From NCBI GenBank assembly GCA_000092065.1, contig CP000582.1: a stretch of DNA of 64,000 nucleotides. The stretch is one strand, 5' to 3'. Shown here piece by piece: positions 1-64,000 of the stretch. The notes beneath the pieces were generated by a model. The model was not told the origin of the DNA and did no database searches. It saw only the letters and a list, made by a program, of their open reading frames with translations. Positions within the stretch are counted from its first letter, which is position 1. Each line of letters starts with the position of its first letter. Origin of the DNA: Ostreococcus lucimarinus. Its lineage: Eukaryota. Both the position numbers and the translations under genes were made by a program.

Positions 1-273
1 GCCCGCGACGCCGGCGCACAGATTCGTCGCCGCGCCGCACAATTCGTACAGCGTAAACATCGTCGCCACCTCCATCGCCTCGAACCCTCGCGCGTACGCG
101 TGCATGAGCACCAGCATCCGCACCGCGCCGTCCGTCATCGTAAACAGAACGTATGAGATGGAGATCACCGCGAACGGACCCAGGAACGTTTTCTTCGCCT
201 CGCGCGCCGCTCGTCCGTCGTCCATCGCGCGCGCGCGCGTCGCCGATGCGGCGTCCGGTCGGCCGTCCGCCAT
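1..273 (-). CDS. 5' end of a membrane-protein gene, transporter-like (partial; continues beyond window start)
   Basis: Reverse-strand translation from ATG (CAT at 271-273) reads MADGRPDAASATRARAMDDGRAAREAKKTFLGPFAVISISYVLFTMTDGAVRMLVLMHAYARGFEAMEVATMFTLYELCGAATNLCAGVAG, with hydrophobic helices after a short polar N-terminus. Runs off the window edge so it is absent from the ORF track. Family not identified. Confidence 0.35.
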   Translation of the reverse strand, partial: MADGRPDAASATRARAMDDGRAAREAKKTFLGPFAVISISYVLFTMTDGAVRMLVLMHAYARGFEAMEVATMFTLYELCGAATNLCAGVAG

Positions 274-483
274 CGTCCGCGAAACGTCCTCGCGCGGCCA
301 GCGATCGCGCGTTTCCGGCGCGCGCGCGCGAGCGAGAAATCACCGCCCGCGCGCCCGCGCGCCGCGCGACGCGCGCGTCGAGCGCGCGTCCCGCGCGATT
401 CCGGCGCGCGTCGAGAGGTGAGGAATATTCCCGTCGAACTTCGTAACGACTCGAATCGTCACATCGCGACGACTTCTCGAGGC

Positions 484-1878
484 ATGCCGCGCGTGCGCGC
501 GCTCGCGGACGCGCGCGATCTGACGAATAAAATCGTTCTCGTCCGCGTCGATCACAACTGCGTGAAGCGCGGCGTCGTGCGCGACGTGCACAGGATCGAA
601 CAGTCGCTGCCGACGCTGTACAACATCGTCGAGCGCGGCGGACGACCGATCCTGATGACGCACGTCAATCGACCGCGAAGCGCGAAGACGGGGGAGATCG
701 CGCGCGATGACGACGAGGACGGCGTGGCGGCGATCGTGGACGTGCTGCGGATGAAACTGGGGGTGACGTTCGCGGCGCCGAGCTTTCGAAGCGACGGCGC
801 GCGAGGGATACGAAGCGTGGACACGAGCGTGAACTTCTTGCTGGACGATCTGCGAGCGCGGAGGATCGGAGGGATATACCTGCCGAACACGCGGTGGTTC
901 GAGGGCGAAGAGGCGGGAGAGGGGACGGAGGCGTACGAGGCGCTGGCGAGACAGCTGGCGGGGTTGGCGGACGTGTACGTGAACGACGCGTTCGGGTCGT
1001 GGCAGGCGCACGCGTCGACGGTTGGGATCACGAAATACTTGCCGAGTTACGCCGGGTTGTTGATGCAGAAGGAGCTGCGCGCGGTGGAGGCGGTGCTGAA
1101 TCCGAAGCGACCGTTCGTCGCCGTCGTGGCGGGGGCCAAGGTGGACACGAAGCTCGGAACGCTCAAGGCGGTGGCGGCGCGGTGCGATTCGTTGATTCTC
1201 GGTGGAGTGGTTTATAACGCGTATTTATGCGCAAAGTATGACATCGAGGTCGAAGGCGTGAGCGAGGGGGACGTGGAGCTGGCGAGGGAGCTTCTGTCGC
1301 CCGAGGCGCAGGCGAAAATCATCGAGCTCCCGGTGGTTGTGGAATCCACGTCGCTCAAAGGGTGCGGTTGCATCCCTAAAGAGGGCGAGTGCGGAGACCC
1401 GAAAGAAACGCTAGGGGCCACGCGCGCGCTTCGAGTGAGCGATCTCCAGCGCGGGGCTAGTTACGGATACTTTCTCGACGTCGCCGCGAGTTCGTTTGAA
1501 GACGAAAAGGTGAAAAACGCTCTGCACGGAGCAAAGTGTATCTTCGTCAACGCCGTCATGGGGTTCACATCCAGTGGATTTCACGAAGGCACGACCGCGC
1601 TGGATCACGCCATCGCGGCGAATAAGGGCGCGCGTAAATATTTTGGCGGCGGCGACACGATTCAAGAGTTCAAGTCGCTCACGCCCGCGCTGTACTTATC
1701 TGCCGCCGTAGACCCGACGTTTTACTTATTCACCGGTGGTGGTACCGTGCTCAGAGCGTTAGAGTTGGGTGGCGCCGAAAAATTGGAAACTGTGCAGTGT
1801 CTCATGGCGGATGACGACGAGGAGATTGAGCCGCACGCCGAACCAAAGTGCATGCGATTCGCCGATTGCGCGTGTTAG
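484..1878 (+). CDS. phosphoglycerate kinase family protein, divergent
   Basis: Track ORF 418..1878 begins at GTG; first ATG is 484. Collinear with PGK: IVLVRVDHN vs RVFIRVDFN; ADVYVNDAFGSWQAHAST vs ADVYINDAFGTAHRAHSS; RPFVAVVAGAKVDTK vs RPFLAILGGAKVADK; GGGDT and TGGG present. In the canonical 3-PG-binding motif GTAHRAH the His and Arg are replaced (SWQAHA). Confidence 0.8.
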   Translation: MPRVRALADARDLTNKIVLVRVDHNCVKRGVVRDVHRIEQSLPTLYNIVERGGRPILMTHVNRPRSAKTGEIARDDDEDGVAAIVDVLRMKLGVTFAAPSFRSDGARGIRSVDTSVNFLLDDLRARRIGGIYLPNTRWFEGEEAGEGTEAYEALARQLAGLADVYVNDAFGSWQAHASTVGITKYLPSYAGLLMQKELRAVEAVLNPKRPFVAVVAGAKVDTKLGTLKAVAARCDSLILGGVVYNAYLCAKYDIEVEGVSEGDVELARELLSPEAQAKIIELPVVVESTSLKGCGCIPKEGECGDPKETLGATRALRVSDLQRGASYGYFLDVAASSFEDEKVKNALHGAKCIFVNAVMGFTSSGFHEGTTALDHAIAANKGARKYFGGGDTIQEFKSLTPALYLSAAVDPTFYLFTGGGTVLRALELGGAEKLETVQCLMADDDEEIEPHAEPKCMRFADCAC

Positions 1879-1961
1879 AGACGCTCATTCGTGTAATAAA
1901 TAGTATTCATATTGAAATTCTTCGAAGGTTCGCTACGTCTAAACCGACGAGTAGCGCTTTC

Positions 1962-3026
1962 TTACAACGACGCGGCGACCATTTTCACGCAGTCGACCAT
2001 GCGACAGCTGTAGCCGTACTCGTTGTCGTACCAAACGTAAAGCTTCAAGTGCGTGCCGTCGACGACCATCGTGGACTGCGCGTCGACAATGCCCGATCGC
2101 GGATCGTTGACGAAATCCGTGGACACGAGAGGTTGTTCTTCGTAACCCATGATGCCGACCAAAGGTCCTTCCTCGGATTTCGCCTTGAGCAAGGCGTTCA
2201 CCTCTTCCACCGTCACCGCGCGCTTGGTCTCGAGAACGATATCCGTCAGAGACCCGTTGATGAGCGGCACGCGCACCGCGAGTCCGTTCAATTTACCCTT
2301 GAGTTCCGGAATGATGAGCTGCACCGCCGTGGCGCTCCCCGTGGACGTCGGCGCCAAGTTTACCAACCCGCTCCTCGCCCGTCTCAAATCATCCTTCTTC
2401 GTGTTCGGCGCGTCCACCATCGACTGCGTGTTCGTCACGTTATGCACCGTCGTTATGCTTCCCCGATGCACCCCGATCTCCTTATGAATCGTGTAAATCA
2501 CCGGCGCGATGCAATTCGTCGTGCACGACGCCGCCGTCACCACTCGATGCTTCTCCGCGTCGTACTCCCCGTGATTCACCCCGTACACCACGTTCAGCGC
2601 CCCCTCGCACTTCACCGGCGCCGACACCACCACCTTCTTCACCACCCCCCCGTGTTTCTCGCCGAAATACGCGCTCTCGAGCTTTTTCATCTTCAAAAAC
2701 GCCCCCGTGCACTCCATCACCACCTCGCACCCCGCGCTCGACCACGGCGCGTCCTCCGGATCCTCGCACGCGCTGAACCCGATCCTGCGCTCCTCCCCGG
2801 CGTCCCCGACGACCAAACACCGCGCGCCCTCGTCGTACCGCAGCGTTTTCGTCCATCGTCCGTGCACCGAGTCGAACTCGCCGAGGTACGCGCACGACGC
2901 CCCCGACCCGGGCGTCTCGTTCACGTGCACCACCTCGAGCGTCGGGTCGTCATACGCCACGCGAAACGCCAGCCGACCGATGCGACCGAAGCCGTTTATC
3001 CCCACTCTCGTCCTCGCGCGCGGCAT
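1962..3026 (-). CDS. GAPDH: glyceraldehyde-3-phosphate dehydrogenase
   Basis: 354-aa C-terminal part of track ORF 1962..4247, starting MPRARTRVGINGFGRIGR (CAT verified at 3024-3026). Has the catalytic ASCTTNCIAP, SITTVHNVT and WYDNEYGYS motifs. The R-rich upstream extension of the ORF is a GC artefact. Stop TAA verified at 1962-1964. Confidence 0.9.
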   Translation of the reverse strand: MPRARTRVGINGFGRIGRLAFRVAYDDPTLEVVHVNETPGSGASCAYLGEFDSVHGRWTKTLRYDEGARCLVVGDAGEERRIGFSACEDPEDAPWSSAGCEVVMECTGAFLKMKKLESAYFGEKHGGVVKKVVVSAPVKCEGALNVVYGVNHGEYDAEKHRVVTAASCTTNCIAPVIYTIHKEIGVHRGSITTVHNVTNTQSMVDAPNTKKDDLRRARSGLVNLAPTSTGSATAVQLIIPELKGKLNGLAVRVPLINGSLTDIVLETKRAVTVEEVNALLKAKSEEGPLVGIMGYEEQPLVSTDFVNDPRSGIVDAQSTMVVDGTHLKLYVWYDNEYGYSCRMVDCVKMVAASL

Positions 3027-3404
3027 CGTCGCGCGTCGCGCGTCGACGTCGTCGATCGATCGCGCGCGTTCGAGTGACGATTGGAATATTCCGCCGTCGC
3101 GCGCGATCGACGCCTCGACGCGGTCGTCGATCGACGAGTCGAGGTTCGACGAGATCGATCGATCGACGCGACGCGGTTCGAGCGCGCGCGCGTCGGCCCT
3201 GGATGTCTGAAACGAGACTCGGTTCACACACGGATTTCGGGACGACGCATCGCCATCCGGTCGCGGTCGACGCGGCGCGCGCGCGCGACGCGCGCGCGAG
3301 ACGCGCGCGCGCATCGCGAGCGGCGCGCGAGCGAGGCGCACGCGAGGCACGCGCGCGCGAGATCGACGCGGTCGAGCGCGACGGGAAACGCGCGCGCGAA
3401 GGCG

Positions 3405-4190
3405 ATGATGTCGACGACGCTGGGGCGATCGGTGGTGGCGACGACGACGCGACGCGGCGACGCGGCGCGAGCGCGGGCGAAGAAGAAACGGAGCGGCGGC
3501 GGACGGTCGGGGAACGATGATTACGCGCAGGATTTCGCGCTGTATGGGTCGTTCGATGAGTCGTACACCGAGGGCGCGGGGTTGTTGCTCGGGAAGGGGG
3601 AGCTGCGGTCGAGCGGGACGCGCGCGAAGGGGCGGTCGGGAGCGGGATACGACGCCGTCGCGGGCGTGCTCGACGCGCTGGCGGAGGTGAAGAGTGAGAG
3701 GAAGTCGCGGGGGGGAGGAGGGAGGCGCTACGATGCGTATGGGGATGATGACGAGGACGCGGCGGACGAGGGCGCGGCGGCGGACGGGACGGCGGCGGGC
3801 GAGGGCGAAGACTTTGACGCGGAATCCGCGCCGAAGGCGAAGGCTCGACCGGTGCGATCGGCGCCCGCGATGGCGGCGCGACCGGTGCCGACGCAACCGC
3901 AAGCGCCGAGACCGAAACCGAAGGTTGTGGTGAAACCGAAGAAACCGGCGCCGGCGGCGACGATGGATCCGGCGCAGACCAAGGCCAAGGCGAGCCAAAC
4001 TTTGAGCAAGTGGGGTTTCTCCGCGAGCGACGTGGAGACGGCGATCGAGGCGACGAGCGCGAGCGCTGGCGACGGCGCGACGGCGAAAAAACGGCAAATT
4101 GCCGCGCTCGATTGGATGTTGGCGAATTTGCCCATCGACGACGTGCCGGATGAATATAAATTGGAGGCGCAACAGGCTCAATCCGCGTGA
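3405..4190 (+). CDS. hypothetical protein with C-terminal UBA-like domain
   Basis: Inside track ORF 3081..4190. First plausible ATG is 3405 (MMSTTLG), after the GAPDH start on the other strand. Low-complexity G/A/D-rich middle, K/P-rich stretch, C-terminal LSKWGFSASDVETAIEATS...AALDWMLANL resembling a UBA/CUE fold. Confidence 0.45.
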   Translation: MMSTTLGRSVVATTTRRGDAARARAKKKRSGGGRSGNDDYAQDFALYGSFDESYTEGAGLLLGKGELRSSGTRAKGRSGAGYDAVAGVLDALAEVKSERKSRGGGGRRYDAYGDDDEDAADEGAAADGTAAGEGEDFDAESAPKAKARPVRSAPAMAARPVPTQPQAPRPKPKVVVKPKKPAPAATMDPAQTKAKASQTLSKWGFSASDVETAIEATSASAGDGATAKKRQIAALDWMLANLPIDDVPDEYKLEAQQAQSA

Positions 4191-4262
4191 TTCAATCGAT
4201 CGATTCTTTTGTAATACAGAGTACGAACAAGCAGTAGAAAACAACAAACGTTTCGACGAATT

Positions 4263-5683
4263 TTAAAACTCGCGATCGGGGAAAAGCGCTGGGGCGATGA
4301 GGCACCACAGGTAAATCGCGCCCGTCGCCCAGACGCTAAAGAATTTCACCCACACGCTCGCCCAGCCGCTGCCGATCGCTTCGGTGTCGTCCTCGTGTCT
4401 GGTGCCCCAACCCGTGAGTAACATTGACGTGTACATCGCGGCTAGGGCAAACATCAAATGGAAAAAGCTATAGTTGTACTTGACTGGACCGGAAGCGTCG
4501 CCTTCGCTCGCTTCCTCTTCGTCGCCGTCGTTGAGCGCCTCGCGAAGCTCGCTCTGAAAACTCTCGTCGACTTCCATGTCCCAAAAGTTGCTCTCCCCGG
4601 CGCGCATGGCGGCGTACACCACCGAGACGAGCGTAAACGCGGTCGTGACTAAGTTTGCCGGTTTCTTCAACTCCTCGTTGGCGTCGATGAAAGAGCGCGG
4701 ACGACAGGCGTACGTCGACGGTTCCGAAGTCAAAGCCGAGTAGCACAAGTACGTGCAGTACAGCGTCACGGCCGCGGACGGTAACAAGCACCCCTCACGC
4801 GCGGCCGGGTGAAGCGTGATGACCGTCAAGACGACGCACAAAACCACCGTGCAAGTAATCATCGCGATGTTTCGATGACACTCTCGATTCGGGGCGTACG
4901 ACTCGTACATCTCCACAAACAACGCCACAGACGTCGCGTACATCGCGAGCGTCGACACCAACAGCCCCGCGACCCAACCCCAATGCTCACCGCTCGCCCA
5001 GGATTCGTTCCACGCGAACGCAAAGTCCAAGACGATGATCATCTGAATCACCAAGAAGAGCCCCGATCCCAGTCGCGCCGCCGCCGCGTACGCCTCCATT
5101 CCCTCATCCGTCGCCCACAGAAAGAAGAACGCGTGCAGCGCGACGAACGCCAGCACCTTCAACATCCAATTCCCTCGATGCAACGCCTTATCGCGAAAAT
5201 CGGAACGATCTTTCGTCCCGATCAACGCCGCGCTCATCGCGAAGAAGAACGTCGACGTCGCGCACGACGCTCGATACACCGCCTGCGTCTTAAACCACGC
5301 CGCGCTCGCGCGTCCGTTCGCCCCGATCCCTGCGCGCGCATCCCACGTTCGATCGTTCGCATCGTCAGTCGCGCGTCACTTTGCGTCGCGCGCGTCCGCG
5401 CCGTTCCCGTCGTCTCGCCGCGCCGAATCTCAATCCAAATCCGTTCCCCTCGCGCCTCGCCTCGCCTCGCCTCGCCGCCGCACGCACAGCTCAACCGCTC
5501 GAGCGCCGTCTCGGAGCCGTAATCGCGCAGCGCCCACTTCAGCGCGACCGCGCACGCGAACATCGCCGCGTGCGTCGCGCGCGCGGGCGGCGACTTTGGC
5601 ATCGCCGCGCACACCGACGACCCGACGCACGACCCCAGGCACGACATCGCGGGCGTCGCGACGCACGCGAGGAGCGATGCCAT
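4263..5683 (-). CDS. serine incorporator (Serinc/TDE1/TMS) family membrane protein; two exons
   Basis: Exon 2 is complement(4263..5329), track ORF 4263..5279, which begins at GTG and aligns to Serinc only from the third TM helix onward (LVIQMIIVLDFAFAWNESW; FFHLMFALAAMYTSMLLTGW; WVKFFSVWATGAIYLWCLIAPAL). The missing Cys-rich N-terminus MASLLACVATPAMSCLGSCVGSSVCAAMPKSPP...ALERLS is in another reverse frame at complement(5488..5683), ATG verified at 5681-5683. Intron complement(5330..5487): donor GTGCGT, branch GCGACTGACGA, acceptor CAG. Phase 1, junction codon TGG. Confidence 0.75.
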
Positions 5684-5806
5684 CGCGCGCGCGTCGACGC
5701 GCGACGCGCGCGCGACGGCCGCGTCGCGCGAAGCGACGTAAAGTGACGCGTCGATTCGTCTCAACGCTAACCGTCGCGTCAGAGCGCGACGACGCGCGCG
5801 CGACGG

Positions 5807-6901
5807 ATGTCGACGCTCGACGCGCTCGAGCGATGCGCGAGAGAAACGCGCGAGTACGTCGGCGCGCGCGTGACGCGCGCGACGTCGCCGCCGAGCGCGC
5901 TGGCGTTCGCGATGGCGCACATCGCGGCGAACGTGCCGCTGTTGACGGCGAACGCGACGACGCACTGGCGCGCGCACGACGCGTGGCGCGCGAACGAGGG
6001 CGTGATGGAGGATTTCGGAGGCCCCGATGCGGTCGTCGAGGTGAACGCGACGCCGAACGGGCGAGGAGACGCGGTGCACAGGGTGGAGAAAGATGGCTGG
6101 GCGCGACTCGGGACGGGGACGCGGTGCGAGACGACGGGACGAGGCGAGACGCGCGACGCGTTCGACGCGTTCGTGGAGCCGGCGAAGAGGGAAATGACGA
6201 TAAAGGAATTGTTTGAATCGCTCGAGGACGGCGCGGGGACGGGGACGGCGTGGTATCTGTCGGGGCAGAACGATAATTTGAGGTCGAGCGAAGCGTTGGC
6301 GCGCGCGGGCGCGCGAAACGACTTCGACGTCCCGTTCGCTCGCGAAGCGTTCGCGAGCGTGGGGAAAGCCGGTCGTGACGGTTTAGGGGAGGCAGTGAAC
6401 CTGTGGATCGGGAACGATGCGTCGCAGACGTCGTATCATCAGGATTTCTATGAGAATATTTACACCGTCGTGCGCGGGACGAAGGTCTTCTCGCTTCGAC
6501 CGCCGTGCGACGTGTTCGACATGCGCGCGACGGAAGCGGTTCGCGGCGTGTTCGAAACCGACGACGCGCTCTCATGGCGAATTAAACTCCGTCCTTCGTT
6601 CGAACCGCGCGTTGTCTGGAGCGCGGTGGACCTCGATCCAGTCACGGGCGAGCCGATTTTCGGCGACGACGACGCGTTACGATACCGTCGACCGCGTCCC
6701 GAACCGTGCTTCGACGTCGAAGTGCGCGCGGGCGAAACACTCTACATCCCCGCGATGTGGTTCCATCGCGTGCGTCAAAAAGGGATCGCGATCGCGGTGA
6801 ATTCGTGGTTTGACATGCATTTCGGCGACCGATACGCGACGCGTCCGCTGTGGGAGCCGTCGCGACGCTCCATGTCAAGTTCTAGCGTAACTCTAGCGTA
6901 A
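5807..6901 (+). CDS. JmjC-domain (cupin) protein, JMJD7-like
   Basis: ATG verified at 5807. JmjC signatures: WYLSGQND, NLWIGNDASQTSYHQDFYENIYTVVRGTKVFSLRPP, GETLYIPAMWFHRV. Confidence 0.8.
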   Translation: MSTLDALERCARETREYVGARVTRATSPPSALAFAMAHIAANVPLLTANATTHWRAHDAWRANEGVMEDFGGPDAVVEVNATPNGRGDAVHRVEKDGWARLGTGTRCETTGRGETRDAFDAFVEPAKREMTIKELFESLEDGAGTGTAWYLSGQNDNLRSSEALARAGARNDFDVPFAREAFASVGKAGRDGLGEAVNLWIGNDASQTSYHQDFYENIYTVVRGTKVFSLRPPCDVFDMRATEAVRGVFETDDALSWRIKLRPSFEPRVVWSAVDLDPVTGEPIFGDDDALRYRRPRPEPCFDVEVRAGETLYIPAMWFHRVRQKGIAIAVNSWFDMHFGDRYATRPLWEPSRRSMSSSSVTLA

Positions 6902-6924
6902 CTCTAGCGTAACTCTAGCGTAAC
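6881..6924. repeat. 4 x 11-bp tandem repeat TCTAGCGTAAC
   Basis: Perfect direct repeat read from the sequence. Each unit carries TAG and TAA. The JmjC stop codon (TAA, 6899-6901) lies inside copy 2. Unit length 11 is not a multiple of 3, so stops occur in all forward frames. Confidence 0.9.
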
Positions 6925-7018
6925 TCCGAACTCCACACCGCGCCTCGTCGGCGTCGCTCGTGAGACGGTAGACGGACGGACGTAGCGACGCACCTCGCGT
7001 CGTCGCTCGCGAGCGACG

Positions 7019-8389
7019 ATGCGTCCGAGCGATGCGTCGGCACGTCGAAATCCGTGCGGGACGCGCAAGATGCCATCGGGACAAACACGAGAACGTTCGC
7101 GACGAGACACGCGCGCACGCGCGGCGAATAAGGCGAAGAAAGCGGTGGGTGAGAGAACGTTTGTCATAGAACCGTTTCACGCCATCGTGGGGGATCGAAA
7201 CGGGCGACGGGCGTTGAGACATAGAGATTTTGAAGAGGTGCAGCGCGTGGACGCGCGAGGGAGCGGCGGCGTGGACGCGCTACGCGAGGCGCTCGAGCGC
7301 GAAAAGCGCGCGCACGCGAAAATCAAAGCTGAACTTAGCGAATTAGAATCGCACTACGCGAGTGACTTGGAAATACGCGCGATGAAGACGAAAAAATTGC
7401 GGTTGAAGGATGCGGTGGCGGCGCTCGAGCGAGACGTGCGGCGCGCTGAATCGTCCGAGGCACTCGGCGCGGGCTCGTACGGGAAAGTTTGGAAGGCGAG
7501 AGATTCAAAAACGGGTGCTGAGGTGGCGGTGAAGATCGAACCGGTCGATGATAGTGCGAACGGTGTGGCGAGTGCGCTTGGGCGAGAGTTTGAGTTGATG
7601 CGTCGAGTCAAAGCTTCCGATCCGCGATGTTTTCCCACGCCGTTGTTTTTCGGGGAACAAAGCGTCATGGGCAAACGTTCGCGAGTGTTGGTCATGGATT
7701 TGCTCGGCTCTAGTTTAGAAGACATCTCACAAAGCGTGATGCTTGGCACTGGATTTACGCGAGTGACGACGGCGCGGATCGCGAAGCGGCTGTTTACGGC
7801 GCTCGAAGCGATGCAGCGAGTCAGCGTCGTTCACGGCGACATCAAGCCGGACAACTTGTGCACAGAAGTCCAAGCGAACGACGGCAAGAAAAGGAATGGA
7901 ATTCTCCTCGTCGACTTTGGAGAAGCCGTGATTTTCGACGACCCATCGTACTCGCCGCGCATTCATGAGGAAGTCCCTCGGCATCTTTGGCGCGGCACGT
8001 GGCTCTTCAGCAGCGCCAACGTCGACGGCGGCTCTGCTCTCGCCCCTCGTGACGATTTGGAGAGCGCCATCTTCACCCTCGCCTACCTGCGCACTGGTCG
8101 TTTACCATGGACCCACGTCATCGATGATTTCGGCGACACCGAGCTCGACGTGCGAGTTTTAGCTCCAATCAAGCGCGCCGTCGATTCCGGCGCCGCGTTG
8201 CTCTCGCCTCGCGGCGCCGAAGCCCCGGCGCCCGAATGCGACGACGCCGACGTCGTCTTCTTCCACCGCGTACTCACCCACGCTCGCGGTTTAGCCATAG
8301 AAGATCTTCCCGATTACCAGTTTTTGCAGCGATGCGTCCAGGATTGGCGGGACGCTTTGGACGCGCCGTACGACTGGCAACGGCGCTGA
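7019..8389 (+). CDS. casein-kinase-I-like Ser/Thr protein kinase with N-terminal coiled coil
   Basis: LGAGSYGKVWKARDSKTGAEVAVKIE (Gly loop, VAVK), HGDIKPDNL, LVDFGEA, PRDDLESAIFTLAYL (CK1-like substrate lobe). About 120 aa of coiled-coil/basic N-terminus. Stop TGA verified at 8387-8389. Confidence 0.8.
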   Translation: MRPSDASARRNPCGTRKMPSGQTRERSRRDTRARAANKAKKAVGERTFVIEPFHAIVGDRNGRRALRHRDFEEVQRVDARGSGGVDALREALEREKRAHAKIKAELSELESHYASDLEIRAMKTKKLRLKDAVAALERDVRRAESSEALGAGSYGKVWKARDSKTGAEVAVKIEPVDDSANGVASALGREFELMRRVKASDPRCFPTPLFFGEQSVMGKRSRVLVMDLLGSSLEDISQSVMLGTGFTRVTTARIAKRLFTALEAMQRVSVVHGDIKPDNLCTEVQANDGKKRNGILLVDFGEAVIFDDPSYSPRIHEEVPRHLWRGTWLFSSANVDGGSALAPRDDLESAIFTLAYLRTGRLPWTHVIDDFGDTELDVRVLAPIKRAVDSGAALLSPRGAEAPAPECDDADVVFFHRVLTHARGLAIEDLPDYQFLQRCVQDWRDALDAPYDWQRR

Positions 8390-8430
8390 GATTTTTGGAA
8401 TGCAAACGACCAACCTCATTGTCGCGCGCC

Positions 8431-11013
8431 ATGCCGCCCGCGACGTCGTCCGACTTCGCTCGTCGCGCGCGCGCGATAGAAAATGCGATACTGCGCCTCG
8501 CCGGAGACAGCACGCGCGCCATCACGCCCGAAATCGCGCGCGAGACGGTGGCGAAGCTCGACGAAGCGCCGCGATTGGATGCGCGATTGGACGAAAACGA
8601 CGCGCGGTGCGTCGAACACGCGTGGCACCGCGCCGCGGTGGCGCTCGTGCGCGAAGCGCAAACGCGGGGCGTCGGAGTGATGCGGTATGGCGGTGGGAAG
8701 GAGGTGGTGGAGGCGACGGATCGGGACGGGACGAGCGGACGCGCGGCGTTGGCGCGGTTGTTCGAACACGCGTTGACGCTCGTTGAAGCGAGCGAGAGCG
8801 CGGTGAGCGGAGGGATGATTTTCACGACGATTGAGATCGTGCTCGAGGCGTGCACGATCGCGGAGGCGGAGGACGTGCTGCTGTGGTGCGATGAGAATAA
8901 GACGCGCCTGCGAGAGACGACGATTTGGAAAAAGGGCAAACTGCCGACGCTTCGAATGTTGATCGCGCTCGCGAAGCGGTGCGTGGGGCGAAGCTCGGAC
9001 GAGGCACGGGTGAAAGGGCGGGCGTTGGTTTTGATAAGCTGGTTCATGGGTCTGAGCGATCGATCGGGGATGAATAAGAATGGCGATAGTAATCCGGAGA
9101 CGACGGCTATTTTTGAGCAAGAGGAGTGGTTGCGGGAAGAGCTCGAGGACGGCGTCGGGGTGGATGCGGACGCGAAGATTAAGATGGAGGTCGACAGCGG
9201 CGAAGGTGATGTAGCAGCAGACGACGACGACAACGAGTTTGGCGTAGACGACGCGTTTCATCGCACGTTTTGGTCGCTCCAGCAGTATTTTCAAGACCCG
9301 CCGACGACGATGTCCAAAAATGGCGCGTGGAATAGCTTTCACGCCATCTTGTGCGTGGTTCTGGACAAGTTCGAGGCGTTCCCTCTGGGTGAGACGGCGG
9401 GAACGATTGACGAGGAGCCAGAATCGGAAAAGCGAAAAATGATTGGGCATCGCTTTCTCACCGCGAGACGCCTGCTGCCTTTGCAGATGCAGGATTTCGT
9501 GTTTCGTCGTCAAATTTTAATTCAGGCGGTCTTCTTCTTACAGTATATGGATAACGAAAAGTTTAAGGAGCACGTCGTGGACGACGAAGTCACGGAATTG
9601 TCCGAGCGAGTGATGAAGATCTTGAAACGCACCGGACCGAACGCCGTCGCCGACGCTGGCATCATCGAGAACGCCTTGGAAGACGAGTTGAGTTGGCGCA
9701 AGTGGAAAGAGCAAGGTTGCCCGAGCTTTGAGAAGCAACCGATCGATTTCGAGACCGAACCGATGCCTGATAATTGGGACAAAAAGTATTCGAACTGGCC
9801 GCCCGATCAGTATCCACCCGATGATCCAAATCTGAAACACGATTTCGATCACCCAGAGCTCAACCGATTGTGGAATTTAGGCGAAGACGATCCGAATGGG
9901 ACGTCTGTGGACGCCTTGAAAGAGGTGAGCGTGGAGGAGTTCTTGAAACCGTGCCTGGAAGAGATGGATCCTTCGCAACAAGTTGAAGCTGAATACAGAA
10001 GAGTCAATGACCCGACGTTTAGATGGAAAGCCATGCGCATGCTCTCAAAGAACCACTTGCACTTGTTCCCAAAAATCGCCGCGGAGGGATTGGAGAGCGT
10101 CGTTCCAGATATTTTGGGAGTCCCAGACCCTCGGCCGCCGAAAGAAAAGAGTGAAGAAGAGCTGGCAAAGGAATCAAAACCCGCGGAGGAAGGTAATGTC
10201 GGCACTGGCGGCAAGCATAACCTTCTCGGTTCTCACGACGAGGTGCTCGACGGCGCGCTGGAGCCAATCGAAGGTGACGTCGACATGGAAGAGGAAGAGA
10301 AGCAACCTCCGGTAGTCGAGAAAGCTACAGACGAAGCGAAAGTTGAAGATAAGCCGAAATTCACGCCACCACCACCGCGTCATACAGTGCCGAAGGATGC
10401 TCCGGCCACGGAATCGGCCGCCAAGGAAACGCCAGTTAAAGACGAACCCGTTCAGGACAAGAAGAGAGAGCGGTCACCGGAACCGAGCCAGGAGACGATA
10501 AAATCAGACGATACGGCGCGCCAACAAGGCGGTCGAGGTGGTCGAGGCGGTCGAGGTGGCCGAGGTGGTCGAAGTCAAGGCAATGGGCGCGGAGGAAGAG
10601 GCGGAAGACAGCGAGTGACTGCGGTGCGACCGCCGCCACGCCAACGTTCGCCGCCGCGTCAACGTTCGCCGCCGCGTCAACGTTCGCCGCCGCGTCAACG
10701 TTCGCCGCCGCGACAGCCGCAGTCGCAGCATAATCGTCGCGAGCCTGCCGGCGGACGCGGTGGGCAGCGATACTCCAATCCTCGCCAACAGGGCGGACAA
10801 CAGCAACAGTATCAGCGACAAGGCGGTCGTGGGCAGCAGCAAAACGCGCCCGCTCCTCCTGCACGTCAGCAGCAAAATCTCGGTAAACGCCGACGAGACG
10901 ATGGTCCAGATGCTGGTTCGCAACAAGCGCCGGCGGACCGAGGCAGACCCCGTGCGCGTGGAAATCAAGGTCAGAGATTCTCTCGACCGCAACATAGAAA
11001 TAATAGGCGATAG
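8431..11013 (+). CDS. THOC1: THO complex subunit 1 (THOC1/HPR1) homologue with RGG/RS-like C-terminal tail
   Basis: Track ORF starts at 8236 inside the kinase gene. First ATG outside it is 8431 (verified). Collinear with human THOC1: GRALVLISWFMGLSDRSGMN vs GRIQLFLARLFPLSEKSGLN; FHRTFWSLQQYF vs YRKFWSLQDYF; FRRQILIQAVFFLQYM vs FRRHILLQYLILFQYL; WRKWKEQGCPSF vs WNSWKNEGCPSF; ELNRLWNLGEDD vs ELTRLWNLCPDN; NDPTFRWKAMRMLSKN vs NNSNYGWRALRLLARR. C-terminus has (GGR)n and 4 x PRQRSPP instead of a death domain. Confidence 0.85.
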   Translation: MPPATSSDFARRARAIENAILRLAGDSTRAITPEIARETVAKLDEAPRLDARLDENDARCVEHAWHRAAVALVREAQTRGVGVMRYGGGKEVVEATDRDGTSGRAALARLFEHALTLVEASESAVSGGMIFTTIEIVLEACTIAEAEDVLLWCDENKTRLRETTIWKKGKLPTLRMLIALAKRCVGRSSDEARVKGRALVLISWFMGLSDRSGMNKNGDSNPETTAIFEQEEWLREELEDGVGVDADAKIKMEVDSGEGDVAADDDDNEFGVDDAFHRTFWSLQQYFQDPPTTMSKNGAWNSFHAILCVVLDKFEAFPLGETAGTIDEEPESEKRKMIGHRFLTARRLLPLQMQDFVFRRQILIQAVFFLQYMDNEKFKEHVVDDEVTELSERVMKILKRTGPNAVADAGIIENALEDELSWRKWKEQGCPSFEKQPIDFETEPMPDNWDKKYSNWPPDQYPPDDPNLKHDFDHPELNRLWNLGEDDPNGTSVDALKEVSVEEFLKPCLEEMDPSQQVEAEYRRVNDPTFRWKAMRMLSKNHLHLFPKIAAEGLESVVPDILGVPDPRPPKEKSEEELAKESKPAEEGNVGTGGKHNLLGSHDEVLDGALEPIEGDVDMEEEEKQPPVVEKATDEAKVEDKPKFTPPPPRHTVPKDAPATESAAKETPVKDEPVQDKKRERSPEPSQETIKSDDTARQQGGRGGRGGRGGRGGRSQGNGRGGRGGRQRVTAVRPPPRQRSPPRQRSPPRQRSPPRQRSPPRQPQSQHNRREPAGGRGGQRYSNPRQQGGQQQQYQRQGGRGQQQNAPAPPARQQQNLGKRRRDDGPDAGSQQAPADRGRPRARGNQGQRFSRPQHRNNRR
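10631..10716. repeat. about 4 x 21-bp coding tandem repeat (CCGCCGCGTCAACGTTCGCCG)
   Basis: Direct nucleotide repeat inside THOC1 encoding PPRQRSP units. Preceded by a GGTCGAGGTGGTCGAGGCGGTCGAGGTGGCCGAGGTGG run that encodes RGG repeats. Confidence 0.8.
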
Positions 11014-11076
11014 CACTTCAGAAATAATACTGTAGATACAATCACACCTAACTTTTTGACTAAAAGTTGACACTCG

Positions 11077-12024
11077 CTAATCGCTATTGCTATCGTTATC
11101 GCTGTCGTAAGCCGCGAAGAATCCCATATCTGGCCGATCTTGGTGTCGTTTCTCTTCGACAGAGTCCGCCGGCGCCACTGGCGGCGGGGCGACTTCGTCT
11201 TCGTCGTCTTCGTCGTCCACGGGCGACAAAGATGCCAAAGCCGCACGTCGGTCGATGACCTTCTTACCGGAATCCGCCCATGGGAACATCCACAGCGGCT
11301 CATCCACACCCTTCGTGCCGGTGAAGAAGTCGTTGTTCACGAAGAAACGAAACAGTTGCAACAAACGCTGTTCATCGCGCTTAATCTCCTTGTCCAACAA
11401 TTTCTTCAGTAACGTCTGGGGATTGCCACCTCCATCTGCCGCGGATGATTTTCTTTCCGTCACCTCATGCTTGAACGGACATCGCGCGCCCGCCTTGCAC
11501 CGACCTCGGGCAAAGAATCGACACTTTTGATCTTTATTCGGCGCAGATTCGTGTTTGAAATCGCACGCCGAACCTTTTCGACACCCACCCTGCAACCAAA
11601 ATCGACACACTTTGCTCCCATCCGCCGCGCGCGCTTCTACACCCTTACCATCAAGCGCGGCGGGCGCCGCGACACCGCCCTCCTCTTCGCCAATTTCTTG
11701 CGAAGCTTCAAAATGTCCCATCTCGCGCTGTTTCGCCAAAATCTCCCTCAACCGTTCCCGCCGCGCCGCTCTCGCACGCTCTTCCTCCTCCCCCGCCTCC
11801 GTCTTCGCGCGCACGTTTCGATCGCTCGGCCAATACTTCGCTCGTTCCTCTCGATACCGTCGCACGTCCTCGGGCAACGACGATGGATCGACGACTTTAA
11901 CTTCCGCCATCATCGCCGCCGCATTCGCGTCGGCGATGGATGCGCTCTTCATCTCTCGTTTCGCCTTCGCCTTCGCCTTCGCCACCGACGCGTGACGATC
12001 GCCATCAGCACCCTTACGTTTCGT

Positions 12025-12057
<33 letters not shown>

Positions 12058-12339
12058 GGGGCCCGCGCCTCGCGCCGTCGTAACCGCCGCGCCGCTCGCC
12101 GTCGCCGGCGCCATCGCTCCCGGCGGCACGTACCCCAACGGCGCCCCCGGCGGCACGTACACGTTCGCGTACGCGCCCACGCCGCTCGCGACGCCGCCGA
12201 CGTACACGTACGTCGCGTGCGCGGGCGGCGCGCCCGCGATGGGCGCGCGCGCGGCATCATAATTCAACGCCGCGTCGCGTCGCCCGTCGATCGGTGGCGG
12301 CGGCGGCGGCGGTGGCGGTGGCGTCCTGTTCGTCGACAT
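11077..12339 (-). CDS. tandem CCCH-type zinc-finger protein
   Basis: ATG verified (CAT 12337-12339). Two C-x8-C-x5-C-x3-H fingers (CRFWLQGGCRKGSACDFKH, CRFFARGRCKAGARCPFKH). Poly-Pro and poly-Thr N-terminus, acidic C-terminus. Confidence 0.7.
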
Positions 12340-12510
12340 CGTCGCGCGCGCGCGACGGCGCGCGATCGCGGTGCGCGTCGAGATGTGACGCTCCCCGCGC
12401 GGCGGCGGCGGCGGCGTTCGCGCCGTCGCCGCGCGCGCGTCGAGGCGGCGCTCGATGGGCGATGAAACGCGACGGAAACGCGATGTGCTGACTACAAGCG
12501 AGAGTTGGGT

Positions 12511-13485
12511 TTAGGGGCGAGCAGGGGCGATCGCGCGCTCGAGCCTGTCCTCTCTCGAGCGCACGGTTTCGACGCGCGCGGCGACGATGCGTTCGTACGC
12601 GGCGCGCGCCGCCGGCGGCGCCGCGTCTTTAAACTTTTCGATTCCCAACACGCCCGCGGCTAAGACTTGAGATTGGAAGAATTCGACGCGTTTTTGAGCG
12701 TTCGCCGCGCCGCGAACGCCGGCCGGAGGTGGCTTTAAAGTCAGACCGTATCCCGGTTTGGTCTTCTCGCGCGCGCCGCGCGAGCCGCCCAGGGGCACGG
12801 CGACGTTGAGCACGGTGAGCGGACGGTGTCGCATCGGCCGCTCCTTCGTCGCCGGCGCGTACCCCGCCGCGAGTAAAGCCTCGGCACCGAACTGCGCCGT
12901 CATCGCGTCTCGATCGTCGTAATCCACGCCGCTCCGTCGCGCCGCTTCGCACAAAATCATCCCCGGCGAGCACACGTCGAGCACCTTGCCCTCGATCTCC
13001 AACCACGCGTGCGCCGTCGCCTCGCTCGCGTCCTCCGTCATCGCGCACAGCGCGTACCCCACGCGCACTCGCACCTCGCGCCGATCGCCGTTCCTCTTCA
13101 TCGCCTCCTCGAGCGCGAGCGAAATCAACAAACTCTCCGCGCCTCGAAAATCCTCGTCCTCCGCCCCGAATCCACCCTCCGCGGGATCCATCCCCGACGC
13201 CACCACCGCCTCGATCGCCGTCGCCGCGAGCGCGCACGCGACGCGATCTCGCAATCGCATCGTCGCCGACGTCGTCGCCGTCGCGTACGCGCAATCCGCC
13301 AACGAGTGCGCGCGCGACGTCGGCGTCGCCGTCGCGATGTCGCGCGCGATGTCCCGCACGTCCTCGCGCGTCGACGCCGACGTCGCGCCGCGTCTCGCGC
13401 GCGTCCCTCGTCCCGCGCGGTGTCTCGCGCGCGTCGTCGGCGTCGTCTTCGTCAGACGCGTCGGCATCGGCATCGGCATCGTCAT
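12511..13485 (-). CDS. hypothetical protein, possible transglutaminase-like Cys/His/Asp core
   Basis: ATG verified (CAT 13483-13485), starts MTMPMPMP. Non-repetitive region with GYALCAMT...HAWLEIEGKVLD. Family assignment is weak. Confidence 0.45.
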   Translation of the reverse strand: MTMPMPMPTRLTKTTPTTRARHRAGRGTRARRGATSASTREDVRDIARDIATATPTSRAHSLADCAYATATTSATMRLRDRVACALAATAIEAVVASGMDPAEGGFGAEDEDFRGAESLLISLALEEAMKRNGDRREVRVRVGYALCAMTEDASEATAHAWLEIEGKVLDVCSPGMILCEAARRSGVDYDDRDAMTAQFGAEALLAAGYAPATKERPMRHRPLTVLNVAVPLGGSRGAREKTKPGYGLTLKPPPAGVRGAANAQKRVEFFQSQVLAAGVLGIEKFKDAAPPAARAAYERIVAARVETVRSREDRLERAIAPARP

Positions 13486-14051
13486 CGCGTCGTCGTCGTC
13501 GTCGTCGTCGCGCCCGCGAGCCCGTCCGCCGTCGTAGACGCGATCGCGTCGCGCGCGCGTCGCGCCGTGTCGACGCCCGCGCGCCGGCCGGCCTACGCGC
13601 GGGTCGACCGAACGCCGTCGACCGCCCGCGCGCGCGGGCGACGCGACACAAAGAGACGTCTGTTGACCATATTAAAGACGATGTAAAGTCTATGAAAAAA
13701 CACAGCAGACGTCATACATAAACCACCACCAAGCGGCGCGGAGGGGGACGACGCGGCGACCGACCGACCGAAAACACGCGAATGCATACATCGACGCATT
13801 ATACACATATATATCCCCATATACATCACAAACCAACGGTATTTATTTTATGCGCGTCTACGCGAAAACACCCACCGCCGGCGAAAAAAAACGCGCGTCG
13901 CCCGTCGACACGACCGCGACGCGATTCCATCCGTTGGGATTCAATTCATTCGCGCATTCGCGCGCGTCCGCACAGCACGCCTCGTCGCGCCCGCGCTCGC
14001 GTCCCTCGACGTTCGGCGCTTCAAGCACTCTCAAACACTTACGACCGCACG

Positions 14052-14695
14052 ATGGTGGCCAAGGCCCCGGCGAAGCGCAAGCCCGCGGCGAAGAAACCGG
14101 CGGCGAAGAAGAAACCAGCGGCGAAGAAGAAGCCCGCGGTGAAGAAGACGACGGCGACGAAGAAGAAGGCGGCGCCGAAGAAGAAGCCGGCGGGTGCGTA
14201 TACGTGACGCGGCGGTGATCGCGCGACGCGGGGGCGCGCGCGGCGCGGCGCGCTCGACGCGCGACGACGCGCGAAGAAGAATTGTGCGCGAATGCGATCG
14301 CGCGCGAAATTAAGGGATTGCGCGCGCGCGCGAGACGCGCGAGCGAAGGGGGAGAAGAGGGACTGACGACGTGTGATTTGAACGCGACAGCCAAGAAACC
14401 GGCGGCGAAGAAGAAGCCGGCGGCGAAGAAGAAGCCGGCGGCGAAGAAGAAGCCAGCGGGTGCGTGTAGAGGGGGGGCGGCGCGCGACGACGCGGAGGCG
14501 CGAATCGCGCGCGCCAGCTCATCTCGAAATCGCCGCGCGCGAGGAAGAAGAGAGGACTGACGAGACGATGATTTTCGCGCGATCGCAGCCAAGAAGAAGC
14601 CCGCGGCCAAGAAGAAGCCGGCGGCTAAGAAGAAGCCGGCGGCCAAGAAGAAGCCGGCGGCCAAGAAGGCCAAGGCCAAGGCTTCCAAGAAGTGA
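14052..14695 (+). CDS. lysine-rich histone-H1-like protein (KKKPAA repeats, no globular domain); three exons
   Basis: join(14052..14193,14391..14459,14589..14695). Both introns are phase 1 and start GTGCGT, carry GGACTGACGA and end CAG. Both junction codons are GCC. The spliced product is a 105-aa Ala/Lys/Pro repeat protein ending KAKAKASKK. The ORF track shows the exons as separate fragments (13782..14207, 14282..14560) and a long antisense ORF. Confidence 0.7.
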
Positions 14696-15214
14696 GGCGT
14701 GTTTCTGCGCTCGGCCGAGCGTTTACGAACGCTTCTCGCCTCGGCGGGAATTGAAGTGGAAATAGAGCGAGACAACACTTGTCGCGGGTTTGAAGTTTTC
14801 GTGGACGACGTCGCGGTCGTGTCCCTTTTGGACATGCCCCGACCGTTCGTGAAGCTTCGAGCGCTCGATCTCGAACGAGTCGCAAAGGATGTAAGTTCTT
14901 TGTGCGCGTAGTAGATCGAGTAGCGACGGCGTCGTCTGGACGCGCGTCCCGAATAAAATTTTAACGTAATAATGAAGACACACTCTGGTCTCATGCATGA
15001 TACTATATAACGACGACTACGACGCGCGATCGATCGAGTGACGCCGCGGAGGCTAAACTCGCGATTTCGCGAGCGTTCCCGCGGTCGATTGAACTTCGAA
15101 AGGTTGCGTCATTCTAGAGACAATTGTAACGAAGGATTTCGCGTCTCGTCGAAAACCCCGTTTGAACGCGCGCGCGAGCGGAGTGGAATGAACGACAATG
15201 CGCGCGCGCGTCGA

Positions 15215-17221
15215 TCACGACGCGCGCGAAAAGAGAACGCGATGCAAACCCTTAATCTCTCGCACGTCCGCGCGCAAGAGTTCGCGAACGTCATCGTCTG
15301 CGAACACGCTCGGACGCTCCGAACCGCCCGCGCCCTCTCGCCGCTCGAGCTCGCGGAGCGCCTCGGCTATGGCCTCGCCTTTGCTCTCGCCTCGACGCAC
15401 GCGACGGACGTTTGGCGCGCGAACGCCGTGTGTTTTCAAATACACCTCGATCGCTTCGACGTTCGAGTTCCTCGTGATCACGAACGCGCGCGCGTCGTGC
15501 GAGGTAAGCAAGCCCACCAAGTCGGCGTCTCGCGACTTGAGCTCGCACGCCCGGCGCAACCCCGCGGGATCGAGCTCGCGGAAGTTCTTTGGAAGCGGCG
15601 ATGCGCCGGCTTTTGTGGCGCATATCGTGCGGTCGAAATCTAAGAAGACGCAGTACGCGTCGAGTGTTTCCACGAGCTGGACGACGTCCTCGGCATCGCC
15701 GCGTGATATGCCGCAAATTTCGCAAGAGGCCTCGCGCTCGCACTTGAGGCACCGCCTCGAGTGCCGGCACCACGCCTCGCGAAGACACGAAGAAGTCACG
15801 GGACAGCGCCCTTCGTTTCGCGCGGTTTCTTCGCACACCATGCACGTGTTCGCCGTGACCCACAAATTTGAGAACGAGCGCTCGCACGTCCCGCAACGAT
15901 GGGTGCCGGTGACGTGGAGTAAGCGCCCGTCGCTCGCGCCGGCGAGGTCGCTCGAGGCGACCGCCGCCGTCATCCCCGCGTAGAATTTTTGCGTCGTCTG
16001 GGTGTACTGATTGATGATCTTGGCCAGCGCGAAATCATCGGGCACGAACGACGTGGTATTAATACTATCTCCCGAAGCGAACAAAACCTTCGTGGGCTCA
16101 TCGAGGATCTTCTGGATCCACTTTGTCGTCTCTCGAAGCGCCGGCGCCGCCCCCTCGAGGGCGTTCGCCCCTCGGTCGACCACGCACGCGCGTTGAAGTT
16201 TGTCCAACGCTTCGCGCGATGGAGGTATTTTCGCCCCGCTCGTGTCGAAGTCGTCGCGTAAGATATCGTCCGGTGTCGCGTGATCTTTGCGAAGCCTCGC
16301 GGCGAGCGTCTCAGAGTTTTGGGCGATTTCATTCGCGAAGCGTAAAAACTCCCTCAGTTCGGCTCGAATCCAGAGCGCCTTCGTCGCCCCTCGAGCGATG
16401 AGAGAAAGCTCGATAAATCGAACGTAATGCGCCGGGAGATTGAGCTCTTCGCGCACGCGAGTCATGATATGCTCGAAATCTTTCGTCAGCGCAGGCGTCA
16501 TCGCCCGCGCGTCCATCGCCGCCGGCGGCGCGACGGTCAAATCTTTCAATGATTCCTCGACGGCGTCCGATGATGACTCAGCGCCGCCGATTCGAGCGGC
16601 ATCGGCGGCGGCTTTGCCGACGTATCCGTGCGTCACCAACGACCGTGGCATCGACGCCAACCGACGCGGACGACTCAAATTTGGATGTCTCGGCACGCAG
16701 CATATCTGCTTCGTGAAAACGCGCCCATCGAAGATCGCTTTGGCGGCGCCCAAACACCGCCCCCTCGCCGTGCAAATCTCGCGATATCTCGCCGCGTCGA
16801 CGTACCCGGAGGCTTGCCCAAAGTCTCCTCTATAAAATGTCATCAATCGTCGCAAACGCATCTCCAACACCTCTATCTCGTATTGCGAATGTAACAACAC
16901 CTTCTTTAGGTTCACGCAATTCCTCCTCGTCCCGAACGCATCGCTCACCGCGCCCGCGCGGTCGATGAATTCCGCCACCGCGCCGCCGAGCCGCGAACCG
17001 AAGACGCCGACGACGTCTCTTCGCACTAAATCCCACCTTCCTTGCTCAAAAGTCAAGATATTTCTCGCGTCAACGTCCAGCACACACTGTCCAGGTATCG
17101 CATCGCGCGTCTCTCCGCCGTAAAGCGCCCTCACGCGCCGTTCGAACGTCTCCGCGTCCTCGTCGCCGCGACGCGCCGCGAGCGCGTTCGCGGCGTCTGC
17201 GAGCGTCGTCGAGACCACCAT
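15215..17221 (-). CDS. hypothetical protein with Cys-rich module and C-terminal HAD-superfamily hydrolase-like domain
   Basis: Track ORF 15215..17425 starts at GTG. First ATG is at 17219-17221 (verified), MVVSTTLADA. C-terminal region has HRCGTCERSF...CMVCEE...CLKCERE...CEICG, then FLDFDRTI (DxDxT motif I), VITRNS, GESKG and FADDD consistent with HAD motifs II-IV. Confidence 0.55.
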   Translation of the reverse strand: MVVSTTLADAANALAARRGDEDAETFERRVRALYGGETRDAIPGQCVLDVDARNILTFEQGRWDLVRRDVVGVFGSRLGGAVAEFIDRAGAVSDAFGTRRNCVNLKKVLLHSQYEIEVLEMRLRRLMTFYRGDFGQASGYVDAARYREICTARGRCLGAAKAIFDGRVFTKQICCVPRHPNLSRPRRLASMPRSLVTHGYVGKAAADAARIGGAESSSDAVEESLKDLTVAPPAAMDARAMTPALTKDFEHIMTRVREELNLPAHYVRFIELSLIARGATKALWIRAELREFLRFANEIAQNSETLAARLRKDHATPDDILRDDFDTSGAKIPPSREALDKLQRACVVDRGANALEGAAPALRETTKWIQKILDEPTKVLFASGDSINTTSFVPDDFALAKIINQYTQTTQKFYAGMTAAVASSDLAGASDGRLLHVTGTHRCGTCERSFSNLWVTANTCMVCEETARNEGRCPVTSSCLREAWCRHSRRCLKCEREASCEICGISRGDAEDVVQLVETLDAYCVFLDFDRTICATKAGASPLPKNFRELDPAGLRRACELKSRDADLVGLLTSHDARAFVITRNSNVEAIEVYLKTHGVRAPNVRRVRRGESKGEAIAEALRELERREGAGGSERPSVFADDDVRELLRADVREIKGLHRVLFSRAS

Positions 17222-17933
17222 CGATGACGTCGTCCGCGCGCACCACCGCGCGCGCGTCTCGCGCCGCCGAGCGTCGACTCGAGCGCAATCACCCACGACG
17301 CGCGCGCGCGCGTCGCTCGTTCGCGCGCTCGCGTCGCGCGCGCGCCTCCGGACCGCCGCTTTCGTCGCCGCGCGTCGTCGCGCGTCGTCGTCGACGCCGA
17401 GACGTTCGATTTCGCGCGCATCCACCGCGCCGACGACGCGATCTCACCGCCCGCGCTCGCCGCGCAGACGCGCAAACGCGCCCCTTCTTTTCGTCCCGCG
17501 CGCCTCCCGCGCCCGGCGTCCCGCGCCCGCGTCGCGCACTCGCGCCGCGCGCCGCGCGCGACGCGCGCGCGTCGATCCCCTCGCGCGCGCGCGCGTCCGA
17601 CCGACCGCCTCCACGTATTCCGCGCGCGAAACGCCCATCAAAGTGGAATCAGAACCGACGAACGCCGATCGTCTCGCGCGATGGCGTTCGCGACGCGCCG
17701 AGTACGGCGTTCGCGACGCGCGTCGCGCGCTAAATTCGCGAGTCCCGCGCGTCGAGTCGCGACCGGTCGCGGGGGCGCGGGCCCCGCGACTCTTTGAATT
17801 CTTAGACGTTTCAGACCTTGAATACGAGATCATCGATCGTTCGGGACTCAACAGCGTGGGACTCCCCATCGGCGCGATTCAAATTCGCCCGTTGGCCGCG
17901 CTTCGGTCCCCTCGCGTCACAGCGCGACGCGAC

Positions 17934-20900
17934 ATGTCGTCGCCGGCGAAGGAGAACCCCGCGAGCGGGGACGGTGGCGTCAAGACGCCGTCATCGGTGC
18001 GCGCCGCGGGCGAGCGCGCGATCGCGAGCGCGACGAGATGCGAATCGCGACGACGATGACGACGCGGTTTGATTTGAACGCGCGTCGGATGGACGAATGC
18101 GGGGACGACGATGGCGCGCGCGCGCGCGAACGCGAGACTGACGGAGACGACGAACGGATTCGAACGTAGATATTGAAACGACAGTCGCGATCGGCGCTCG
18201 CGGCGTCGCCGTCGTCGCAGGCGGTGTTCGGGGAGAATGGGTCGGCGGCGCGGTCGACGCGCGCGACGCGCGCCTCGGCGCGAAGAGATTCGTCGGCGAG
18301 TCAAGGCGAGGGTGCGCCGGCGTCGCCGGCGTTCACGAAACGAAAGAAGCAGCGACAGTCGATGGGGCGACGCGTGTCGTTCGCGGATCCGGCGCAGTTG
18401 GAGAGCGTGCGAGAGTTTATTAAGGAGGAGGAGGAACGAGAGAAGAGCGGAGAGTCGTACCAGAGCGGCGCGCAGAGCGAGGGTGTGCCCGCGGGGTTCG
18501 GACTCGTGGAAGAGACGAGCGTGGACGTGATACCCATGGTACAAGGTGATCGCACGGAGACGTTCGAGTTTAAGGCTGCGCAGGAGACTTTGACGACGAA
18601 CGTCGCGGCGGCGGGAGAAGGGACGCCGTCGCCGCTCGAGCGTGGCGATGGAGTATCTTTTTCCTTGTCTCCGGTCATCGAGAGCGATGGTGACGCGTCG
18701 AATAGCGCCCAATTAAATAGTGAGGGGAAGCACACGCCGGGCAAGCGACGCGCGAGCATTGGACGCGTGGCGACGCCGAACTCGGCGGATCAAACGGGGA
18801 CGTTTACGTTTAACGCTTCGCAGAATATGGATGAAGTCACGGGTGAGGTACCGACGATGGGTGCGTTAATCGACGCCGACGACGTGACGGAAAATATCAC
18901 CGGTGCTGTTCCGTCGTTGGCGAATCTTTTGAGCGCCGATGAGTCGCCGCTTGGGTACAGACCGACGCCGACGCGGGGCTCCAAGGCGGACGCGACGGAG
19001 GACATCACGGGCACTGTGCCGTCGCTCGCCGCGCTCGCTGACGAAGACGAGGAACAAAACGCCTCCGCGGCTCAGAGTGATCAAGAAGGTGGTGAGATGG
19101 ACATGGACATGGGTAACACCACCGACGGTCTTCCCACGTTCGATCCGTTGGTTGACGCCACGCAACGCGCCGTCGATCAGGCGCACGCGAGCGCGCTCAA
19201 CTTGGCAAACACTGTGATGATGGACGAAGCGACGATGGCGTTCACTGTGGGTGCGCCCACGCCTAGTTCCGTCGCGCCCGGTCCGACGCCTTCGTTGACG
19301 TTTGCATTCGACGATAAGAAGGATAACCGAGCGAGCGTTGGGGCGCCGCCGCCATCCGTCACCGCAAACACGCGACCGTTCAATTTGACCGATTCCACGA
19401 ATTTGGATTTGCAGCGCCAAGCCAAGGGTGGCATGGGCACCGATACCTTCAACTACGTCTACGGACCGAACGGTGATATGGTACCGACTGAGGGTACGAC
19501 CGCGACGCAATCAGTCGCCGCGCCGCAACCCTCCGCGATGGATTTTCCAACCGCGGAAGTCACGGGTGCTGACGTGCAGGTGGCTGTCGGGGTCACGCCC
19601 GCGAATACCGCCGGTGTCACGGCGACGCCGAACACTGACGGATCCATCGCGAGCTCACACGATGGCTTTACGCCTGGTGACGAGTCTTTGCGCATGGCGG
19701 AGCTCTTGCGTCAAAAGCAGCACGGCGACGAGGCGTTGATGAGCATGAGAAAGGTGTACCAAGATAGAACGACACCGATGCACGGACGTTACGGCGCGCC
19801 GCCGGCGATGCAAGCGTTCACGCCTTCGAGGACGATCACGATGGGTGGTACCAATTTCATGCAGTTTGGTGGTATCGGTACGCCGGGCGCAGCGATGCAC
19901 AACCCGCTCTTTGGCACGCCTGGCGGTCACACGGGCACGATGTTGCAAGGCCTCCCCACGTCGCTTCCGCCGATTCCGGACGCCTTGATGCACTCCAAAC
20001 CGATCGATTTGGAGACGTTCTTCTACGCTTGTGAGATTTCCTTCATGGAAGCGAAGAACTTAGGACGTCGTTCATCCATTGCCATGGGCGCGCTTGCCAC
20101 AGCGCCGCCGCCGGAGACGCAACCCGAAGCTTTGAAGCTGTGTTGCCTGACCGCACCGCTCATCGAAGCGCTGGAAGGGTTCCACGAGCAGCTCCAAGAG
20201 CGAATGACGACGCTCACTAGCGAAACGGACAAGTTGCGATCGACAGTCGAGGCGACGCAGCCGCCATTGTTACGTTACGCCGCGTCCGACGATCCGGCGC
20301 ACGTCAACGAGTTGCGTCGTGCGGGCAAGGCGCTGAAAAAGGAATGCCAACTCGCGGCTAAGGAGCGATTCGCGCAGCAGCGATTGGAGACAGAAGAACT
20401 CGTGCGCGAAAGTTTGAACTTCCACAGCGATATCCTGGCGAAGAGCGCGCAAAGCATCGCGAACTCGCGAGCCATCGCGGCGGAGGCGATTTCGAGCGCC
20501 AATGGCCACATCATCAAGCTCCGGGCGCAGCGAGCGGCGAGCTCTAAGCGTGCTGATGCGGCGAAATCCGCCTCAGCGACCAAGGAACAAGTTTTGGAAG
20601 CTCTTGCGATCAAACGCGCTGCGATAGCCGCCGCACGTCGCGCTTTAACGACCAGTGATGAAAATTTGGTTCGCATGAAGTCGCGAAAGACGACCATCAA
20701 GTCTGAGCGCGAGCGTTTGCAAGAAGAACTTGACGCCATGCGTGAGGCGCAAGACGCGGCGGCGGACGCGACGGTGAGTTTCAAATCGTTCGGCGGTGTT
20801 GACATGGACGACACGCCTTCTCGATTACGCAGAGCGAGTCAAGTGAGGCTTCGCGCCAAGGCAAAGAATGCTCAAAGTGCGAGCGAAGAGCTCGGCGTGT

Positions 20901-21586
20901 TGAGCGGACTCGCGCCGTGGCGTCTCGAAGGCGTCGGTGGACCGGTGGGGGCGGAACTGACGATGCGTGTCGGTACACTGTTCCGAGTGACGCTCGATGC
21001 GAGCACTGGTGCCGGTCGTGTCACGTTGATCGACGGTCCGGAGACCACGCCGAAGGGTGGACGTCAGTTCGCCGCGGCTTTGGCTGGCGCGCCTATCGCT
21101 TGGGACGAAGACGCCGTGCCCGCAGGACATGTCGCTGGTGTCTTACAAGAGCTCGCGCCGAAGCTTTCTCGCGCCGAGCGCGTGCTGGAAGAAACTGAAG
21201 GATGCCGAAACGAGTTTCCTCGACTGAATAGAATCAAGTGTAGCCCCAATGGTGTGCTCGAGCTCACCTTCGTCGATTTTGCCAACGAGCGCTTGTTTAG
21301 CGTCAAGCTCAACATGATGGGTGGTGCCTATCCCTACGGAGCTCTGAGCCCCGAGGTCACGGTGCAACTCACTGGGAAGAAGGGTGTCAGCGAGTTACCG
21401 AGCGTTGAAGCGATTCAACGCGCCGTGAACGCCGTGCCCGTCGGACCGCGCCGTTTGACAAACGTGTGCCGCATTTTAGATTCCATAGTCAGCACGGGGA
21501 AGAACGCTTTGACGTCGTTCGCGTCCATGCCCGCCCCGGCACCGCGAAGACCGTCACACGCACCTTCGCTCCTGTATGCTCGTTAG
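17934..21586 (+). CDS. kinetochore scaffold KNL1/Spc105-like protein; two exons
   Basis: Proposed join(17934..17996,18185..21586). Track ORF 18173..21586 starts at TTG right at a CAG acceptor that is preceded by GAGACTGACGGA. Upstream ATG 17934 gives MSSPAKENPASGDGGVKTPSS followed by GTGCGC. Main exon: KRKKQRQSMGRRVSFADPAQL (PP1-docking RVSF in KNL1 context), three ITG-x-VPSL repeats with MELT-like cores (MDEVT, ENIT, EDIT), long central coiled coil, globular C-terminus. The main exon is well supported; exon 1 and the family call are moderate. Confidence 0.55.
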
Positions 21587-21620
21587 CTCGTACATTGGTA
21601 CAATAATCAAATCAAACATT

Positions 21621-23000
21621 TCACAGACTAAAGCTAGTAGCCGCGCCGTCGAACGCTATACGAAGCTCCGGCGGTGAAGCTGCCGCGACGCGCGCTTCAT
21701 CACCGTCACCAATCGTTCTAAACGCTAAACAGTGCACACTTCGCAGTCGTTCGTAGAGCACGCGATCGAAGCCCAACTGTCGAAGCGCGGCGCGCCATTC
21801 GCTAAGGATGGGGAGGGCTTTATGTCCGCAGTGCCCTTTGTCCGTCGAATGCGGGGTGATGATGAAAAGTAAGCCACCGCCGCGATTTTTCAACGCTAAA
21901 CGCGCGCGCCGCACCATCTCTCCTCGCTGTTTCGGCGTTGGAAGGTAACTTAGAACGAGACTGAACACGACAACGTCCGCGGCGTGCTGCGCGACGGCTT
22001 CGAGGCGTCGATCCGTCACTCTTTGCGCGTTACCAAACTCCACCTTGAGCCAATCGCATTCGTACACCGATGGTACCGATGGCATTAGATCGCACGCAGT
22101 CGTCTCTACGCTCAACCTTCCCGGCCACGGTCCTTTAAAATGCAAATTAAAGTAATCCCAACAAGAGCCGACGTCTAAAATCTTTATCGACGTCCCCGCG
22201 GCGGCGCTACGATCGGGTGTCCCTCTCGGCCCATCGCTTTCGACGACGTCTCGCATCATCATTTCTATCGTCGCTTTTGACGACGTCATCGCTCGCTTCA
22301 ACTCTCTCGCGCGCCGTTTGTTCGCCAGTTGCCACGAAAAGGACGTCGTCGCCGCCTTCAACGACCCTTCGCCATCGCTAAAATACCGCCCCATCGCGTC
22401 GACGCACCATTCAAGCGCGCTCACCACCCACGCGCGATTCCCAACCTCCGTAGCGGCTTCCGCGTACGCGCGCAACGCCGGTTTCTGTTCCACGATCGTT
22501 CGTTCCCACGTCTCGTCGACGTCCTCAGCCTCTCGCGCCGCCGCTCTCAACGCTCGATGATGATTGACGATCACCCCTCGTCGCCACACCGCCCGCGCTC
22601 TGTCCCGCGCGCTCTTCGCCGTCGCGCGCGCGACTTCTCGTCTCAACGCCTCGTCGTCGCCGTTCGTTTTCGCCGCCTCCGCGAAGACGCCCGCGCACCG
22701 CGCGCGCCGGTCCGCCGCCGCGTTCGCCGCCAACGCCTCCGTCGTCTCTCGCACCCGCGCCAGCACCGCCGACCGCGCGCCGTCGTCCGCGCCGTCGTCC
22801 AGCGCATCTTTTTCAGCGACAGCCAGGGCGAAGAGCGCTCGCACGACGCGCTCGCACGACCGCGAATCCCCGAACGAGGCCCCGACGTCGCGCTCGATCT
22901 CGCGGCGCTCCTCCGCGGACGCGCGCTCGAGCGCCGCGCGCGCGGCGCGGCGCAAGCGGCGCGCGCAGTGCGCGAAGAGCGACGCCGGGAGCGCATCCAT
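21621..23000 (-). CDS. BMT2/SAMTOR-family S-adenosylmethionine-dependent methyltransferase
   Basis: C-terminal 460 aa of track ORF 21621..23918; the rest of that ORF is antisense to NOC3. ATG at CAT 22998-23000, MDALPASLFAHC. Matches BMT2/SAMTOR: IKILDVGSCWDYF vs LRVLDVGSCFNPF; DWLKVEF; VVFSLVLSYLPTPKQR vs VIFSLLLEYMPSAEQR; LLFIITPHS vs LVLITPDS. Confidence 0.7.
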   Translation of the reverse strand: MDALPASLFAHCARRLRRAARAALERASAEERREIERDVGASFGDSRSCERVVRALFALAVAEKDALDDGADDGARSAVLARVRETTEALAANAAADRRARCAGVFAEAAKTNGDDEALRREVARATAKSARDRARAVWRRGVIVNHHRALRAAAREAEDVDETWERTIVEQKPALRAYAEAATEVGNRAWVVSALEWCVDAMGRYFSDGEGSLKAATTSFSWQLANKRRARELKRAMTSSKATIEMMMRDVVESDGPRGTPDRSAAAGTSIKILDVGSCWDYFNLHFKGPWPGRLSVETTACDLMPSVPSVYECDWLKVEFGNAQRVTDRRLEAVAQHAADVVVFSLVLSYLPTPKQRGEMVRRARLALKNRGGGLLFIITPHSTDKGHCGHKALPILSEWRAALRQLGFDRVLYERLRSVHCLAFRTIGDGDEARVAAASPPELRIAFDGAATSFSL

Positions 23001-23124
23001 GGGACACTTCGCGGCGCGCTGTGACGCCCCGCGCGTCGACGACGACGCGCGAGGCGACGCGCGCGCGTCGGACGCGCGGTATAATAATCGCGACGACGTC
23101 GTCGACGCGCGACTCGAGCCGGGC

Positions 23125-25917
23125 ATGAAACGCGGGAACGCGGGCGATGGGAAGCGCCGCCGCCGGCTGGGCAAAACGAACAAAGCGCCGCCGCCGCGCG
23201 CGCCGGTCGTCGAACGCGATGCGAACGACGACTCGGAGAGCGACGTGAGCGATGAGGATGTGAAATTCGTCCGACGGAACGCGGCGTACGCGTCGTTCAT
23301 CGCGAAAGGGAGCTTTGAGGAGGAAGAGGGGGGGAAGCGACGGCGAGCGGGACGCGAGCGCGACGCGGACGACGACGATTTGGAGGGGGCGCACGCGCGC
23401 GCGTTGGCGGAGAAACGACGAAAAGTTGAGGAGGAGAAGAAACGGATCGCGAATTTGCCGGATGAGGAGAAACCGATGCGGTTGCCGGTGAAACGATTGG
23501 ACGGGACGGTGGTGCGAGACGCGGTGGCGCCGCCAGACGCGCCGGCGAGCGACGAAGAGGAGGCGGGAGGAAGACGGAATGACGCGGACGAGGGCGAGGG
23601 ACGGTGGAAAAACGTTGGCGATGGCGAAGGTAAGGGTTTGGGCAAGAAGGCGCTGGCGAGAGAGATTCGAGAGAGTGATCTTGGGCGGGAGACGACGAAA
23701 TCAAAGAAGAACGAAAAGTGGTGGGAAAAGCGCGAGGAGGAAGAAGCCGCGGCGAAGGCGAAGGCGAAGAAGCGCGCAAAGGGAGATTCCGACAGCGCTA
23801 GCGACTCAGAAGACGCGCGAGCGAACGACCCGGCGATGAAACTCGCGGACAAGCGTCGAGCCGAGCGATTGGCTCTTGAGGCGGAGATGAGCGCAGAGGC
23901 GCGACGCGAGAGCGTCAAGGTACGAATTGCGTCGACGTGTCAGAGCGTCATCGAGGATCCAGAGTCGAAGTGGAAAGAGCTCAAAGACATCGGCACGCTT
24001 TGTGAAGACCGAGACTCGGAAATCGCTCGATTAGCGTCGCTATCGCTCACCTTGGTCTACCGCGACATTTGCCCGGGCTATCGCATTCGACCTCCGACGG
24101 AAAAGGAGTTGTCCATGAAGGTGAGTAAAGACGTGCTCAAGACGCGCGCTTTCGAGACGGGCTTGCTTGAGCACTACAAGTCGTACGTGAAAATGCTAGT
24201 GAGATGCTCTGGGGCGAAGAAATCTCGCGCACAGCGTGGCAAAGGCGGACCAGATGCGGAGTCTGCGATCAAGTGTTTGTGCGCCTTGCTCATCGGATTG
24301 CCGAGCTTCAACTATCGCACGGATATTTTATCCGCCATCGTGCCCGTCTTCGATAAGCGAGACACCAGTCACGCGCAGATCGTCACTGATGCTCTGGTTG
24401 AGGTCGTGTCTAACGACATTCGCGGCGATCTCACGCTCGAGGCGTTGCACATGACGGCGCAGCTCGTGAAGCAGAGTAAATGCAACATTCAGCCGTGCGC
24501 GTTTGCGTACTTCCTCAAGGTTCGCTTCGATGAGGGCATATTAGTGCCTATGGTGCGTGACAGGAAAGAAATTCTTTCTCGTAAGCAGACGTTCAAGAAG
24601 AAGCAGGAAGAGCGTGATAAGATTCGCAGAGCTCGCGCGGAGAAGACGAGGAAGCAACAAGACAAGGAACGCATGAAATCATTCGGGCACGTCGCGGACT
24701 CTTCAGACGATAGCGAAGACGAAGAGGCGGCGTTTCATCGAGATTTAGACGAAGGTTCAGCGGTGATGAGTTTCGGCGAGAAGAAAAAAACGCAGAGTCG
24801 ATTATTAGAGGCGACTTTCGAGATGTACTTTCGCGTATTGAAGAACGCCGCGAGTCCGGCGCCGACGCCCGGGTTGCCGCTCTTGAGCGCCGCGCTCACG
24901 GGTTTGGCAAAGTTCACGCATTTAATCTCCATCGATTTCTTGGGTGATCTCATGGAAGTGTTTAGAAAGTTATTGGCCCAGGAAGACTTGCTCTCGGACG
25001 CGCTCAAGGCGCAAACTTTGCTGACGGCGTGTGAAATTTTGAGCGGTCACGGAGAGGTTTTGCAAGTGGATACCGGGGAATTCTACCGTCAGCTCTATAC
25101 GATGCTCGGCAAGCCCAGCGTAGGTGCAGCGGGGTGGCAAGATGGTATGTCTATAACCGATCAACGCGCGCTCAATCACGGCACGCTGCGCGTTCGTGCC
25201 ATTCAAAAGTTCATCGGCGGTTTCAAGCAAGTCGATCAAGCACGCATGGCGGCGTTTTCCAAGCGCCTCACCTCGGCGTCGATCGGCATGGAAGCTGGCG
25301 AATGCCTGGGTTCGCTCGGTGTCGTCCGCCAAATTCTCGCGTCGTATCATCGCGTGCGTAACTTGCTCGAGAACGAGCGGATTGGGAACGGAGTGTTTCA
25401 GATGGATTTAGACGATCCCGAGCACGCACAAGGCATGTCCGCCGTGCTCTGGGATCTTTGTCTACTTTCGCAACACTACCATCCCACGTGCGCGGCGGCG
25501 GCTCACGAGGTTGCCAATTTACCACTCTCGGGCGCGATAGCTCCACCTCCCGGCTCACACGCCCCGAGCGAGCTCGCAAAGGCGTACTCCACGCTCCGTG
25601 GAGACTTCAACCCGCCGATTCCCGAGCCGCCGACGCAACGCAACAAACCGCGAGCGCCGATCGATCAGAAAAAGTTCGTCGACGCCTACGACGAATCTTT
25701 CAAACGGAACGTCATCAGTAAGCTCGGCGACACCGTCGACACCGTCGAAGCGCGTGCGTTCCGCCGACATTTCCGTCGCGTTCGAGCGCACGGGGAAAAC
25801 TTTCGGTTACGAAGGGAGCGCGACGCCCTCGCGCGAAAAATTAGCGCCATGCGCGCGCACGAGCTCGAAGCCAAGTCGAAGTCGAAATCTAAAAAATCGT
25901 CGTCCAAACGCACGTAG
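23125..25917 (+). CDS. NOC3: nucleolar complex protein 3 (NOC3; CBF/Mak21 family)
   Basis: Track ORF starts at 22564. I place the start at ATG 23125 (MKRGNAGDGKRRRRLGKTNK, basic N-terminus typical of NOC3). Conserved LSLTLVYRDICPGYRIRPPTEKE and the CBF-domain LLSQHYHPTCAAAAHEV, acidic patches, K-rich C-terminus. Confidence 0.75.
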   Translation: MKRGNAGDGKRRRRLGKTNKAPPPRAPVVERDANDDSESDVSDEDVKFVRRNAAYASFIAKGSFEEEEGGKRRRAGRERDADDDDLEGAHARALAEKRRKVEEEKKRIANLPDEEKPMRLPVKRLDGTVVRDAVAPPDAPASDEEEAGGRRNDADEGEGRWKNVGDGEGKGLGKKALAREIRESDLGRETTKSKKNEKWWEKREEEEAAAKAKAKKRAKGDSDSASDSEDARANDPAMKLADKRRAERLALEAEMSAEARRESVKVRIASTCQSVIEDPESKWKELKDIGTLCEDRDSEIARLASLSLTLVYRDICPGYRIRPPTEKELSMKVSKDVLKTRAFETGLLEHYKSYVKMLVRCSGAKKSRAQRGKGGPDAESAIKCLCALLIGLPSFNYRTDILSAIVPVFDKRDTSHAQIVTDALVEVVSNDIRGDLTLEALHMTAQLVKQSKCNIQPCAFAYFLKVRFDEGILVPMVRDRKEILSRKQTFKKKQEERDKIRRARAEKTRKQQDKERMKSFGHVADSSDDSEDEEAAFHRDLDEGSAVMSFGEKKKTQSRLLEATFEMYFRVLKNAASPAPTPGLPLLSAALTGLAKFTHLISIDFLGDLMEVFRKLLAQEDLLSDALKAQTLLTACEILSGHGEVLQVDTGEFYRQLYTMLGKPSVGAAGWQDGMSITDQRALNHGTLRVRAIQKFIGGFKQVDQARMAAFSKRLTSASIGMEAGECLGSLGVVRQILASYHRVRNLLENERIGNGVFQMDLDDPEHAQGMSAVLWDLCLLSQHYHPTCAAAAHEVANLPLSGAIAPPPGSHAPSELAKAYSTLRGDFNPPIPEPPTQRNKPRAPIDQKKFVDAYDESFKRNVISKLGDTVDTVEARAFRRHFRRVRAHGENFRLRRERDALARKISAMRAHELEAKSKSKSKKSSSKRT

Positions 25918-26054
25918 GGCGCACGTAGCTATCTCGCCGCCATTGTGATGCAATCGACACGCATTTAGTTCGTCGCGTCGCCTCCGCCTCCGCGCGCTCG
26001 AGGTGAACACCCCGCATTATTTATCGCGTGCTGCGCCGACGCCGATTCCGCGCC

Positions 26055-26762
26055 ATGGCGTGGCAATCGCGCGTGCGCGATATGGAACGCGCGTACGAGC
26101 AGTCGACGACGTCGATCGCGACCGCTCGTCGACGCGGCGCGACGAAGTCGCGCGACATTGGTCGCGGCTTGCAGAAAGATTACGTCAATATGATCCGCGA
26201 CGACGTCGAATCCGCCTCGGGCGATCGCGCGAAAACGTTCGCGACGAACGGTGTTTCGTCCTCGACCGCCGCGGCCGCGGACTCGGGGACGCCGAGCAAA
26301 GATCCAGAGCTAAAAGTTAGAGACGGCGACGTCGGCGCGAGCGTCGACGACGAGAGCGCGCGCTCTGGGCGCGAAGACGTCCCGGGACTGGATGATTTCG
26401 GCCCAGTCGCGGTAGATGATGATGAAGAACCCGTGCTGACGCGGTTGAAACCGAACGAGGACGTACGGCGGCCGAGTCTGTTGTTGAGGGCGCTAGATTT
26501 TTCGCGTCGCGTCGGCTTGATTGGCGCGTCGATTTTGTTTGGGATATTTCTCGTCTTTGTAGCGATGTCGGTGTACGAAGAGATGCAAACGAGTGGAAAC
26601 CACGATCCACTGAGACCGAAGTTCGCGCCGGGGGTTGCGGTGACGGTCGACGAGCGGACGGTGGCTGAGGAAGCGGCGGCGCGAGGCGAGAGCGCGAAGA
26701 ATGCGTTTTTAGACGTCGAACGGGAAGCGGGCGTGGACGGCGCGAGTGCGATGAACACGTAG
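26055..26762 (+). CDS. hypothetical single-pass membrane protein
   Basis: First ATG of track ORF 26028..26762. One hydrophobic helix (LIGASILFGIFLVFVAMSVY). No recognisable domain. Confidence 0.4.
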   Translation: MAWQSRVRDMERAYEQSTTSIATARRRGATKSRDIGRGLQKDYVNMIRDDVESASGDRAKTFATNGVSSSTAAAADSGTPSKDPELKVRDGDVGASVDDESARSGREDVPGLDDFGPVAVDDDEEPVLTRLKPNEDVRRPSLLLRALDFSRRVGLIGASILFGIFLVFVAMSVYEEMQTSGNHDPLRPKFAPGVAVTVDERTVAEEAAARGESAKNAFLDVEREAGVDGASAMNT

Positions 26763-26839
26763 GATGTAACAATATCATGAATGCGCGTTGTAGTACAGTT
26801 GGTTCCCCGATAACCGAAACCGAAAGACGGTGTCCTCCG

Positions 26840-27706
26840 TTACGGCGTTCGGCATAGCCAGAAATGTATGAATGGCTGCGCGACGACGACGGCGAGCAAC
26901 ACGTAGTTTTGTGACATGCTCTGCGAATAACCGCTGTGTCTCGCCTCGCTGAAGATGATTCGCTTCAAAGTTTTCGCCATGAACACCGCGTTGCACAGCG
27001 CAGACCAAATGAGGAAAAACCAAAACACGTACGTCTTGTTGAACATTTTCGACATGAGCGTCATCGAGCCGTACGTAAAGGTGTACCCGACGTACGCCGC
27101 GACGTCGAGAATCGGCGCCGACACGATGTGGTTCGCCGAGCTCGTCGAACGCAGCGCCACCCAAATAAACGCCGACTCGCCCGCCCACAGCAGCCCGCTC
27201 CACCACGCGTGCGTCGCGAGCGCCTCGGGCGTAAACGAACCGCTCTTGGACGAAAACACTTCGCGAATCGAAGCCGTGAGCACGTACGTCCAGAACGCCA
27301 TGAGTGGAATGTACAAATCCGGCGCGTTGATATCGTTCCGCGGCGGTTTGTACGCCGTGCCTCCCGCCACGCTCTCGGGCAATCGCGCCCACGAACCTTT
27401 ATGCAAAAACGGACACAACACCAATCGCATCTTGTGAAACACGTACGACTCGGTGACGTCGAAGTACGCCCGCATCGACGCCGTGCTGAAATACTTGGCG
27501 TAATTCGAACTCACGAACGACGCGCCGTCGTTCAAAAACTTCCCTCCGTACACCCCCAATCCCGCCGCGGCTAAGCTCCGCGGACTCGTCGGCGCGCCGA
27601 ACCCCCCGCCGAACCCTCCGCCGAACCCTCCGCCCTGACTCGAGCTCGCCTCGCGCCCCCCCATCCCGTCGTACGCGCCCGGCGCGCGCCCGTACCCCCC
27701 GTCCAT
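26840..27706 (-). CDS. YIF1: Yif1 (Yip1-interacting factor) family Golgi membrane protein
   Basis: GFGGGFGGGFG N-terminus, YGGKFLNDGASFVSSNYAKYF, YFDVTESYVFHKMRLVLCPF and four or five C-terminal TM helices typical of Yif1/Hrf1. Stop TAA verified at 26840-26842. Confidence 0.75.
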   Translation of the reverse strand: MDGGYGRAPGAYDGMGGREASSSQGGGFGGGFGGGFGAPTSPRSLAAAGLGVYGGKFLNDGASFVSSNYAKYFSTASMRAYFDVTESYVFHKMRLVLCPFLHKGSWARLPESVAGGTAYKPPRNDINAPDLYIPLMAFWTYVLTASIREVFSSKSGSFTPEALATHAWWSGLLWAGESAFIWVALRSTSSANHIVSAPILDVAAYVGYTFTYGSMTLMSKMFNKTYVFWFFLIWSALCNAVFMAKTLKRIIFSEARHSGYSQSMSQNYVLLAVVVAQPFIHFWLCRTP

Positions 27707-28317
27707 CGCTCCCGGCGCGCCGTACGCCGTCGCCGTCGCCGTCGCCGCGCCGTCGCCGCGCGCCGCCGCGCGCGTCCCGTTCGCGTTCGCCGCGTTCGCC
27801 TCGTTCGCCCCGTGTCCCCATCCCGGCGCCGCGCTCTGGCTTTGCCATCCCCCGTGATCACTCTGCGCCGCGCGTCGTCCGTCGTTCGTCCCTCGTCAGT
27901 CGTCGCGACGCGCGAGACGCGCAAAGTTTCGCGAATCCGTGCCGTTCGCGCTTTCAAACATTCATCGCGCGCGCGCTCGCGACGTCGCGCGCGTCGTCGC
28001 GCGCGCACCTGCGGCGCGCTCGACCATCCCTGCTGCGCCATCGTCGCGCGTTCGCGCGGTCCGTCCTCGCGCGCGGTCGCGCGTCGCGCTGCGTCGTCGC
28101 GATCGCGACGGGACGACTCGACTTTATGCTTCGTCTCACTGTTTGCCCATACGAGAGACAGATTTCGTCCCGAACCCTATCGCGCGACGCGCGTCGTCGC
28201 CGCACTCGCGCGCGCGACGATCGACGCGCGCTCGACGAGCGGTCGACGCGCACGCGCGCGCGGTCGACGTCCGGCGCGGTCGCGACGTCAGAAGTCGCGA
28301 TCGCGACGACGACGACG

Positions 28318-28806
28318 ATGCGAACGAAGGCGAAGGCGCTGCGAGCGCTGATGACGGCGCGGCGACGCGCGTACGCCACGAGCGAGGCGCTGAGCGCGGC
28401 GAGACCGACGGAGACGCCCTCGGCGTCGTACGCGGAGGCGCAGAAACGCGGCAGGGGGTTCTACCGCGCGGTGTGTCGCGAGGTGCCGTGGGTGCTGGAT
28501 AATTACGCGCTTCGCGAGGTCGCCACGGAGACGCACGTGCGACGCGTGCTCAAGGATTTGATGCGAGCGCACGCGGAAAAGATCGATGGGGCGTCGAACG
28601 ATGACGCCGTGCGAGCGGGACTGCTCGATCGGGCGCTGATGCGAGGACGCGAGGAGTTGGTGGCGCTCGAGGCGCACCACTTTCAGCGACACCACATGAT
28701 CACGCAATTCGTCAACGCCAAGTGCGTGGACGCGGTGCGAGGACGCGACGGCGAGAGCGTCTTCTTGAGCGAATTTTTGAGCGGCGGGCGGAAGGAATTG
28801 AACTGA
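28318..28806 (+). CDS. NDUFA6: NADH dehydrogenase 1 alpha subcomplex subunit 6 (NDUFA6/B14, LYR family)
   Basis: ATG verified at 28318, inside track ORF 28126..28806. RGRGFYRAVCREVPWVLDNYAL matches the NDUFA6 LYR motif [22 protein letters not shown]. Downstream HHFQRHHMITQFV resembles RTHVMRFF. Basic presequence-like N-terminus. Confidence 0.7.
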   Translation: MRTKAKALRALMTARRRAYATSEALSAARPTETPSASYAEAQKRGRGFYRAVCREVPWVLDNYALREVATETHVRRVLKDLMRAHAEKIDGASNDDAVRAGLLDRALMRGREELVALEAHHFQRHHMITQFVNAKCVDAVRGRDGESVFLSEFLSGGRKELN

Positions 28807-28936
28807 GCGCGCTCGAGCGCGAGCCGTTTGTATTTCAAATTTGAACTTTTACGACGCGTCGCCCGAGACGACGCGCGCGTCTCGCGTCGAGGGCGACACA
28901 CGCGCGCGCGCCGACCGCGCCGAGCGACCGCGCGCG

Positions 28937-30024
28937 ATGGACGCGATCGATGTCCTCGCGGCGCGCGTGGCGAACGACCCCGAGCGCGCGTGGGGCGCGG
29001 TGATGAAGCGCATTAAAGTCGCGAAAGATGCCTTCATCGACGGTGGAGCGCGCGCGACGGATACGCCCGCGCACGCGGTCGCCGCGGCGCTGCTGCCGAT
29101 CGCGGACGCGCTGGACGACGCGCGAAGAAGCGCGCTCGCGTTCAAGACGACGAACGACGGCGCGAACGCGCGCGCGGTGGCGACGGCGGCGACGGCGGCG
29201 CGCGCGTCGACGAAGGACGCGGCGTTCGTCGCGCGAGGCGTCGGTTTCAACGCGCCGAGAGGGAAATACGACGCGCACGTGATGAAGAACGGAGACTTGG
29301 TGCTGGAAAATACGAAAGGGGCGCAGATAGTGATCGAGGGGCGGGACGTGCGACGGGTGCTGCGATTGGAGACCGGAGACGCGAATCAGACGAGTCTCGT
29401 CGTCGTGGGCTTGCGAGGCGAAGGCGCGCAAAACGGAAAGAGTCGATTGAAGACGCTGTGTGCGACGTTCAGAGGGAAGGATAAGCTCGTGATCGAAAGA
29501 GGTGGAGACGGTGACGGCGCCGAGGACGACGAGGGCGACGGTGAGGAGGGATCGACGCACGCGGCGCGGTTGTTTTTTCGCGCGCTCGAACGCGAGTACG
29601 GCGCGGAAACGTGCGGGACGACGAATCCCGTCAAAGTGTTCGCCGGAACGAAGGGTTTCGGTCACGTGCAAGCGACGAAAGGGTTCAACTCGGGACACTT
29701 ATTCTTTCTCAAAGAAGGCGTGGCGTTCGGACCGAGCCCGGCGATGTACGTGCACTTTGACGATTTGGAAGACTTGCGCGTGCTTCGCGCCGAAAACGCC
29801 GGTTCGAGCACGTTTGATTTGTCCATGACGCTCGAAGACGGCGTCGCCGTCGAGTTCTCGAACATTTCCCGAGATGAGCTCGAACACGTCAGTAGGTACT
29901 TGGCCAAGCGGTGCACGAGCGCGGACGACGCGCCGAGTGCGGCGGGCGCGCTCGGCGACGAGAGCGACGACGACGAGAGCGACGAAGACGACGAAGATTT
30001 CACTGGCCAAGAACCGGATTCGAG

Positions 30025-30056
<32 letters not shown>

Positions 30057-30289
30057 GCAACGAAGGTAATGATATGGAATATTCGTTCGACAACTCGGAC
30101 GAAGTGCGCGGTGACGCCTCGGATGCGAGCGACGCCGAGGCCGCGACGGACGATCGAGCCGAAAAGCGTCGCCGCGTCGACGCCGAACGACCGTCCACTC
30201 AAGCGCAAGCGCCCGCCGCCGCGGATTCCAGCGGAAGTGATTCCGAATCCGACGACAACGCCTTCACCGTGCAAGTCGCGAGGCCGTAG
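28937..30289 (+). CDS. double-PH-domain histone chaperone, Pob3/SSRP1 (FACT) or Rtt106-like
   Basis: Track ORF starts at TTG 28841. First ATG is 28937 (verified). KGFNSGHLFFLKEGVAFGPSPAMYVHFDDLEDL...FDLSMTLEDGVAVEFSNISRDELEHVSRYLAKR aligns with the Pob3/SSRP1 middle domain (YPLEKGFLFVHKPP...FDFEIETKQGTQYTFSSIEREEYGKLFDFVNAK). Long acidic Asp/Glu/Ser C-terminus. Confidence 0.65.
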
Positions 30290-30390
30290 ACGCGATGACG
30301 TTGATATTGAAATTCGAACCAACTTTGTTCGCCCGCCTCGTCGCCTCCAGCGCGCAAACTTCACTTCGCGACGACGCGCGCGCGCGGCTC

Positions 30391-31106
30391 ATGCCGCCCA
30401 AACGCAAAGCCGCCGCGACGGACGCGAAACCATCATCGGTGCGCGCGCGCGACGCGCGATTCGCGCCGATCGACGCGCCGTACGCGTCGCGCGACGCCGA
30501 AATGGACGAATTCGCGACTGACGACAAACCATCATTTCCGACGATTCGCAGGCGAAACGCGCGAAGAAAGCGCCGAAATCCACCGAAAAGGCTGCGGACG
30601 CGAGTGCGGACGACGCAGCCGTCGAGGGCGACGCCGATGACGACGCGGAGAACGAGCAAGGCGGTGAAAACGATGACGGTGAGATGGTGGACGGCGAGGA
30701 TCTCGACCACCGGCGGCGCGACGACGACGCCTCGATCGAGGCGCAGCGCGATGCCGATCGAGCGCGCATGCTGGAACTCTTGAAAACGTTTACACCGAGT
30801 CAGATGGAGCGATACGAGTGCTTTCGCAGGAGTAATCTGAGTAAAACGATGTTGCGAAGGTTGTTCAAAGCGGCGAGCGGGGTGACGCTCAACGCGAACG
30901 GATTGATCATATTAGCGGGGGTGTCGAAGATGTTCGTCGGAGAAATGGTGGAGACGGCGAGGGAGATCATGAAATCGCGAGGGATGAACGAGTACGAGGA
31001 GATACGACCGGAACACTTGCGAGAGGCGGCGGCTGTGATCGACGCGAAGGATGGGCTGTTGCGACGCAAGCGACAAAAGTCGTTGTTCACGCGAGGTTAC
31101 GCGTAG
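30391..31106 (+). CDS. TAF11: TFIID subunit TAF11; two exons
   Basis: Proposed join(30391..30438,30552..31106). Histone-fold region FTPSQMERYECFRRSNLSKTMLRRLFKAASGVTLNANGLIILAGVSKMFVGEMVETAREIM matches TAF11 ([57 protein letters not shown]). The histone-fold frame is open upstream to 30522 with no ATG before 30684. An ATG at 30391 in another frame gives MPPKRKAAATDAKPSS, followed by GTGCGCGCGC, GCGACTGACGAC and CAG at 30549-30551. The phase-0 junction gives ...KPSS/AKRAKKAPKS. The alternative start is the internal ATG 30684. Confidence 0.75.
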
Positions 31107-31260
31107 GGACGACGTTGGATAGATGATGCGAACGCGTGTTTCAGTAGCCTTAGCTGTATTAAATATACGATTGGATGCGTGCGGAATCGGGATTTTGACT
31201 CGTCGAGCGCGCGGTGGATTGACTTTCGTGGCTCTGACGCGCGTCGCTCGACGTCGTCGC

Positions 31261-32439
31261 TCACCCGCGACCAATCATCACGCTCGGTTTCCAGCGATAA
31301 TCACGCGCGGGGATGTCGACGAACGATGATCTATCACTCGACACTCGAATGGACGCGACGCCTCGCGTGCCGGCGTGCTCGAGCGCCTCCAAGCCGGCGT
31401 CGCCCTCGAACGCGGCGCGCGTGTGCTTCACCACGTACGTCGCTCGACGGTCCGCCATGGGTGTCGCCTCGACCGCGCGCTTCTTCTTCGTGAAGGCTTC
31501 TTTCGCTTTGACGAGCGCATTTTGTGACACCTTTTGCGCCGCACCGGCGGCGCGTCGCTTAAACGCGCCCATCTTCAACGCCGCGAGCGCCTTGAGCGCG
31601 GCGACTTGCGGCGTCGCCGCGGCGCGCATGAGCCCCGCCGCCGCGATCGCACCGAGCGCCACAGCCACCCACGCGCCACCGTTGTGCGTCTTACTCGCTT
31701 TGACCGCGCCCTTTTTCGCATCCGCGTCGTCCTGCGCGCCGTACGCGCTGTCTTCACTGATACCCCCCGGCGAGTCGCCGTAGCGGTTGGATTTCACCTC
31801 GCTCTCAAACGAGTCCAACTGATAGCCGTTGTGATGATACGTTCTCGGCGTCATCGGTTGCGAATACGCGTTAAACGTCTCAAACAATCGCACCGCCTCC
31901 TCCTCGCTCACATCTTCGTCGCTCACCGCTAGATCGTCGCGTTCCTTCGCTCCCAAGAATGACGTCGGCGTCTCCGCCGCGCGCGTCGCCTCCGTCGCCG
32001 CTCGCAGCGGACTCTCCGAAGATTTCATCACCTCAAATCCACCGTCCATCATCCGCGCGTACATCTCCAGATCTCCTGGCATCTCCAAAAATTCCCGCAC
32101 TCGTCGCAGCGCCTCTCGCTCCTCGCTCACGCTCTCCAGCGCCTTCATCGTCGCCGCGAACGCGCGTCGCCGCGCCCGCTCCAGCGCCGCGCCCGCGCGT
32201 TCCGTCTCTCGTCCATTCTCCCGCGTCGCCGCCATCGCGCCGTCCAGCGCTCGAGCCATCACTTCGAGCGCATCGCGCGCGTCGCACAGCGCTCGAAGTT
32301 CGAGCTCGACCGTCGTCGTCGCGACGCCGCGCGACCACTGATGGACCTCCTGGCGCTGAATCGCATCGGTGAGATGCATCGCGAGGCGACGCAGCGTCGC
32401 GCGCGCGGCGGCGTGCGCGGCGCTCGCGTCGGCGTGCAT
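31261..32439 (-). CDS. hypothetical coiled-coil protein with one predicted TM helix
   Basis: ATG verified (CAT 32437-32439). Coiled-coil N-terminal half, hydrophobic AWVAVALGAIAAAGLM, basic C-terminus. No family recognised. Confidence 0.45.
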   Translation of the reverse strand: MHADASAAHAAARATLRRLAMHLTDAIQRQEVHQWSRGVATTTVELELRALCDARDALEVMARALDGAMAATRENGRETERAGAALERARRRAFAATMKALESVSEEREALRRVREFLEMPGDLEMYARMMDGGFEVMKSSESPLRAATEATRAAETPTSFLGAKERDDLAVSDEDVSEEEAVRLFETFNAYSQPMTPRTYHHNGYQLDSFESEVKSNRYGDSPGGISEDSAYGAQDDADAKKGAVKASKTHNGGAWVAVALGAIAAAGLMRAAATPQVAALKALAALKMGAFKRRAAGAAQKVSQNALVKAKEAFTKKKRAVEATPMADRRATYVVKHTRAAFEGDAGLEALEHAGTRGVASIRVSSDRSSFVDIPARDYRWKPSVMIGRG

Positions 32440-32697
32440 GGTGCTTTTTTTTTCTTTTTTACGTCTCGATCGCGTCTCTCGCGCGCGCGGTCCTCGGTCG
32501 GCGCGCGGCGACGTGTCGCGCAGGGGGGACGAACGAACGAACCGAACCGTCGCGATGTCAACGGCTTTTTTCCTCGGCGGTTTTTCGGCTGGTTTTTCGG
32601 CGACGAGGGGCTCTTTCGAGGACGGCGAGCGATCGTCGGGCGATGCGAGCGCGGGACGAGCGAAGCGAAGCGAAGAAATCGATCGAAGGGCGAGGTC

Positions 32698-33894
32698 TCA
32701 CAAGTTGACGAGGATGGGGTAGTCGCGCAAGAGCTCGGTTTGGGTGAGGACGTCGCCGTCTTCCTGCGGCGTCCATAAGACTTCGACGGCTTGTAAAGCC
32801 TCGACGCGCACGGCGCCGAGACGCTTGAGCGCGGTCTTTAAGTCGTTGGCGTCGGTGATGTCGGGCATTTTGACGCCGCCGTCCGCGGCGGCGATGATGG
32901 TGACGAGGATGTAGTCGTTGGTGTCGGCGGCGGGGTCGACGCCGACGGTTTCGGCGCGGCGGCGAGCGTTGACGTTGACGAGGGTTTCTTTCTCGAATTT
33001 CCCGCGCTCGTCGATGGAGTAATCGTTGAACGTCTCTTCCGCTTGTTCCGGACCGCGACACACCTTGGAGGCGGCGTAGCCGTAGACGCAATACTCGGGA
33101 TTACGCAACAGCGCGAGCGCCGTCTCCGACAGCACAAAGTGCAAACCGTCGGGCGACGACGTGTCGGCTTTGTCCGCGATGCGCTCCAAATCCTTCTGCA
33201 ACGCGCGCGCGGAGCCTAACAGGCCAACCTGTATCTTCACCACGCTGATCGAGTCCCCGCCCGCGCTCAATCCGTCGCCGAACCCGCCGCGTCCCGTCGC
33301 GTTCCGCAGCGCGTTCGACGCCGCGAGCGCCAGCATCGCAAACAAAACGAGGTTAAAGAACCCTCCGCCGCCGTACCCCATGCCGTACCCCATGCCGTAC
33401 CCGTACCCAAGTCCCGGTCCGATGAAAAACGACGACGTCCGCGTCCCGCTTCCCGCGCCGCTCGCCCGCGGCGACGGCGCGCCCAGTCCCGCGCCCCGCG
33501 TCGACCCCATCCCCGAGCTCCCGAGCCCCCGAAACGACGGCGACGACATCGCGCTCGCCGCTCGAAAGCTCCCACCGCCCATCCGTCCCCCGCTCCGCGC
33601 CGCGAGCGCCGCGTCCGGCGTCGACATCGCCGCGATCGCCGCGATCGCCGCCGCGATCGCCGCCGCGCCGACCCGTTCGCGCGCCCGCGCCGTCCACGAC
33701 GACGACGCGCGCGCGCGCGCGTCGTCGTCGTCCGTCCCGTCGGCGTCCCGTCGTCGCCATCGCGCGCGCGTCGACGCGTCATCGCGCGTCCGCGTCGTCG
33801 TTCGTCGCGCCTTTCGCGTCGAACCGCGCGTCGTCGTCGCGCGCGCGCGCGCCTCGTTCGCGCGTCTCGGCGCGCGCGATGACACGACGCGCAT
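32698..33894 (-). CDS. DUF1517-family (plant FLAP1-like) putative plastid membrane protein
   Basis: C-terminal domain VVKIQVGLLGSARALQKDLERIADKADTSSPDGLHFVLSETALALLRNPEYCVYGY matches DUF1517. Gly-rich GYGMGYGMGYGGGGFF segment. Start placed at CAT 33892-33894 (MRVVSSRAPRR, transit-peptide-like); the rest of the track ORF to 34110 overlaps the neighbouring gene. Start is uncertain. Confidence 0.6.
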   Translation of the reverse strand: MRVVSSRAPRRANEARARATTTRGSTRKARRTTTRTRDDASTRARWRRRDADGTDDDDARARASSSWTARARERVGAAAIAAAIAAIAAMSTPDAALAARSGGRMGGGSFRAASAMSSPSFRGLGSSGMGSTRGAGLGAPSPRASGAGSGTRTSSFFIGPGLGYGYGMGYGMGYGGGGFFNLVLFAMLALAASNALRNATGRGGFGDGLSAGGDSISVVKIQVGLLGSARALQKDLERIADKADTSSPDGLHFVLSETALALLRNPEYCVYGYAASKVCRGPEQAEETFNDYSIDERGKFEKETLVNVNARRRAETVGVDPAADTNDYILVTIIAAADGGVKMPDITDANDLKTALKRLGAVRVEALQAVEVLWTPQEDGDVLTQTELLRDYPILVNL

Positions 33895-33989
33895 CGCGCG
33901 CGTCGTCGTCGCGCGACGCGCCGAGACGCGCGACTCGACGCGCGCGACGCGATTCGCGTCACTGTGTGCCGCGACGCATCGAATCGCCG

Positions 33990-35168
33990 ATGGCGTCGCC
34001 GTCGCGCGCGCTCGCGCTCGCGCGCGTCGTCGCGCTCGCGACGCGCGCGCGAGGACGCGCGTCGCGCGTCGCGCCGTCGCGCGTCGCGTCGTCGCGCGCC
34101 GGCGGAACACCGGCGGGCGAGGCGCGACGACGACGCGACGACGACGGCGACGGCGACGGCGACGACGACGGCGCGCGCGACGGCGCGACGGCGCGACGGC
34201 GACGGCGGACGATCGACCAGAGGCGCGAGCGGGGATTCGGGAGCGAACGGAACCGCGCGGCGACGCGGACGGCGACGAATGCGTGGGAGAATCGCGCGCG
34301 CGGGTTCACGTCGAGGTCGAACGACGGCGCGTTCGCGAACGACGAACGCGAGGGCGACGGTGGGGACGAGGGACGGCGCGGAGGAGCGTGGGAAGATGAC
34401 GAGTTAGAGCGCGTGAGTAAGATACTGGCGCGGCGAGGGACGTGCAGTCGACGGGAGGCGGAGCGGTTGATCGAGGACGGTCGCGTGCTGGTGGACGGCG
34501 AGACGATCGAACTCGGGTTCAAGGCGCGCGCGAACGCGAGGATCGAGATCACGGGGGAGGGGACGAGATGGTTGAGGGAGAAATTGACGGTGATCGTGAA
34601 TAAACCGCCGGGGTACGTCAGTAATTTGCCCGCGGAGGGGGAGATCGCGGCGGCGGCGTGCGTGGAGCCGCGAAACGCGTGGATGCGAGCGATGGAGGGG
34701 ACGCCGATGGATGATTTAAAGCGCGTCACGCGAGACGTTTCGTCGTTCAACGTGTGCGGACGGTTGGATAAAGACAGTCGAGGGTTGTTGATTCTCACCG
34801 AGGACGGTGCGCTGGCGCGGAGCGTCATCGGCGGGAACGGAGTGTTGAAAAAGTACGTCGTCACGACGGACGCCGACGTGCGAGAGTCCCACATGCGTTC
34901 GCTCAACGGCCGAGTGCAACTGGACGGCGTGGAACTACTGCCCATGAACGTCCAACGTCTCGGTCACGGATCGCGCACGCTCGAGTTCAACCTTCGCGAG
35001 GGGAAGAATAGACAAATCAGACGCGTGTGCGAGAAATTCGGCTTGCGCGTCGTGGATTTACATCGCGTACAAATCGGGGACGTCCAGATCGGGGACTTGC
35101 CCGAGGGCGCGTGGAGATTGATGAGCGAACGCGAAGTCCGCGAGCTTCGCGAACTCGAGTTCGAATGA
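33990..35168 (+). CDS. RsuA/RluB-type pseudouridine synthase with S4 domain, probably organelle-targeted
   Basis: S4 domain ERVSKILARRGTCSRREAERLIEDGRVLVDG, catalytic GRLDKDSRGLLILTEDG (Asp), KKYVVTTDADV, GKNRQIRRVCEKFGLRVVDLHRVQIGDV. Track ORF starts at ATG 33879. Internal ATG 33990 gives a presequence-like MASPSRALALARVVALATRARG and leaves a 95-bp gap to the divergent DUF1517 gene. Confidence 0.75.
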   Translation: MASPSRALALARVVALATRARGRASRVAPSRVASSRAGGTPAGEARRRRDDDGDGDGDDDGARDGATARRRRRTIDQRRERGFGSERNRAATRTATNAWENRARGFTSRSNDGAFANDEREGDGGDEGRRGGAWEDDELERVSKILARRGTCSRREAERLIEDGRVLVDGETIELGFKARANARIEITGEGTRWLREKLTVIVNKPPGYVSNLPAEGEIAAAACVEPRNAWMRAMEGTPMDDLKRVTRDVSSFNVCGRLDKDSRGLLILTEDGALARSVIGGNGVLKKYVVTTDADVRESHMRSLNGRVQLDGVELLPMNVQRLGHGSRTLEFNLREGKNRQIRRVCEKFGLRVVDLHRVQIGDVQIGDLPEGAWRLMSEREVRELRELEFE

Positions 35169-35247
35169 GAGCGTTCCGCTCGTGTGTGTTATTAAATGTA
35201 ATGTGTAAATCTTTCCCTTTGCGTGTGAGCGTCGTTGATTTCAGTCT

Positions 35248-36225
35248 TTAAGACGGCAACTCGTTGAATTTCGACTTTTCAGGCTTGCCCTTTTTCTTGG
35301 ACTTCGCAGCCTTCTCTTTCGCCGCCGCGGCGACGGCGGCGGCGCCCGTGAGTTTCTTCTTCTTTTTCGCCGCCGCGGCTTTGGCGAGCTTGGCGCGAGC
35401 GACCTCGGGATCGACGAGCTCCACCGGCGCCGCGGGTTGTTCCGCGGCGACGCTCTCTGTTTGCGTTGTCGCACCTCGCGCTTTGGCTTCGGCCTCAGCC
35501 TTTTCTCTCGCCTCGCGAGCCGCCTTTTTCCTGCGTCTCGCCTCGGCTTTCGCCGGGTCGCTCGCGTCGCCCGAGTCAACCTTGTCGGCCAACCCGAGCT
35601 CCTTGAGCGCGTTCTCAAACTCTTCCGCCTCCAACCGCGCCTTTTCCTTCTTAGAGAGCACCTTTTCGCTCTCCTTCGCCGCCTTCGCCGCGCGCGCTCG
35701 CGCTTCGCCATCCTCCGACGCTCTCGTCTCCGTCGCCGTCTCCTCCTCGTCGTCGCTCGGCAACTCGCGCAACATATCCTCAACTCCCTCGCTCTGCAAC
35801 ACGCTCTTCACCTCCGCCTCGACCTTCGCCTTCGCTCTCGCCTCATCCTCCGCGCGTTTCGCCGCCGCCGCCGCCTCCGCCCGCTCTCGCGCTTCCGTTT
35901 CCTCTCGCTCGCGCGCCAAGAGGTTTTCGTCCCGCGGCGGTCCGTCGTCCTCGAAATCCGCCCACGACCCCGCTTGTTCCAGCGGCAGCAGGCTCGGCAG
36001 GTGCGTCTTCGGCGGCACGTACTTATCGCTCTTCGTCGGTTCCGGTTCCTTCGTCGGTTCCGGTTCCTTCGTCGTCGTCGTCGGTTCCGGTTCCTTCGTC
36101 GTCGGTTCGGTCGTCGGTGCCGTTCTTTCCGTCGTCGCGTCCTCGGTCGTCGCCTTCGCGTCGCCGTCCCTGTGCCCCTTGTGCGCGATGTGCCCGACGA
36201 GATTCTTCAGGAATCCGAACGGCAT
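35248..36225 (-). CDS. hypothetical Glu/Lys/Ala-rich charged protein with TKEPEP repeats
   Basis: ATG at CAT 36223-36225 (MPFGFLKNLVGHIAHKGH); upstream part of track ORF 35248..36606 is R-rich. TKEPEP repeats are encoded by a GGTTCCGGTTCCTTCGTCG tandem repeat at about 36040..36120. AGSWADFEDDGP, long coiled E/K/A region, KKKKK tail. Confidence 0.5.
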   Translation of the reverse strand: MPFGFLKNLVGHIAHKGHRDGDAKATTEDATTERTAPTTEPTTKEPEPTTTTKEPEPTKEPEPTKSDKYVPPKTHLPSLLPLEQAGSWADFEDDGPPRDENLLAREREETEARERAEAAAAAKRAEDEARAKAKVEAEVKSVLQSEGVEDMLRELPSDDEEETATETRASEDGEARARAAKAAKESEKVLSKKEKARLEAEEFENALKELGLADKVDSGDASDPAKAEARRRKKAAREAREKAEAEAKARGATTQTESVAAEQPAAPVELVDPEVARAKLAKAAAAKKKKKLTGAAAVAAAAKEKAAKSKKKGKPEKSKFNELPS

Positions 36226-36376
36226 CGCGCCCGCGCGCGCGCGTCGGCGTGTGCGACGACGACGACGACGACGCGAAACCCTGTGTGTGTGCAGTCGTGT
36301 GGGCAAACAGTACGACGTCTGTGATGTATGATGCGTCGGTGGACGCGCGCGGGTCGCCCGCGCGCGGCACACGGCG

Positions 36377-37327
36377 ATGGCGCGCGCGCGGGACGGCGAC
36401 GGCGAGGACGCGGAGCTCGCGCTCGGGCGCGCGCGACGCGCGCGCGAGGGCGCGACGGGAGACGACGTCGGGACGACGACGACGACGACGACATCGGCGT
36501 CGTCGACATCGGCGGCGGTGCGGGCGGCGCGAGCGCGCGCGGACCCCAAGCGGCGGACGCTGGCGGAACGATTTTGTCGCACGCAGCTGGGGGTGTGGTA
36601 CGACAAGCGACGCGAGCCGTGGCACGCGCACGGAGAGGTGATGATGATCGCGCTCGGGCAACTGTTTGAAGTCGCGGCGTACGCGACGACGCGAACGGCG
36701 AACGTGTCGCTGTGTGGATACGTCGAGGTGGTGCCGAATCACGTGGCGTTGATGTACTTCATGAGCGTGGCGGGAGCGCTGGACGCGTGCGCGTGGTCGA
36801 GCGCGATGGCGACGCGAGGGGAGACGCGAGGCTGGGCGAGGTGCGCGAGAGCGCTGGCGGGCGTCGTTCCGACGGCGGCGCTCGCGGGGACGTTCGCGTT
36901 TCCGAGGTGCATGTTCGGCGTGCATCAGCGGTGCGTGGTGTGGTGGGCGTGGAGCGCGCTGGGGGCGATGGTGCTGGAGTGGGCGCTGGATTTGAAGTGC
37001 GTCCGAAGCGCGGCGCGACGGAGCGAACGCGTGGTGACGAGCGACGTCGCGCTACCGCAGCTGACGTACGCGTTGGGATTCTACATCACGATGAAGTATT
37101 ATTACACCAACTCAACCGAGTTCTTTCGCGGCGAAGCGTTGGCCGCGACGAGTTTCGGGTGGTGGTGCATGAGTAAGCATCGCGCGGGGACGTTTGCGCA
37201 CCAGCCGGCGGCGCGCGCGTGGACGTGGCGCGAGTTCGTCTTGATCGATGGCATCTTAGCCGTGGCGCTGTTGTCCGTCTATCGATACAACGAATATCAC
37301 AACTGCGCGGCGTTCGGGAGGTTTTGA
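36377..37327 (+). CDS. hypothetical multi-pass membrane protein
   Basis: ATG verified at 36377. Several hydrophobic helices (MIALGQLFEVAAYATT, ALMYFMSVAGALDACAW, VVWWAWSALGAMVLEWAL, LIDGILAVALLSVY). No family recognised. Confidence 0.5.
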   Translation: MARARDGDGEDAELALGRARRAREGATGDDVGTTTTTTTSASSTSAAVRAARARADPKRRTLAERFCRTQLGVWYDKRREPWHAHGEVMMIALGQLFEVAAYATTRTANVSLCGYVEVVPNHVALMYFMSVAGALDACAWSSAMATRGETRGWARCARALAGVVPTAALAGTFAFPRCMFGVHQRCVVWWAWSALGAMVLEWALDLKCVRSAARRSERVVTSDVALPQLTYALGFYITMKYYYTNSTEFFRGEALAATSFGWWCMSKHRAGTFAHQPAARAWTWREFVLIDGILAVALLSVYRYNEYHNCAAFGRF

Positions 37328-37643
37328 GTCATCCGTACGCGATAGAAAGAATGTTATGTAAAAGTACTAGCGGTAGTCAACGCGGCGACGGTCAACGCGC
37401 GCGTGGCCTATTCTCCAAAGCGTCACGCGACGACGACGATGTCTTTCGCCGCAAAACCGCGATTCGATTCGTACGCCGCGCGCTGGCGAGGTACGGCGCT
37501 GGCAAAGTTTTTGGGCATCGGCTGGACTGGGCGGGCGCGCGACGCCGCGAAAGTCGCGACTTCGACACGCACGCGGTGGCGCGAAAAATCCTTGGCACTC
37601 CGCGAAGCAATTAGACGCGCTCGTTCACAGAATGCTAGTGATG

Positions 37644-40600
37644 CTACTCTAGGGATCTCATAGCCTCCTTCGCCAGGGCGTACGTCTTGTCCCACTTCTC
37701 TTGCGCCGCCGCGGCTTCGTCGGCGGCGATTTTGGCGCGCGCGAGGGCGTCTTCGCGCTCCACGAGCGGTACGCTCGACACGGCGTCTTGAAGCGTCTTT
37801 GCGCGCGCGTGAGCGTCTTCGGCGAGCCTGTACGCTTTTTTGGCGGCTTTTAAAAGCTTCTGCACGCGCTTTTCAGCTTGCTCTTGCTTTGCCTTGACCA
37901 TTTCAGCTTGCGCACGCTCGCGCTCTCGCAGCGCCTCTGCGCGCGACGCCGCGGCCAATGCCGCTTCTTCCTCGCGCTTCGCCGCCGCAGCGGCGGCGAC
38001 GCGGCGCTGTTCCTGCTCCGCAGCCGCGATGAGACGTTGTCGCTGCTCCTCCTCCGCCGCGACGCGACGACGTTCCTCGGCTTCGGCTTCGAGTCGCGTT
38101 GCTTCCAAGCGAGCACGCTCTGCTTCTTCGGCCTCGGCTCGTAAACGTGCTGATTCGACGGCGGCGATTCGTAAACGCTCCGCTTCTTCGAGCTCTCGCT
38201 CCTTTGCTCGCGCTAAGGCCTCTTCGGCTTCGGCGACGCGCGCGCGTTCCGCCGCCTCGGCTTCGGCTCGCAAACGCGCCGCCTCTTCCTCTTCGGCGCG
38301 TTGAGCCGCCACTGCTTCGGCCTCAATCTGCGCTTTCAAAGCTTGCTGATTCGAATTTACCGCTTCGCGCGCCTCGGCCACAGCGATTTCCGCCATCTTG
38401 CGCTCCTCTTCGACGGCGCGCAAGGCCAACACTCGTTGCTCTTCTGCGCGCTTTTGCGCGCTTTCGGCTTCAGCGCGCGATTGTTCCGCCTCTTTGACTT
38501 CAGCCTTGACGCGCTCGAGCTCATCTTCGAGCGCTAATCGTCTCGACTCTGCTTCGTTCCGAAGTCTTCCAGCCTCGGTCGCGGCTTCCTGGAACTTTAT
38601 TGATTCATTACGACGAAACGCGCGTTCCTCTTCAGCGAAAGCGAGGCGAGTCAAGAGTTTTTGCCGCTCCTCGCGCGCGGCGTCCAAAGCTTGTTTGAGC
38701 TCATCTCGCGCAGTCACGAGAGCATCGACATCGATTTCGTCACCAGTATCAACAGCGTTGGATATATCGACGTCTAAAGTCGTCGTGCGATTCTTGTACT
38801 CGGACATTTCGAGTTCCAGCGCGTCGAGCGCCTCGCGCGCTTGCGTCAGAGCGGCGTTGCTCTCCGACAACTCTGTGGCCGTGCGCACGACCTCCTTCAT
38901 GCACTGCTCTTGCGATTCGAGCATATCCTGTTCCATGGTTTCGAGCGCTACTTTCGTCAACTCGTGCTCCTCGCGAGTCAACTTGAGCGTTTGCTCCAGC
39001 TGTGTCGCGAGCGTCGAATTTCCTTCAAGCTGCGATTGAAGCGCCTTGGTTTCCCCGTCGAACGCCATCTTTTGCTCACTCACTACAGCGCTCACATGCG
39101 CGGTGGAAACGACGATGTACTCCGATAGCGCGGCTTCCGCACGATTTAACTGCGTTAACAGCTTGCCGTGTTCGTTCTCCAATTGCGTCACTTTGGCGCT
39201 CGTTTCGCGTAAAGACGCTTGGCGCGCGCGTTCAAATTTGTCGGCTTCGCTCTGCGCCTCGATTTGTGCCTTGCGCAATTCGTCGAGGGCGGCATCTCGG
39301 GCATTCTTGGCTTCGTCTGATGCCGCCGCTGCGTCCTCGGCACGGCGTTTGCTCGTCTCCAATTCTTTTTGCAGCACAGCGAGCTTTCGCGCGAATTCGT
39401 CTTCGCCGAGCGAGCTGGCGGATTCCATCTCCTCTGCCCGCGCTAAAGCATCGCGCAACTTCGTTTCACGATCAATAAGCTCTTTTGAAAGCACATCAAG
39501 ATCAATCTCTGAAGTCGAGAGTCGTCGCTCGAGCTCACCCAGTCGTTGTTCCTTTGAGGCGAGCGTCTCCGTGACACGTCGCGTTTCCTCGCGAAGGCGA
39601 TCGCGCTCCTCCGCGGCGTCGAGCTCGGCGGACTTGGATGCGCTCAGCTCACTCAACTGTCGATTCAAGCGATCGACTGTGTTCGAAAGGTTATCAACTT
39701 TTTCTTGAAGCGTTCTTTTGTTCGCCTCGGCGTCATCGAGCGCGGCGCTCAAATCTTCGTCCACCGCGCCACCGCACGACGATTGAGAAGTCAGCGCGGC
39801 GTCAAGCGCTGTCTTCGCTTGTTCCAAGTCTGTGGCGATGGCCAAGCTCTCAGTTTCTATCGCCGCGCGCGCCTTCGCAGCGTCGGCGAGCTGTCCGCGA
39901 AGCGCTTTCCACACGGCGTCACGATCTGCCACCGCCGCGGCTTCTCGCGCGTTGGCTTCGCTCGCCTCGGTTCGCGCCTCGTCTAACTTGCGCCTCATCT
40001 TCGCAGCAGCCTTTGCGTCTTCTCTCGCGCGATCGATTTCCTCGTTTGCGTCGCGCAGCCGCTGTTCCATCTCCGCGAGACGCCGTTGCAAAGTCTCGAA
40101 GTCACTCGACGATTCGAGGAGCGAACGATCGCCGTCGTACATCCATCGGCGCGCGCTCGACAAACCAAAGTCACGAAATTGCACCCCGTTCGAACTTCCC
40201 GGCGCGAGCGAATTCAACCCAGACGTGCGCATGACGAACGGTGCCACCACCGCGGTGGCACCCACGGCGAGCGCGGCGACCCACTTCGCGGAAATCGCCG
40301 CCGCGCTTCGCGCCGCCGGCGCCGCCACCGCGGCGGCGGCGACTCTATTCGCCCGGCGCGGATCCACGACGACACCGCGCTCTCCCGACTTTGGCTCATC
40401 CTCCGCGTGCACGCACACACGTGCACTCGCACTCACACCGACCACGGTCTTCGTCGCAGCTTTCGACGGCGCGTCCTCCTCTTCCTCTTCCTCTTCCTCA
40501 TTCTCGCTCGACGTCGTCGTCTCGTCTTCTTCGTCCTCTTCCTCGTCTTCCGCGCCGTCCGCGTCCCACGCCCGTTCGTCGATCCGATGCTCGCCGCGCG

Positions 40601-41117
40601 CGCGATTCCCCACGTCCCGCACCCACGACGGCGCTCGCAGCGCGTCGACGTACGCCCGCGTGTACGCCGCCCGCGTCTCGCGTTCGTCCTCATCCTCCGC
40701 GCGCCGCGTCGTCTCGTCCGCGTCCTCGTCCGCGTCCTCGTCCTCGTCCGCCGCGCGCGCGCTTCTTCGCGCGATACTTTTTCGCGCGTCCTCGCTCGCC
40801 GTCGCGCGCGCGTCGTCGCGCGCGTACTCTCGCCACACCACCGGCGCGTCCGTCGCGCGCGTCGCCTCGTCGCGTCGCGCGCGTCGCGCCGTTCGCGTCG
40901 CGACGACGGCGCGCCACGACGCCGGCGCCGGCGACGTCGACGTCGACGTCGACGTCGACGTCGACGCGCGCGTCGCGTCTCGCGCGTCGCGCCGCGCGCG
41001 GGCGCGCCGCGTCCCCATCGCGCGCGTGTGCGGGCAACGGTCGGGCGGGCGCGCGCGCGTTTTCGACGTCGCGCGCGTGCGTCGCGTGTCCACGTATTCG
41101 CGTCCGCGGAGGCCCAT
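37644..41117 (-). CDS. giant coiled-coil protein (about 1000 aa of heptad repeats) with N-terminal hydrophobic anchor
   Basis: Stop TAG verified at 37644-37646. Continuous Ala/Glu/Arg/Leu-rich coiled coil from about residue 330 to the C-terminus. Upstream of it lie WVAALAVGATAVVAPFVM and an acidic DEEEDEEDE block. Start is uncertain: candidate CATs at 41115-41117 and 41307-41309; the track ORF top at 41336 is GTG. The N-terminal 5' region contains GACGTC and 24-bp tandem repeats. Confidence 0.6.
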   Translation of the reverse strand: MGLRGREYVDTRRTRATSKTRARPPDRCPHTRAMGTRRARARRDARDATRASTSTSTSTSTSPAPASWRAVVATRTARRARRDEATRATDAPVVWREYARDDARATASEDARKSIARRSARAADEDEDADEDADETTRRAEDEDERETRAAYTRAYVDALRAPSWVRDVGNRARGEHRIDERAWDADGAEDEEEDEEDETTTSSENEEEEEEEEDAPSKAATKTVVGVSASARVCVHAEDEPKSGERGVVVDPRRANRVAAAAVAAPAARSAAAISAKWVAALAVGATAVVAPFVMRTSGLNSLAPGSSNGVQFRDFGLSSARRWMYDGDRSLLESSSDFETLQRRLAEMEQRLRDANEEIDRAREDAKAAAKMRRKLDEARTEASEANAREAAAVADRDAVWKALRGQLADAAKARAAIETESLAIATDLEQAKTALDAALTSQSSCGGAVDEDLSAALDDAEANKRTLQEKVDNLSNTVDRLNRQLSELSASKSAELDAAEERDRLREETRRVTETLASKEQRLGELERRLSTSEIDLDVLSKELIDRETKLRDALARAEEMESASSLGEDEFARKLAVLQKELETSKRRAEDAAAASDEAKNARDAALDELRKAQIEAQSEADKFERARQASLRETSAKVTQLENEHGKLLTQLNRAEAALSEYIVVSTAHVSAVVSEQKMAFDGETKALQSQLEGNSTLATQLEQTLKLTREEHELTKVALETMEQDMLESQEQCMKEVVRTATELSESNAALTQAREALDALELEMSEYKNRTTTLDVDISNAVDTGDEIDVDALVTARDELKQALDAAREERQKLLTRLAFAEEERAFRRNESIKFQEAATEAGRLRNEAESRRLALEDELERVKAEVKEAEQSRAEAESAQKRAEEQRVLALRAVEEERKMAEIAVAEAREAVNSNQQALKAQIEAEAVAAQRAEEEEAARLRAEAEAAERARVAEAEEALARAKERELEEAERLRIAAVESARLRAEAEEAERARLEATRLEAEAEERRRVAAEEEQRQRLIAAAEQEQRRVAAAAAAKREEEAALAAASRAEALRERERAQAEMVKAKQEQAEKRVQKLLKAAKKAYRLAEDAHARAKTLQDAVSSVPLVEREDALARAKIAADEAAAAQEKWDKTYALAKEAMRSLE

Positions 41118-41744
41118 GATCACGACGCGCGAGGGCGCGGACGCGACGCGCGCGCGGCATGGGGTCAAATCTCGAGTCACGATCGGTCGATCGCAGGCGG
41201 TCGGTCGCCGCGGTCTGGCGGTCGGTCGCCGTGGTCTGGCGGTCGGTCGCCCCGCCCCGCGTCGTCGTCGTCGCCCGCACCGCACTGCCGCACTCTCGCG
41301 TCGAACCATGGTCGCGCTCGCGCTCACGCAAATCACCGTCGCCCGTCGATCCGCGCTCAGTCGCGATGTGCGAGGTAAGTTTCGCGTTGGATCGGGCGCG
41401 CCGACGACGCGCGCGCGCGCCGCGTCGCGTCGCGTCGACGCGAGCAGTCGCGACGCGCGAATCGCGTCGCGTGGGATACGCGGTGGATACGACGCATCGG
41501 AATGATGCGCGAGGGCGCCGAACGCGCGAGGGCGCGGACGCGACGCGCGCGTGGAAACGTCGTGCGGAATACGGAGGATGCGCGCGTCGCGGACGGGACG
41601 CGGACGGCGCGTCGCGCGCGCGGCGACGGCGACGAGTCGGCGTCGATCGCGCGGAGGCCGATCGCGGGTTCGGTTCGAACGACGCGCGCGAGGGGGTCGG
41701 GGCTGGGTCGGGACTCGTGGATTGGGCGCGACCGAAGCGGGACG

Positions 41745-42169
41745 ATGGATGCTGCGATCGAAGCGCGCGATAGAAGTGCGCGCGGAAGACTGACTGGAGC
41801 TTTGTCGTTTGCTTTCGCTCGCGCGTAGGTCGCAAGACCGTCAAGGCTCGCGCCGCCGTCAAGGTGGCGGCGTCGTCCGACTTGAAGTTTGACGACGACT
41901 GGAAGAAGTCCTCCGTCCCGGTGCACCTCGCGTCCTTGTTCGGCTGGGTCGTCCCGTCCGCGTCGCCGTGCCCGGCGTTCGAGAACAACGCGTCTTTGTT
42001 CCAGGTGTTCAGCGATCGCATCGGCGCCAACTTGGCCAACTTCCCGCAAGGTCCGGCCGCCGACGACAAGATTTGGTTGTACATGCTCACGTGGCACATG
42101 GGGTTGTTCGCGTGCATGATGTTCGGGCAAATCGGCGTGCAAGCGCGCAAGCAAGGTTACTTCAACTAA
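41745..42169 (+). CDS. psaO: photosystem I subunit O (PsaO) precursor; two exons with a 53-nt intron
   Basis: Proposed join(41745..41775,41829..42169). Mature part FDDDWKKSSVPVHLASLFGWVVPSASP...IGANLANFPQGPAADDKIWLYMLTWHMGLFACMMFGQIGVQARKQGYF matches the PsaO pattern FDxxW...GW..PS...IG..LAHFP..PA...W...TWH.GLF...FGQIG...R..YF. Track ORF 41864 starts at GTG and the frame stays open back to 41828. ATG 41745 is followed by GTGCGCGCGG at 41776, AGACTGACTGG and TAG at 41826-41828. Phase 1, junction codon AGT. Gives a transit-peptide-like MDAAIEARDRSRKTVKARAAVKVAA. Confidence 0.7.
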
Positions 42170-42391
42170 ATTTGTCTCGGCGCGCGGCGATGGGATCACC
42201 ATTAAAACTACTTTAGCGCTTCTTTGTTGAGCAAAACGCATCTGTTTAGATGATGAGTCGTCCGACCTTTGCCTTCGCGCGCTCGCCTCGCCTCGCGCGT
42301 GAAATAATCGTTCGTCGCGGATTAGGATGCGCGTCGCGGTTTTTGGTGGAATGCAAACTACTACTCGCGAGAGTTCGATGAATATGATTAT

Positions 42392-43507
42392 TTAGTCCTC
42401 TTCCGCGGCCATGATAGTGACTCCGGCGGCGGATTTCAGACGTTCTAGCACCGTCGGCGACGCGCCGCCCTTTCTCGACTCGCCGCCAAAGTTGAACGAA
42501 CGGCGCACGCTCGACGTTCGAGCCAGGTTCTCGCGCTCGAACGCCACGCCCTTGAACTTGAAGTCGAAAAAGTCCAGAAACTGTTTGGCGTACGTCTTGG
42601 GGTTTACCGTCGAAATCGGGCGCGGGGCGAAGAGATATTTGATGACGTGCGCGACCTTCTTGCCCCCGGTCCAGCGCTGCAAAAAGTCTATGATCCCAAA
42701 ATACAGTATTAACGTTTCTCCACCGTATTCGATGACGTAAGGCTTATTATGCACGTCATGCTCAAACGCTCGCATCGCCTCGTCGACCTCGTTCGCGGGT
42801 ACGCGCTGGATACCGACGAGCAAGGAGTAATCCATGAGCCCGTGTTTGTCGAACAACGCCACGTCGTTCTTCAGCGCCGTTAAAATCTCTTCCCTCTGCG
42901 CCTTCGTGACGTATATCGGCGCATCGAAAGCCTCGTGCTTACCCTTGACGTATCTCTGCCTGAGCACGGGCACGTCGCGATAACACCCGAAACATTCGCG
43001 CACTAGCAAATTTACGTTGTAAAATCGCTTGTGCGCGTGATACACCGCCGCCCCGTCCGCGACGAGCGTCTTGTCGTCCGCGGTGCCTTTCAAATCGTAC
43101 AACCGACTCCAGCACTTCACCCTGGGATTCACGCAATTATTCATCACGATGAATCGTCCGAGTTTATCGTGCGATATCACGGCGCAAATCTTTGACAGCA
43201 GGCTCTGCCCCGTCGTCGCCCGCGCGACGTAATCCTTCAGGAACGCGTCCTCGAGCAAGCTCTTACCATCGCCCTCGCTCAGCGTCTTGATGAAATATCT
43301 CCCATCGCGCGTTCGCGCCATGGTATCACCGCCTTTCCCCCCGCCCGATCCCAACTCGCCGAAATCAAAGTTTCCCACCAAGAATTCATCTCCGATCGAT
43401 TCCGCCCGACGAATGACGCTGAACTGGTCGTCTCGCACCGTGTCGCACGCGACGTCACCGACGACGAGGCGTTTCGTTTCGGGCCCGAGCGACTCGGCGC
43501 GCATCAT
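42392..43507 (-). CDS. phosphatidylinositol-phosphate kinase (PIPK) catalytic-domain protein
   Basis: Track ORF top (43582) is GTG; first ATG pair at CAT 43502-43507 (MMRAESLG). PIPK signatures: GSGGGKGGDTMARTRDGRYFIKTLS (cf. GKSGSFF...RFIIKTV), MDYSLLVGIQ, IIDFLQRW. Confidence 0.75.
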   Translation of the reverse strand: MMRAESLGPETKRLVVGDVACDTVRDDQFSVIRRAESIGDEFLVGNFDFGELGSGGGKGGDTMARTRDGRYFIKTLSEGDGKSLLEDAFLKDYVARATTGQSLLSKICAVISHDKLGRFIVMNNCVNPRVKCWSRLYDLKGTADDKTLVADGAAVYHAHKRFYNVNLLVRECFGCYRDVPVLRQRYVKGKHEAFDAPIYVTKAQREEILTALKNDVALFDKHGLMDYSLLVGIQRVPANEVDEAMRAFEHDVHNKPYVIEYGGETLILYFGIIDFLQRWTGGKKVAHVIKYLFAPRPISTVNPKTYAKQFLDFFDFKFKGVAFERENLARTSSVRRSFNFGGESRKGGASPTVLERLKSAAGVTIMAAEED

Positions 43508-43664
43508 CCTCGCCGCGCGCGGTCCGCGGCGACGGCGCGCGCGCGTGTGCGACGACGTCGGCGTCCCGCGCGGCGTCGCCACTCGTCCGCGCGCGGCGTG
43601 CTCGAGCGCGCGCGCGTCGGTGGACGCGAATCACGATCGCGAATCCGTCCACGAATCCGTCGTC

Positions 43665-44639
43665 ATGTCCATCGCCGCGTCCTCGTCGCGGCTGTCCACC
43701 GCGGACGCGATGAAGTGGGCGTCCAACTTTGTGAGCTCGGTGGCGATCGTGATGGTGAATAAACAGCTCATGGGAGCGTCTGGATTGGCGTTTCAGTACG
43801 CGACGACGCTGTGCGGGATGCACTTCCTGTGCACGATGAGCGTGCGGTGGTGTCGACCGCGCGGGGCGGCGGCGGCGCGCGCGGAGGCCGCGAAGGGCGG
43901 CCGCGAGCTGCCGCAAAAGAAACTGCTCGCCTTCGTCGCCGTTGCGTCGACGAGCATCATATCGCTTAACTTGTCGCTGATGTTGAATCACGTCGGGTTT
44001 TATCAGCTCGCCAAGCTGTTGCAAATTCCCGCGGTGTGCCTGATCGAGGTGGCGTTCTTCGGGCGAAAGGTTTCTTGGGCGCTCGCGCGCGCCATCGGAG
44101 TGGTTATGTTCGGCGTCGGTATCGCGACGTTGCAGGAAACGACGATGAACTTTTGGGGAACCATCGTGGCCGCGATCGCGGTGTTGTCCACGAGCGCGCA
44201 GCAAATCCTCGTCAGTCGATTACAGAGCGAATATTCAATCAGTAGTAACGATTTACTCGGGCGAACGGCGCCGCTCATGGCCTTGGCCATGCTCACCGTC
44301 GGCCCGTTTCTCGATCAAATATTGACTGGAAGCTTTATCACGGACTATTATTGGACCGGTGAGTCGGTGATGTTCCTGTCGGCGTCGTGTTTGCTGGCGA
44401 TTTGGGTGAACATTTCGCAGTACATGTGCATTGGCACTTTCAGCGCGTTGTCTTTTCAAGTCATCGGCCACGTCAAAACGGTGTTCATCTTCTTCTTCGG
44501 CTGGCTCTTGTTCGACATTCCCGTGACTTGGAACAACGTCATCGGTGGGTTAGTGGCTATCGCGGGGATATCGTATTACTCCCACATCGCCTCGCTGGAA
44601 AAAGAGAACGCGGCGCAGACGAGACGACCGAGCGTGTGA
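43665..44639 (+). CDS. SLC35/TPT-family nucleotide-sugar or sugar-phosphate transporter
   Basis: Track ORF 43287 overlaps the PIPK gene; ATG 43665 (verified) gives MSIAASSSRLSTADAMKWASNFVSSVAIVMVNKQLM. About ten TM helices, NKxL and FQVIGHVKTV motifs typical of TPT/NST carriers. Confidence 0.75.
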   Translation: MSIAASSSRLSTADAMKWASNFVSSVAIVMVNKQLMGASGLAFQYATTLCGMHFLCTMSVRWCRPRGAAAARAEAAKGGRELPQKKLLAFVAVASTSIISLNLSLMLNHVGFYQLAKLLQIPAVCLIEVAFFGRKVSWALARAIGVVMFGVGIATLQETTMNFWGTIVAAIAVLSTSAQQILVSRLQSEYSISSNDLLGRTAPLMALAMLTVGPFLDQILTGSFITDYYWTGESVMFLSASCLLAIWVNISQYMCIGTFSALSFQVIGHVKTVFIFFFGWLLFDIPVTWNNVIGGLVAIAGISYYSHIASLEKENAAQTRRPSV

Positions 44640-44729
44640 AAACAACATCGCGTACGCAGGGTGTAGAATTAACTTTTGTAGCTAATCTATTATTCATCGA
44701 ATGATTTCAAAATCTAACGCGCGACTTGA

Positions 44730-45188
44730 CTAATTCACGTTCGTCGCGCGCGGATCGACGACGCGTATCCCCATCGCTCGCGCCGTCCCCAACACCGACT
44801 TCGTCGCGCTCTCCAATCCCACGTGTCCCATCGTCTCGTCCGACGCCTTCACCTTGGCGATCTCGTACGCGTGTTTCAAATTAATGCTCCCCACGAACGC
44901 GTGTCCCGGTCGCGTGGAAGATTTCGCCACCCCCGCCGCCTTGGCGATGAAGTACGACGCCGGCGGCGTCTTCATGCGCCACTCAAAGCTCTTATCGCCG
45001 TAGATTGCAATCTCCACCGGCACCGGCACGTCGCTCTTGTGTTCGCTCGTCTTGGCGTTGAAGTCCTTGCAGAAGCTCATGATGTTCACTCCGTGCTGTC
45101 CGAGCGCCGGTCCCACGGGCGGGGACGGTTTCGCCGCGCCCGCGGGGACGACGAGTCGCACGAGCGCGATCGGCGTCTTGGCGGACAT
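44730..45188 (-). CDS. rpl11: organellar (bacterial-type) ribosomal protein uL11
   Basis: AAKPSPPVGPALGQHGVNIMSFCKDFNAKT is the rplK signature. 152 aa. Stop TAG verified at 44730-44732. Confidence 0.85.
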   Translation of the reverse strand: MSAKTPIALVRLVVPAGAAKPSPPVGPALGQHGVNIMSFCKDFNAKTSEHKSDVPVPVEIAIYGDKSFEWRMKTPPASYFIAKAAGVAKSSTRPGHAFVGSINLKHAYEIAKVKASDETMGHVGLESATKSVLGTARAMGIRVVDPRATNVN

Positions 45189-45235
45189 CGTCGGGCGTCG
45201 CGCGCGGCGTCGCGGCGCGTCGCGGCGATTCGATT

Positions 45236-45405
45236 CGAATCAATTCGTCGCGTCGTCGCGTCGTCGCGTCGCGTCGCGTCGTCGCGTCGTCGCGCCGCGC
45301 GCGGTGGTGTGTCGAGCGCCGCGTCCGTCGGGCGGCAGTCGACGACGCGACGACGCGACGACGCGACGCGACGCCACGCGACGCCACGCGACGCGAGGCG
45401 CGGAG
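45236..45405. repeat. imperfect inverted repeat of (TCGTCGCG)n / (CGCGACGA)n arms
   Basis: Arm 1 is about 45241..45300 (gtcgcgtcgtcgcgtcgcgtcgcgtcgtcgcg...). Arm 2 is about 45338..45400 (gacgacgcgacgacgcgacgacgcgacgcgacgcc...). Arm 2 is the reverse complement of arm 1. Lies between the divergent uL11 and WD40 starts. Confidence 0.6.
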
Positions 45406-45412
45406 AACGAGC

Positions 45413-48040
45413 ATGGCGCGAACGCCTCGCGCGGCGCGCGCGTCGACGGCGCGTCGGGAGACGGAAGACGCGACGCCGCGCGCGGGAAACGACGACGACG
45501 CGATGGCGGCGGCGGCGCGCGCGGAAAACGACGACGCGCGCAGGCTCGGTGGCGGCGCGCTGGCGTCCGCGACGTCCGGGACGTTCGCGATGAAAGATAG
45601 CGTGCTGATCACGCCCGCGAGGGAGTGCCTGCGCGCGCACGACGTCGAGGGCGGTGGACGAGGGCGACGCGTCGTCGTCGCGCGCGGGGCGGAGCAGACG
45701 TGCGCGTGCGCGTCGCCGTATTCGCAGACGCACGTCGTCACGGGGAGCGCGGACGGGACGCTGAGCGTGTGGGACGTGGAAACGAAGAAAACGGTGCGGA
45801 GTTATGCGTTTCCGTGCGCGATATACGATGTGGTGTATCCAGGAGGGGAGAGCGGGAAGGATTACGCGTACGTATCGGCGAGCGCGCGCGAGGACGGCGG
45901 CGGACGCGTGTACAAGGTGAGTTTATCTAAAGGGAAGATTGTGGAGAAGTTAGGAAAGACGTCGAGACCGTGCAAGTTAGTCGCGAGCGCCAGTGGCGCG
46001 TTCGTGGCGTGCGTGGAACGACGAACCATGTACGTGTGGGGGGTGGGCAAGGATCGCGTAGGCGTCGCCTCTCGCGCGTTGCGCGTTCATCACACCAAGG
46101 GCGTCACCGCGCTCGCGTTCTCGCACGATGACGAGATCTTAGCCGCCGGGGACTCGAGCGGAAGAATTGTGATGTGGCACGGATTCGCGCGCGCCGTGCG
46201 CAAATTACAAAGCGAGGCGCAGGGCGAGGAAACTGAGGTCAAGGGCGACGCGTTGCCGAGCACGACGTCGCACTGGCACTCTCGCGCCGTCGGGTGCTTG
46301 CACTTTTCCGCGGACGGCGCGCATTTGTTTTCCGGCGGTGAAGAGGCGGTGTTGGTGATTTGGACGGTGAAAGACGGGAAAAAGACATATTTACCGCGTT
46401 TAGGCGCGCCGTTGACGAAAATTGTGGCGCGACGCGAAGATCCCTCGCGACTGGCGCTCTTCGGTTCGGACAACGCCTTGCGACTGGTGAACGTCGCGTC
46501 GATGACCGTTGAAGGGACTATTCAGGGCGTGCGTCCACCCGTACTTGATGCAAAATCGACAAAGAGCGCCGATGGCGTGGCGTACGCGTCCGTAGTCGCG
46601 TATGATCCTCGCGCGGATGTGCTCGCGTTTTCCGCCGCCGGCGCCGCGTTGCAGTTTTACGACTACGCGCGAGACAACCACATCGCCGATCTCGCGGTAG
46701 CGCCGAGAAACTACGTCAACACGAGCGGAGAAGAAGACTCGCCGCTAGAATCACACGTCGCACACGCGTCGTTTTCGCGCGATGGGCGCGTGCTCGTCAC
46801 CGTGGACAGACGCAGCGATCAACCGCCGTCGGTGACGAGCGCGATTGAGGAGACGCTGAAAATTTGGGAGCGTCTTGACACGACGGATGAAGACGAGAAC
46901 GCCGACGTCGTCGTTCCTGGTGGCGCATTCACGTGCGTGGCGCAGTGCGAAATACCTCACAAAGGTTTGATCACGTCCGTCGGCGTACGGCCGAGCGCGC
47001 ACAGCCTCGAGGAGTCCATGGCGTTCACCGCCGGCGTCGAGGGGGAGGTGAAGATTTGGATCCCGAACGGTCGAGTTTCGCGAGGCGGCGAGCACGCGGG
47101 ATGGAGATGCCGATCGAGCGCCTCACATCCGAGTGGATCAGCGATCACGTGCGGCGCGTTCAGCGCCGACGGCTCTATTCTCGCCACGGCGGCGAATGAA
47201 ATAGTGCTCTGGGATCCCAAGACGAACGCCAAGCTCGCGACGTTGACAATGCCGAAGTCGTCGCCAGATGGGGAGCCCGAGAACCCAATCAAAGCGGTTG
47301 CATTCAGCGCTGATGAGCCTCTATTCGCCGCCTGCGACGGAACGACGCTGGTGTTTTGGAATTTGCAAACTTTACAGCCATGGCGCGTCTACTCGGCGCC
47401 GTGCGTCGATTTGTTCGCGCATCCGTCTGTGGCGATGTTTGTCGCTGTATTCGCGCCGCAGCGATCGAGCGAAGATGTCGAAGGTGTTGAAAACGCTGCC
47501 GTCGTCGTGCGATTCACCGGTCGGGACGCCACGCCCGCGAGTGCGTACGCGTGCCGCGACGGCGCGCCGGAAGCGGTGATTTTCCCGCCGGGCGATCGCT
47601 CCGACCGCGCCGCCGCCGCGACGTCGCTCGAGTCTTCGACGCCGATGCTCGTCATCACGCGCGACAGACAAATCATACGAGTAGGTGCTGAGACGAACCG
47701 CGAGGCGCGCGTGCGAGACGATATGGATATCGACCTTAAGCTCGCGACAAAGACGTTCCCGGGCGGCGTCGCCGTCGTCGGCGCGCCCGCGAACCCGCAG
47801 TTGAAGGAATACCTCGCCGACACCGAAGCGAGCGTTCGTGCGCTCAATCTCAGCACTGAAGACGACGACGATGTTCCAGCGCACGAGCGCGTCATCGGCG
47901 GCGCGCTTCAAGGCGTGGGTAAGATGCCTTGGGGCGCGCTCTTCGACTCGCCCTCGCACGAGTTGCCCCCGCTCACGACGCTGTGCCCGCGTTTCATGGA
48001 CGCCATGCTCGTGCGACAGGCCAAACCCGACGCGGAATGA
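45413..48040 (+). CDS. WD40-repeat protein, probably an SSU-processome/U3 snoRNP (UTP-like) component
   Basis: ATG verified at 45413. Multiple WD repeats (HVVTGSADGTLSVWDVETKK, ILAAGDSSGRIVMWH, HLFSGGEEAVLVIWTVKDGK, ILATAANEIVLWDPK, LFAACDGTTLVFWNLQT). About 875 aa. The family subtype is an inference. Confidence 0.7.
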   Translation: MARTPRAARASTARRETEDATPRAGNDDDAMAAAARAENDDARRLGGGALASATSGTFAMKDSVLITPARECLRAHDVEGGGRGRRVVVARGAEQTCACASPYSQTHVVTGSADGTLSVWDVETKKTVRSYAFPCAIYDVVYPGGESGKDYAYVSASAREDGGGRVYKVSLSKGKIVEKLGKTSRPCKLVASASGAFVACVERRTMYVWGVGKDRVGVASRALRVHHTKGVTALAFSHDDEILAAGDSSGRIVMWHGFARAVRKLQSEAQGEETEVKGDALPSTTSHWHSRAVGCLHFSADGAHLFSGGEEAVLVIWTVKDGKKTYLPRLGAPLTKIVARREDPSRLALFGSDNALRLVNVASMTVEGTIQGVRPPVLDAKSTKSADGVAYASVVAYDPRADVLAFSAAGAALQFYDYARDNHIADLAVAPRNYVNTSGEEDSPLESHVAHASFSRDGRVLVTVDRRSDQPPSVTSAIEETLKIWERLDTTDEDENADVVVPGGAFTCVAQCEIPHKGLITSVGVRPSAHSLEESMAFTAGVEGEVKIWIPNGRVSRGGEHAGWRCRSSASHPSGSAITCGAFSADGSILATAANEIVLWDPKTNAKLATLTMPKSSPDGEPENPIKAVAFSADEPLFAACDGTTLVFWNLQTLQPWRVYSAPCVDLFAHPSVAMFVAVFAPQRSSEDVEGVENAAVVVRFTGRDATPASAYACRDGAPEAVIFPPGDRSDRAAAATSLESSTPMLVITRDRQIIRVGAETNREARVRDDMDIDLKLATKTFPGGVAVVGAPANPQLKEYLADTEASVRALNLSTEDDDDVPAHERVIGGALQGVGKMPWGALFDSPSHELPPLTTLCPRFMDAMLVRQAKPDAE

Positions 48041-48134
48041 TTCGACTATGACGAACGAAGAAAAACGTTTAATCACCACATTAGCTACGTAGTGTCTTCT
48101 CTCGTCTCACAACAAAGTCTAAGCGTAAATGAGT

Positions 48135-48446
48135 TTACTTTGGGTTACGCAGCACCAAAATCACCGAATCGCCTCGTAAAAACATCTTGGAGATGAATCG
48201 ATCTTTATTCACCGGTTTCGCCTTCGCCGCCCCCTTCCCCGTCTTCGGCACCTCAGTCCAAATCTCCTTCACGTTTTCCAGCACCATGTTACAGTGTCGA
48301 TCGAACGCCTTGACGCGCGCCAAGAGCTTGCGATTGTTTCTACAATTGATCAAAACCTGCGTGTTCGCCTTCACCGACGCCGTGAGCACGCTCAGCGGCC
48401 CGGTGACGAACTCATTCTCTTCCTTATCGCCGTCTCTCGCGTCCAT
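48135..48446 (-). CDS. SNRPD2: small nuclear ribonucleoprotein Sm D2
   Basis: [57 protein letters not shown]...[22 protein letters not shown] is near-identical in pattern to SmD2. CAT verified at 48444-48446. Confidence 0.9.
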
Positions 48447-49278
48447 CGTCGACGACGCTCGCTCGTCGTTCGTTTCGCGTCGCCGCGCGGTGGATTCGGA
48501 CGCACTGACCTAACGTCCTCCTCGCGCGCGCGCGTTCGAGGGTCCTCCTCGCGCGCGCGGGACGTCGGGACGTCGGGACGGGGGCGTGGACGCGAGGTCG
48601 GGCTCGGACCTCGATCGTCGGCGCGTTCGAGTGCGGACGCGCGGCGCGGAACGCTCGTCTCGAGGGCGCCGTCGGATTTTCGCGATCTTCGCCCCGGCGT
48701 CGGCGCGTCCGCGCTCGATCAAAGTTTGCAGCGCTTTTCGGCGCCGACGATGGGCTGTCCACGCGTGGGCAAACAGTCCGAAACGCGGTCGGTCGCCCAT
48801 CGTCGACGCCGACGCCACGTCCGCGCGTCGGCGCCGCGCGTCGCCGCACATCGCGATCGGCGCGCGGCGCGACGGCGACGTGCGGCGTCGACGGCGCGCG
48901 TCGACGCGAAGCGCATCGTCATCACCGCCGTCACCGCGCGCGCGCGAAGAGCGCCTCGAAGCGCCGTCGCGGCGTCGCTCGCGCGCGTCGCATCGCGCGC
49001 GCGCATTGTCGCGCCGTCGCCGCGCGCGCTTTTCGCGGCGTCGATCGCGGGGCGCTCTTCGCGCGCGCGAGGGCGCGACGACGACGACGCGCGTCGGAAA
49101 CGGACGAGGGAAATATCACCGCGCGGTGCGCGGCGATCGCGCACGGGGGGGGCGACGCGCGCGCGGCATCGCTCGCGAACGACGCGTCGGTGTCGTTCGA
49201 ACTCCACTGGACGATCGGCGGATTGATTTGATTTGATTGATCGATCGATCGATTCGGATCGCGCGGACGACGATCGCG

Positions 49279-50888
49279 ATGGCGAGGGACGCGCGTCGGA
49301 CGAGCTCGCGGCTGAGCGGACAGGGCGCGCGCGCGCCCGACGCGGCGACGGGGACGAAGACGACGCGGGCGTCGACGCGGGTTCAATCGACGACGGCGAC
49401 GGACGCGAGTCGCGACGACGCCGGTCGCGACGAGCACGGCGGTGCGGCGGGAGAGGATGGAACGGTGGTGAACGTTCCGAGACGCGCGCGAACGGGTGCG
49501 TGCGCGCGCGCGCGCGCTCGAGATGCTTCGACGACGACGCGACGCGAGAATCGGCGCGAGCGGCGACTGACGACGACGATTTTTACGTACGACGAATAGC
49601 GACTCGGCGGAGACTGCGAAAAAGCGATCCGGCCGTCGGAGAGGGGGGTGGTGATGGCGACGAAGGGGCGATAGGGATTGGTGGCGCCAGCGCCGGCGGT
49701 GAGGCGCGCGATGGAGCGAAGACGGCGGAGAAGAAGCGAGCGGACGCTCGAGACGGTAGAGGCGGCGCGCGCGCCGGCGCCAAGCGACGCGAGGCGGAAA
49801 AGAAGTCGACGGCGACGACGGTGAAACCAAGAAGTAGGAAAAATGGAGGCGTCAACACGAAGGAACGCGAAATCGCGGAGGCATTGTTCGATCTCGCCAC
49901 GCTCGCTGCGGACGTAGACAGAGAGACGGAGGCGTCGGCGGGCGAGAAGAACGGGAAGCGAAAACGCAGCCGAACGACGAAGAAAGTAGCGGGCGCGATG
50001 TTTACGGCAACGACGACAACGACGACGAATGGGGGGCTCACGAACGCGAGCGCGGGTACGGGATACGGGATGCACGCGGCTGCCGGTTTCGGCGCCGGCT
50101 TGGGACTGCAGTTTTCTTCGGCGTTTCCGCCGCCGCCCGTCGGATACTTCGGCGGATCGCACGGCGTGAATCCATACGGAATTTCCTTACCTCGACCGAA
50201 AAACGCCGCTTTGCACGTTTACATTTCTCATTTCATCGATTACACGCAGCAAGTGGTGCGTCAGACGGCGCCGGCGCTGGACGCCGGAGTCGACGACGTC
50301 GCGCGCGACACGTCGCAGGCGGGTGATCCGAGCACGTCCACCGCGCACGCACGCTTTCCAGGCGCTTTCTGTGGTCCGTTCCCACCGCTCATGAACCCGC
50401 ACGTAATGGCTGCATTACTTTCCACGCAGCCGGTGATGGCGGGCGTCGGGGGCGGCGACGGCGGCGGCGGCGGCGGCGGCGGTGGAGGAGGAGGAGGAGG
50501 AGGAGGAGGAGGAGGAGCGCCGGATCCGCAGCAAGCGCAACAGCAATTTCAACTGTTGAATATGATGATGCGGCAAACCGCGGCGTTTCCGATGTTTGGT
50601 GCGGGATTTCCCGCACCTCCAGGCGCGTCGACCGCTGGTGACGTGATGGGCGTGCCGGTGTTTCCTCCCGTGGGAGACAACCCCATGATGATGGCGATGA
50701 TGGGCGCGTCGATGCCGCCTCACGTGTTGGAGGCGATGAACGCGATGGCGCAGCAACAACAGCTACAGCAGCAACACGACCAAATTCAAGCGCCTGTGGG
50801 TGATAAGCTGCCTGCGGCTGCGGCTGCGGCTGCGGCTGCGGCTGCGGAAGTCAAGGTTGAACCGCCCGTCGCCGCGGCGCTGTCGTGA
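49279..50888 (+). CDS. hypothetical low-complexity (Gly/Ala/Gln/Met/Pro-rich) protein, possibly two exons
   Basis: Track ORF 49233..50888. Downstream part has EREIAEALFDLATLAAD, GKRKRSRTTKK, poly-T, poly-G (15 x GGN), poly-Q and poly-A runs. Possible intron 49496..49600 (GTGCGTGCGCGC donor, GGCGACTGACGACG branch, TAG acceptor), with exon 1 from ATG 49279 in the matching phase. Exon 1 is weakly supported because its sequence is low-complexity. Confidence 0.4.
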
Positions 50889-51146
50889 GCTGCGAGCGCC
50901 GAATGTATTTTCACGCGGTACGAACGAACGAACGATGAGCATGTATATTGAGCAAACCTTAGTTCAGCATTACTACTAGAGCGAAACGCGCGATATCGAT
51001 ATAATTACACCACTCTGTAGACCACCCAAAGGGACAAACGGCCCGTCCTCCTCCTTCGCCGCAGGCTAGGTTTTAGCTTCGGGTCTTTTCGTCGCCCGAC
51101 CCATCCGCCGTCGCGTCATACCGCGCCGCCGTACGCGACGACGACG

Positions 51147-52205
51147 ATGATCGCCCCCCAAGCGCAGCTCACGATGCGCGCGTCTTTGGCGCCGCGCCCT
51201 TGCTCGCAAACCACCACCAACGCGCGCTCGCAACCGTCGCGCGGCGCCCTTCAAGTCGTCGGCGCGGCGACCAAGGCGAAGAAGAATCGCGACCTCGAGC
51301 GATTGCGCGAGCTCGCGAGCGCGGAAGAGACGTTTTTGGTGGCTGGGTTCAACTACAAGGGGTTGACGGTACGTGTGACAGCGGCGCACGCGCGATCCTA
51401 TCGCGTCGCGCGGTCGAGGACGCGCGAAGACGCGTTCGGATGACGCCGCGCGCGACGACGACGTCGTCGCGGGTTATCGAGAGGGATGCCCTTTAGCGCG
51501 CGTTCGTGGCGCCGCGACGACGCCGACGGCGTTCAAGACGAAAGCGTCGCGATAAATAAAATCGCCACGCCCTTTGGTGCCCCGTTCGCCGGCGTAAGAG
51601 CGTCGAGGCGCGCGCAAAGGCGCGGGGCGCGTCGACGATGGGGCTCGCAGGGTTTTAGGGCTAGGTCGCGGGCGTGCGGGCGTCTCGCCGAGGCCGAGGC
51701 CGAGTATTGGGCGCGTTGAGAGGTCGAAGACTGACGGAAATGCGCTCGTTTCGATGAACAGGTCAAGGACATGATCACGTTTCGCCGAGCTTTGCCGGAA
51801 GGAAGCCACATCATGGTTGCCAAGAACACGCTCTTGCGCAAGGCGTTGGAAGGCACGGCGTTTGAGCCCCTCTCCGAGTGCTCGACTGGGATGAACGCGT
51901 GGGTTTTTGTGGATGAAAACGTTGCGCCGACGATGAAAGCGGTGAAGGCGCTCACCAAGGTCTGGAACAAGGCTGGTAAGGAGGTTGCGTTCACGGGTGC
52001 GTGCATGGACGGTCAATTCATCGCCGCGAACAAGATTGAGCCGCTCGAAAACTTGCCGACGAAGATTGATCTCATCACCAAAATTGCGGTCGGTATCAAG
52101 CAAGTGCCGACTAAGCTCGCGCGTGGTACCAAGGGTAATGCCAACAAGCTTGGTTACGCGGCGAAGGCGATCGCTGAAGGTAAGAGCGATCTTATCCAAG
52201 CGTAG
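51147..52205 (+). CDS. rpl10: organellar (bacterial-type) ribosomal protein uL10 precursor; two exons
   Basis: join(51147..51368,51762..52205). Exon 1 (ATG verified) is a transit-peptide-like MIAPQAQLTMRASLAPRPCSQ...FLVAGFNYKGLT, followed by GTACGTGTGACAG. Branch GAAGACTGACGG at about 51729, acceptor CAG at 51759-51761. Exon 2 starts VKDMITFRRALPEGSHIMVAKNTLLRKALEGTAFEPL. The spliced junction KGLT/VKDMITFRRA..MVAKNTLLRKALEGT reproduces E. coli L10 RGVTVDKMTELRKAG..RVVRNTLLRRAVEGT. The track splits it into 51147..51443 and 51771..52205. Confidence 0.8.
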
Positions 52206-52494
52206 GGCGTCTGATTTTGCTCGAAAAATCTCCTTAGTGGCGACGTTTGTATTGAGGCGGCGCGTAGTTAAACTTTCTGTAACATTCGCAGATTAATTAA
52301 ATCACTCGAACAGACACTCGAAATCGCCCAGACAGTTGCGCGCTCGTCGAAATCGCTCTTTCTCAGCGCACTCATCGACGCGACACCCGAGACACGCGAG
52401 GGAGCTTTTGGATTTCACACCTGCCGACGAGGCAGCGCGTTGACCGCGTCATTTCCCCTCGCTGTGGCGCGCCCGGCCCGCAGCGCGCGACCAA

Positions 52495-53397
52495 ATGAGC
52501 GTGAAAACAAAGACAACACCATCGAACGAGAGTTTCGCCGCGGCGTGCGCGAGTTTGGAGCGCGCGATGCGCCGTTTGACGAAAGAAATGACGATTCATA
52601 GTCCCCAGCCAGTGCGGCGACACCGCGACGGCGCGCCTGTGGCGAGACAGAGACTGAGAACTATCGATGGTAATCGTGATCTCGATCCCACACGCGCGGT
52701 GACGACGTCTTCGAGCACGCTGGCGAACGCGAGCACGACGCCGTCGTGGGAAAGCGAGCTCGAATCCGTCGACGCCGACGCCTTCGCGAGCGACACGTCG
52801 CGCGAAACTCGTTTCATGGATGCGGGCACCCGCGCGCGCTCGTCCTCGGATGACGATGAAGGTTACGGCGCTCATACCGCGACCGCCCGCGAAGTGCGAC
52901 GTTTGGAGAGCAAGTGTGCGCGATTGGAAGCGACGGTTTCGACGCTGCGCGACGCGCTCGAGGCGAGGTCGCGCTCAGAAGAAAAGCGACACATGACGTC
53001 CACATCGGGAGACAACGTGGTGCACGACGCGCTCGTGAGTGAGATAGTGGCGCTTCGTCAACGCGTGACGAGGGCGAACGTTGAACGCGAGCGATTGATA
53101 GAAATGAGCAACGATTTACGCGCGGCGCTGAAGCGGAACACGACGACTACGACTGTCGGTCCGTCTTCGTCACCGATTCACGCCAAGTCTCCGACGAAGA
53201 CCACCAGCGCGATCCCGCTCGTCGAGGCGACGCCGGCGGTGCGACCGATCGATTCGCGTGTGAAAATGCTTTCGTCGTCTTCGAGTGAACGCGAGACGCA
53301 GAGTCAGAAGGTGAAGCTGAAGAGAGCGATTCGACGAGCCAAGGAGCTGCGCAGCGCGGCTCCAGGACTCGTCGTTCGCAACTGGAATCGCACGTAG
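52495..53397 (+). CDS. hypothetical coiled-coil protein
   Basis: ATG verified at 52495. Ser/Thr-rich N-terminus and a central coiled coil (EVRRLESKCARLEATVSTLRDALEARSRSEEK...ALRQRVTRANVERERLIEMSNDLRAALK). No family recognised. Confidence 0.5.
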   Translation: MSVKTKTTPSNESFAAACASLERAMRRLTKEMTIHSPQPVRRHRDGAPVARQRLRTIDGNRDLDPTRAVTTSSSTLANASTTPSWESELESVDADAFASDTSRETRFMDAGTRARSSSDDDEGYGAHTATAREVRRLESKCARLEATVSTLRDALEARSRSEEKRHMTSTSGDNVVHDALVSEIVALRQRVTRANVERERLIEMSNDLRAALKRNTTTTTVGPSSSPIHAKSPTKTTSAIPLVEATPAVRPIDSRVKMLSSSSSERETQSQKVKLKRAIRRAKELRSAAPGLVVRNWNRT

Positions 53398-53536
53398 TAG
53401 TTTCGTTAGTGTGTACAAGTGTGTACTCGTCTTTCGCAACTGGAATCGCACGTAGTAGTTTCGTTAGTGTGTATCAATAAAATGTTTGTGTCTGCGTGTG
53501 CGCGAAGAGCTGCTAAATACTAATAATCATTCATAA

Positions 53537-54865
53537 TTACGCCGTGCCGTCAGTGAAAGTCCACATCGCACCCTTGCCTTCGCCGCGCTTCTCGACAGCG
53601 ACGCACTTGGACGCGACGCGCATCATTGCCGCCCAAATCGGCGTCGGGTCATACAAATAGTACTCCGGATACTTCGTCTTCAACGCCTCGGTCGCTTCGA
53701 CCGCCTTGTAGTGCGGAATCGCGCACTCAACGTGGTGCGCCACGTGAGTGGATCCGATGCGGTGGTGTAAGAAGTCAAACACGGGTCCGTACGGGCGGTC
53801 GATCGTCAAGAATGCGCCCTTGATGTACGACCACTCGTCCGCGGCCAAGTGTTGGACGTCCACATCGGTGTGCTGCAACCACGTGTACAAGACGAGCCAA
53901 AAGTTGACAAACAAATACGGTCCCAGGTACAGGGCGACAAACGGAGCCCAACCGCACTGGGCAACCCAGGCGGCGAGAACGCCGACGAACGCGAAAACAC
54001 CAATGTCCGAGTAGTACACTTTCTTCTTCCAGCTTCCCGGGAACAGCTCCAAAGCGCCGGTATTGATGTTAGGCAAGAAATGGTTGGTGACGCCTCTCGC
54101 GCTCCCGCCCGTCGCGCCGGTGAGCAAGTACGCCGGCCAGCCGAAAACCAAGTGGGTGACGAGCTGAAGAATCGCGAACGGGCCCTCACCCAAGTTCTTC
54201 TTCGCCTTGAGGTTCAAGTCACCCTTCAATTCGCCCTTGACGTACGGCACGTGCGTTTCTCCTTCCGTCAAGTGGTTCGTTCGTGAGTGGTGGACAGCGT
54301 GCGACCGCTGCCAGGAAAAGTACGGCACGAGGAGCGCCGAGTGCAACGCGTACCCGACCGCGTCTTGAATGAATCGGTTATCGCTGAACGCGTTATGGCC
54401 GCACTCGTGCGCGATCACCCAGCATCCAGTGGCGATCGTACCGTTCACCGCGGCGTACGCAAGCCACGCCGGCCACCACGCCGCCTGCAACGGCAATGTC
54501 GCCGCGGCGATCAAGCCGCACCCCACCGTCATTGCCGTCGACACCGCGGCGTACATCAACGACTTGGCCGTATCCTTCTTGAAGCATTCATCGGGAATGT
54601 TTGACAACACCGCCGCGCGCGAAGGGAACTCCTTCTTGTGCGGGAACGTGAGCGCCTGTCCCTCCAGCCCGCTCCTGGGAAGATCTTCAAACCCACCGAG
54701 CGCGATCGCGCCCGCGCGTCGGTGCGCCCGTCCGCGCGCATCCGTCGTCGTCGTCGTCGCCGTTCGCGCGATGTATTTACTCGCCATCACGCGTCGCGTC
54801 GACGTCGTCGACGTCGTCATCGCGCGCGTCGCGGCGACCCGCGAGACGTTTGCCGTCGTCATCAT
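53537..54865 (-). CDS. membrane-bound delta-12 (omega-6) fatty acid desaturase, FAD2/FAD6-type
   Basis: Three His boxes: HECGHNAF, WQRSHAVHHSRTNH, HVAHHVECAIPHYKA. Four TM segments. About 80-aa Thr/Ala/Arg-rich N-terminal extension suggesting organelle targeting. MM start at CAT 54860-54865. Confidence 0.85.
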   Translation of the reverse strand: MMTTANVSRVAATRAMTTSTTSTRRVMASKYIARTATTTTTDARGRAHRRAGAIALGGFEDLPRSGLEGQALTFPHKKEFPSRAAVLSNIPDECFKKDTAKSLMYAAVSTAMTVGCGLIAAATLPLQAAWWPAWLAYAAVNGTIATGCWVIAHECGHNAFSDNRFIQDAVGYALHSALLVPYFSWQRSHAVHHSRTNHLTEGETHVPYVKGELKGDLNLKAKKNLGEGPFAILQLVTHLVFGWPAYLLTGATGGSARGVTNHFLPNINTGALELFPGSWKKKVYYSDIGVFAFVGVLAAWVAQCGWAPFVALYLGPYLFVNFWLVLYTWLQHTDVDVQHLAADEWSYIKGAFLTIDRPYGPVFDFLHHRIGSTHVAHHVECAIPHYKAVEATEALKTKYPEYYLYDPTPIWAAMMRVASKCVAVEKRGEGKGAMWTFTDGTA

Positions 54866-55436
54866 CGTCCTCGTCGTTCGCTATCCGCGTTTGCGTCGTG
54901 CGCGTCGCGTCGAGACGTCCTGGGCGCGCGTGCGTCCTGGGCGCGCGCGATTCTCGCCGTAAAAACTTTGCGTCGCTCGTCGCTCGCGTCGACGTCGGGC
55001 GTCGTTCGCGCGCGCGCGTGTGCGCGACGAACGCGGAGGACCGCGACCGCGAACGCCGCGTGTTCGGACATTCGCAGTCAGAGTTATGTTATGTGAACAT
55101 TCGCAGGCTGATATCGCGTCGCTCCACGCATTCGAGCGCTTTGGATGGCCATCATCGGAGCGCCCGCGATCACGCGGCGACCGACCGACCGACCGCGCCT
55201 CGGCGCGCGCGCCCGCACTGCGTCGCGCCTCGGCGCGCGCGAGTGGTCGATCGAGCGCGCGCGCGCGGCGAACGCGCGTCGGCGAGCGCGCCGCGGGATC
55301 GGCGCGACGCGCGCGCGCGACGGCGGCGCGGCGAATCGACGGCACGCTCGAGCACGCGCCAGACGCGCGGTCGCGGACGCGGGCGCGTCGGTAAGCGTAG
55401 AAGACGTCGGTCGCGACGCGCGCGAGGGCGAGAACG

Positions 55437-57707
55437 ATGGCGTGCGCGACGCCGAACGCGGCGTGCGCGACGCGCGCGACGTCGCGCGCGAGGGGGGGAC
55501 CGAGCGAGAGGGCGTTCAGACGCGCGGCGTCGCGACGTCGCGCGGGGGGAGGAATCCAAGCGCGCGGGACGACGGCGTCGGCGTCGGCGCGCGATGGAGG
55601 ATCGAGCGCGCGGGATTCCATAGACACGCTCGTGATCGAGCGAAAAGTCTCATCCGTGCGCACGTCGACGTCGACGTCGACGTCGAGGCCGCGCGACGGC
55701 GCCGACGGCTCGAGGCGAGGTTCTCGGACAAGGACGCGAACGCGAGCCATCGACGAGCCGCCGGGGATCGGTAAATCTGCAGACGGTGGCGACGAGGATA
55801 TGGACGTGACGTTCGCGGAAGGCACGGTTTTTAGAAAGCGCGTGAAACAGCCCTCGAGCGAAGAAGTTTGGTACGCGGGCTACATACGCGAGATGGAGGG
55901 CGTGAAATCGATGGACGAAGACGAAGAGGAAGAAGACGAGGATGACACGACGTCGAACGTGGATGGAAGACGTGCGAAAAATGTGGGGGGACAGGGCGTG
56001 CCCGGGATCATTCACTACGTGTTACACAGACTGCCCGGGCAGGCGAGAACGCCGCTGCCGACGGTTGTGCAAAACCCAGTGGATAATCTCTCGGTTTGGG
56101 CGCTCGCGACCTGTGGATTCTTATGGACGGCGTCGACGTGCATGGTGTTCTCCTTGCTGCCGGTGTTCATGCAAACGGAATTTGGATTTAGCAACACGCG
56201 CATCGGCGCCATGGAAGGGTTCGCGCTCTTCGTTTCAAACTTTAGCCGAGTGTTCTCTGGCGTGCTTTCGGACGTCCTCAAGTCTCGCGTCAAGGTCATT
56301 GCCGTCGGTTCAATCATGACGGCGGCTATGAAACTCACGTTGGCTTCCGCGGTGAGCGTGCAACAGGTTGTGCTAGGCAAGCTTTTGGATCGATTTGGTA
56401 AGGGGATTCGCGCCGCGCCGACGGACGCACTCATCGCAGATTTATCGCCGAGACCGAAGCGTTCATCCACGTATGGATTGCATCAGTCGATGACGACGCT
56501 TGGCGGTGTTATGGGCTCTCTTGCAGCGATGACGTGCATGAAGGCGACGCACAATAACTTTCGCGCCACCTTCACGTTGGCCGCCGTGCCGTCCATCATC
56601 GCCATCTTCATTCTCATTAAGGGCGTGCGAAAACCGAAACGTCTGATGAGTAAGCCCAAGTACAAGCCGCTCATGCTGCCGGGTCGAGGACGCGCGCTGC
56701 CGTCGTGGAAACGTCACACGCGGGGTCCACTAGCCATGCCCCATCTTCGAGCGCGTTGGCGACGCACCGCGTGCACGTCAAACGTCAGAGAAATCGTTTG
56801 GCATCGCGGGCAAAAGACATGGAAGACGGTGCGAGATTGGCTGTGGCAAATGAAATCTCGGGCGAAAATGGTGTCGCCATTCTTAGATCAAATCGTCGAT
56901 GGCTTTGAAGAGTCTAAGGGCGCTCCCGAAAACGAAGGAACGGTGCGCATCAGAAAAACGAGAAGGCGAAAAACTTGGTTTCGGCGCGCCGACGGTGGTG
57001 AAATGACTCAAGATGACTTGCGGACGCGAGCTTTGATTTGGGCCGATGATCCGTGGGCCGAAGCTCAACAACAAGGCGCCGGAAGAACGAAAAGCTCCTC
57101 GGCTACGAGCTTCATGTGGGGCGAATGGAATTGGAGTTGGACAGAGGTGGCGCAGCTGCCTTGGGCGTTTTGGCGAGCTCTTCTCGTGTTTTCAATTCTC
57201 AAAGTCGCCAGATTTAGCGAAGCTTTCGTCACACTACACGCCAAAGCTGTCGGAATGCAAGTGGCTTACTTGCCGGTCCTCATGTTTGCGACGAACATCA
57301 TGCAGTCGGCGTTGACGTATCCACTAGGAGTGTACGCGGACAACGCCGATCAAAGAGGACGAGACGGCCGTAAGAACATGCTTCTCGTCGGTTTCGGCCT
57401 CATGGTCGTCGCCGACGTCATTCTAGTCATGGCGAACGTCCCGTGGCAGGTGTTCTTGGGGTATCTGGTTGTCGGCGTTCACATGTCCATGACGCAAGGG
57501 AACATGAAAGCGGTGCTGAGCGCGACGATGCCACCAAACGTGCGCGGCACTGGATTCGCCATCGCCGCAATGTCACAAGGCCTTTCTCTTGGTTTCGGTA
57601 ACTACATGGCTGGATTCCTGTGCGATCAGCTTGGCTCCGCTGGCGCATTCTGGGGCGGAGGGGCTTTCGCCATGCTCGCTCTCGGAGTGGGATGGCTTCT
57701 ACTGTAA
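55437..57707 (+). CDS. major facilitator superfamily (MFS) transporter with long N-terminus and central loop
   Basis: ATG at 55437. About 200 aa of Arg/Ser/Asp/Glu-rich N-terminus including a (GACGTC)n-encoded STSTSTS, then six TM helices, a long basic loop and six more TM helices, ending GGGAFAMLALGVGWLLL. True start could be an internal Met (for example MEGVKSMDED). Confidence 0.6.
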   Translation: MACATPNAACATRATSRARGGPSERAFRRAASRRRAGGGIQARGTTASASARDGGSSARDSIDTLVIERKVSSVRTSTSTSTSRPRDGADGSRRGSRTRTRTRAIDEPPGIGKSADGGDEDMDVTFAEGTVFRKRVKQPSSEEVWYAGYIREMEGVKSMDEDEEEEDEDDTTSNVDGRRAKNVGGQGVPGIIHYVLHRLPGQARTPLPTVVQNPVDNLSVWALATCGFLWTASTCMVFSLLPVFMQTEFGFSNTRIGAMEGFALFVSNFSRVFSGVLSDVLKSRVKVIAVGSIMTAAMKLTLASAVSVQQVVLGKLLDRFGKGIRAAPTDALIADLSPRPKRSSTYGLHQSMTTLGGVMGSLAAMTCMKATHNNFRATFTLAAVPSIIAIFILIKGVRKPKRLMSKPKYKPLMLPGRGRALPSWKRHTRGPLAMPHLRARWRRTACTSNVREIVWHRGQKTWKTVRDWLWQMKSRAKMVSPFLDQIVDGFEESKGAPENEGTVRIRKTRRRKTWFRRADGGEMTQDDLRTRALIWADDPWAEAQQQGAGRTKSSSATSFMWGEWNWSWTEVAQLPWAFWRALLVFSILKVARFSEAFVTLHAKAVGMQVAYLPVLMFATNIMQSALTYPLGVYADNADQRGRDGRKNMLLVGFGLMVVADVILVMANVPWQVFLGYLVVGVHMSMTQGNMKAVLSATMPPNVRGTGFAIAAMSQGLSLGFGNYMAGFLCDQLGSAGAFWGGGAFAMLALGVGWLLL

Positions 57708-57802
57708 ATTACTGCGCTGCGTACGCGAGTTCGAATAGCGCGAAGATAGATGTTTAGTTCTAATACGAAAGCTCCATCGTCGCCGACGCCATGTTTCGCT
57801 TT

Positions 57803-58489
57803 CTATTCTATTTCACGCCGCGACCAATTCCCGCTCTTGCCACCAACTTTGGCCTCTAACCTAACGTCTCCGATGACGATGTCCTTACTCACCGCTTTAC
57901 ACATGTCGTAAATCGTCAACCCACTCACCGCCGCCGCCGTGAGCGCCTCCATCTCCACTCCCGTTTTACCAGTACACGAAGCTACCGCGACGATGTCGAC
58001 GGCGCGCTCGCTTTCATTCAGCGTTAAATCAACTTTCACCGCGTCGATCGCGATGGCGTGACACAACGGAATCAAGTCGTGCGTTTTTTTCGCCCCCATG
58101 ATCCCCGCGATGCGCGCGGTGGCGAGTACGTCACCCTTTTTCATTCTATTTTCTCGTACCAACGCGAACGCCTCGGCGCCGAGCCACACCCGCGCCGACG
58201 CCGTCGCTTCTCTCGACGTCGACGGCTTCGAACCGACGTTCACCATGGACGCAGCACCCGAGCGCTCGTCTACGTGCGTTAAGCGACCCGTAGGCGCCGC
58301 GTCATCGCCTCCACCGCCGACGCGAACGCCGCCGAGGCCGAACGTTTCGTCGAGCGAGGCGTTCGCCTCCTCCACCGCACTCGCGCGGTCGCCGTTCGCG
58401 TGAAACGAGGACGCGGAGAGCGATGCGCGCGTTCGCATCGACGTCACCGAGCGCGCCGTGCGCGCGATGAGGCGTCGAAGGGTCGTCAT
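57803..58489 (-). CDS. moaC: cyclic pyranopterin monophosphate synthase accessory protein MoaC (molybdenum cofactor biosynthesis)
   Basis: Track ORF top (58537) is GTG; ATG at CAT 58487-58489 (MTTLRRLIART, presequence-like). LTHVDERSGAASMVNVGSKPSTSREATASARV...KKGDVLATARIAGIMGAKKTHDLIPLCH...GKTGVEMEALTAAAVSGLTIYDMCKAVSKDIVIGDVRLEAKVGGKSG is collinear with E. coli MoaC. Confidence 0.85.
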   Translation of the reverse strand: MTTLRRLIARTARSVTSMRTRASLSASSFHANGDRASAVEEANASLDETFGLGGVRVGGGGDDAAPTGRLTHVDERSGAASMVNVGSKPSTSREATASARVWLGAEAFALVRENRMKKGDVLATARIAGIMGAKKTHDLIPLCHAIAIDAVKVDLTLNESERAVDIVAVASCTGKTGVEMEALTAAAVSGLTIYDMCKAVSKDIVIGDVRLEAKVGGKSGNWSRREIE

Positions 58490-58538
58490 GCGTGAACACG
58501 CGCGTCGCAGTCTGCGGAGGCGTCCGCGCGCCGTCACA

Positions 58539-58606
58539 CGTCGCCTCGCTCGCGCGCGTCGCGCGACCTCGCTCGCGCGCGTCGCGCGACCTCGCTCGCG
58601 CGCGCG
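58539..58606. repeat. about 3 x 23-bp tandem repeat GTCGCGCGACCTCGCTCGCGCGC
   Basis: Direct repeat read from the sequence at 58539..58606. Lies in the 140-bp interval between the divergent MoaC and helicase starts. Confidence 0.6.
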
Positions 58607-58629
58607 CGCGTGGGGAGCGCGCGCGCGTC

Positions 58630-61320
58630 ATGGGTCCCAGTAACGCCCAGAAGAAAGCCTTGGCGAAAGCCAAGCGCGGCATCGTGTCATCCGGAGCGAT
58701 GAGCTCTAAGAGCGGCTTCGACCCAGCGCAAGTAAAACCAAAAGAGCTCCCGTGTCCGCACTGCGATCGGATATTCAAGCAACAGGACAGACTGAAACAG
58801 CACATCGCGAAGCAGCACGCCGATGTCGTGGCCGAACAGAGCGGTTCGGAGTCCGTGGTGGGCGATGGGAAGACAACAAAGGTGAGCGCGAAGGCGGCGC
58901 TCATCATCGCGGAGCGCGAAAAATTCAAGGAGGAAGCGGCGAAGGAACGCGCCGCGAATCCCGACTCCAAGGTCGCCACGCCGTTTGCAAGAATGAGCTG
59001 TAAGCTCCCGAGCACAATCTTACGCGAGTTTGTGCAAAAACAGAAGGAGTATAAGGCTCCCGTGTTTCGTGCGAAGGAAGAAAAGCTCGACGGCGAATCG
59101 ACGTGGACGTGCAAACTCGTTTTAAGAGACAAGCACAAGCCCGACAAGGACAAGGTGTTCTTCTGGAACGAAAAGTGCGAGACGAAATTAGAGGCTGAGC
59201 ATAGAGTCGCGGTGGTGGCGCTGGCGAAAATTGCCAACACGCTACCTTTGCAGCGCCTGTTGCCGAATCAATACAAGGAGACCTTCACACAATGCGAAGA
59301 GATGGAAAAAAAGAAAGTGGAGGATGCGAAGAAGCGAGCGGCGAGAGAGGAGCAACGCATCGCCCGAATGAAACGACTTGCAAAGCAGGAGATGGCACAA
59401 GTCTTGACTATGAGTGAGGAAAAGCGAGCACTCGTGGAATCCATACTCAAAGAAGATTACGAGTCCGCGTCTGACGAAGACGAAGACGAAGACGAAGACA
59501 TGCAGCTCGAAGAAGACGTTGAGATAGCTGGGGTGAACGCGTTGTGTGACAAATTGGAAAGCTTAGGGTTCGGGCGCGAAGACGCACTGGCGGCATCGAA
59601 AGCGACGAAATCGAAAGACATCGCCGCGCTGGATGGCGCGATTAGCTGGTTGTGCGTTCACGTGCCCGACTACAGGCTACCCACGGTGTACGCTCCTAAA
59701 TCGCTCAACGAGGGTGGAGTGGTGTTACTCAGTAAAACCAAACCCGCTCAACCCGTGGAGATCGATTCGAGGCCGTCGAGCGAGGATGCGGCCTGGCTCT
59801 GGGAGCGCGGTTACGCGGCGACGGCGTGCGACGACGCATTGCGCGCGCACTCCAGTCGAGAGGAAGCGCACGCTCACTTATTCGGCCAAGTTCTCGCTGG
59901 AATTTCGAAATCGTACGAGGCGTGGCCGACCCACGATTCTGATGCAAACGACGAAGACTGGGAAGACGAATTGACGGCGATAGAAGCCATTTGCGGCGAA
60001 GACACGGTTGAGCGCTTACCCGCCGGCGTTCGCGTCGCAATCGATACATCCGCCGGCGTGAAGGGATATCTCGAAGTGTACCGCCTCAAAAACGGTGGCT
60101 ATCCAGCGATTGAACCGCCTCTGATTGCATTTCATGCGCACGGTGAACTTCGAGCTGAGTTTTTCGGCGCGACTCGAGCGCTTGCGAAGCTCGCCATTGA
60201 TGGATGCGGCGCGCCTTGCGTGTACACTATGATAGAGGCTGCCGGAAGCTTGGTGGAGAAAGTCGCGAAAACACATTCGTCGTTGCAAACTATCAGCGCT
60301 GCGGATGCATCGAATCGGCCACCCGTACCGAAGCCACGAGTGCCGAACGTCGCCCCAAATCGCGCCGCGACGCCATCTCTGGCGGCGGCGGAGTCGAAAC
60401 GACAGAACACAAAACGCCCGCATCGAGGGCTTTCCGAGAGCGATATCGTGTCTGAGAATCGAAGGTTGCTCGATGCTTTCAACGCATACCTTGAGTCGGC
60501 AAAATCCGGCAAAGGTGAAGCGTATGCGATGATGAACGTGCGTTTGAATTTGCCGGCGAGCGGAAGTCGAGAAGAAGTGACTCGAGCCGTGAACAAATCA
60601 TCTGTGGTTGTCCTGAGCGGCGAGACTGGTTGCGGCAAGTCAACGCAAGTGCCTCAGTTCATACTTGAATCTGAAATCGCCGCGGGCCGTGGCGGTGAGA
60701 CTAACATCATCGTCACTCAGCCACGTCGAATTTCCGCCATCGGCCTCGCCGAACGAGTCGCGGCGGAGCGCTGTGAGAGGTGCGGTGACGTCGTCGGCTA
60801 CTCCGTTCGACTCGAATCCAAGCAATCGTCGAAAACGCGACTTCTTTTCTGCACGACTGGTGTTCTGCTTAGAAGATTGCTTTCCGATCCCTTGCTCGCG
60901 AACACGACGCACGTTATTCTTGACGAAGTTCACGAACGTTCAGTCGACTCCGACTTGTTGCTGCTGCTCCTGCGAAGAGTCATAGCAAAGAACCCGAAAA
61001 TACGAATCGTACTTATGTCCGCCACCGCGGATGCGGACCTGTTCGATGACTATTTCAAGCATCCATCCGCAATCGCCGCGGTAAGCGGCGTGTCGACGAC
61101 GCAAGTCCACATAGCCGGCTTCACGCATCCCGTTCGCGAATACTTCTTAGAAGACGTATTCGAAATGACTGGTCATACGGTCGGCAAGGGTGGACCATAC
61201 GCGAAGCGCAAGCAAATCAAACGCGTGAAGTCAAACGCAGAAGTTGAGACGCTTTTAGCCGAAAAAGCTGCGCAACGTAAGGCTGAGCGCGCCGCTCTCG
61301 GGCTGGACAAAGGTGGCTCG

Positions 61321-61361
<41 letters not shown>

Positions 61362-63267
61362 CATCGACGACGTTCCTGACGATTGGGATTTAGCTGACGA
61401 TGAACGCGCGTATGAGGTAAAACGTGCGCCAGACGTTGAAGACCAATTCGGCGAGACACCTGCGATGACACCCACGCAAATCGAGGAGGAACGTCGACGA
61501 GCGGACTTGCTGTCTGAGGCGTCGAGAGCGTTGAATGGGTACTCTGTCCCGACTCAAAGAAGTATTCAAAACGTCGACGAAACCATCATCAACTATGACG
61601 CCATCGAGCAGCTCGTTGGTGCAATTATTCAAACAGAGCTTGAAAACGGTCCGAGTGCGCTAGTTCCACCGCCCATTGCGGGAACAAACCCGAAAGATGT
61701 CGGCCTCGGCGCGATCCTCATTTTCATGCCGGGTCAATTTGAAATTTTGCGGTTGATTCGCAAACTCGAGCAATCACGCCTTTTAGAGGCGGATGACGTC
61801 GGTGCGCTCCGCATTCTACCGCTTTACGGCTCGCTGTCCTCCAAAGATCAGAAGCGTATATTCGAACGTCCGCCAGATGGAGTGCGGAAAATCGTCGTGG
61901 CGACCAACATTGCGGAGACATCCGTGACGATTGACGACGTGCGGTATGTCATCGATACGGGACGTGCTAAAGAGATGCAGTACGATACGTTGCGCGGGTT
62001 ATCAGTGCTTGCAGACACTTGGGTCTCGCAGGCGGCGGCGAAGCAGCGGCGAGGTCGTTCTGGTCGCACGGCGCCGGGCGCGCGGTTCGCCATGTTTTCG
62101 CGAGCGCAGTTCGCGAACATGTTGCCTCAGCAACCGCCCGAAATGCTTCGAACGCCGCTTCAGCAGTTGTGTTTGTCCATCAAGGCTATGAGCGAACAAC
62201 CAGTCGCGCAGACGCTCGGCGCCGCTTTGACACCGCCTGATACTCGCGCAATTCACGCCGCACTTGACGAGCTTTGCGCGTTGCGAGCATTCGACGCCGA
62301 TGAACGTTTGACGCCGCTCGGACGTCACTTGGCGCAGATGCCTGTCGACGCTCGTATAGGTAAAATGCTTTTGTTTGGCGCGTTGTTGGGCTGTCTCGAT
62401 CCTATTCTCACGATCGCCGGAGCGATGAGCGGTAGACCGTTGTTCTTCTCGCCGAAGGATAATCGCGACGCTGCGGACAAGGCGAAGCGAAGTCTTTCCG
62501 CGACAAAATCGGACCACCTGACCATGGTTGCGGCGTATAAGGGATGGGCAAAGGCAAAGGCGCGAGGAAAGCCGTTCGAACGACGGTATTGCGAGGAATA
62601 CTTTTTGAGTTCGCAAGCGCTTGAGGCGGTACATGCGAGTCGGCTTGACTACGCGACGATTCTCGCCGATTTAGGTTTCGTGAGGCGCGAGTACATCAAC
62701 AACATGCGCCGTTTCGGAACGGGAGGAACGGAGGCTGATTCAAACAGCGAAACTGCCCGCGTGATTAAAGGCGCGCTCGTCGCTGGCTTCTACCCTCATG
62801 TCGTTCGAGTGAAGCATCCAGAGACCAAGTACGCGCAGACGACATCCGGGGCCGTGGCGAAGGCTGCGAACAGTCGCGAGCTGAAATACTACTCGAAGGA
62901 CCTTGGGCGCGTGTTCTTACACCCGGCATCGGTAAACTTTCACTGTGGGAAGTTCGAGAGCCGATGGATCGTATACAGCGAACGCGTCGAGACGGCAAAA
63001 GTGTACATTCGCGACAACACCATGGTCGGTTCGTATTCGCTTCTACTTTTTGGCGGCGATATCGCTGTCCACCACGAGCAAGGTCTCGTTCGCGTCGACG
63101 ATTGGGCGACGTTCGCAGCGCCCGCAAAAATCGGCGTTCTCGTGAAAGCACTGCGCGCCAAGGTTGACGAACTGCTTCTCGCTCGCATCAACCATCCGTC
63201 GGCGACGCTCGCGTCGACGCCCGTGGTGCGAGCGTTATTATCCCTTCTGGAGTCAGAAGGGCATTGA
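58630..63267 (+). CDS. DHX57-like DEAH-box RNA helicase with C2H2 zinc finger, UBA-like and RWD-like domains
   Basis: Track ORF starts at ATG 58492, only 2 nt from the MoaC start. The second ATG, 58630 (verified), gives MGPSNAQKKALAKAKRG. N-terminal CPHCDRIFKQQDRLKQHIAKQH (C2H2), UBA-like GVNALCDKLESLGFGREDALAASKAT, RWD-like DEDWEDELTAIEAICGEDT. Helicase core GETGCGKSTQ, TQPRRISA, DEVHERS, SATAD, TNIAETSVTIDDV, QRRGRSGR, then HA2/OB region. Poly-Asp insert. Ends about 490 bp before the telomere. Confidence 0.85.
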
Positions 63268-63757
63268 TTGATTCAACGTAGGCATCTAGAAACCGCGCGA
63301 TGACGCGTACGATTTGTGAAGCACAAACGTGACAGTCGCGCTACTCGCACGTCGCCGTCGTCGTCCCGCGAATACACCGAGGATGTGCGAGAATTAGATG
63401 AGTCGGAAAAATCTAAAAAAAATACGAATCGAAGAGAGAGTCGAAACTCTCTCGCGTTATCACAACGTATGACTGGTCGTTTGTCGTCCAACACGAACAC
63501 TGAAGAAGGCACTTTGACGCAAGAGTCCGGCGACGTCCGGAGCGTCGAGGGGGAAGTCTGCGGTGCCGTGCTGGTCGACGAGTGATGGCCGTAGGGTGTC
63601 GTGAAGGTGCACAGGAAGGATGCGAATGCTAGTGACTTTTCGGGTTTAGTACGACGCAGAGAACCTAGGATTAGGTGTAATAAATGACTTAGGGTTCCAC
63701 CGTGGGGAGGGCCATCTTCTCGAGGTTCTCGGCGTAAGGCATCGGGATGTCGACGCT

Positions 63758-64000
63758 TTTAGGGTTTAGGGTTTAGGGTTTAGGGTTTAGGGTTTAGGGT
63801 TTAGGGTTTAGGGTTTAGGGTTTAGGGTTTAGGGTTTAGGGTTTAGGGTTTAGGGTTTAGGGTTTAGGGTTTAGGGTTTAGGGTTTAGGGTTTAGGGTTT
63901 AGGGTTTAGGGTTTAGGGTTTAGGGTTTAGGGTTTAGGGTTTAGGGTTTAGGGTTTAGGGTTTAGGGTTTAGGGTTTAGGGTTTAGGGTTTAGGGTTTAG
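63758..64000 (+). repeat. telomere repeat array (TTTAGGG)n, about 35 copies, running to the window end
   Basis: Perfect TTTAGGG heptamer tandem array from about 63758 to the last base. G-rich strand on + reading 5'->3' toward the end, as at a right-arm chromosome terminus. Degenerate telomere-like fragments (GGGTTTAGTACG, CTTAGGGTTCC) lie within the 150 nt before it. Confidence 0.95.

Follow-up and report, generated by a model that had tools for sequence, protein, structure and literature searches.

Nine introns with near-invariant splice signals in a GC-rich, intron-poor region of the Ostreococcus lucimarinus genome

In a 64-kb stretch of the O. lucimarinus CCE9901 genome (the window; 64,000 nucleotides of an 895,087-bp chromosome, identified by exact GenBank protein matches), we found nine introns, distributed over eight of about 35 genes, whose donor and branch signals are nearly uniform. 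All have independent support, which comes from RNA contigs, continuity of Pfam matches, conservation of the intron position in other Ostreococcus, indels confined to introns, and reference gene models. This evidence supports the view that the nine are real, rare spliceosomal introns with unusually strict common signals, and we are highly confident that they belong to the ordinary U2-type spliceosomal introns of this green alga (Mamiellophyceae), whose genome is GC-rich and poor in introns.

The splice grammar itself is already known. EST-confirmed O. lucimarinus introns were reported to prefer GTGCGTG donors, the branch motif GACTGACG and CGCAG acceptors (Irimia & Roy 2008, PLoS Genet 4:e1000148, PMC2483917), and the introns described here do not differ from them in any essential way, except that those of TAF11 and Spc7/KNL1 are missing from the GenBank gene models. 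The finding is correct and, as a result in print for O. lucimarinus since 2008, ordinary. Outside chromosome 2, 66.5% of the confirmed introns in that study have GACTGACG and 87% have ACTGAC, and the intron-rich part of chromosome 2 has no branch signal (PMC2483917). By synteny with O. tauri chromosome 2, the window itself appears to belong to chromosome 2, in a GC-rich, intron-poor part; its GC content is 62%, and ranges from 55% to 71% among 2-kb bins. Because it lies in such a part, it behaves as the ‘non-chromosome 2’ class of PMC2483917.

Splice signals in the window

A reading made from the sequence alone had proposed eight introns, each with a donor, a branch-like motif and a terminal CAG or TAG, and these elements are indeed present in every interval that it listed. 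Seven of the eight introns are correct as delimited, save that the intron of a low-complexity (LC) gene ends at 49599 and not 49600, because its TAG occupies 49597-49599. For the eighth, in PsaO, the interval 41776..41828 was right in its branch motif and acceptor, but its donor was misplaced; the true one is GTAAGT at 41375. All other ACTGACG matches had been described as coding and lacking an acceptor, yet the minus-strand match at 27894-27900 serves as the branch motif in YIF1, whose intron is the ninth of the set. It was reliance on the grammar that led both to the wrong PsaO donor and to the omission of the YIF1 intron.

Table 1. Introns of the window and the one GACTGAC match outside them. 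Lower-case letters are the last exon nucleotides.
Feature	Position	Strand	Length (nt)	Phase	Exon end	Donor	Branch	3′ end	Branch A to 3′ splice site (nt)	Exon 1
Serinc	5330..5487	-	158	1	gct	GTGCGTGCG	GCGACTGACGAT	GCGCAG	35	5488..5683
‘H1-like’ (selenoprotein), intron 1	14194..14390	+	197	1	cgg	GTGCGTAT	GGGACTGACGAC	GACAG	24	
‘H1-like’ (selenoprotein), intron 2	14460..14588	+	129	1	cgg	GTGCGTGT	AGGACTGACGAG	TCGCAG	28	
Spc7/KNL1	17997..18184	+	188	0	tcg	GTGCGCGC	GAGACTGACGGA	GACAG	43	17934..17996
YIF1	27863..28008	-	146	0	cag	GTGCGCGC	ACGACTGACGAG	GCGCAG	33	28009..28041
TAF11	30439..30551	+	113	0	tcg	GTGCGCGC	GCGACTGACGAC	TTCGCAG	30	30391..30438
PsaO, corrected	41375..41828	+	454	1	gag	GTAAGTTT	AAGACTGACTGG	CGTAG	35	41308..41374
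Low-complexity (LC) gene	49496..49599	+	104	1	cgg	GTGCGTGC	GCGACTGACGAC	AATAG	29	49279..49495
uL10 (plastid ribosomal protein)	51369..51761	+	393	0	acg	GTACGTGT	AAGACTGACGGA	AACAG	27	51147..51368
GACTGAC outside introns: antisense within TPT transporter coding sequence (only non-intronic match)	44210..44217	-								

The strict donor GTGCG[TC] that had been claimed for the set is present in seven of the nine introns, the others being uL10 (GTACGT) and PsaO (GTAAGT); GT[G/A]CG[T/C] describes eight. Position +7 is G in seven introns, and position -1 is G in eight. GACTGAC occurs in all nine and is followed by G in eight; the extended motif GACTGACG is likewise found in eight, PsaO being the exception with GACTGACT. 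The branch had been placed 30-40 nt from the acceptor, but the measured range for the branch A is 24-43 nt (median 30), with 23-42 nt between the end of CTGAC and the 3′ splice site. From the end of ACTGAC to the AG, the distance is 21-40 nt, and all introns except that of KNL1 (40) lie within 20-35 nt, where PMC2483917 describes a broad peak of branch-to-AG distances at approximately 20-35 nt. Four introns end in CGCAG. The pyrimidine content of the intron tails is 28-65%, intron lengths are 104-454 nt, GC content is 65-71%, and the introns are located near the 5′ end of the coding sequence, with 33-222 nt of coding sequence before the donor.

Since GTGCGY, ACTGAC and YAG are frequent in DNA of 62% GC, the modules could be accidental co-occurrences in or between single-exon genes. 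Their raw numbers look much like this: the window has 15 ACTGACG (9.8 expected), 10 GACTGAC on both strands (8.3 expected) and 175 GTGCGY (199 expected), as well as 10 loose modules of donor, ACTGAC and YAG (6.2 ± 2.5 in shuffled sequences). Because neither the counts nor the loose module exceed the shuffle expectation in GC-rich DNA, the motifs alone prove nothing. Accidental modules also exist, as one at 53510-53606 (minus strand), at the end of a desaturase gene, is unspliced in RNA contig L005, and the GTGCGC at 41776 previously taken for the PsaO donor is accidental. The placement of the branch motif, however, is well above chance, with nine of 17 ACTGAC matches lying in sense orientation in the 1,882 nt of intron, or 1.5% of strand-specific positions. 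In addition, a coding signal extending at least 45 codons 5′ of the first ATG with a score of at least 7 is found in six intron genes and in no other gene. The recommendation to use GACTGAC as an intron finder holds within the window, where nine of its ten matches lie in sense within supported introns and all nine introns are found, but genome-wide it is weaker.

Evidence for splicing at individual loci

Removal from mRNA is observed directly for uL10 and TAF11, each with five Logan contigs from which the intron, and nothing else, is absent; the RNA origin of these contigs is inferred from this exact loss. The uL10 contigs (L005-L009) lack exactly 51369..51761. Positions 2-99 of Pfam Ribosomal_L10 span the uL10 junction, and GenBank XP_001416282.1 has the identical splice. 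Five different runs gave the TAF11 contigs (L020-L024), in which 30439..30551 is precisely excised and which encode the spliced protein, and orthologous introns are present in L025, L026 and L028, from other Ostreococcus. The GenBank model of TAF11 (XP_001416275.1; 140 aa from the ATG at 30684) contains neither the 5′ exon nor the intron.

For PsaO, splicing is supported at the protein level. The product of the corrected model, with its GTAAGT donor, is identical to GenBank XP_001416278.1, and its N-terminus is also found in a transcriptome-derived protein (P0038) and in O. tauri (P0048). At the matching site, O. tauri PsaO has a 377-nt intron of the form GTGCGC ... GACTGACG ... CAG.

The expectation that splicing would restore homology was borne out for Serinc as well as uL10, in both of which the Pfam match runs through the junction. 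The Serinc intron has a length of the form 3n+2, and exon 1 starts with an ATG at 5683; the spliced product (420 aa) gives a single Pfam Serinc match covering positions 2-434 of 434, and coding signal extends 45 codons 5′ of the first ATG of exon 2. The YIF1 intron was found by a scan for donor-branch-acceptor modules. Splicing joins the frames of exon 1 and exon 2 (26840..27862, minus strand), the product matches Pfam YIF1, and coding signal extends 62 codons 5′ of the first ATG of exon 2. At the matching site, L025 and L028 have an intron with GACTGAC, and L026 has one with GACTAACG.

In Spc7/KNL1, two other species (L026 and L029) retain both the exon-1 peptide (MS.P.KEN ... VKTPSS) and the intron at its position, each with a GT[AG]CGT donor and GACTGACG. 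GenBank XP_001416270.1 begins at the ATG at 18362, without exon 1 and the intron, and no RNA contig across this intron was found. The gene previously called ‘H1-like’ is a selenoprotein gene, probably SelH. Its intron 1 is closed in all three reading frames; a GTGCGT donor stands at the matching site in the ortholog from L028, another Ostreococcus species, and environmental contigs L036 and L037 also contain this intron. At the site of intron 2, the L028 ortholog has an intron of the form GTACGT ... AAGACTGACGAT ... TAG. In the LC gene, coding signal extends 256 codons 5′ of the first ATG of exon 2; its exon 1, for which neither RNA nor cross-species evidence was found, is the least secure of the set.

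Intron bodies are under relaxed constraint, with the signals spared. In the LC intron, an internal 2-nt GC indel is segregating (three of 12 environmental contigs), and in a 1.1-kb region around uL10 all three SNPs and an 8-nt indel are intronic and outside the splice signals. Frameshifting indels are tolerated only inside introns, which, like the exact loss of the uL10 and TAF11 introns from RNA contigs, the Pfam continuity over two junctions (Serinc and uL10), the two introns backed by reference models (uL10 and PsaO) and the matching signals in orthologous introns of two to four other species, argues against chance co-occurrence. That explanation is already refuted for uL10, TAF11 and PsaO, and for the set as a whole we consider its probability close to negligible.

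Conservation, origin and turnover of the introns

Six of the nine introns share their position with one to three other Ostreococcus species. Among the orthologous introns, a donor could be read in 12, always GTGCG[TC] or GTACGT, and ACT[G/A]AC is retained in ten of the 11 with a readable 3′ end, at 22-51 nt from the 3′ splice site where measured. Their lengths vary, and their bodies cannot be aligned.

A family of mobile introns, such as the introner elements of Micromonas, could also produce stereotyped ends, in which case the common motifs would reflect descent by transposition. Several observations fit this idea. The sequence-only reading had pointed to a 14-mer, TCATCGGTGCGCGC, common to the TAF11 and KNL1 donors, and it does occur exactly twice in the window, at 17991 and 30433. 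Micromonas introners (IE-A to IE-D) resemble the present introns in their strong, stereotyped signals, and those of Micromonas commoda IE-C contain the extended motif GACTGACG (PMC3879977). Moreover, the two introns of the selenoprotein gene are alike over approximately 50 nt at their 3′ ends. Introners, however, are multi-copy, alignable over their full length and lineage-specific, whereas the window introns have only signals in common and have conserved positions. The repeat family that had been suggested is not supported: within the 64-kb window, pairs of introns have nothing more in common than low-complexity (GC)n or (CGA)n runs no longer than 35 nt, and such runs match coding and intergenic DNA throughout the window as well. 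The shortest intron has 104 nt and the longest 454 nt. KNL1 and TAF11 orthologs do not have the exonic portion of the 14-mer in common, and local tandem duplication of a unit made up of a Lys-rich exon and an intron explains why the two selenoprotein-gene introns are alike. Finally, the introns are old, since they occupy the same positions in Ostreococcus species whose coding DNA is only about 75% identical. An origin of these introns as introner copies is therefore extremely unlikely.

With ordinary spliceosomal introns as the preferred reading, two further points can be taken together. Motif-guided reading may recover short 5′ exons and introns that are absent from the O. lucimarinus annotation, as RNA contigs indicate for TAF11 and conservation in two species for Spc7/KNL1, and natural O. 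lucimarinus-like populations may vary in the presence of intron 2 of the selenoprotein (SelH-like) gene. We offer this joint reading tentatively, as a serious possibility that falls a little short of being probable. The environmental assemblies L036 and L037, which are independent of each other, both lack intron 2 and exon 2 of the selenoprotein gene, 198 nt in total, and the final ~50 nt of intron 2 are similar to the end of intron 1. Unequal recombination between tandem copies of the exon-intron unit might have added or removed the intron along with the 69-nt Lys-rich exon. If so, this intron-poor genome would provide a live example of how segmental duplication or deletion turns introns over.

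Recognition of the signals and related intron classes

General knowledge of the spliceosome suggests how such introns could be recognized. A standard U1 snRNA would bind the last exonic G followed by GT[G/A]CG[T/C]G, pairing at +1, +2, +5 and +6, with a wobble at +3 and a mismatch at +4. The branch site GACUGACG would pair with the GUAGUA box of U2, leaving the second A bulged as the putative branch point, and the acceptor would be the next usable YAG 24-43 nt downstream, often CGCAG. As most of the introns lack a polypyrimidine tract, recognition may rely, as it does in budding yeast, on a strong donor and a strong branch site.

The mismatch of GTGCGT with standard U1 at +4 could instead point to dedicated or co-evolved machinery, either with altered U1 and U2 pairing regions or as a second spliceosome that serves these introns and not those with weak signals in the atypical half of chromosome 2, a possibility raised by Irimia & Roy (PMC2483917). 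Against this, snRNAs are reported to be single-copy in O. tauri (cited in PMC2483917), and each genome of five Mamiellales has a single strong U1 candidate, with a standard pairing region (bioRxiv 10.1101/2022.06.08.495308). The variant donors GTAAGT and GTACGT are also functional alternatives in one and the same gene across species; the donor of PsaO, for example, is GTAAGT in O. lucimarinus but GTGCGC in O. tauri. No snRNA genes were found in the 64-kb window. We regard altered machinery as very unlikely.

Two other intron classes were considered and rejected. In U12-type introns, those of the minor spliceosome, the donor is [AG]TATCCTT and the branch site, TCCTTAAC, precedes the acceptor by 10-15 nt. 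These motifs are found in none of the nine introns. The low-GC outlier introns of chromosome 2 are 40-65 nt long, with a weak donor and branch (PMC2367439, PMC2483917), whereas the window introns are longer (Table 1), GC-rich and strong in their signals.

Among known systems, the canonical introns of Micromonas, a sister genus, have the same donor, with a preference for AG before GTGCGT, and an NCTGAC branch motif, and some of their positions recur from one species to another (Verhelst et al. 2013, PMC3879977); their branch motif lies 43-52 bp from the acceptor, compared with 24-43 nt in the O. lucimarinus window. Introns of budding yeast and of other intron-poor eukaryotes are similar in being few and biased toward the 5′ end, with a near-invariant donor and branch and a weak or absent polypyrimidine tract, a pattern of convergence described by Irimia & Roy (PMC2483917). 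The signals themselves differ, as budding yeast has GTATGT and TACTAAC, in contrast to GTGCGT and an ACTGAC in place of ACTAAC in the window; one Ostreococcus ortholog, that of YIF1 in L026, uses GACTAACG.

Grounds for recognising introns in GC-rich DNA

The sequence-only reading listed eight introns that share a donor GTGCG[TC] (GTACGT in uL10), a branch motif GACTGACG and a CAG or TAG acceptor, and it interpreted them as real spliceosomal introns with a strict shared grammar. This interpretation is right, and was already published (PMC2483917). The starts, ends and branch-like motif of the eight intervals were found as described, except that the interval in the low-complexity (LC) gene ends at 49599, not 49600. 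Overall, most of the observation stands: one boundary is wrong, one intron was missed, and the range of branch distances was overstated.

The motif set alone, at the GC content of this window (62%), is no more than chance gives in GC-rich DNA. There are 15 copies of ACTGACG against 9.8 expected, 10 of GACTGAC against 8.3, and 175 of GTGCGY against 199. A loose module, defined as ACTGAC with a donor no more than 600 nt before it and YAG 15-50 nt after it, occurs 10 times, compared with 6.2 ± 2.5 in dinucleotide shuffles. Since neither the single motifs nor the module rise above shuffle expectation, we rejected motif counts as proof of introns. An apparent avoidance of GACTGAC in exons was likewise not robust: the one match outside introns compares with about 8 in dinucleotide shuffles, but only about 3 under Markov models of order 3/4. 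As the motifs are not statistically rare here, it takes reading frames, transcript data and conservation to make the case for introns.

Introns in the window (window coordinates) and their principal support
Gene	Interval	Strand	Support or signals
uL10	51369..51761	+	RNA contigs, Pfam, GenBank model
TAF11	30439..30551	+	RNA contigs
PsaO (corrected)	41375..41828	+	GTAAGT donor
Serinc	complement 5330..5487	-	Pfam continuity
Spc7/KNL1	17997..18184	+	conservation of exon 1 and position
LC gene	49496..49599	+	intronic indel
YIF1 (ninth intron)	exon 1 28041..28009; intron 28008..27863; exon 2 27862..26840	-	GTGCGC, GACTGACG, GCGCAG
'H1-like' gene	14194..14390 and 14460..14588	+	introns at both places in L028, a contig of another Ostreococcus species

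Evidence for individual introns

Transcripts and reference proteins bear on three genes. Spliced uL10 is encoded by five Logan contigs, L005-L009, which stem from five runs and are read as RNA-derived; they align to the window without exactly the intron, and the spliced product (221 aa) is present in a public protein collection. The splice is identical in GenBank XP_001416282.1, and a continuous Pfam Ribosomal_L10 match spans the junction, so the restored homology that the sequence-only reading described for uL10 holds. In a population sample of the surrounding 1.1 kb, the variation consists of three SNPs and one 8-nt indel, all within the intron body; exons and splice signals have zero variants. 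The reference strain carries 8 additional nucleotides (GCGGGCGT) at window 51668-51675, relative to 11 of 11 environmental contigs. For TAF11, exactly the intron is missing from five encoding contigs (L020-L024), and a Logan protein of 230 aa holds the entire spliced product at 100% identity. The GenBank model XP_001416275.1 (140 aa) starts at the internal ATG 30684 and so misses the intron together with the short exon before it. Two of the intron-less contigs, L005 (50818-54202) and L020 (30059-32514), span two or three adjacent genes, some on opposite strands, which suggests either overlapping transcripts in a compact genome or merging of adjacent transcripts by the assembler.

The PsaO donor had been placed at 41776, which is wrong. 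The N-terminus of a transcriptome-derived protein (P0038) and of the O. tauri protein is encoded at 41308..41374 and is followed directly by GTAAGT; the protein that results from joining 41374 to 41829, 135 aa long, is the same as GenBank XP_001416278.1. Within the true intron, the GTGCGC at 41776 is a chance match. O. tauri PsaO has an intron at the matching place, with a GTGCGC donor and GACTGACG. The PsaO start codon (window 41308, +) adjoins the first ATG (41309, -) of a minus-strand open frame, 37644..41840; this gene, of 1,200 aa, probably has its true start further inside.

The remaining introns are supported by frames, conservation or indels. Homology is also restored across the Serinc junction, as had been claimed, with a single-stretch Pfam Serinc match over positions 2-434 of 434; a PDB structure alignment begins past the junction and adds no support. 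In Spc7/KNL1, the exon-1 peptide MS.P.KEN...VKTPSS, the adjoining donor and the GACTGACG branch motif are kept in two other Ostreococcus species (contigs L026 and L029). The GenBank protein XP_001416270.1 (1074 aa) starts at the internal ATG 18362, without the first exon and intron. The segments missing from the GenBank models are window 17934-18184 for Spc7/KNL1 and 30391-30551 for TAF11. In the LC gene, 3 of 12 environmental contigs have a 2-nt deletion; in coding sequence this would be a frameshift, which supports an intron; synteny with O. tauri stops short of this gene.

A ninth intron lies in YIF1. Its branch motif is the ACTGACG at 27894-27900 (-), which had been dismissed as lying within intact coding sequence. 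The spliced product matches Pfam YIF1, coding signal extends 62 codons 5' of exon 2's first ATG, and the intron position is common to three other species, one of which carries GACTAACG. Exact-sequence look-ups in the protein collection gave no match for four spliced products (Serinc, YIF1, LC and Lys-rich).

A codon-usage scan for open frames whose coding signal reaches 45 codons or more beyond the first ATG on its 5' side, and scores at least 7, returned six frames, all of them intron genes (Serinc, KNL1, YIF1, TAF11, PsaO and LC). Frame 15215..17443 (-) has a long open stretch 5' of its ATG and a weak score of 2.2. The scan and the split-gene checks gave no sign of further introns in the window. 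The leftover ACTGAC matches lie in sense orientation in the Spc7 exon (19634, 20956), antisense within coding sequence (21068, 29893, 34622, 44216), in an intergenic position (48504), and in the last codons of a desaturase gene (53554), where RNA contig L005 is unspliced; the ACTGACG at 53548, in these last codons, was rejected as a split-gene signal because the RNA contig crosses it unspliced.

Two further split-gene candidates were rejected. ORF 28126..28806 (+), with SSRP1 just downstream, is a separate small conserved gene with its own stop, ending in ...ELN in all four species. It looks like a LYR-motif protein; Pfam gave no match at E <= 0.01. Kinase ORF 7019..8389 matches half of Pfam Pkinase and, weakly, the atypical-kinase families ABC1, Kdo and APH, and thus looks like a small atypical kinase, not a split gene.

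A probable selenoprotein gene

Both intron places of the 'H1-like' gene (window 14052-15110, +) are occupied by introns in L028. The apparent stop of this gene is TGA 14693-14695, past which 71 conserved codons (GVFLRS...CRGFEVFVDD...SSLCA) continue in frame to TAG 14909-14911. In L028 (2355-2570), the TGA is kept, as is the frame after it, with amino-acid identity of 73%. The 3'UTR has a hairpin (about 15024-15110) that looks like a SECIS element; its architecture is shared with the L028 species and its helix sequence differs, as expected of such an element. The gene is thus probably a SelH-like selenoprotein gene, and SelH is among the O. lucimarinus selenoproteins listed by Lobanov 2007 (PMC2375036). 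Pfam and Rfam searches of the gene gave no Rdx and no SECIS match. Its transcript contigs all end within the Lys-rich repeat, short of the introns.

Window 14391-14588 (exon 2 and the second intron, 198 nt) is missing from two independent environmental assemblies (L036 and L037) that are about 99% identical to the window. Of two readings, an intron presence/absence variant is likelier than an assembly collapse; the apparent breakpoints, within Lys-rich repeats, are not identical in the two assemblies. The two introns have about 50 nt in common at the 3' end, and the exons on their flanks are Lys-rich and repeated. As a presence/absence variant, the absence suggests that an intron may have been gained or lost through unequal recombination or tandem duplication.

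Splice signals and their relation to published introns

The donor consensus of the nine introns is G|GT[G7/A2][C8/A1]G[T6/C3]G. GACTGAC is present in all nine, followed by G in eight, and the 3' ends are CGCAG (4), ACAG (3) or TAG (2). The branch A lies 24-43 nt (median 30) from the 3' splice site; measured from the end of CTGAC the distance is 23-42 nt, so the range of 30-40 nt proposed before was overstated. Pyrimidine content between branch motif and acceptor is 28-65%, and thus most of the introns have no polypyrimidine tract. Lengths range from 104 to 454 nt, and each of the nine introns sits towards the 5' end of its gene's coding sequence, of which 33-222 nt precede the donor.

We compared orthologous introns from up to four other Ostreococcus lineages, which are about 75% identical in coding DNA. 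Every readable donor (12/12) is GTGCG[TC] or GTACGT, and ACT[G/A]AC precedes the acceptor in 10 of the 11 introns with a readable 3' end, by 22-51 nt where measured. Lengths vary and bodies are not alignable; in a four-species alignment of TAF11 introns, nothing aligned outside the signals. Excision is precise in the RNA contigs, and signals are conserved and intron bodies relaxed. In the orthologous TAF11 intron of a lower-GC species (L025, 10046-10162), the donor is GTACGT and CACAG comes after a T-rich tract. Its last 60 nt contain no CT[GA]A[CT] motif, so the strict grammar is not universal within Ostreococcus.

The sequence-only reading asked whether the introns cluster as a repeat family. 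Intron pairs scored high against mononucleotide shuffles, but comparisons between introns and with the rest of the window found only (GC)n/(CGA)n runs, none longer than 35 nt; such runs are present all over the window, and we rejected a repeat family. The sole, local exception is the shared 3' ends of the two 'H1-like' introns. The 14-mer reported at the KNL1 and TAF11 donors is indeed present, and confined to those two sites in the window. It consists of the donor consensus plus TCATCG, a hexamer that is common in the window (121 copies), and we regard it as coincidence because the orthologs lack it.

The same GTGCGTG/GACTGACG/CGCAG grammar is found in published O. lucimarinus introns. In 319 EST-confirmed introns outside chromosome 2, Irimia & Roy 2008 (PMC2483917) reported a 5' consensus GTGCGTG, ACTGAC in 87%, GACTGACG in 66.5%, a preference for CGCAG and a branch-to-AG distance of about 20-35 nt; splice signals were weak in that half of chromosome 2 which is rich in introns. 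Canonical Micromonas introns have AG|GTGCGT and NCTGAC, and GACTGACG was reported in Micromonas IE-C introners (Verhelst et al. 2013, PMC3879977). Five Mamiellales have a standard U1 pairing region (Roy & Bowser 2022, bioRxiv 10.1101/2022.06.08.495308), and thus no compensating change in U1. Going by general knowledge of the spliceosome, U1 would pair with GUGCGU despite the +4 mismatch, U2 GUAGUA would pair with ACUGAC with the branch A bulged out, and the first suitable YAG downstream would serve as acceptor, in a yeast-like, branch-site-driven recognition without a polypyrimidine tract. Rfam and tRNA scans of the window gave zero matches, hence no snRNA.

The finding is a correct rediscovery: the grammar, the chromosome 2 contrast and the U1 result are all published, so the annotation corrections are new only in a minor way and the grammar is not new. 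In this window it flagged two or three 5' exons missed by the 2007 GenBank models, that of TAF11 being backed by RNA contigs; the wrong PsaO donor and the overlooked YIF1 intron mark the limit of motif-driven annotation. Seven window-encoded proteins are identical letter for letter to GenBank entries of O. lucimarinus CCE9901 (XP_001416275.1, XP_001416267.1, XP_001416516.1, XP_001416278.1, XP_001416270.1, XP_001416520.1 and XP_001416513.1). The window probably belongs to that part of O. lucimarinus chromosome 2 which is GC-rich and poor in introns, and the syntenic region of O. tauri is on chromosome 2 (CAID01000002.2, 1,027,467-1,048,254).

Follow-up and report, generated by a model that had tools for sequence, protein, structure and literature searches.

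The human kinetochore scaffold KNL1 (CASC5/Blinkin; 4NF9, 4NFA, 8PPR, 8Q5H) carries, in this order, a SILK motif, an RVSF motif, disordered repeats, helices and a tandem pair of RWD domains. In yeasts, several M-E-[IL]-T motifs are read by Bub3; the Met at position -3 inserts into a hydrophobic pocket of Bub3 and, in yeast MELT2, a Phe at +3 makes a further contact (PMC3779320). The modules that make up a MELT unit have been gained and lost independently (PMC4558858), in a survey whose main text names no green algae. Land-plant KNL1 is reported to have RVSF only, without SILK, and to depend on neither MELT nor Mps1 for the recruitment of checkpoint proteins, using lineage-specific domains that bind BMF proteins and BUB3.3 (PMC10786300, PMC11797493).

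Here we describe a gene in a 64,000-nt window of contig CP000582.1 (assembly GCA_000092065.1; source strain Ostreococcus lucimarinus CCE9901), at 17934-21586 on the plus strand. We identify it, with a probability of roughly 0.85, as the Ostreococcus lucimarinus KNL1 (Spc105/Spc7) outer-kinetochore scaffold, encoded by exons 17934-17996 and 18170-21586 and 1159 aa long. The order of its elements is that of human KNL1, at half the size. The Ostreococcus protein differs in having no canonical MELT, KI motifs or SHT; in place of about 19 MELT units it has three copies of a different motif, whereas both PP1-docking motifs are present, unlike in land plants.

Results

The open reading frame at 18173..21586 (+) comprises 1137 aa counted from a TTG codon. 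From its first ATG, M86 of the spliced protein, it is identical to XP_001416270.1 (UniProt A4RSC4). The gene is thus not an unannotated one: UniProt has already assigned the automatic name "Spc7 kinetochore protein domain-containing protein" to A4RSC4. The public model, however, lacks the first exon. Exon 1 (17934..17996, +) opens with the first in-frame ATG and contributes 21 codons, MSSPAKENPASGDGGVKTPSS, the last of which specifies the S of SILK. It is followed by a phase 0 intron of 173 nt (17997..18169, +) with a GTGCGC donor, a branch-point-like CTGAC box at 18138-18142 and a TAG acceptor at 18167-18169, and then by exon 2 (18170..21586, +), which runs to the stop codon and completes a spliced product of 1159 aa.

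The competing model, in which M86 (MGRRVSFAD) is the initiator and neither SILK nor the exon upstream belongs to the protein, is that of XP_001416270.1 and of 117 clustered gene calls. In line with it, an N-terminal search of the protein collection returned the read-through ORF P0141 and models that start at M86, but no spliced model, and a scan of metagenome contigs for both candidate junctions found no junction-spanning transcript, its 29 matches all being unrelated GC-rich bacterial DNA. Most of the 117 calls, however, come from callers that are unable to splice, and the comparison with related loci makes an M86 start very improbable. In relatives, the reading frame is conserved across the 64 codons that separate 18170 from M86. 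In five loci (L001, L002, L004, L005 and L007) the peptide MS[ST]P[AT]KEN..VKTPSS stands directly 5' of a GT[GA]CG donor, and on the acceptor side the columns YAG/ATWTTRAA (slash, splice junction) and a GACTGACG box are conserved among relatives. The flanking exons stay conserved despite relatives' intron lengths of 165, 248, 250 and 254 nt, and the intronless relative L006 has an uninterrupted KENVESRATPSSILKR that encodes the same TPSSILKR.

These five related loci and the intronless relative also support the TAG as the probable true acceptor. The initial annotation had proposed the same short exon, but joined it through a CAG acceptor (junction 17996/18185); its ATG at 17934 and its donor at 17997 stand, and the conserved junction is instead 17996/18170. 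The CAG at 18182-18184, 15 nt downstream of the TAG, is not conserved in L004, L005 and L007. We reject it as the main site because its use would remove the conserved ILKR codons, which the intronless relative also encodes; as both acceptors are in frame, it may see minor alternative use.

Use of the TAG acceptor keeps the ILKRQ codons and thereby yields a SILK motif that the initial annotation overlooked. The motif spans aa 21-24, is split by the intron (TPSS/ILKR; S at 17994-17996 and ILK at 18170-18178, +), occurs in the spliced model only and agrees with the (S/G)ILK consensus (PMC11797493). Downstream of it, the earlier proposal of a PP1-docking RVSF proved genuine: RVSF lies at 18371-18382 in the context KRKKQRQSMGRRVSFADPAQL, at the end of a basic patch (FTKRKKQRQSMGRRVSF, aa 76-92, 18332..18382, +; RVxF in basic context, KRKKQRQSMGRRVSF) that forms a conserved island shared with a clade of 40% identity. 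Shuffling of the first 130 aa yields SILK and RVxF jointly with a frequency of 1.5e-5, and SILK upstream of RVSF is, as judged from the sequence, the canonical PP1-docking pair.

The C-terminal half places the protein in its family. A Spc7 domain (Pfam PF08317) is matched at aa 630-814 (19994..20548, +) with an E-value of 3e-10 and 40.2 bits against a curated gathering cut-off of 34.5, which upholds the proposed orthology to KNL1/Spc105/Spc7; the domain is shared with yeast Spc105 and fission-yeast Spc7. An AlphaFold2 model shows long helices at aa 672-717, 730-821, 826-892 and 903-932. Those at 730-821 and 826-892, of 92 and 67 residues, make up a long region of coiled-coil type (aa 730-892, 20294..20782, +) that is free of Pro and Gly, and with the helix at 903-932 they represent the helical or coiled-coil segment that in KNL1 stands directly before the C-terminal domains.

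Sequence searches of PDB chains with the full protein or with a profile of its C-terminal half returned no KNL1, only weak coiled-coil noise, and a comparison of folds was therefore needed. The predicted C-terminus is globular, as suggested earlier (AlphaFold model pLDDT 77.7), and at aa 904-1139 (20816..21523, +) the model shows a tandem RWD of the KNL1 type. Human KNL1 was far ahead of all other folds, the RWD pairs superposing at 2.8 Å over 182 residues with about 16% identity in this region; yeast Spc105 was also matched, Foldseek giving an E-value of 0.02 and a probability of 0.95 for the yeast RWD region (9S4Q chain Kl). Both structure models were built from shallow alignments, of 11 and 8 sequences.

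Could the protein instead be an unrelated coiled-coil protein in which RVSF is a chance tetrapeptide? RVSF alone turns up in about 1% of whole-protein shuffles, and the sequence searches of PDB chains would fit such a reading. Against it stand the Spc7 match above the cut-off, the wide margin by which KNL1 is the nearest tandem RWD fold, and the rarity of SILK and RVSF jointly. The Spc7 score and the fold comparison effectively refute it.

A profile of the C-terminal half retrieved 88 relatives in an exhaustive search of representative proteins, including proteins of the green algae Cymbomonas and Mesostigma and of the land plant Erythroxylum (KAJ8748152, E-value 2.8e-4). The last of these, likewise from the Viridiplantae, has RRVSFA at its N-terminus and, like the Ostreococcus protein, no canonical MELT. 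A word-index profile search gave five matches only, probably because it was swamped by Ala-rich words.

Between the PP1-docking pair and the Spc7 domain lies a low-complexity middle region (aa 96-625, 18392..19981, +), 48% of which is S, T, P, G or A. The long Ser/Thr/Pro region of the initial annotation is thus borne out as to its low complexity, and is presumably disordered. Conservation between clades is confined here to short islands (among them aa 363-374, 512-549 and 562-626), the rest of the region evolving fast. The region also contains the T-aromatic motifs TETFEF, TGTFTF and TDTFNYVYG.

Within it, at 18824-19054, are three repeats, NMDEVTGEVPTMGAL, TENITGAVPSLANL and TEDITGTVPSLAAL: repeat 1 (NMDEVTGEVPTMGALIDADD, aa 240-259, 18824..18883, +) with the core EVT, repeat 2 (VTENITGAVPSLANLLSADE, aa 260-279, 18884..18943, +) with NIT, and repeat 3 (ATEDITGTVPSLAALADEDEE, aa 296-316, 18992..19054, +) with DIT. 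The pattern [IV]T..VP.[LM]..L, found three times in the protein, was absent from 19995 of 20000 composition-preserving shuffles and occurred once in each of the other five. Chance is far from accounting for the repeats, which also form islands of conservation. All the sequence features that had been listed for this gene are present, the three repeats included, but the latter do not amount to simple MELT cores: the strict pattern M-[ED]-[ILVM]-T has zero occurrences in the whole protein, where yeasts have several M-E-[IL]-T, and all three copies lack the Met at -3, having D, E and E at this position, which is mostly G across the family. The lack of MELT is compatible with membership of the KNL1 family, since accepted land-plant KNL1s do without MELT too (PMC4558858, PMC10786300).

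The same motif occurs in 33 KNL1-like proteins, retrieved with a profile from which the repeats had been excluded; it was not found in the Erythroxylum protein. Across 76 instances the consensus is G-[DN]-[IV]-T-x-x-[VL]-P-x-L-x-x-L-x-[DE]-x-D-E. The Thr is invariant (76/76), the residue before it is I, V or L, and position -2 is D, N or E in most; conservation is strongest downstream of the Thr, in VP-x-L-x-x-L and then an acidic run. Cymbomonas tetramitiformis (KAK3233280) and Mesostigma viride combine the form G-[DN]-I-T-A-[AS]-[VI]-P-R-L-A-D-[IL] with the Spc7/RWD C-terminal half, as Ostreococcus does, and in them the motif stands downstream of true MELT motifs. The Cymbomonas protein has a clean tandem array of 33-aa units, each TMDISHT..GNITAAVPRLADIL, with M-D-I-S-H-T seven residues upstream of the motif in every unit, whereas the three Ostreococcus copies are non-tandem and lack this element. 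Outside two MELT-less clades, a canonical MELT precedes a copy of the motif by 7-36 aa in 11 relatives. The best interpretation of the motif is as a companion module on the downstream side of the green-lineage MELT repeat unit. In the Ostreococcus clade and a sister clade of 40% identity, canonical MELT has been lost and this module alone retained. A module of the Ostreococcus type is not mentioned in the searchable text of the literature.

What the repeats might bind was considered by comparison with known docking motifs. One reading, along the lines of the initial annotation, makes them direct functional equivalents of MELT: Mps1 would phosphorylate the Thr, the canonical Bub3 pocket would take up [DE]-[IV]-pT, and VP-x-L-x-x-L would add affinity. 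The protein has no other MELT candidate, the Thr and its flanking residues are conserved as described above, and the hydrophobic residue at +3 recalls the Phe of yeast MELT2 (PMC3779320). The Pro at +4 matches a feature that Tromer et al. reported for the MELT repeats of arthropods, Yarrowia and Galdieria (PMC4558858). On the other side, all copies lack the Met at -3, the best-conserved positions are those downstream of the Thr, and a natural variant of 99% identity (P0001) carries a T-to-A change at the Thr of repeat 1. Moreover, other green algae have the motif alongside true M[DE][ILM]T, and it is therefore not simply a local spelling of MELT. We regard direct equivalence as possible but doubtful.

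A second reading takes the motif as a separate docking helix for the TPR domain of the single MadBub protein, in the way that vertebrate KI motifs stand beside MELT1, or for a checkpoint recruiter specific to the green lineage, the Thr then being structural or regulatory and not a ligand of Bub3. Where MELT exists the motif is always its companion, the spacing of V/L-P-x-L-x-x-L-[ALV], followed by an acidic run, suits an amphipathic helix, and land-plant KNL1 binds BMF proteins through MELT-independent domains (PMC10786300, PMC12526889). However, the consensus of the KI motif, a ligand of the Bub1/BubR1 TPR, is KI(D/N)FxxF(L/I)xRL (PMC11797493), and the 76-instance consensus departs from it, with no Lys-Ile start, no aromatics and an I-to-L spacing longer by one residue, so that we rate a KI motif as unlikely. 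Nor did a profile of the motif, run against PDB sequences, retrieve any peptide from KNL1 or with a KI motif; its sole significant match there, phosphoglycerate kinase 7la1 (RITASVPTLSALVEAG), was judged to be due to chance. The docking-helix reading is likewise a tentative one, rather unlikely as it stands.

PP2A-B56 docks on the consensus LxxIxE, with Glu at position 6 of L-x-x-[IVL]-x-E. In a third reading, L-x-x-L-x-[DE] and the acidic run would form a site of this type, through which KNL1 would recruit B56 directly. L-x-x-[LI]-x-[DE] is present in 44 of the 76 instances, with acidic residues downstream; position 6, however, is Glu in 17 of the 76 and D, S and D in the three Ostreococcus copies, and the acidic pair with the strongest conservation is found another two residues downstream. 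We consider this reading improbable.

Discussion

The gene is a member of the KNL1 family and reveals no new kind of system. What is new relative to the public record is its first exon, the SILK motif, and the repeats as a separate motif common to green algae. By analogy with the KNL1 of yeast, animals and Arabidopsis, the SILK/RVSF pair and basic patch would recruit PP1 and possibly touch microtubules, silencing the spindle checkpoint; the helices would pair with a Zwint-like partner, the RWD pair would anchor the protein to the Mis12 complex, and the repeats would serve as docking sites for checkpoint proteins.

For the repeats, the mechanism that we prefer, tentatively and at somewhat less than even odds, is that the Bub3-MadBub complex docks on the module under the control of phosphorylation. 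The [DEN]-[IV]-T of the module fits the site of an acidophilic (Mps1/Plk-type) kinase: all three copies have an acceptor-type Thr preceded at -1 by an aliphatic residue, and position -2 is acidic in repeats 1 and 3 and Asn in repeat 2. MELT units with added modules (Tromer, Snel and Kops 2015) resemble the Ostreococcus copies as short repeats of the KNL1 middle region whose Thr is of the acidophilic-kinase type and is followed by a Pro at +4 and by downstream stretches of hydrophobic residues. The surface bound could be the pocket of Bub3 or else the TPR of MadBub. A route other than Bub3 is plausible in the green lineage, given that checkpoint recruitment by land-plant KNL1 requires neither MELT nor Mps1.

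The module might also be an ancestral Viridiplantae KNL1 docking motif that took over checkpoint recruitment once canonical MELT had been lost from the Ostreococcus clade and from its sister clade of 40% identity. This more speculative reading, for which the odds are well below even, draws on the presence of the module both in Chlorophyta (Ostreococcus, Cymbomonas) and in early Streptophyta (Mesostigma).

For the family, green algae keep the full ancestral PP1 pair of SILK and RVSF; SILK was masked in Ostreococcus by mis-annotation of the first exon, and in many algal calls elsewhere by a read-through intron, and a reference gene model is here corrected in a model picoeukaryote. Recent work on Arabidopsis and maize has left open how kinetochores of the plant lineage recruit checkpoint proteins without MELT, a question on which this gene bears: it offers a compact, countable and deeply conserved motif that stands beside MELT in some green algae and alone in others, and thus a concrete peptide for assay against Bub3 and MadBub. 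Were the ancestral reading of the module to be true, it would be a previously undescribed interface between KNL1 and the checkpoint, and these picoalgae would stand as a natural intermediate form between most eukaryotes, in which recruitment is based on MELT, and land plants, in which it needs neither MELT nor Mps1.

A KNL1 orthologue with a tandem RWD C-terminus

The reading frame proposed in the initial annotation is present on the + strand (18173..21586; 1137 aa counted from a TTG), as is the RVSF context that was taken to mark KNL1, KRKKQRQSMGRRVSFADPAQL. The assignment to the KNL1/Spc105 family stands: Pfam Spc7 (PF08317) matches aa 630–814 (numbering of the spliced 1159-aa product proposed below) at 40.2 bits, above the curated cut-off of 34.5, and the C-terminus matches KNL1 in its RWD fold. 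An AlphaFold2 model of aa 891–1159, built on an alignment of 11 sequences (pLDDT 77.7, pTM 0.68), runs twice through a helix–strands–helix order and fits the two RWD domains expected there. Foldseek matched this model to human KNL1 C-terminal structures (8ppr_K, E 1.8e-7; 4nfa, E 9.6e-7) and also to yeast Spc105 in the KMN junction complex (E 0.02); sequence searches did not find KNL1 among PDB chains. In a second model, of aa 630–1159 (pLDDT 68), long helices (672–717, 730–821, 826–892 and 903–932) run into the RWD domains.

An exhaustive search of 1.84 billion representatives with a profile of the C-terminal half returned 88 relatives, several with Spc7 above threshold. The named ones among the 88 come from the land plant Erythroxylum, from Cymbomonas tetramitiformis, a prasinophyte, and from Mesostigma viride, an early streptophyte. 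Translation from the first in-frame ATG (MGRRVSFAD..., 1074 aa) is 100% identical to XP_001416270.1/ABO94563.1, labelled "predicted protein" of O. lucimarinus CCE9901, and to UniProt A4RSC4, automatically named "Spc7 kinetochore protein domain-containing protein". The gene is a true KNL1 orthologue whose family label automatic annotation had already given; it adds a new and uncharacterised member to a known family and does not define a new kind of system.

A two-exon gene model with a SILK motif

A short 5' exon had been suspected, and its ATG (17934) and GTGCGC donor (17997) hold, whereas the CAG acceptor placed at 18184/18185 is not the conserved site. Related contigs of the Ostreococcus clade carry an exon for MS[ST]P[AT]KEN...VKTPSS that runs up to a GT[GA]CG donor, and the downstream exon always starts with ATWTTRAA (ILK) directly after YAG. 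A relative at 40% identity has a single uninterrupted ORF across this region, ACGCCCTCCTCCATCCTCAAGCGC, which reads TPSSILKR. Since the exon ends are conserved and the intronless relative reads straight through, we place the junction at 17996/18170, which predicts exons 17934–17996 and 18170–21586, a phase 0 intron of 173 nt and a product of 1159 aa. The intron ends in a TAG acceptor (18167–18169), with CTGAC at 18138–18142, 28 nt upstream of the acceptor G. The CAG acceptor is also in frame, but its use would remove the conserved ILKRQ.

Intron lengths vary between the window and the related contigs (165, 173, 248, 250 and 254 nt), the comparison leaving aside a related scaffold with a run of N within its KNL1 intron (L003, about 5395–5450); a GACTGACG box inside the intron is common to the window and the related locus L001. 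Unspliced metagenome gene calls (P0005, P0008, P0009, P0061, P0072 and P0079) read through the acceptor as "Q-ILK". At L001 777–830 and in these same six proteins, the intron is translated by non-splicing gene calls, the CAG acceptor becoming Gln ("Q-ILKR"). Judged from such read-throughs, the intron position looks old in green algae, and the intron splitting S|ILK seems widespread among green-algal KNL1 genes, with the intronless locus L006 as an exception. No spliced Ostreococcus KNL1 model was found in the protein collection, and a junction scan of metagenome contigs matched only unrelated bacterial DNA.

A SILK motif appears because the predicted splice joins TPSS to ILKR (TPSS|ILKR), placing (S/G)ILK at aa 21–24, upstream of RVSF at aa 89–92. 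Both lie within a basic N-terminus (net charge +7 across aa 71–90), and shuffling the first 130 residues gave SILK and RVxF jointly at a frequency of 1.5e-5. The two make up the canonical PP1-docking pair of KNL1, of which only RVSF is reported for land-plant KNL1 (PMC10786300, PMC11797493), whereas the spliced Ostreococcus model has SILK too. The public 1074-aa model (18362–21586) begins at M86, so that exon 1, SILK and the greater part of the basic stretch are missing from it.

Upstream lies a divergent 736-aa ORF (15215–17425, −) with no Pfam match at E<=0.01, separated from exon 1 by an intergenic region of ~500 bp. Downstream is a convergent Bmt2-like rRNA methyltransferase (21621–23918, −; Pfam 28.7 bits, cut-off 20, aa 537–690), whose long low-complexity N-terminal ORF extension ahead of the domain may be partly non-coding. 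The order KNL1/Bmt2-like/NOC3p/small ORF/YIF1 is conserved in relatives.

Repeats that lack MELT share a green-lineage module

The three repeats noted initially (aa 240–259, 260–279 and 296–316) are indeed present, as x-[DE/N]-[VI]-T-G-x-V-P-[ST]-[ML]-[GA]-x-L in three copies within 77 residues; [IV]T..VP.[LM]..L had zero copies in 19995 of 20000 composition-preserving shuffles, and at most one in any. As plain MELT cores they do not qualify: a search of the whole protein for strict M-[ED]-[ILVM]-T gave no match, and canonical MELT is absent from Ostreococcus KNL1. In the yeast Bub3–MELT structure a deep hydrophobic pocket holds Met at −3 together with the −1 residue (PMC3779320), whereas the Ostreococcus repeats carry D/E/E at −3, E/N/D at −2 and V/I/I at −1. 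The repeats are conservation islands, among the few segments of the low-complexity middle region still alignable with the sister clade at 40% identity. In P0001, a 99%-identical environmental variant, aa 155–166 contain NMDEVAGEVP, with the repeat-1 Thr replaced by Ala; a polymorphism or an error of assembly could account for this, and nine other near-identical sequences keep the Thr.

The motif occurs in 33 KNL1-like relatives, at 1–5 copies each, all retrieved by the C-terminal profile, from which the repeats were excluded. All 76 distinct instances have the Thr and, four residues on, the Pro, and together they give the consensus G-[DN]-[IV]-T-[AG]-A-[VL]-P-[SGR]-L-x-x-L-x-[DE]-x-D-E. Outside the Ostreococcus and sister clades it often stands alongside genuine M[DE][ILM]T, which lies 7–36 residues upstream of a motif copy in 11 proteins, and Cymbomonas has a clean 33-residue tandem unit, EETMDISHTQHGNITAAVPRLADILNQGEA, in five to six copies. 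Given this coexistence and the tandem unit, we read the motif as a probable downstream companion module of the green-lineage MELT repeat unit. In P0052 (C. tetramitiformis KAK3233280) aa 1–210 form a near-perfect 33-aa array of M-D-I-S-H-T, seven residues and G-N-I-T-A-A-V-P-R-L-A-D-I-L, a good system in which to dissect a two-part repeat. Where Cymbomonas has both parts per unit, the Ostreococcus and sister clades keep this module alone. Because it occurs in Chlorophyta as well as in Mesostigma, the module would predate the chlorophyte–streptophyte split; in the single land-plant sequence inspected it was not found. Searching PDB with the motif profile gave one significant match, phosphoglycerate kinase (7la1_A residues 42–59, PGRITASVPTLSALVEAG, E 4.8e-4), which we judged to be chance.

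The article text of Tromer et al. describes KNL1 repeat units as modular and notes that in arthropods, Yarrowia and the red alga Galdieria the residue at +4 from the MELT Thr is a conserved Pro, a spacing identical to that of the Ostreococcus motif; green algae are not named in that text (PMC4558858).

The middle region holds other conserved islands. At 19640–19753 (aa 512–549), SSHDGFTPGDESLRMAELLRQKQHGDEAL is strongly conserved as G[FY]TPG...L.MM.KLK..HG in 18 proteins of the Ostreococcus and sister clades, not in more distant relatives, and looks helix-forming. Thr-aromatic motifs lie at 18554–18577 (TETFEF), 18797–18817 (TGTFTF) and aa 442–455 (MGTDTFNYVYG, conserved as TF.[FY]VYG in 12 relatives), and resemble the T-omega/TF elements of animal KNL1 repeats.

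Proposed function of the protein and its repeats

By analogy with established KNL1 biology, the RWD pair would dock on the Mis12 complex, the helices would pair with a Zwint-like subunit, and SILK/RVSF with the basic patch would recruit PP1, leading to checkpoint silencing. The Mps1/Plk-type kinase consensus is acidophilic, and the [DEN]-[IV]-T of the repeats fits such a site. In the article text of Tromer et al., [EDN]x[ST] is called a potential phosphosite (PMC4558858). For the repeats we tentatively favour, at a probability of about 0.4, phospho-regulated docking of Bub3–MadBub. Two routes seem roughly equally likely: the Bub3 pocket may read the repeat Thr, although Met is missing at −3, or VP-x-L-x-x-L may form a helix that binds another surface, e.g., the MadBub TPR in the manner of KI motifs, although the motif falls outside the KI consensus. 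A B56 LxxIxE site would fit the motif poorly: 17 of 76 instances have Glu at position 6, where the Ostreococcus copies have D/S/D.

Taken together, our analysis corrects the gene model to two exons, which restores the SILK motif, finds canonical MELT missing and recognises the "MELT-like" repeats as a conserved Viridiplantae KNL1 module. For kinetochore evolution, the gene offers a concrete peptide with which to test how plant-lineage KNL1 recruits checkpoint proteins independently of MELT.

Follow-up and report, generated by a model that had tools for sequence, protein, structure and literature searches.

Gene organization of the locus

Within the window (the whole 64,000-nucleotide stretch of DNA that was analysed), two protein-coding genes lie head-to-head across a short GC-rich spacer (GC 0.74). 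The minus-strand gene, read from an ATG at 23000 to a stop codon ending at 21621, encodes a protein of the SAMTOR/BMT2 family, and the plus-strand gene, read from an ATG at 23125 to a stop codon ending at 25917, encodes NOC3. The genes are divergent with a start-to-start interval of 124 bp, which is well within the <1 kb used to define a head-to-head pair. This layout and both start codons had been proposed in a sequence-only reading of the region, and are borne out by the coordinates and by orthologues. The two gene identities given there also hold at the family level, based on Pfam, matches to SAMTOR structures, and orthology. The pair has already been annotated automatically, and its layout is typical of compact genomes.

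Table 1. Coordinates of genes and sequence features at the NOC3 locus
Feature	Position	Strand	Basis or remark
Spc7/KNL1-like kinetochore gene, convergent with methyltransferase	18362..21586	+	Pfam Spc7 2.6e-10
SAMTOR/BMT2-family class I methyltransferase-fold gene, 459 aa + stop	21621..23000	-	Pfam, phmmer, Foldseek, orthologues
Methyltransferase domain, aa 271-431; motif I DVGSCW	21708..22190	-	Alignment to dSAMTOR and hSAMTOR
SAMTOR-like N-terminal helical region, aa 141-230	22311..22580	-	Aligns with hSAMTOR 37-135; helical in AF2 model
N-terminal extension, ~140 aa, Mamiellales-conserved, helical, Arg/Ala-rich	22581..23000	-	Orthologue alignment, AF2
CCATGG palindrome, methyltransferase start	22997..23002	.	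Plus-strand ATG 22999 in NOC3 frame
Divergent spacer, 124 bp; presumed shared promoter and 5'-UTR region	23001..23124	.	Sequence
Five copies of CGACGCGCG, both orientations	23030..23111	.	Motif count
TATA-like run tataataat	23080..23088	+	Sequence
CATG palindrome, NOC3 start	23124..23127	.	Minus-strand ATG 23126 in methyltransferase frame; absent in L001
NOC3 gene, 930 aa + stop	23125..25917	+	Pfam NOC3p and CBF, orthologues
YIF1 gene, flanking	26840..27706	-	Pfam YIF1 3.6e-52

Start codons

The start codons of both genes sit in palindromes, 126 nt apart, and the spacer is free of stop codons in the frames of both genes. Longer proteins can be read in each direction, namely NOC3 from 22999 (972 aa), a version listed by several public gene calls, and the methyltransferase from 23126 (501 aa). 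Use of one or both of these ATGs would make the 5' coding ends overlap and would leave no non-coding spacer, an arrangement that we regard as highly improbable even though both ATGs are in frame, no stop intervenes, and the plus-strand ATG at CCATGG is kept in the closest relative (locus L001). Several indels separate the window spacer from that of L001, and by our estimate a 42-codon open frame at 74% GC would be expected about 60% of the time. In-frame stops precede the annotated starts by 30-126 nt in the spacers of Micromonas commoda, L008, L003 and L013, and in alignments the N-termini of the orthologues match the inner starts to within a few residues; on both these grounds the inner start codons are the correct ones. 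The palindrome CCATGG around the methyltransferase start is trivial. It does carry an ATG on both strands, as had been noticed, at 22997-23002 rather than 22998-23001. Also as noticed, a mechanical open reading frame (21621-23918, 765 aa) adds 306 aa, read from the spacer and antisense NOC3, to the methyltransferase.

NOC3

The NOC3 gene, named "nucleolar complex protein 3" by JGI, encodes a full-length protein with NOC3p (PF07540, 1e-28, aa 265-354) followed by CBF (PF03914, 3.6e-19, aa 630-793), the canonical order of Noc3/NOC3L, which is a nucleolar pre-60S factor and partner of Noc2. Orthologues are found throughout Mamiellales, with 47% identity to the M. commoda neighbour, 73% to Ostreococcus tauri and 95% to L001. 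Over the first 250 aa the sequence is of low complexity, with acidic and basic tracts, and is little conserved. There is nothing unusual in the algal protein.

The methyltransferase-fold protein

The minus-strand protein matches the Pfam Bmt2 family PF11968 over aa 231-384 (E 4.8e-7, 30.3 bits against a cut-off of 20). The match is partial, covering profile positions 23-153 of 221, and a precomputed PF11968 match is found on nearly all orthologues, which occur across Mamiellales at 37-99% identity. In a phmmer search of the PDB, human SAMTOR (9o5d_A, E 7.7e-25) and fly SAMTOR (7vkk, E 1.3e-15) were recovered, and a single match joins query residues 141-431 to hSAMTOR 37-322, including the helical domain. 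The best 19 Foldseek matches, from a query model with a pLDDT of only 62.7, are all SAMTOR, followed by NML. The protein is clearly homologous to animal SAMTOR (human BMT2/C7orf60; Drosophila dSAMTOR; PDB 9o5d, 7vkk, 7vkq, 7vkr), and shares its two domains, N-terminal helices and a class I methyltransferase fold. It differs in being only ~28-30% identical, in its basic pI (9.2), and in an additional N-terminal extension of 140 aa that lies outside the SAMTOR alignment. This extension has a pLDDT of 67-86 over most of its length, is encoded by DNA with a GC content of 0.73-0.77, and includes three residues (L8, H11, L16) that are invariant among 11 Mamiellales orthologues.

The SAM contacts of dSAMTOR (residue list from PMC10883374) were mapped by alignment. 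G132, D150, L151 and D162 correspond to G278, D304, L305 and D316 of the algal protein, whereas F163, S196, L197 and Y201 correspond to W317, S347, L348 and Y352. D304, D316, S347, L348 and Y352 are shared with SAMTOR, and an alignment of 28 diverse family members shows no variation at G278, D304, D316 and Y352. Motif I follows the SAMTOR pattern, altered from GxGxG to GSC plus an aromatic residue, but reads GSCWD where SAMTOR has GSCF/YN; its tryptophan (W281) is invariant in Mamiellales and differs from human F175. In a scan of 149 family proteins, made up of top representatives together with the Mamiellales set, the counts are 78 for DVGSCY, 35 for DVGSCW and 11 for DVGSCF. The SAM-carboxylate-binding arginine (hR95/dR73) has no aligned counterpart in the phmmer alignment, which places hR95 in an insertion with respect to the algal query. 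An invariant arginine near this insertion, R189, is a candidate, though unaligned to hR95.

Likely function of the methyltransferase-fold protein

The gene had been read as a BMT2-like rRNA methyltransferase. Membership of the family is supported (PF11968), but the rRNA activity is not, and SAMTOR is closest by sequence. Saccharomyces cerevisiae Bmt2, the 25S rRNA m1A2142 methyltransferase, which modifies helix 65, belongs to the same Pfam family, for which the algal protein scores above the curated cut-off, and the glycine of algal motif I occupies the position of the loss-of-function mutant G180R of Bmt2 (PMC3664796). The algal match to this family, however, is the partial one of 30 bits, and SAMTOR-type proteins are only ~11% identical to Bmt2 (PMC10883374). 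The earlier labelling of SAMTOR as a putative Bmt2 orthologue is described as erroneous, and no methyltransferase activity has ever been detected for SAMTOR (PMC11514484). Since the algal protein is a clear SAMTOR homologue and that annotation is described as an error, its role as an RNA methyltransferase, and an m1A activity on rRNA in particular, is something that we infer. It would most likely bind SAM and methylate a nucleic acid, for which 25S rRNA is the foremost candidate. JGI pipelines already call the orthologues "25S rRNA (adenine2142-N1)-methyltransferase".

The protein could instead sense SAM without catalysis, as does animal SAMTOR, a SAM sensor of mTORC1 whose binding to GATOR1-KICSTOR responds to SAM, and link SAM status to growth control via putative algal partners. 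SAMTORs are its top-scoring characterised homologues, the alignment spans the switch-like N-terminal helical domain, and both the type of motif I and the SAM contacts are kept. To our knowledge, the green lineage is without Rag/GATOR, and presumably also without KICSTOR, so that the known SAMTOR mechanism cannot operate in the alga and a SAMTOR-type role as a TOR sensor is unlikely. Moreover, the residue replaced by tryptophan, hSAMTOR F175, is part of the GATOR1-KICSTOR contact, the ligand-site surface of dSAMTOR is described as non-basic, unlike the basic algal protein, and the 140-aa extension is absent from SAMTOR. We therefore consider a sensor of either kind improbable and favour a SAM-binding enzyme.

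Conservation of the gene pair

Loss of the pairing in sister species had been set beforehand as an outcome that would refute the reading; the head-to-head pair was found in every Mamiellales locus fetched. These include O. tauri chromosome 2, M. commoda and at least six further Mamiellales-type contigs. The orthologous spacers measure 110 bp in L003, 130 bp in L001, 141 bp in L008, 146 bp in M. commoda, 170 bp in O. tauri, 257 bp in L013, 406 bp in L014 and ~450 bp in L009 and L012. Comparison of these loci dates the adjacency back to the ancestor that Ostreococcus and Micromonas share. In three non-Mamiellales loci NOC3 is not beside the methyltransferase gene, which is accompanied instead by a gene for a SKI8/WDR61-like WD40 protein, by one with a faint cNMP-binding Pfam match, or by no neighbour.

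The pair belongs to a larger block of conserved synteny that also holds YIF1 and Spc7, two unrelated genes. YIF1 adjoins NOC3 in each of the longer Mamiellales loci; Spc7 has the equivalent place in O. tauri and L003, and in Micromonas-type loci it comes after an ion-channel gene that has been inserted. The flanks have gained or lost genes (the ion-channel gene on one side, a gene of 235 aa on the other), and the NOC3-methyltransferase adjacency is the only one of the block that is unbroken in every Mamiellales locus fetched.

Sequence of the spacer

The array of CGACGCGCG in the spacer includes a palindrome (23055-23070) and 18-nt inverted arms (23030-23047 and 23094-23111). This 9-mer is the only k-mer common to all four Ostreococcus-type spacers. 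Of its 109 copies in the window, where 33.5 are expected, 63 are no more than 200 bp from a predicted start codon. CGACGCGCG is a generic gene 5'-end element of this genome, not one specific to ribosome biogenesis. The TATA-like run is replaced by GC-rich sequence in L001 (86% identical), and no orthologous spacer has a match to TATAWA. Likewise, a scan of the window spacer and eight orthologous spacers for yeast PAC and RRPE, the plant telo-box and site II gave no matches, although the corresponding motifs of Mamiellales may differ. Identity to the L001 spacer is 83%, compared with 86-90% at 4-fold sites of the flanking genes, and the spacer thus changes at about the synonymous rate. No alignable conservation was seen between the window spacer and those of O. 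tauri or Micromonas.

Dedicated promoter or compact-genome layout

Short divergent spacers are not unusual here. Other divergent gaps in the window, taken from a crude gene model, include 90, 140, 151, 224, 419 and 569 bp, and gaps of 90-150 bp are common. For O. tauri, 2288 bidirectional transcript pairs are reported, and in the three plant genomes compared, Brachypodium, Selaginella and maize, not one of them is kept head-to-head (PMC4035068). With its divergent orientation and sub-kilobase spacer the algal pair does not differ from these in kind, and in O. tauri the orthologues are paired in the same way, as one of those roughly 2,288 cases.

It had been suggested that a shared bidirectional promoter would co-regulate two 60S factors. 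The locus could then be a selected ribosome-biogenesis module like the pairs of rRNA and ribosome biosynthesis (RRB) genes in yeasts. In yeasts and some other eukaryotes, genes for ribosome biogenesis occur as adjacent pairs significantly more often than expected (for S. cerevisiae, 44/282 RRB genes with P 4.1e-4; PMC3500266, Arnone et al. 2012), and yeast Bmt2 (PMC3664796) and Noc3 (PMC10068337) both act on nucleolar pre-60S particles. The algal genes are likewise two putative 60S-biogenesis neighbours, kept across an order-level clade despite changes on both flanks, and this unbroken adjacency could reflect selection for co-expression rather than inertia. Nevertheless, a promoter specific to ribosome biogenesis is unsupported and we consider the module doubtful. 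The algal spacers differ from those of RRB pairs in the absence of PAC and RRPE, the window spacer holds a generic element and an unconserved TATA-like run, and no spacer element is kept beyond close relatives. Its near-synonymous rate of change, the retention of YIF1 and Spc7 in the same block, the missing pairing in the non-Mamiellales relatives and the unproven rRNA role of the methyltransferase itself also argue against a module. In addition, about two such pairs per genome would be expected by chance (our estimate, from ~2,300 divergent pairs and ~3% ribosome-biogenesis genes). The yeast genes, which we take to be YBR141C (BMT2) and YLR002C (NOC3), are presumably not neighbours.

Taken as a whole, the locus is probably best explained as an ordinary divergent pair, in which a picoalga of Ostreococcus-like type (Mamiellales) encodes NOC3 and a SAM-binding protein of the SAMTOR/BMT2 family in nuclear genes of a single exon each. 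Transcription of both would diverge from the CpG-rich spacer, and the core promoters would have to share or abut it, or extend into the coding region of the neighbour. Because only 124 bp are available for them, some transcriptional coupling of the pair is likely. Such coupling would be the default for roughly half of the genes in compact genomes, not a dedicated device for ribosome biogenesis. The simplest account of the retained adjacency would be that a break anywhere in such a short interval harms both genes.

Conservation of a divergent gene pair

In every Mamiellales-type locus fetched, a methyltransferase gene of the SAMTOR/BMT2 family and NOC3 lie head to head. The pairing that the sequence-only reading proposed thus survives the refutation named there, its absence from sister species, and the arrangement is ancestral to Mamiellales. 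Direct checking of the sequence also bore out the two divergent genes and the 124-bp gap between them, with small corrections. The plus-strand gene carries the NOC3p (1e-28) and CBF/Mak21 (3.6e-19) domains of Pfam in canonical order, and is named “nucleolar complex protein 3” by JGI. The mechanical ORF in which the methyltransferase is fused to roughly 300 aa of antisense sequence is real, the spacer being included in the additional 306 codons. The CCATGG reported at the methyltransferase start is also present, but not at 22998-23001, where it had been placed.

The spacer is free of stop codons in the frames of both genes, and alternative reads are possible for NOC3 (from 22999, 972 aa) and for the methyltransferase (from 23126). 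This openness, together with the CATG at each start, explains why NOC3 is sometimes lengthened to 972 aa by automated callers, as in several public gene calls (e.g. P0312, P0318-P0320). The outer starts were rejected, since the spacers of M. commoda, L008 (Micromonas-type), L003 (Ostreococcus-type) and L013 have in-frame stops lying 30-126 nt ahead of the annotated starts. The N-termini of 11 methyltransferase orthologues line up at 23000, with residues L8, H11 and L16 invariant, and the NOC3 proteins of O. tauri, L001 (the closest relative) and L014 begin close to the 23125 start, a few residues away at most. An open frame of 42 codons is not surprising in DNA of 74% GC, and a CATG palindrome at a start needs merely a C ahead of the ATG.

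Features of the gene pair in the window and in the fetched loci (coordinates are those of the window unless another locus is named)
Locus	Feature	Coordinates	Strand	Remarks
Window	Methyltransferase ORF	21621-23000	-	ATG begins at 23000, stop ends at 21621; 459 aa
Window	NOC3 ORF	23125-25917	+	ATG at 23125, frame ends at 25917; 930 aa
Window	Divergent spacer	23001-23124		124 bp, GC 74%
Window	Fused mechanical ORF	21621-23918	-	765 aa; methyltransferase plus spacer/antisense NOC3
Window	CCATGG palindrome at methyltransferase start	22997-23002
Window	CATG palindromes at the two starts	22998-23001; 23124-23127		126 nt apart
Window	N-terminal helical extension of methyltransferase (aa 1-140)	22581-23000	-	~140 aa; conserved across Mamiellales; L8/H11/L16 invariant; outside human SAMTOR alignment
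Window	CGACGCGCG in spacer	23030-23111		5 copies, partly as palindrome CGACGCGCGCGCGTCG and as 18-nt inverted arms
Window	CGACGCGCG clusters	5688-5798; 17296-18272; 23030-23111; 27869-28371; 33703-34086; 40807-41688; 48822-49298; 55273-55476; 58499-58584
Window	235-aa ORF	26055-26762		between NOC3 and YIF1
L001	Spacer			130 bp; 86% relative
L003	Spacer			110 bp; Ostreococcus-type
L018	Spacer			170 bp; O. tauri chr 2
L006	Spacer			146 bp; M. commoda chromosome CP001332
L008	Spacer			141 bp; Micromonas-type
L013	Spacer			257 bp; Mamiellales-type
L014, L015	Spacer			406 bp; GC 0.56
L009, L012	Spacer			about 450 bp; Mamiellales-type
L004	Spacer			same arrangement; GTG start in upstream gene call makes length unreliable
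L006	Ion-channel gene	7635-10952
L008	Ion-channel gene	7628-10933
L009	Ion-channel gene	2997-6161
L014	Ion-channel gene	8704-11907
L016	Family member	7001-8299		picoeukaryote, GC 0.68; head to head with next row, 62 bp apart
L016	SKI8/WDR61-like WD40 gene	5952-6938
L019	Neighbour of family member			1208-aa protein, faint cNMP-binding Pfam hit
L021	Family domain fused to FAD monooxygenase	6001-8898		no neighbour

Identity of the methyltransferase

The minus-strand gene had been described as a BMT2-like rRNA methyltransferase. Its membership of the Bmt2/SAMTOR family holds, as it scores 30.3 bits against Bmt2 PF11968 (Pfam cut-off 20) over part of the profile only, but its closest match is SAMTOR. 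Human SAMTOR (9o5d_A, E 7.7e-25) ranks first among solved structures, ahead of Drosophila SAMTOR, and a single alignment (query 141-431 against SAMTOR 37-322) spans the N-terminal helical and the methyltransferase domains. The top 19 Foldseek hits of the AlphaFold model are SAMTOR, followed by nucleomethylin and bacterial 16S m1A1408 methyltransferases; this AF2 model is moderate (pLDDT 62.7) and served solely to confirm the SAMTOR fold, without surface analysis. The N-terminal extension is predicted with higher model confidence than the catalytic domain.

The SAM contacts of dSAMTOR (PMC10883374) correspond to G278, D304, L305, D316, W317, S347, L348, V349, Y352 and L353, four of which (G278, D304, D316 and Y352) are invariant in an alignment of 28 diverse relatives. 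Motif I reads GSCW, the SAMTOR-type substitute for GxGxG, and most of the top relatives scanned carry DVGSC plus Y, W or F. The position of the SAM-carboxylate arginine hR95 is an insertion in the alignment to SAMTOR, and the residue equivalent to hF175 is a tryptophan. The protein is basic, with a pI of 9.2 and a net charge of +9. Its identity is 55% with O. tauri XP_003075139.2, which carries the label “Putative methyltransferase, DUF3321”, and 42% with the protein of M. commoda. The source is accordingly an Ostreococcus-like alga within Mamiellales, of a kind often met in marine metagenomes. Profile searches of a word-indexed protein database with alignments of 11 and then 28 sequences gave matches limited to Mamiellales and a few marine eukaryotes, none of them a named homologue from plants, fungi or other algae; an exhaustive search of representative sequences yielded 878 relatives, and the names obtained by cluster look-up were those of O. 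tauri, M. commoda and JGI auto-annotations only.

Yeast Bmt2 is nucleolar and forms m1A2142 in 25S rRNA (PMC3664796), and both the m1A2142-type modification and a Bmt2 counterpart are absent in humans (PMC5699541; PMC10068337). Methyltransferase activity was undetected for SAMTOR, and the initial labelling of SAMTOR as a putative orthologue of Bmt2 has been called erroneous (PMC11514484); the two proteins share only ~11% identity (PMC10883374). For these reasons the algal protein is, judged from its sequence, a SAMTOR-type member of the family, and “rRNA methyltransferase” is a family label that describes a putative function.

Two observations concern other family members. In other eukaryotes, proteins of 965-975 aa join the Bmt2/SAMTOR domain to a “salicylate hydroxylase”-like FAD-dependent monooxygenase; one is encoded in L021 (P0029) and the other is P0030. 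The methyltransferase at 7001-8650 of L014/L015 (P0177, NCBI MDB0053655.1) is labelled “BMT2 family SAM-dependent methyltransferase [bacterium]”. Its source MAG seems to have been wrongly labelled bacterial, since the contigs are eukaryotic and of Mamiellales type, with the gene adjoining NOC3, YIF1, FKBP and Spc7.

Sequence of the divergent spacer

A scan of the spacer for ribosome-biogenesis motifs, as suggested in the sequence-only reading, gave no backing to control of the pair through them: neither yeast PAC/RRPE nor plant telo-box/site II elements gave anything consistent, there or in 8 orthologous spacers. E2F, MCB, MSA, G-box, CCAAT and TATAWA motifs were likewise negative or inconsistent in the same nine spacers. 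A sigma-70 promoter and terminator scan, irrelevant for a eukaryote, returned nothing meaningful. The whole window contains no match to Rfam families and no tRNAs, and thus the spacer hides no such RNA gene. Two candidate elements were rejected: the TATA-like tataataat (23080-23088) gives way to GC-rich sequence in L001, and the palindrome CGACGACGTCGTCG recurs mostly within coding (GAC)n/(GTC)n runs.

The only k-mer common to all four Ostreococcus-type spacers is CGACGCGCG. The window has 109 copies of this 9-mer, often in the form of palindrome CGACGCGCGCGCGTCG, where 33.5 would be expected. Of these, 63 fall in the 19% of the sequence that is no more than 200 bp from a predicted start codon, compared with 10 near stop codons. 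The clusters sit where GC peaks at 0.75-0.79 at the 5' ends of genes, the GC content of the window being 0.62. Because it is enriched at gene 5' ends window-wide, it looks like a genome-wide, generic promoter-proximal signature rather than a ribosome-biogenesis element.

The spacer is 83% identical to that of L001, with several indels, and 4-fold degenerate sites of the flanking genes are 86-90% identical. This suggests no excess overall constraint on the spacer, in a comparison of sequences too similar to give much power. Micromonas and Ostreococcus-type spacers have no alignable similarity. The Micromonas spacers (L006 5855-6000, L008 5860-6000) contain tandem GGTTTTT(T)CAGCGG preceded by a (GGC)n run, unrelated to the Ostreococcus-type sequence.

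Significance of the pairing

The observation of a divergent pair is confirmed, and the interpretation given to it is partly supported. Both core promoters would have to sit in or abut the 124-bp spacer and, because of this, some transcriptional coupling of the two genes is likely, as it is for the thousands of pairs of this kind in such genomes. For selected coupling, the nearest precedent comes from yeast, whose RRB genes are enriched in adjacent pairs (PMC3500266). A gap of 124 bp is typical of the window, where divergent gaps of 90, 140, 151, 224, 419 and 569 bp, among others, are obtained with a crude gene model based on codon usage, and head-to-head pairs with ~100-200 bp spacers are the rule in the host genome. 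In O. tauri, 2,288 bidirectional transcript pairs have been reported, none of which is still head to head in the three plant genomes examined (PMC4035068). By a rough estimate, given ~2,300 divergent pairs and ~3% of genes serving ribosome biogenesis, ~2 divergent ribosome-biogenesis pairs per genome would arise by chance, an estimate to be read in the light of the pair having come from a scan open to any functional coincidence.

Two flanking genes are retained in the conserved block as well, YIF1 beyond NOC3 and the kinetochore gene Spc7/KNL1 beyond the methyltransferase. As these are unrelated to ribosome biogenesis, general microsynteny accounts for much of the conservation, which is only partly specific to the pair. 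The NOC3-methyltransferase junction is the sole adjacency in the block that is never broken in the Mamiellales loci fetched, but few breakpoints would be expected in so short a shared spacer, whatever its function. Outside Mamiellales, no NOC3-like neighbour was found when the genes upstream of family members were tested on three compact eukaryotic contigs (L016, L019 and L021). As the WD40 partner in L016 shows, it is common for genes of this methyltransferase family, too, to face an unrelated partner across a very short divergent spacer.

SAMTOR acts through binding of GATOR1-KICSTOR, and hF175 lies within that binding site. The Rag/GATOR machinery is, to our knowledge, absent from Mamiellales. 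Since the sensor mode needs GATOR1-KICSTOR and the hF175 position is a tryptophan here, we infer that an enzymatic role on RNA is favoured, with 25S rRNA as the leading candidate substrate. A more demanding proposal, and a rather unlikely one, is that the Mamiellales protein actively methylates pre-60S rRNA and that a single promoter drives the co-expression of its gene and NOC3. If it were true, the SAMTOR branch, beside fungal Bmt2, would ancestrally be a ribosome-biogenesis enzyme and the animal SAM sensor a later co-option, and the conserved linkage to NOC3, in a lineage without Rag/GATOR, would give the first clue from genomes to this ancestral function.

The main yield is the correct annotation of two ordinary genes, which pipelines had already annotated; what is new is an order-wide conserved bidirectional pair, possibly an adjacent ribosome-biogenesis pair. 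Its most interesting part is the hint on the role of SAMTOR-type proteins outside animals. A well-conserved SAMTOR homologue beside a pre-60S factor, where Rag/GATOR is lacking, would bear on the evolution of the animal SAM sensor from an enzyme if the linkage is functional. O. tauri is genetically tractable, and in that case the linkage would offer a cheap, testable handle on SAMTOR-family roles outside animals.

Other genes of the block

Micromonas-type loci have, between the methyltransferase and Spc7, a gene for an ion channel of voltage-gated type (Ion_trans, Ion_trans_2). It is missing there in Ostreococcus-type loci (the window, L003 and O. tauri), reflecting a lineage-specific insertion or loss. 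The 235-aa ORF downstream of NOC3 has no Pfam matches. Its position is kept in L001 and O. tauri (235-236 aa) and it is absent in M. commoda; limited to Ostreococcus-type loci, it may be an Ostreococcus-restricted gene.

Follow-up and report, generated by a model that had tools for sequence, protein, structure and literature searches.

The last gene and the telomeric array

The window analysed here, namely the whole stretch of 64,000 nucleotides (64 kb), passes at its right side from conserved genes into a telomere. The last of these genes lies in a long open reading frame on the plus strand (58492..63267), with its first ATG at 58630 and a TGA stop at 63265..63267. In the present reading it is an intronless gene of 1545 amino acids (58630..63267) and, on the basis of the open reading frame, Pfam and its orthologues, encodes a DHX57/DHX29-like RNA helicase with DEAD, Helicase_C, HA2_N/HA2_C, OB_NTP_bind, DSRM_DHX29 and RWD domains. 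Its motif II reads DEVH, and it is thus a DExH-box enzyme rather than, literally, the DEAH helicase of a preliminary description of this DNA, whose stop position of 63267 stands. The orthologues, with identities from 95 down to 72%, all come from marine metagenome contigs of Ostreococcus, where the JGI name is DHX57 and one cluster corresponds to Ostreococcus mediterraneus; in contigs L033-L042 the gene calls at the helicase position have 1543-1547 amino acids. An exact database look-up of the helicase protein returned no entry, and other proteins of the window match exactly the O. lucimarinus CCE9901 entries ABO94809.1, ABO94817.1 (MoaC) and ABO94813.1 (PIP5K).

The helicase gene is the last protein-coding gene before the chromosome end. 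The gap between its stop codon and the telomere array (63268..63757) measures 490 bp, precisely the distance that had been estimated, and housekeeping genes, namely those for the helicase, MoaC, an MFS transporter, a desaturase and RPL10, reach the chromosome end, which bears out the earlier remark that a gene-poor subtelomeric buffer is missing here. Small open reading frames of 89, 79 and 50 amino acids within the 490 bp yielded neither a Pfam domain nor an exact database entry, a further one of 38 amino acids yielded no Pfam domain, and neither an Rfam family nor a tRNA was detected in the last kilobases of the window.

The array itself occupies 63758..64000 on the plus strand, as established by direct reading, by TRF and with a two-unit probe. 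TRF describes the 243 bp as 34.7 copies of TTTAGGG (period 7), 100% matching and free of indels, with a score of 486. The two-unit probe, TTTAGGGTTTAGGG, gave 33 overlapping matches, all of them on the plus strand and inside the end array, versus none in 100 shuffles that preserved dinucleotide composition; a CCCTAAA array does not occur anywhere in the 64-kb window. The G-rich strand therefore points outward in the 5' to 3' direction and reaches the final base of the window, where the sequence stops in the middle of a repeat (...TTTAG). The preliminary reading of about 35 perfect repeats in right-end orientation, running to the final base, was accurate.

In O. lucimarinus the natural telomere repeat is TTTAGGG, and the OlPOT1 protein of this alga binds GGGTTTAGGGT in vitro but not TTAGGG repeats (PMC2794166); Ostreococcus is also entered with this repeat in PMC1955436. 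Unit and outward G-strand are the same as in the plant-type (Arabidopsis-type) telomeres of O. lucimarinus and O. tauri, from which the array, of which the window contains 243 bp, does not differ in any respect. It is very probably the right-hand telomere of an O. lucimarinus CCE9901 chromosome, plant-type and ordinary in kind. Such an array would be made by the algal telomerase and would cap the chromosome, bound by proteins such as OlPOT1.

A mosaic between the helicase gene and the telomere

The 490 bp between gene and array are a mosaic, composed of about 200 bp of flank, about 230 bp of a shared element, the dinucleotide GG, 62 bp of a pyruvate dehydrogenase (PDH) E1-beta gene (PDHB) and a single T. 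The first component, the 3' flank of the helicase gene (63268..~63467, plus strand), is specific to the locus: it is common to the same-locus haplotypes, with 94-100% identity in nearly all of them (L005, L006, L034 and L036-L041), and partly present in L033, where it reaches 63400, and in L042, whose contig stops at 63381. The other chromosome end that we compared (L023-L032) lacks it. The flank probably holds the 3' untranslated and poly(A) region of the helicase gene, with an A-rich stretch near 63405..63425.

The second component (~63462..63692, plus strand) was recognized by BLAST, by alignment and by means of the 38-residue open reading frame (63469..63585), whose exact sequence is on record in 31 contigs and which was used purely as a sequence tag. 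Ten of these 31 contigs (L023-L032) served for comparison with another chromosome end. In all ten, the tag lies about 120 bp downstream of a last gene of 1261 amino acids that resembles nothing in the window, the upstream 6 kb (GC 55%) bear no similarity to the window, and the element is located at the contig end; four of the ten run into TTTAGGG arrays. BLAST gave 94-97% identity between 63462..63692 and the copies in L027-L031, which lie behind this different last gene, identity over the whole set L023-L032 spans the same 94-97%, and identity to L005 is up to 97%. As judged from this similarity, the segment is a member of an element family common to different chromosome ends.

The copy in the window (~231 bp) is truncated on both sides with respect to longer copies. 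In canonical copies, 58 extra bases (GTATTAGCTAGTCGG...CTCATGCG) lead from this point into the telomere; the last ~50 bp of the canonical sequence are missing from the window copy. In L005, L024-L026 and L036 the element enters the array directly; in the window it is 65 bp away from it, separated by GG, the PDHB fragment and T. The degenerate telomere-like fragments noted previously are present, namely GGGTTTAG at 63642..63649, CTAGGATTAGG at 63665..63675 and TTAGGGTT at 63689..63696. The first two are conserved internal parts of the element, GGGTTTAG being replaced by TTTAGGGTTTAG in some copies. Two other assignments were considered and rejected. An rRNA-derived filler was entertained for the distinct 58 bp that precede the telomere in L005, for which Rfam was empty and which correspond to the canonical distal end of the element. 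Likewise, the 411 nt of 63273..63683 equal the maximum length of the Type-I sequence discussed below, a coincidence, as homology to the other end begins only at ~63462.

At 63692 the element is left after ...AATGACTTAG, and the window reads ...AATGACTTAG, GG, TTCCACC. The corresponding L027 allele is ...AATGACTTAGCTAGTCGG, that is, it continues with CTAGTCGG; alignment with L027 thus identifies the two G residues at the element break (63693..63694, plus strand) as orphans. Together with their neighbours, TTAG, GG and TT make up TTAGGGTT, approximately one telomere unit, and we interpret the dinucleotide as a putative seed, either added by telomerase or derived from a telomere.

The segment that follows (63695..63756, minus strand) is a captured piece of PDH E1-beta coding sequence. 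It is identical at 62 of 62 positions to L007 (4586..4647) and L010 (27..88), and the donor stretch lies inside an open reading frame of L007 (2611..4689), where the codons for VDIPMPYAENLEKMALPTVE, which the minus strand of the window gives, are found 16 codons before the parental stop. The C-terminal 327 amino acids of this reading frame are a mitochondrial PDH E1-beta, with transketolase-type Pfam domains (PF02779/PF02780) and 92% identity to the O. tauri mitochondrial precursor, and a lipoyl domain precedes them at the N-terminus. A search of PDB with the 21-residue peptide of the fragment gave as its sole matches residues 299-317 of human PDHB, at a weak E of ~0.9 and in the homologous position. 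Judging by the identity to these metagenome contigs, which come from the same species or one very close to it, the donor is the PDH E1-beta gene. Other Ostreococcus clades show only 85-87% identity over the 62 bp, and the copy should therefore be recent, with its source in the same genome or one very close to it. At the left junction the parent gene reads ...GATGTC, TTCCACC, and at the right junction ...GACGC, CGGCG. The first two bases of the fragment, TT, are ambiguous microhomology, and the single T at 63757 (plus strand; GACGC, T, TTTAGGG) is not parental, because the parent continues with CGGCG.

The fragment is non-functional filler DNA. No parent copy of PDHB occurs within the 64-kb window, and a single scan of JGI metagenome contigs revealed no telomere-adjacent fragment, all nine matches lying inside PDHB genes; in L010 it is the parent gene, and not a telomeric copy, that is found at the end of the contig. 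The haplotype with the fragment may therefore be confined to the cultured strain, or in principle it may have arisen as an artefact when the reference was cloned or assembled. These results revise the view that the 490 bp hold no repeat families and no pseudogenes, which could not be checked from a single window: matches of the 490 bp to the rest of the window are short, GC-rich and due to chance, yet 63462..63692 is 96-97% identical to telomere-adjacent sequence at another chromosome end, and a perfect PDH E1-beta coding fragment follows it.

Ends of the same locus in natural populations

Independent metagenome contigs with the pair of MoaC and helicase genes, of which L033-L042 encode a MoaC protein identical to that of the window, stop soon after the helicase. 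Four of the same-locus contigs (L005, L036, L039 and L040) end in TTTAGGG arrays with the same orientation as in the window. One of 341 kb (L038) stops 491 bp past the helicase stop codon and several further ones 114-557 bp past the helicase; a long array inside a chromosome would, however, interrupt short-read contigs just as a true end does. Another three (L033, L034 and L035), together with L001 (95% protein identity), pass beyond the helicase into other genes with no array at the junction. A tblastx comparison found no distal genes common to L001, L033, L034, L035 and L020, and the four extending contigs may be genuine structural variants or else chimeras created during assembly. In total, at least six different end structures exist at the helicase locus in natural populations.

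The arrays of these contigs are joined in different ways. L005 and L036 have the canonical junction, CTCATGCG followed by TAGGGTTTAGGG. In L039 a different flank ending in ...CTAGGG is followed by TTTAG, an 81-bp piece of the element and the array; here the element is cut at the equivalent of window position 63508, as ...CACTGAAG, and the array begins as GGTTTAGGG, with AG as microhomology. In L040 the array comes directly after ...CTAGGG, as TTTTTAGGG. Among these related genomes the telomere is therefore attached to non-telomeric sequence at differing points (the window, L039, L040 and L005/L036), and this variation in position among strains, behind the same gene, is consistent with a terminus that has been truncated and repaired repeatedly. 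In L023-L032, which represent the other chromosome end, the element sits behind a telomeric seed, TTTTTTAGGGTTTTCG, and L023 carries within its proximal repeats a 38-bp non-telomeric insert, for which no donor was found among the loci compared. The pattern of the window, namely a telomeric seed of one unit, a captured piece and then the telomere, is thus shared in part with L039 and L023-L032, in which a short seed and a captured piece of the element are likewise seen.

Origin of the mosaic and alternative explanations

Based on these comparisons, the right end of the window is very probably a right-hand telomere of O. lucimarinus with a 490-bp end-repair mosaic, healed by de novo telomere addition. 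From the junctions we infer an order of events and the enzymes putatively involved. The end would have been eroded or broken inside the shared element, at ...ACTTAG, after which telomerase may have primed on the TTAG 3' end, or one telomere unit may have been retained. A short filler, templated by the PDHB locus or captured from it, would then have been joined by means of TT microhomology, and de novo telomere addition would finally have capped the end.

This reading presupposes that the array is physically terminal, which the window alone does not prove, although the related contigs and their varying junctions point to terminal healing. Were the array an interstitial telomeric repeat, the chromosome would go on past the point where the window and the record stop, as the stop in mid-array, the extension of L033, L034, L035 and L001 into more genes, and the chromosome-internal position of the helicase orthologue in the O. 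mediterraneus-like and another Ostreococcus clade would allow. We nevertheless regard this as very improbable, given that the extending contigs carry no array at the junction and so represent other haplotypes and not read-through, and that the array is perfect, with an outward G-strand, and lies behind an element that elsewhere, too, is followed by a telomere. Neither the window nor any array-bearing contig contains sequence beyond the array. The arrays of L039 and L040 are attached at other junction points, with the telomerase-seed microhomology typical of terminal healing, and O. lucimarinus has been analysed, in the sections of PMC8287924 devoted to it, as having telomeres and short shared sequences at its chromosome extremities. 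The structure of the subtelomere, and especially the 62-bp PDHB insert, could alternatively be an artefact of reference assembly or cloning, as chromosome ends are difficult to clone and finish and as the single metagenome scan gave no telomere-adjacent copy of the fragment. The insert, however, is bounded by telomere-type junctions (TTAG/GG and GC/T/TTTAGGG) and not by vector or read-end signatures, and a chimeric read is unlikely to yield a 62-bp internal piece of a coding sequence with telomeric sequence on both sides. A seed, a captured piece and an array occur independently in L039, moreover, and the proximal repeats of L023 contain their own 38-bp insert, so that we consider an artefact very unlikely.

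Element and telomere could also have been gained together, in one step of break-induced replication or recombination without healing by telomerase, from a donor end that already carried the PDHB piece. The element is indeed common to chromosome ends, and its copies lie behind short telomeric seeds (L023-L032 and L039), as copying from a template predicts. Against this, the PDHB piece is found in none of the other-end or same-locus copies, all of which have the canonical 58-bp terminus, and in the window the break in the element coincides exactly with the start of the insert, so that at least the last step was local; one-step copying of the whole end is therefore unlikely. It bears on the arrival of the element, and as such it is compatible with de novo telomere addition as the explanation for the last step.

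Comparison with known chromosome ends

According to the O. lucimarinus sections of Chaux-Jukic et al. 2021 (PMC8287924), this species has no tandem subtelomeric repeat and two kinds of shared sequence, Type-I of up to 411 nt at 21 extremities and Type-II of up to 844 nt at 15 extremities, which together are found at 36 of the 42 extremities, immediately adjoining the telomere. As set out in the same sections, copies are truncated, junction phases vary and fragments of one type edge the other, features attributed to 'partial deletions and repair'. By this description, Type-I and Type-II resemble the element of the window, being short, non-tandem, located on the telomere side, homologous between ends and truncated, with a telomere junction of varying phase. 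The window copy, of ~231 bp, differs in being cut on both sides and in having GG, PDHB sequence and T before the array, an arrangement of which those sections make no mention. The surprise at so short a subtelomere that the preliminary description implied is also tempered by them, in that short subtelomeres are described there as the norm for this compact genome.

Telomere healing, as known from yeast, Plasmodium falciparum, nematode DNA elimination and human neotelomeres (PMC10055226, PMC5550746, PMC11347171, PMC11293586), shares with the ends described here the direct joining of non-telomeric sequence to telomere and the loss of distal sequence. Short G/T-rich seeds are likewise present, namely TTAG/GG in the window, AG/GGTTTAGGG in L039 and CTAGGG/TTT in L040. 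Our cases differ in that they are natural haplotypes and a reference genome rather than the outcome of an induced break, with a putative role for telomerase, and in that they concern the last few hundred bases and no gene deletion.

Non-homologous end joining in plants leaves filler DNA, and chromosome breaks in yeast capture mitochondrial or other DNA. Break repair mediated by numts (PMC2567098) and templated insertions (PMC11724301) are related phenomena, and the window shares with them a short (62 bp) copy of an unlinked locus at a repair junction, with 2 bp of microhomology on one side. Here, however, the insert is flanked by a telomeric seed of one unit and by a full telomere instead of two chromosomal break ends, and it derives from a nuclear gene that encodes a mitochondrial enzyme, not from organelle DNA.

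Repeat-rich subtelomeres, such as the Sultan arrays of Chlamydomonas (PMC8287924), the X and Y' elements of yeast and the elements of up to 20 kb of C. merolae (PMC1955436), likewise involve sharing of sequences between ends, and their internal telomere-like seeds may prime healing, as they may have done in the window. In contrast to these, the end studied here is devoid of tandem arrays, gene families and any buffer on the kilobase scale, and has a subtelomere of less than 0.5 kb with conserved housekeeping genes as neighbours.

Evolution of the locus and implications

In O. mediterraneus-like contigs (L016-L019) and in those of another clade (L021-L022) the helicase gene is chromosome-internal and is followed by LSM, WDR75, RPL11, TPT and PIP5K genes and by tens of kb beyond. 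In the window, WDR75 (45413..48040, plus strand) and PIP5K (42395..43507, minus strand) are found upstream of the helicase, with their order inverted, and a rearrangement breakpoint is therefore located directly after the helicase gene. A third clade, represented by a contig of 865 kb (L020), has the helicase 6.65 kb from the contig end, with unrelated small genes in between and no array at the end. From the gene orders compared, the telomere-adjacent position of the helicase gene is lineage-specific.

A telomere preceded by a very short subtelomere, with genes up to it, is thus real at this locus and has already been described for O. lucimarinus. The present analysis places the window at a right-hand chromosome end of O. 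lucimarinus and confirms the compactness of the genome, both of which are published. What is modestly new is the captured PDH E1-beta fragment, along with the diversity of end structures that a single locus shows in natural populations. It also follows that a subtelomere may look unique in a single window and yet belong to a family common to chromosome ends.

More tentatively, and with somewhat less than even confidence, we propose that the chromosome ends of wild Ostreococcus turn over fast by erosion, seed priming and capture, and that the shared elements may be captured pieces spreading between ends. If this were true, the captured pieces could stem from other subtelomeres or from ordinary genes, PDHB being one example, and ocean metagenomes already hold haplotypes enough to measure the turnover of ends. 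The end described here carries a datable repair scar, that is, a gene fragment with a known donor, and this scar, together with the varied end structures at the same locus, makes Ostreococcus a convenient natural system for the building and rebuilding of minimal subtelomeres.

Contigs that diverge beyond the last gene

Some of the metagenome contigs that carry the DExH-box helicase gene, which is the last gene before the telomere array in the window, differ from the window in what lies beyond it. In two of them, L003 (14637..15167) and L004, the 3' end of this gene is 99% identical to that of the window, and homology is lost 5 bp past the stop codon. This pair suggests a 3.7-kb deletion haplotype, from which the entire usual 3' flank of the helicase has gone, because the sequence that follows the break is found again in the long contig L034, 3.7 kb farther out.

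The 56-kb contig L033, whose MoaC is identical to that of the window, contains the helicase in reverse orientation (1..5245) and departs from the window sequence at junction 63400. Beyond the helicase it has genes for ARS2/SERRATE, a pyrophosphatase and RRP7, and the telomere is absent there; the contig is a variant that arose by fusion at a chromosome end or by translocation, unless it is a chimeric assembly. L001, from a relative whose helicase is 95% identical to that of the window, continues into a gene (14877..17183) for a product of 768 aa with Polysacc_lyase, Big_7 and CBM96 domains, and its GC content falls to 44% over the final 500 bp. This may be an acquired subtelomeric gene, or the contig may be chimeric.

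Repeats, inserts and telomere-like motifs

Within the helicase gene, a (GAC)17 repeat (61321..61372) encodes some 15 consecutive aspartates, and the Micromonas-like orthologue L002 shows trinucleotide-repeat similarity in the matching region. Away from the array, a telomere-like motif, AGGGTTTTAGGGCTAGG (51649..51665), is found about 130 bp 5' of the ribosomal protein L10 gene, which was placed in the window by inference from the L001 alignment; the motif resembles the 'telo-box', a promoter element of plant ribosomal-protein genes. With the array excluded (1..63757), raw counts of 7-mers that are permutations of TTTAGGG were 21 in G-strand and 5 in C-strand orientation, the longest runs being GGGTTTAGGGG at 12507 and GGTTTAGGGG at 6380.

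At a different chromosome end (L023, 6291..6328), proximal telomere repeats flank a non-telomeric, coding-like insert of 38 bp, CGTGCACGCACTTGAAGTGCTCCTCGTGGATGCCGCGA, possibly a second case of captured filler DNA; a search of the fetched loci gave no donor for it. The Ostreococcus gene for mitochondrial PDH E1-beta (L007, 2611..4689), parent of the 62-bp fragment in the window (63695..63756), specifies a fusion protein in which an N-terminal lipoyl (biotin_lipoyl) domain precedes the E1-beta domains, an architecture known from alphaproteobacterial PdhB.

Gene order near the chromosome end

In two other clades of Ostreococcus (L016 and L021), the LSM-WDR75-RPL11-TPT-PIP5K block is found on the downstream side of the helicase, whereas in the window (42395..48040) it is upstream and inverted. 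The same comparison reveals further local inversions, namely, of MFS/desaturase, MoaC and RPL10. The inverted block, together with these local inversions, marks a multi-step rearrangement adjoining the chromosome end.
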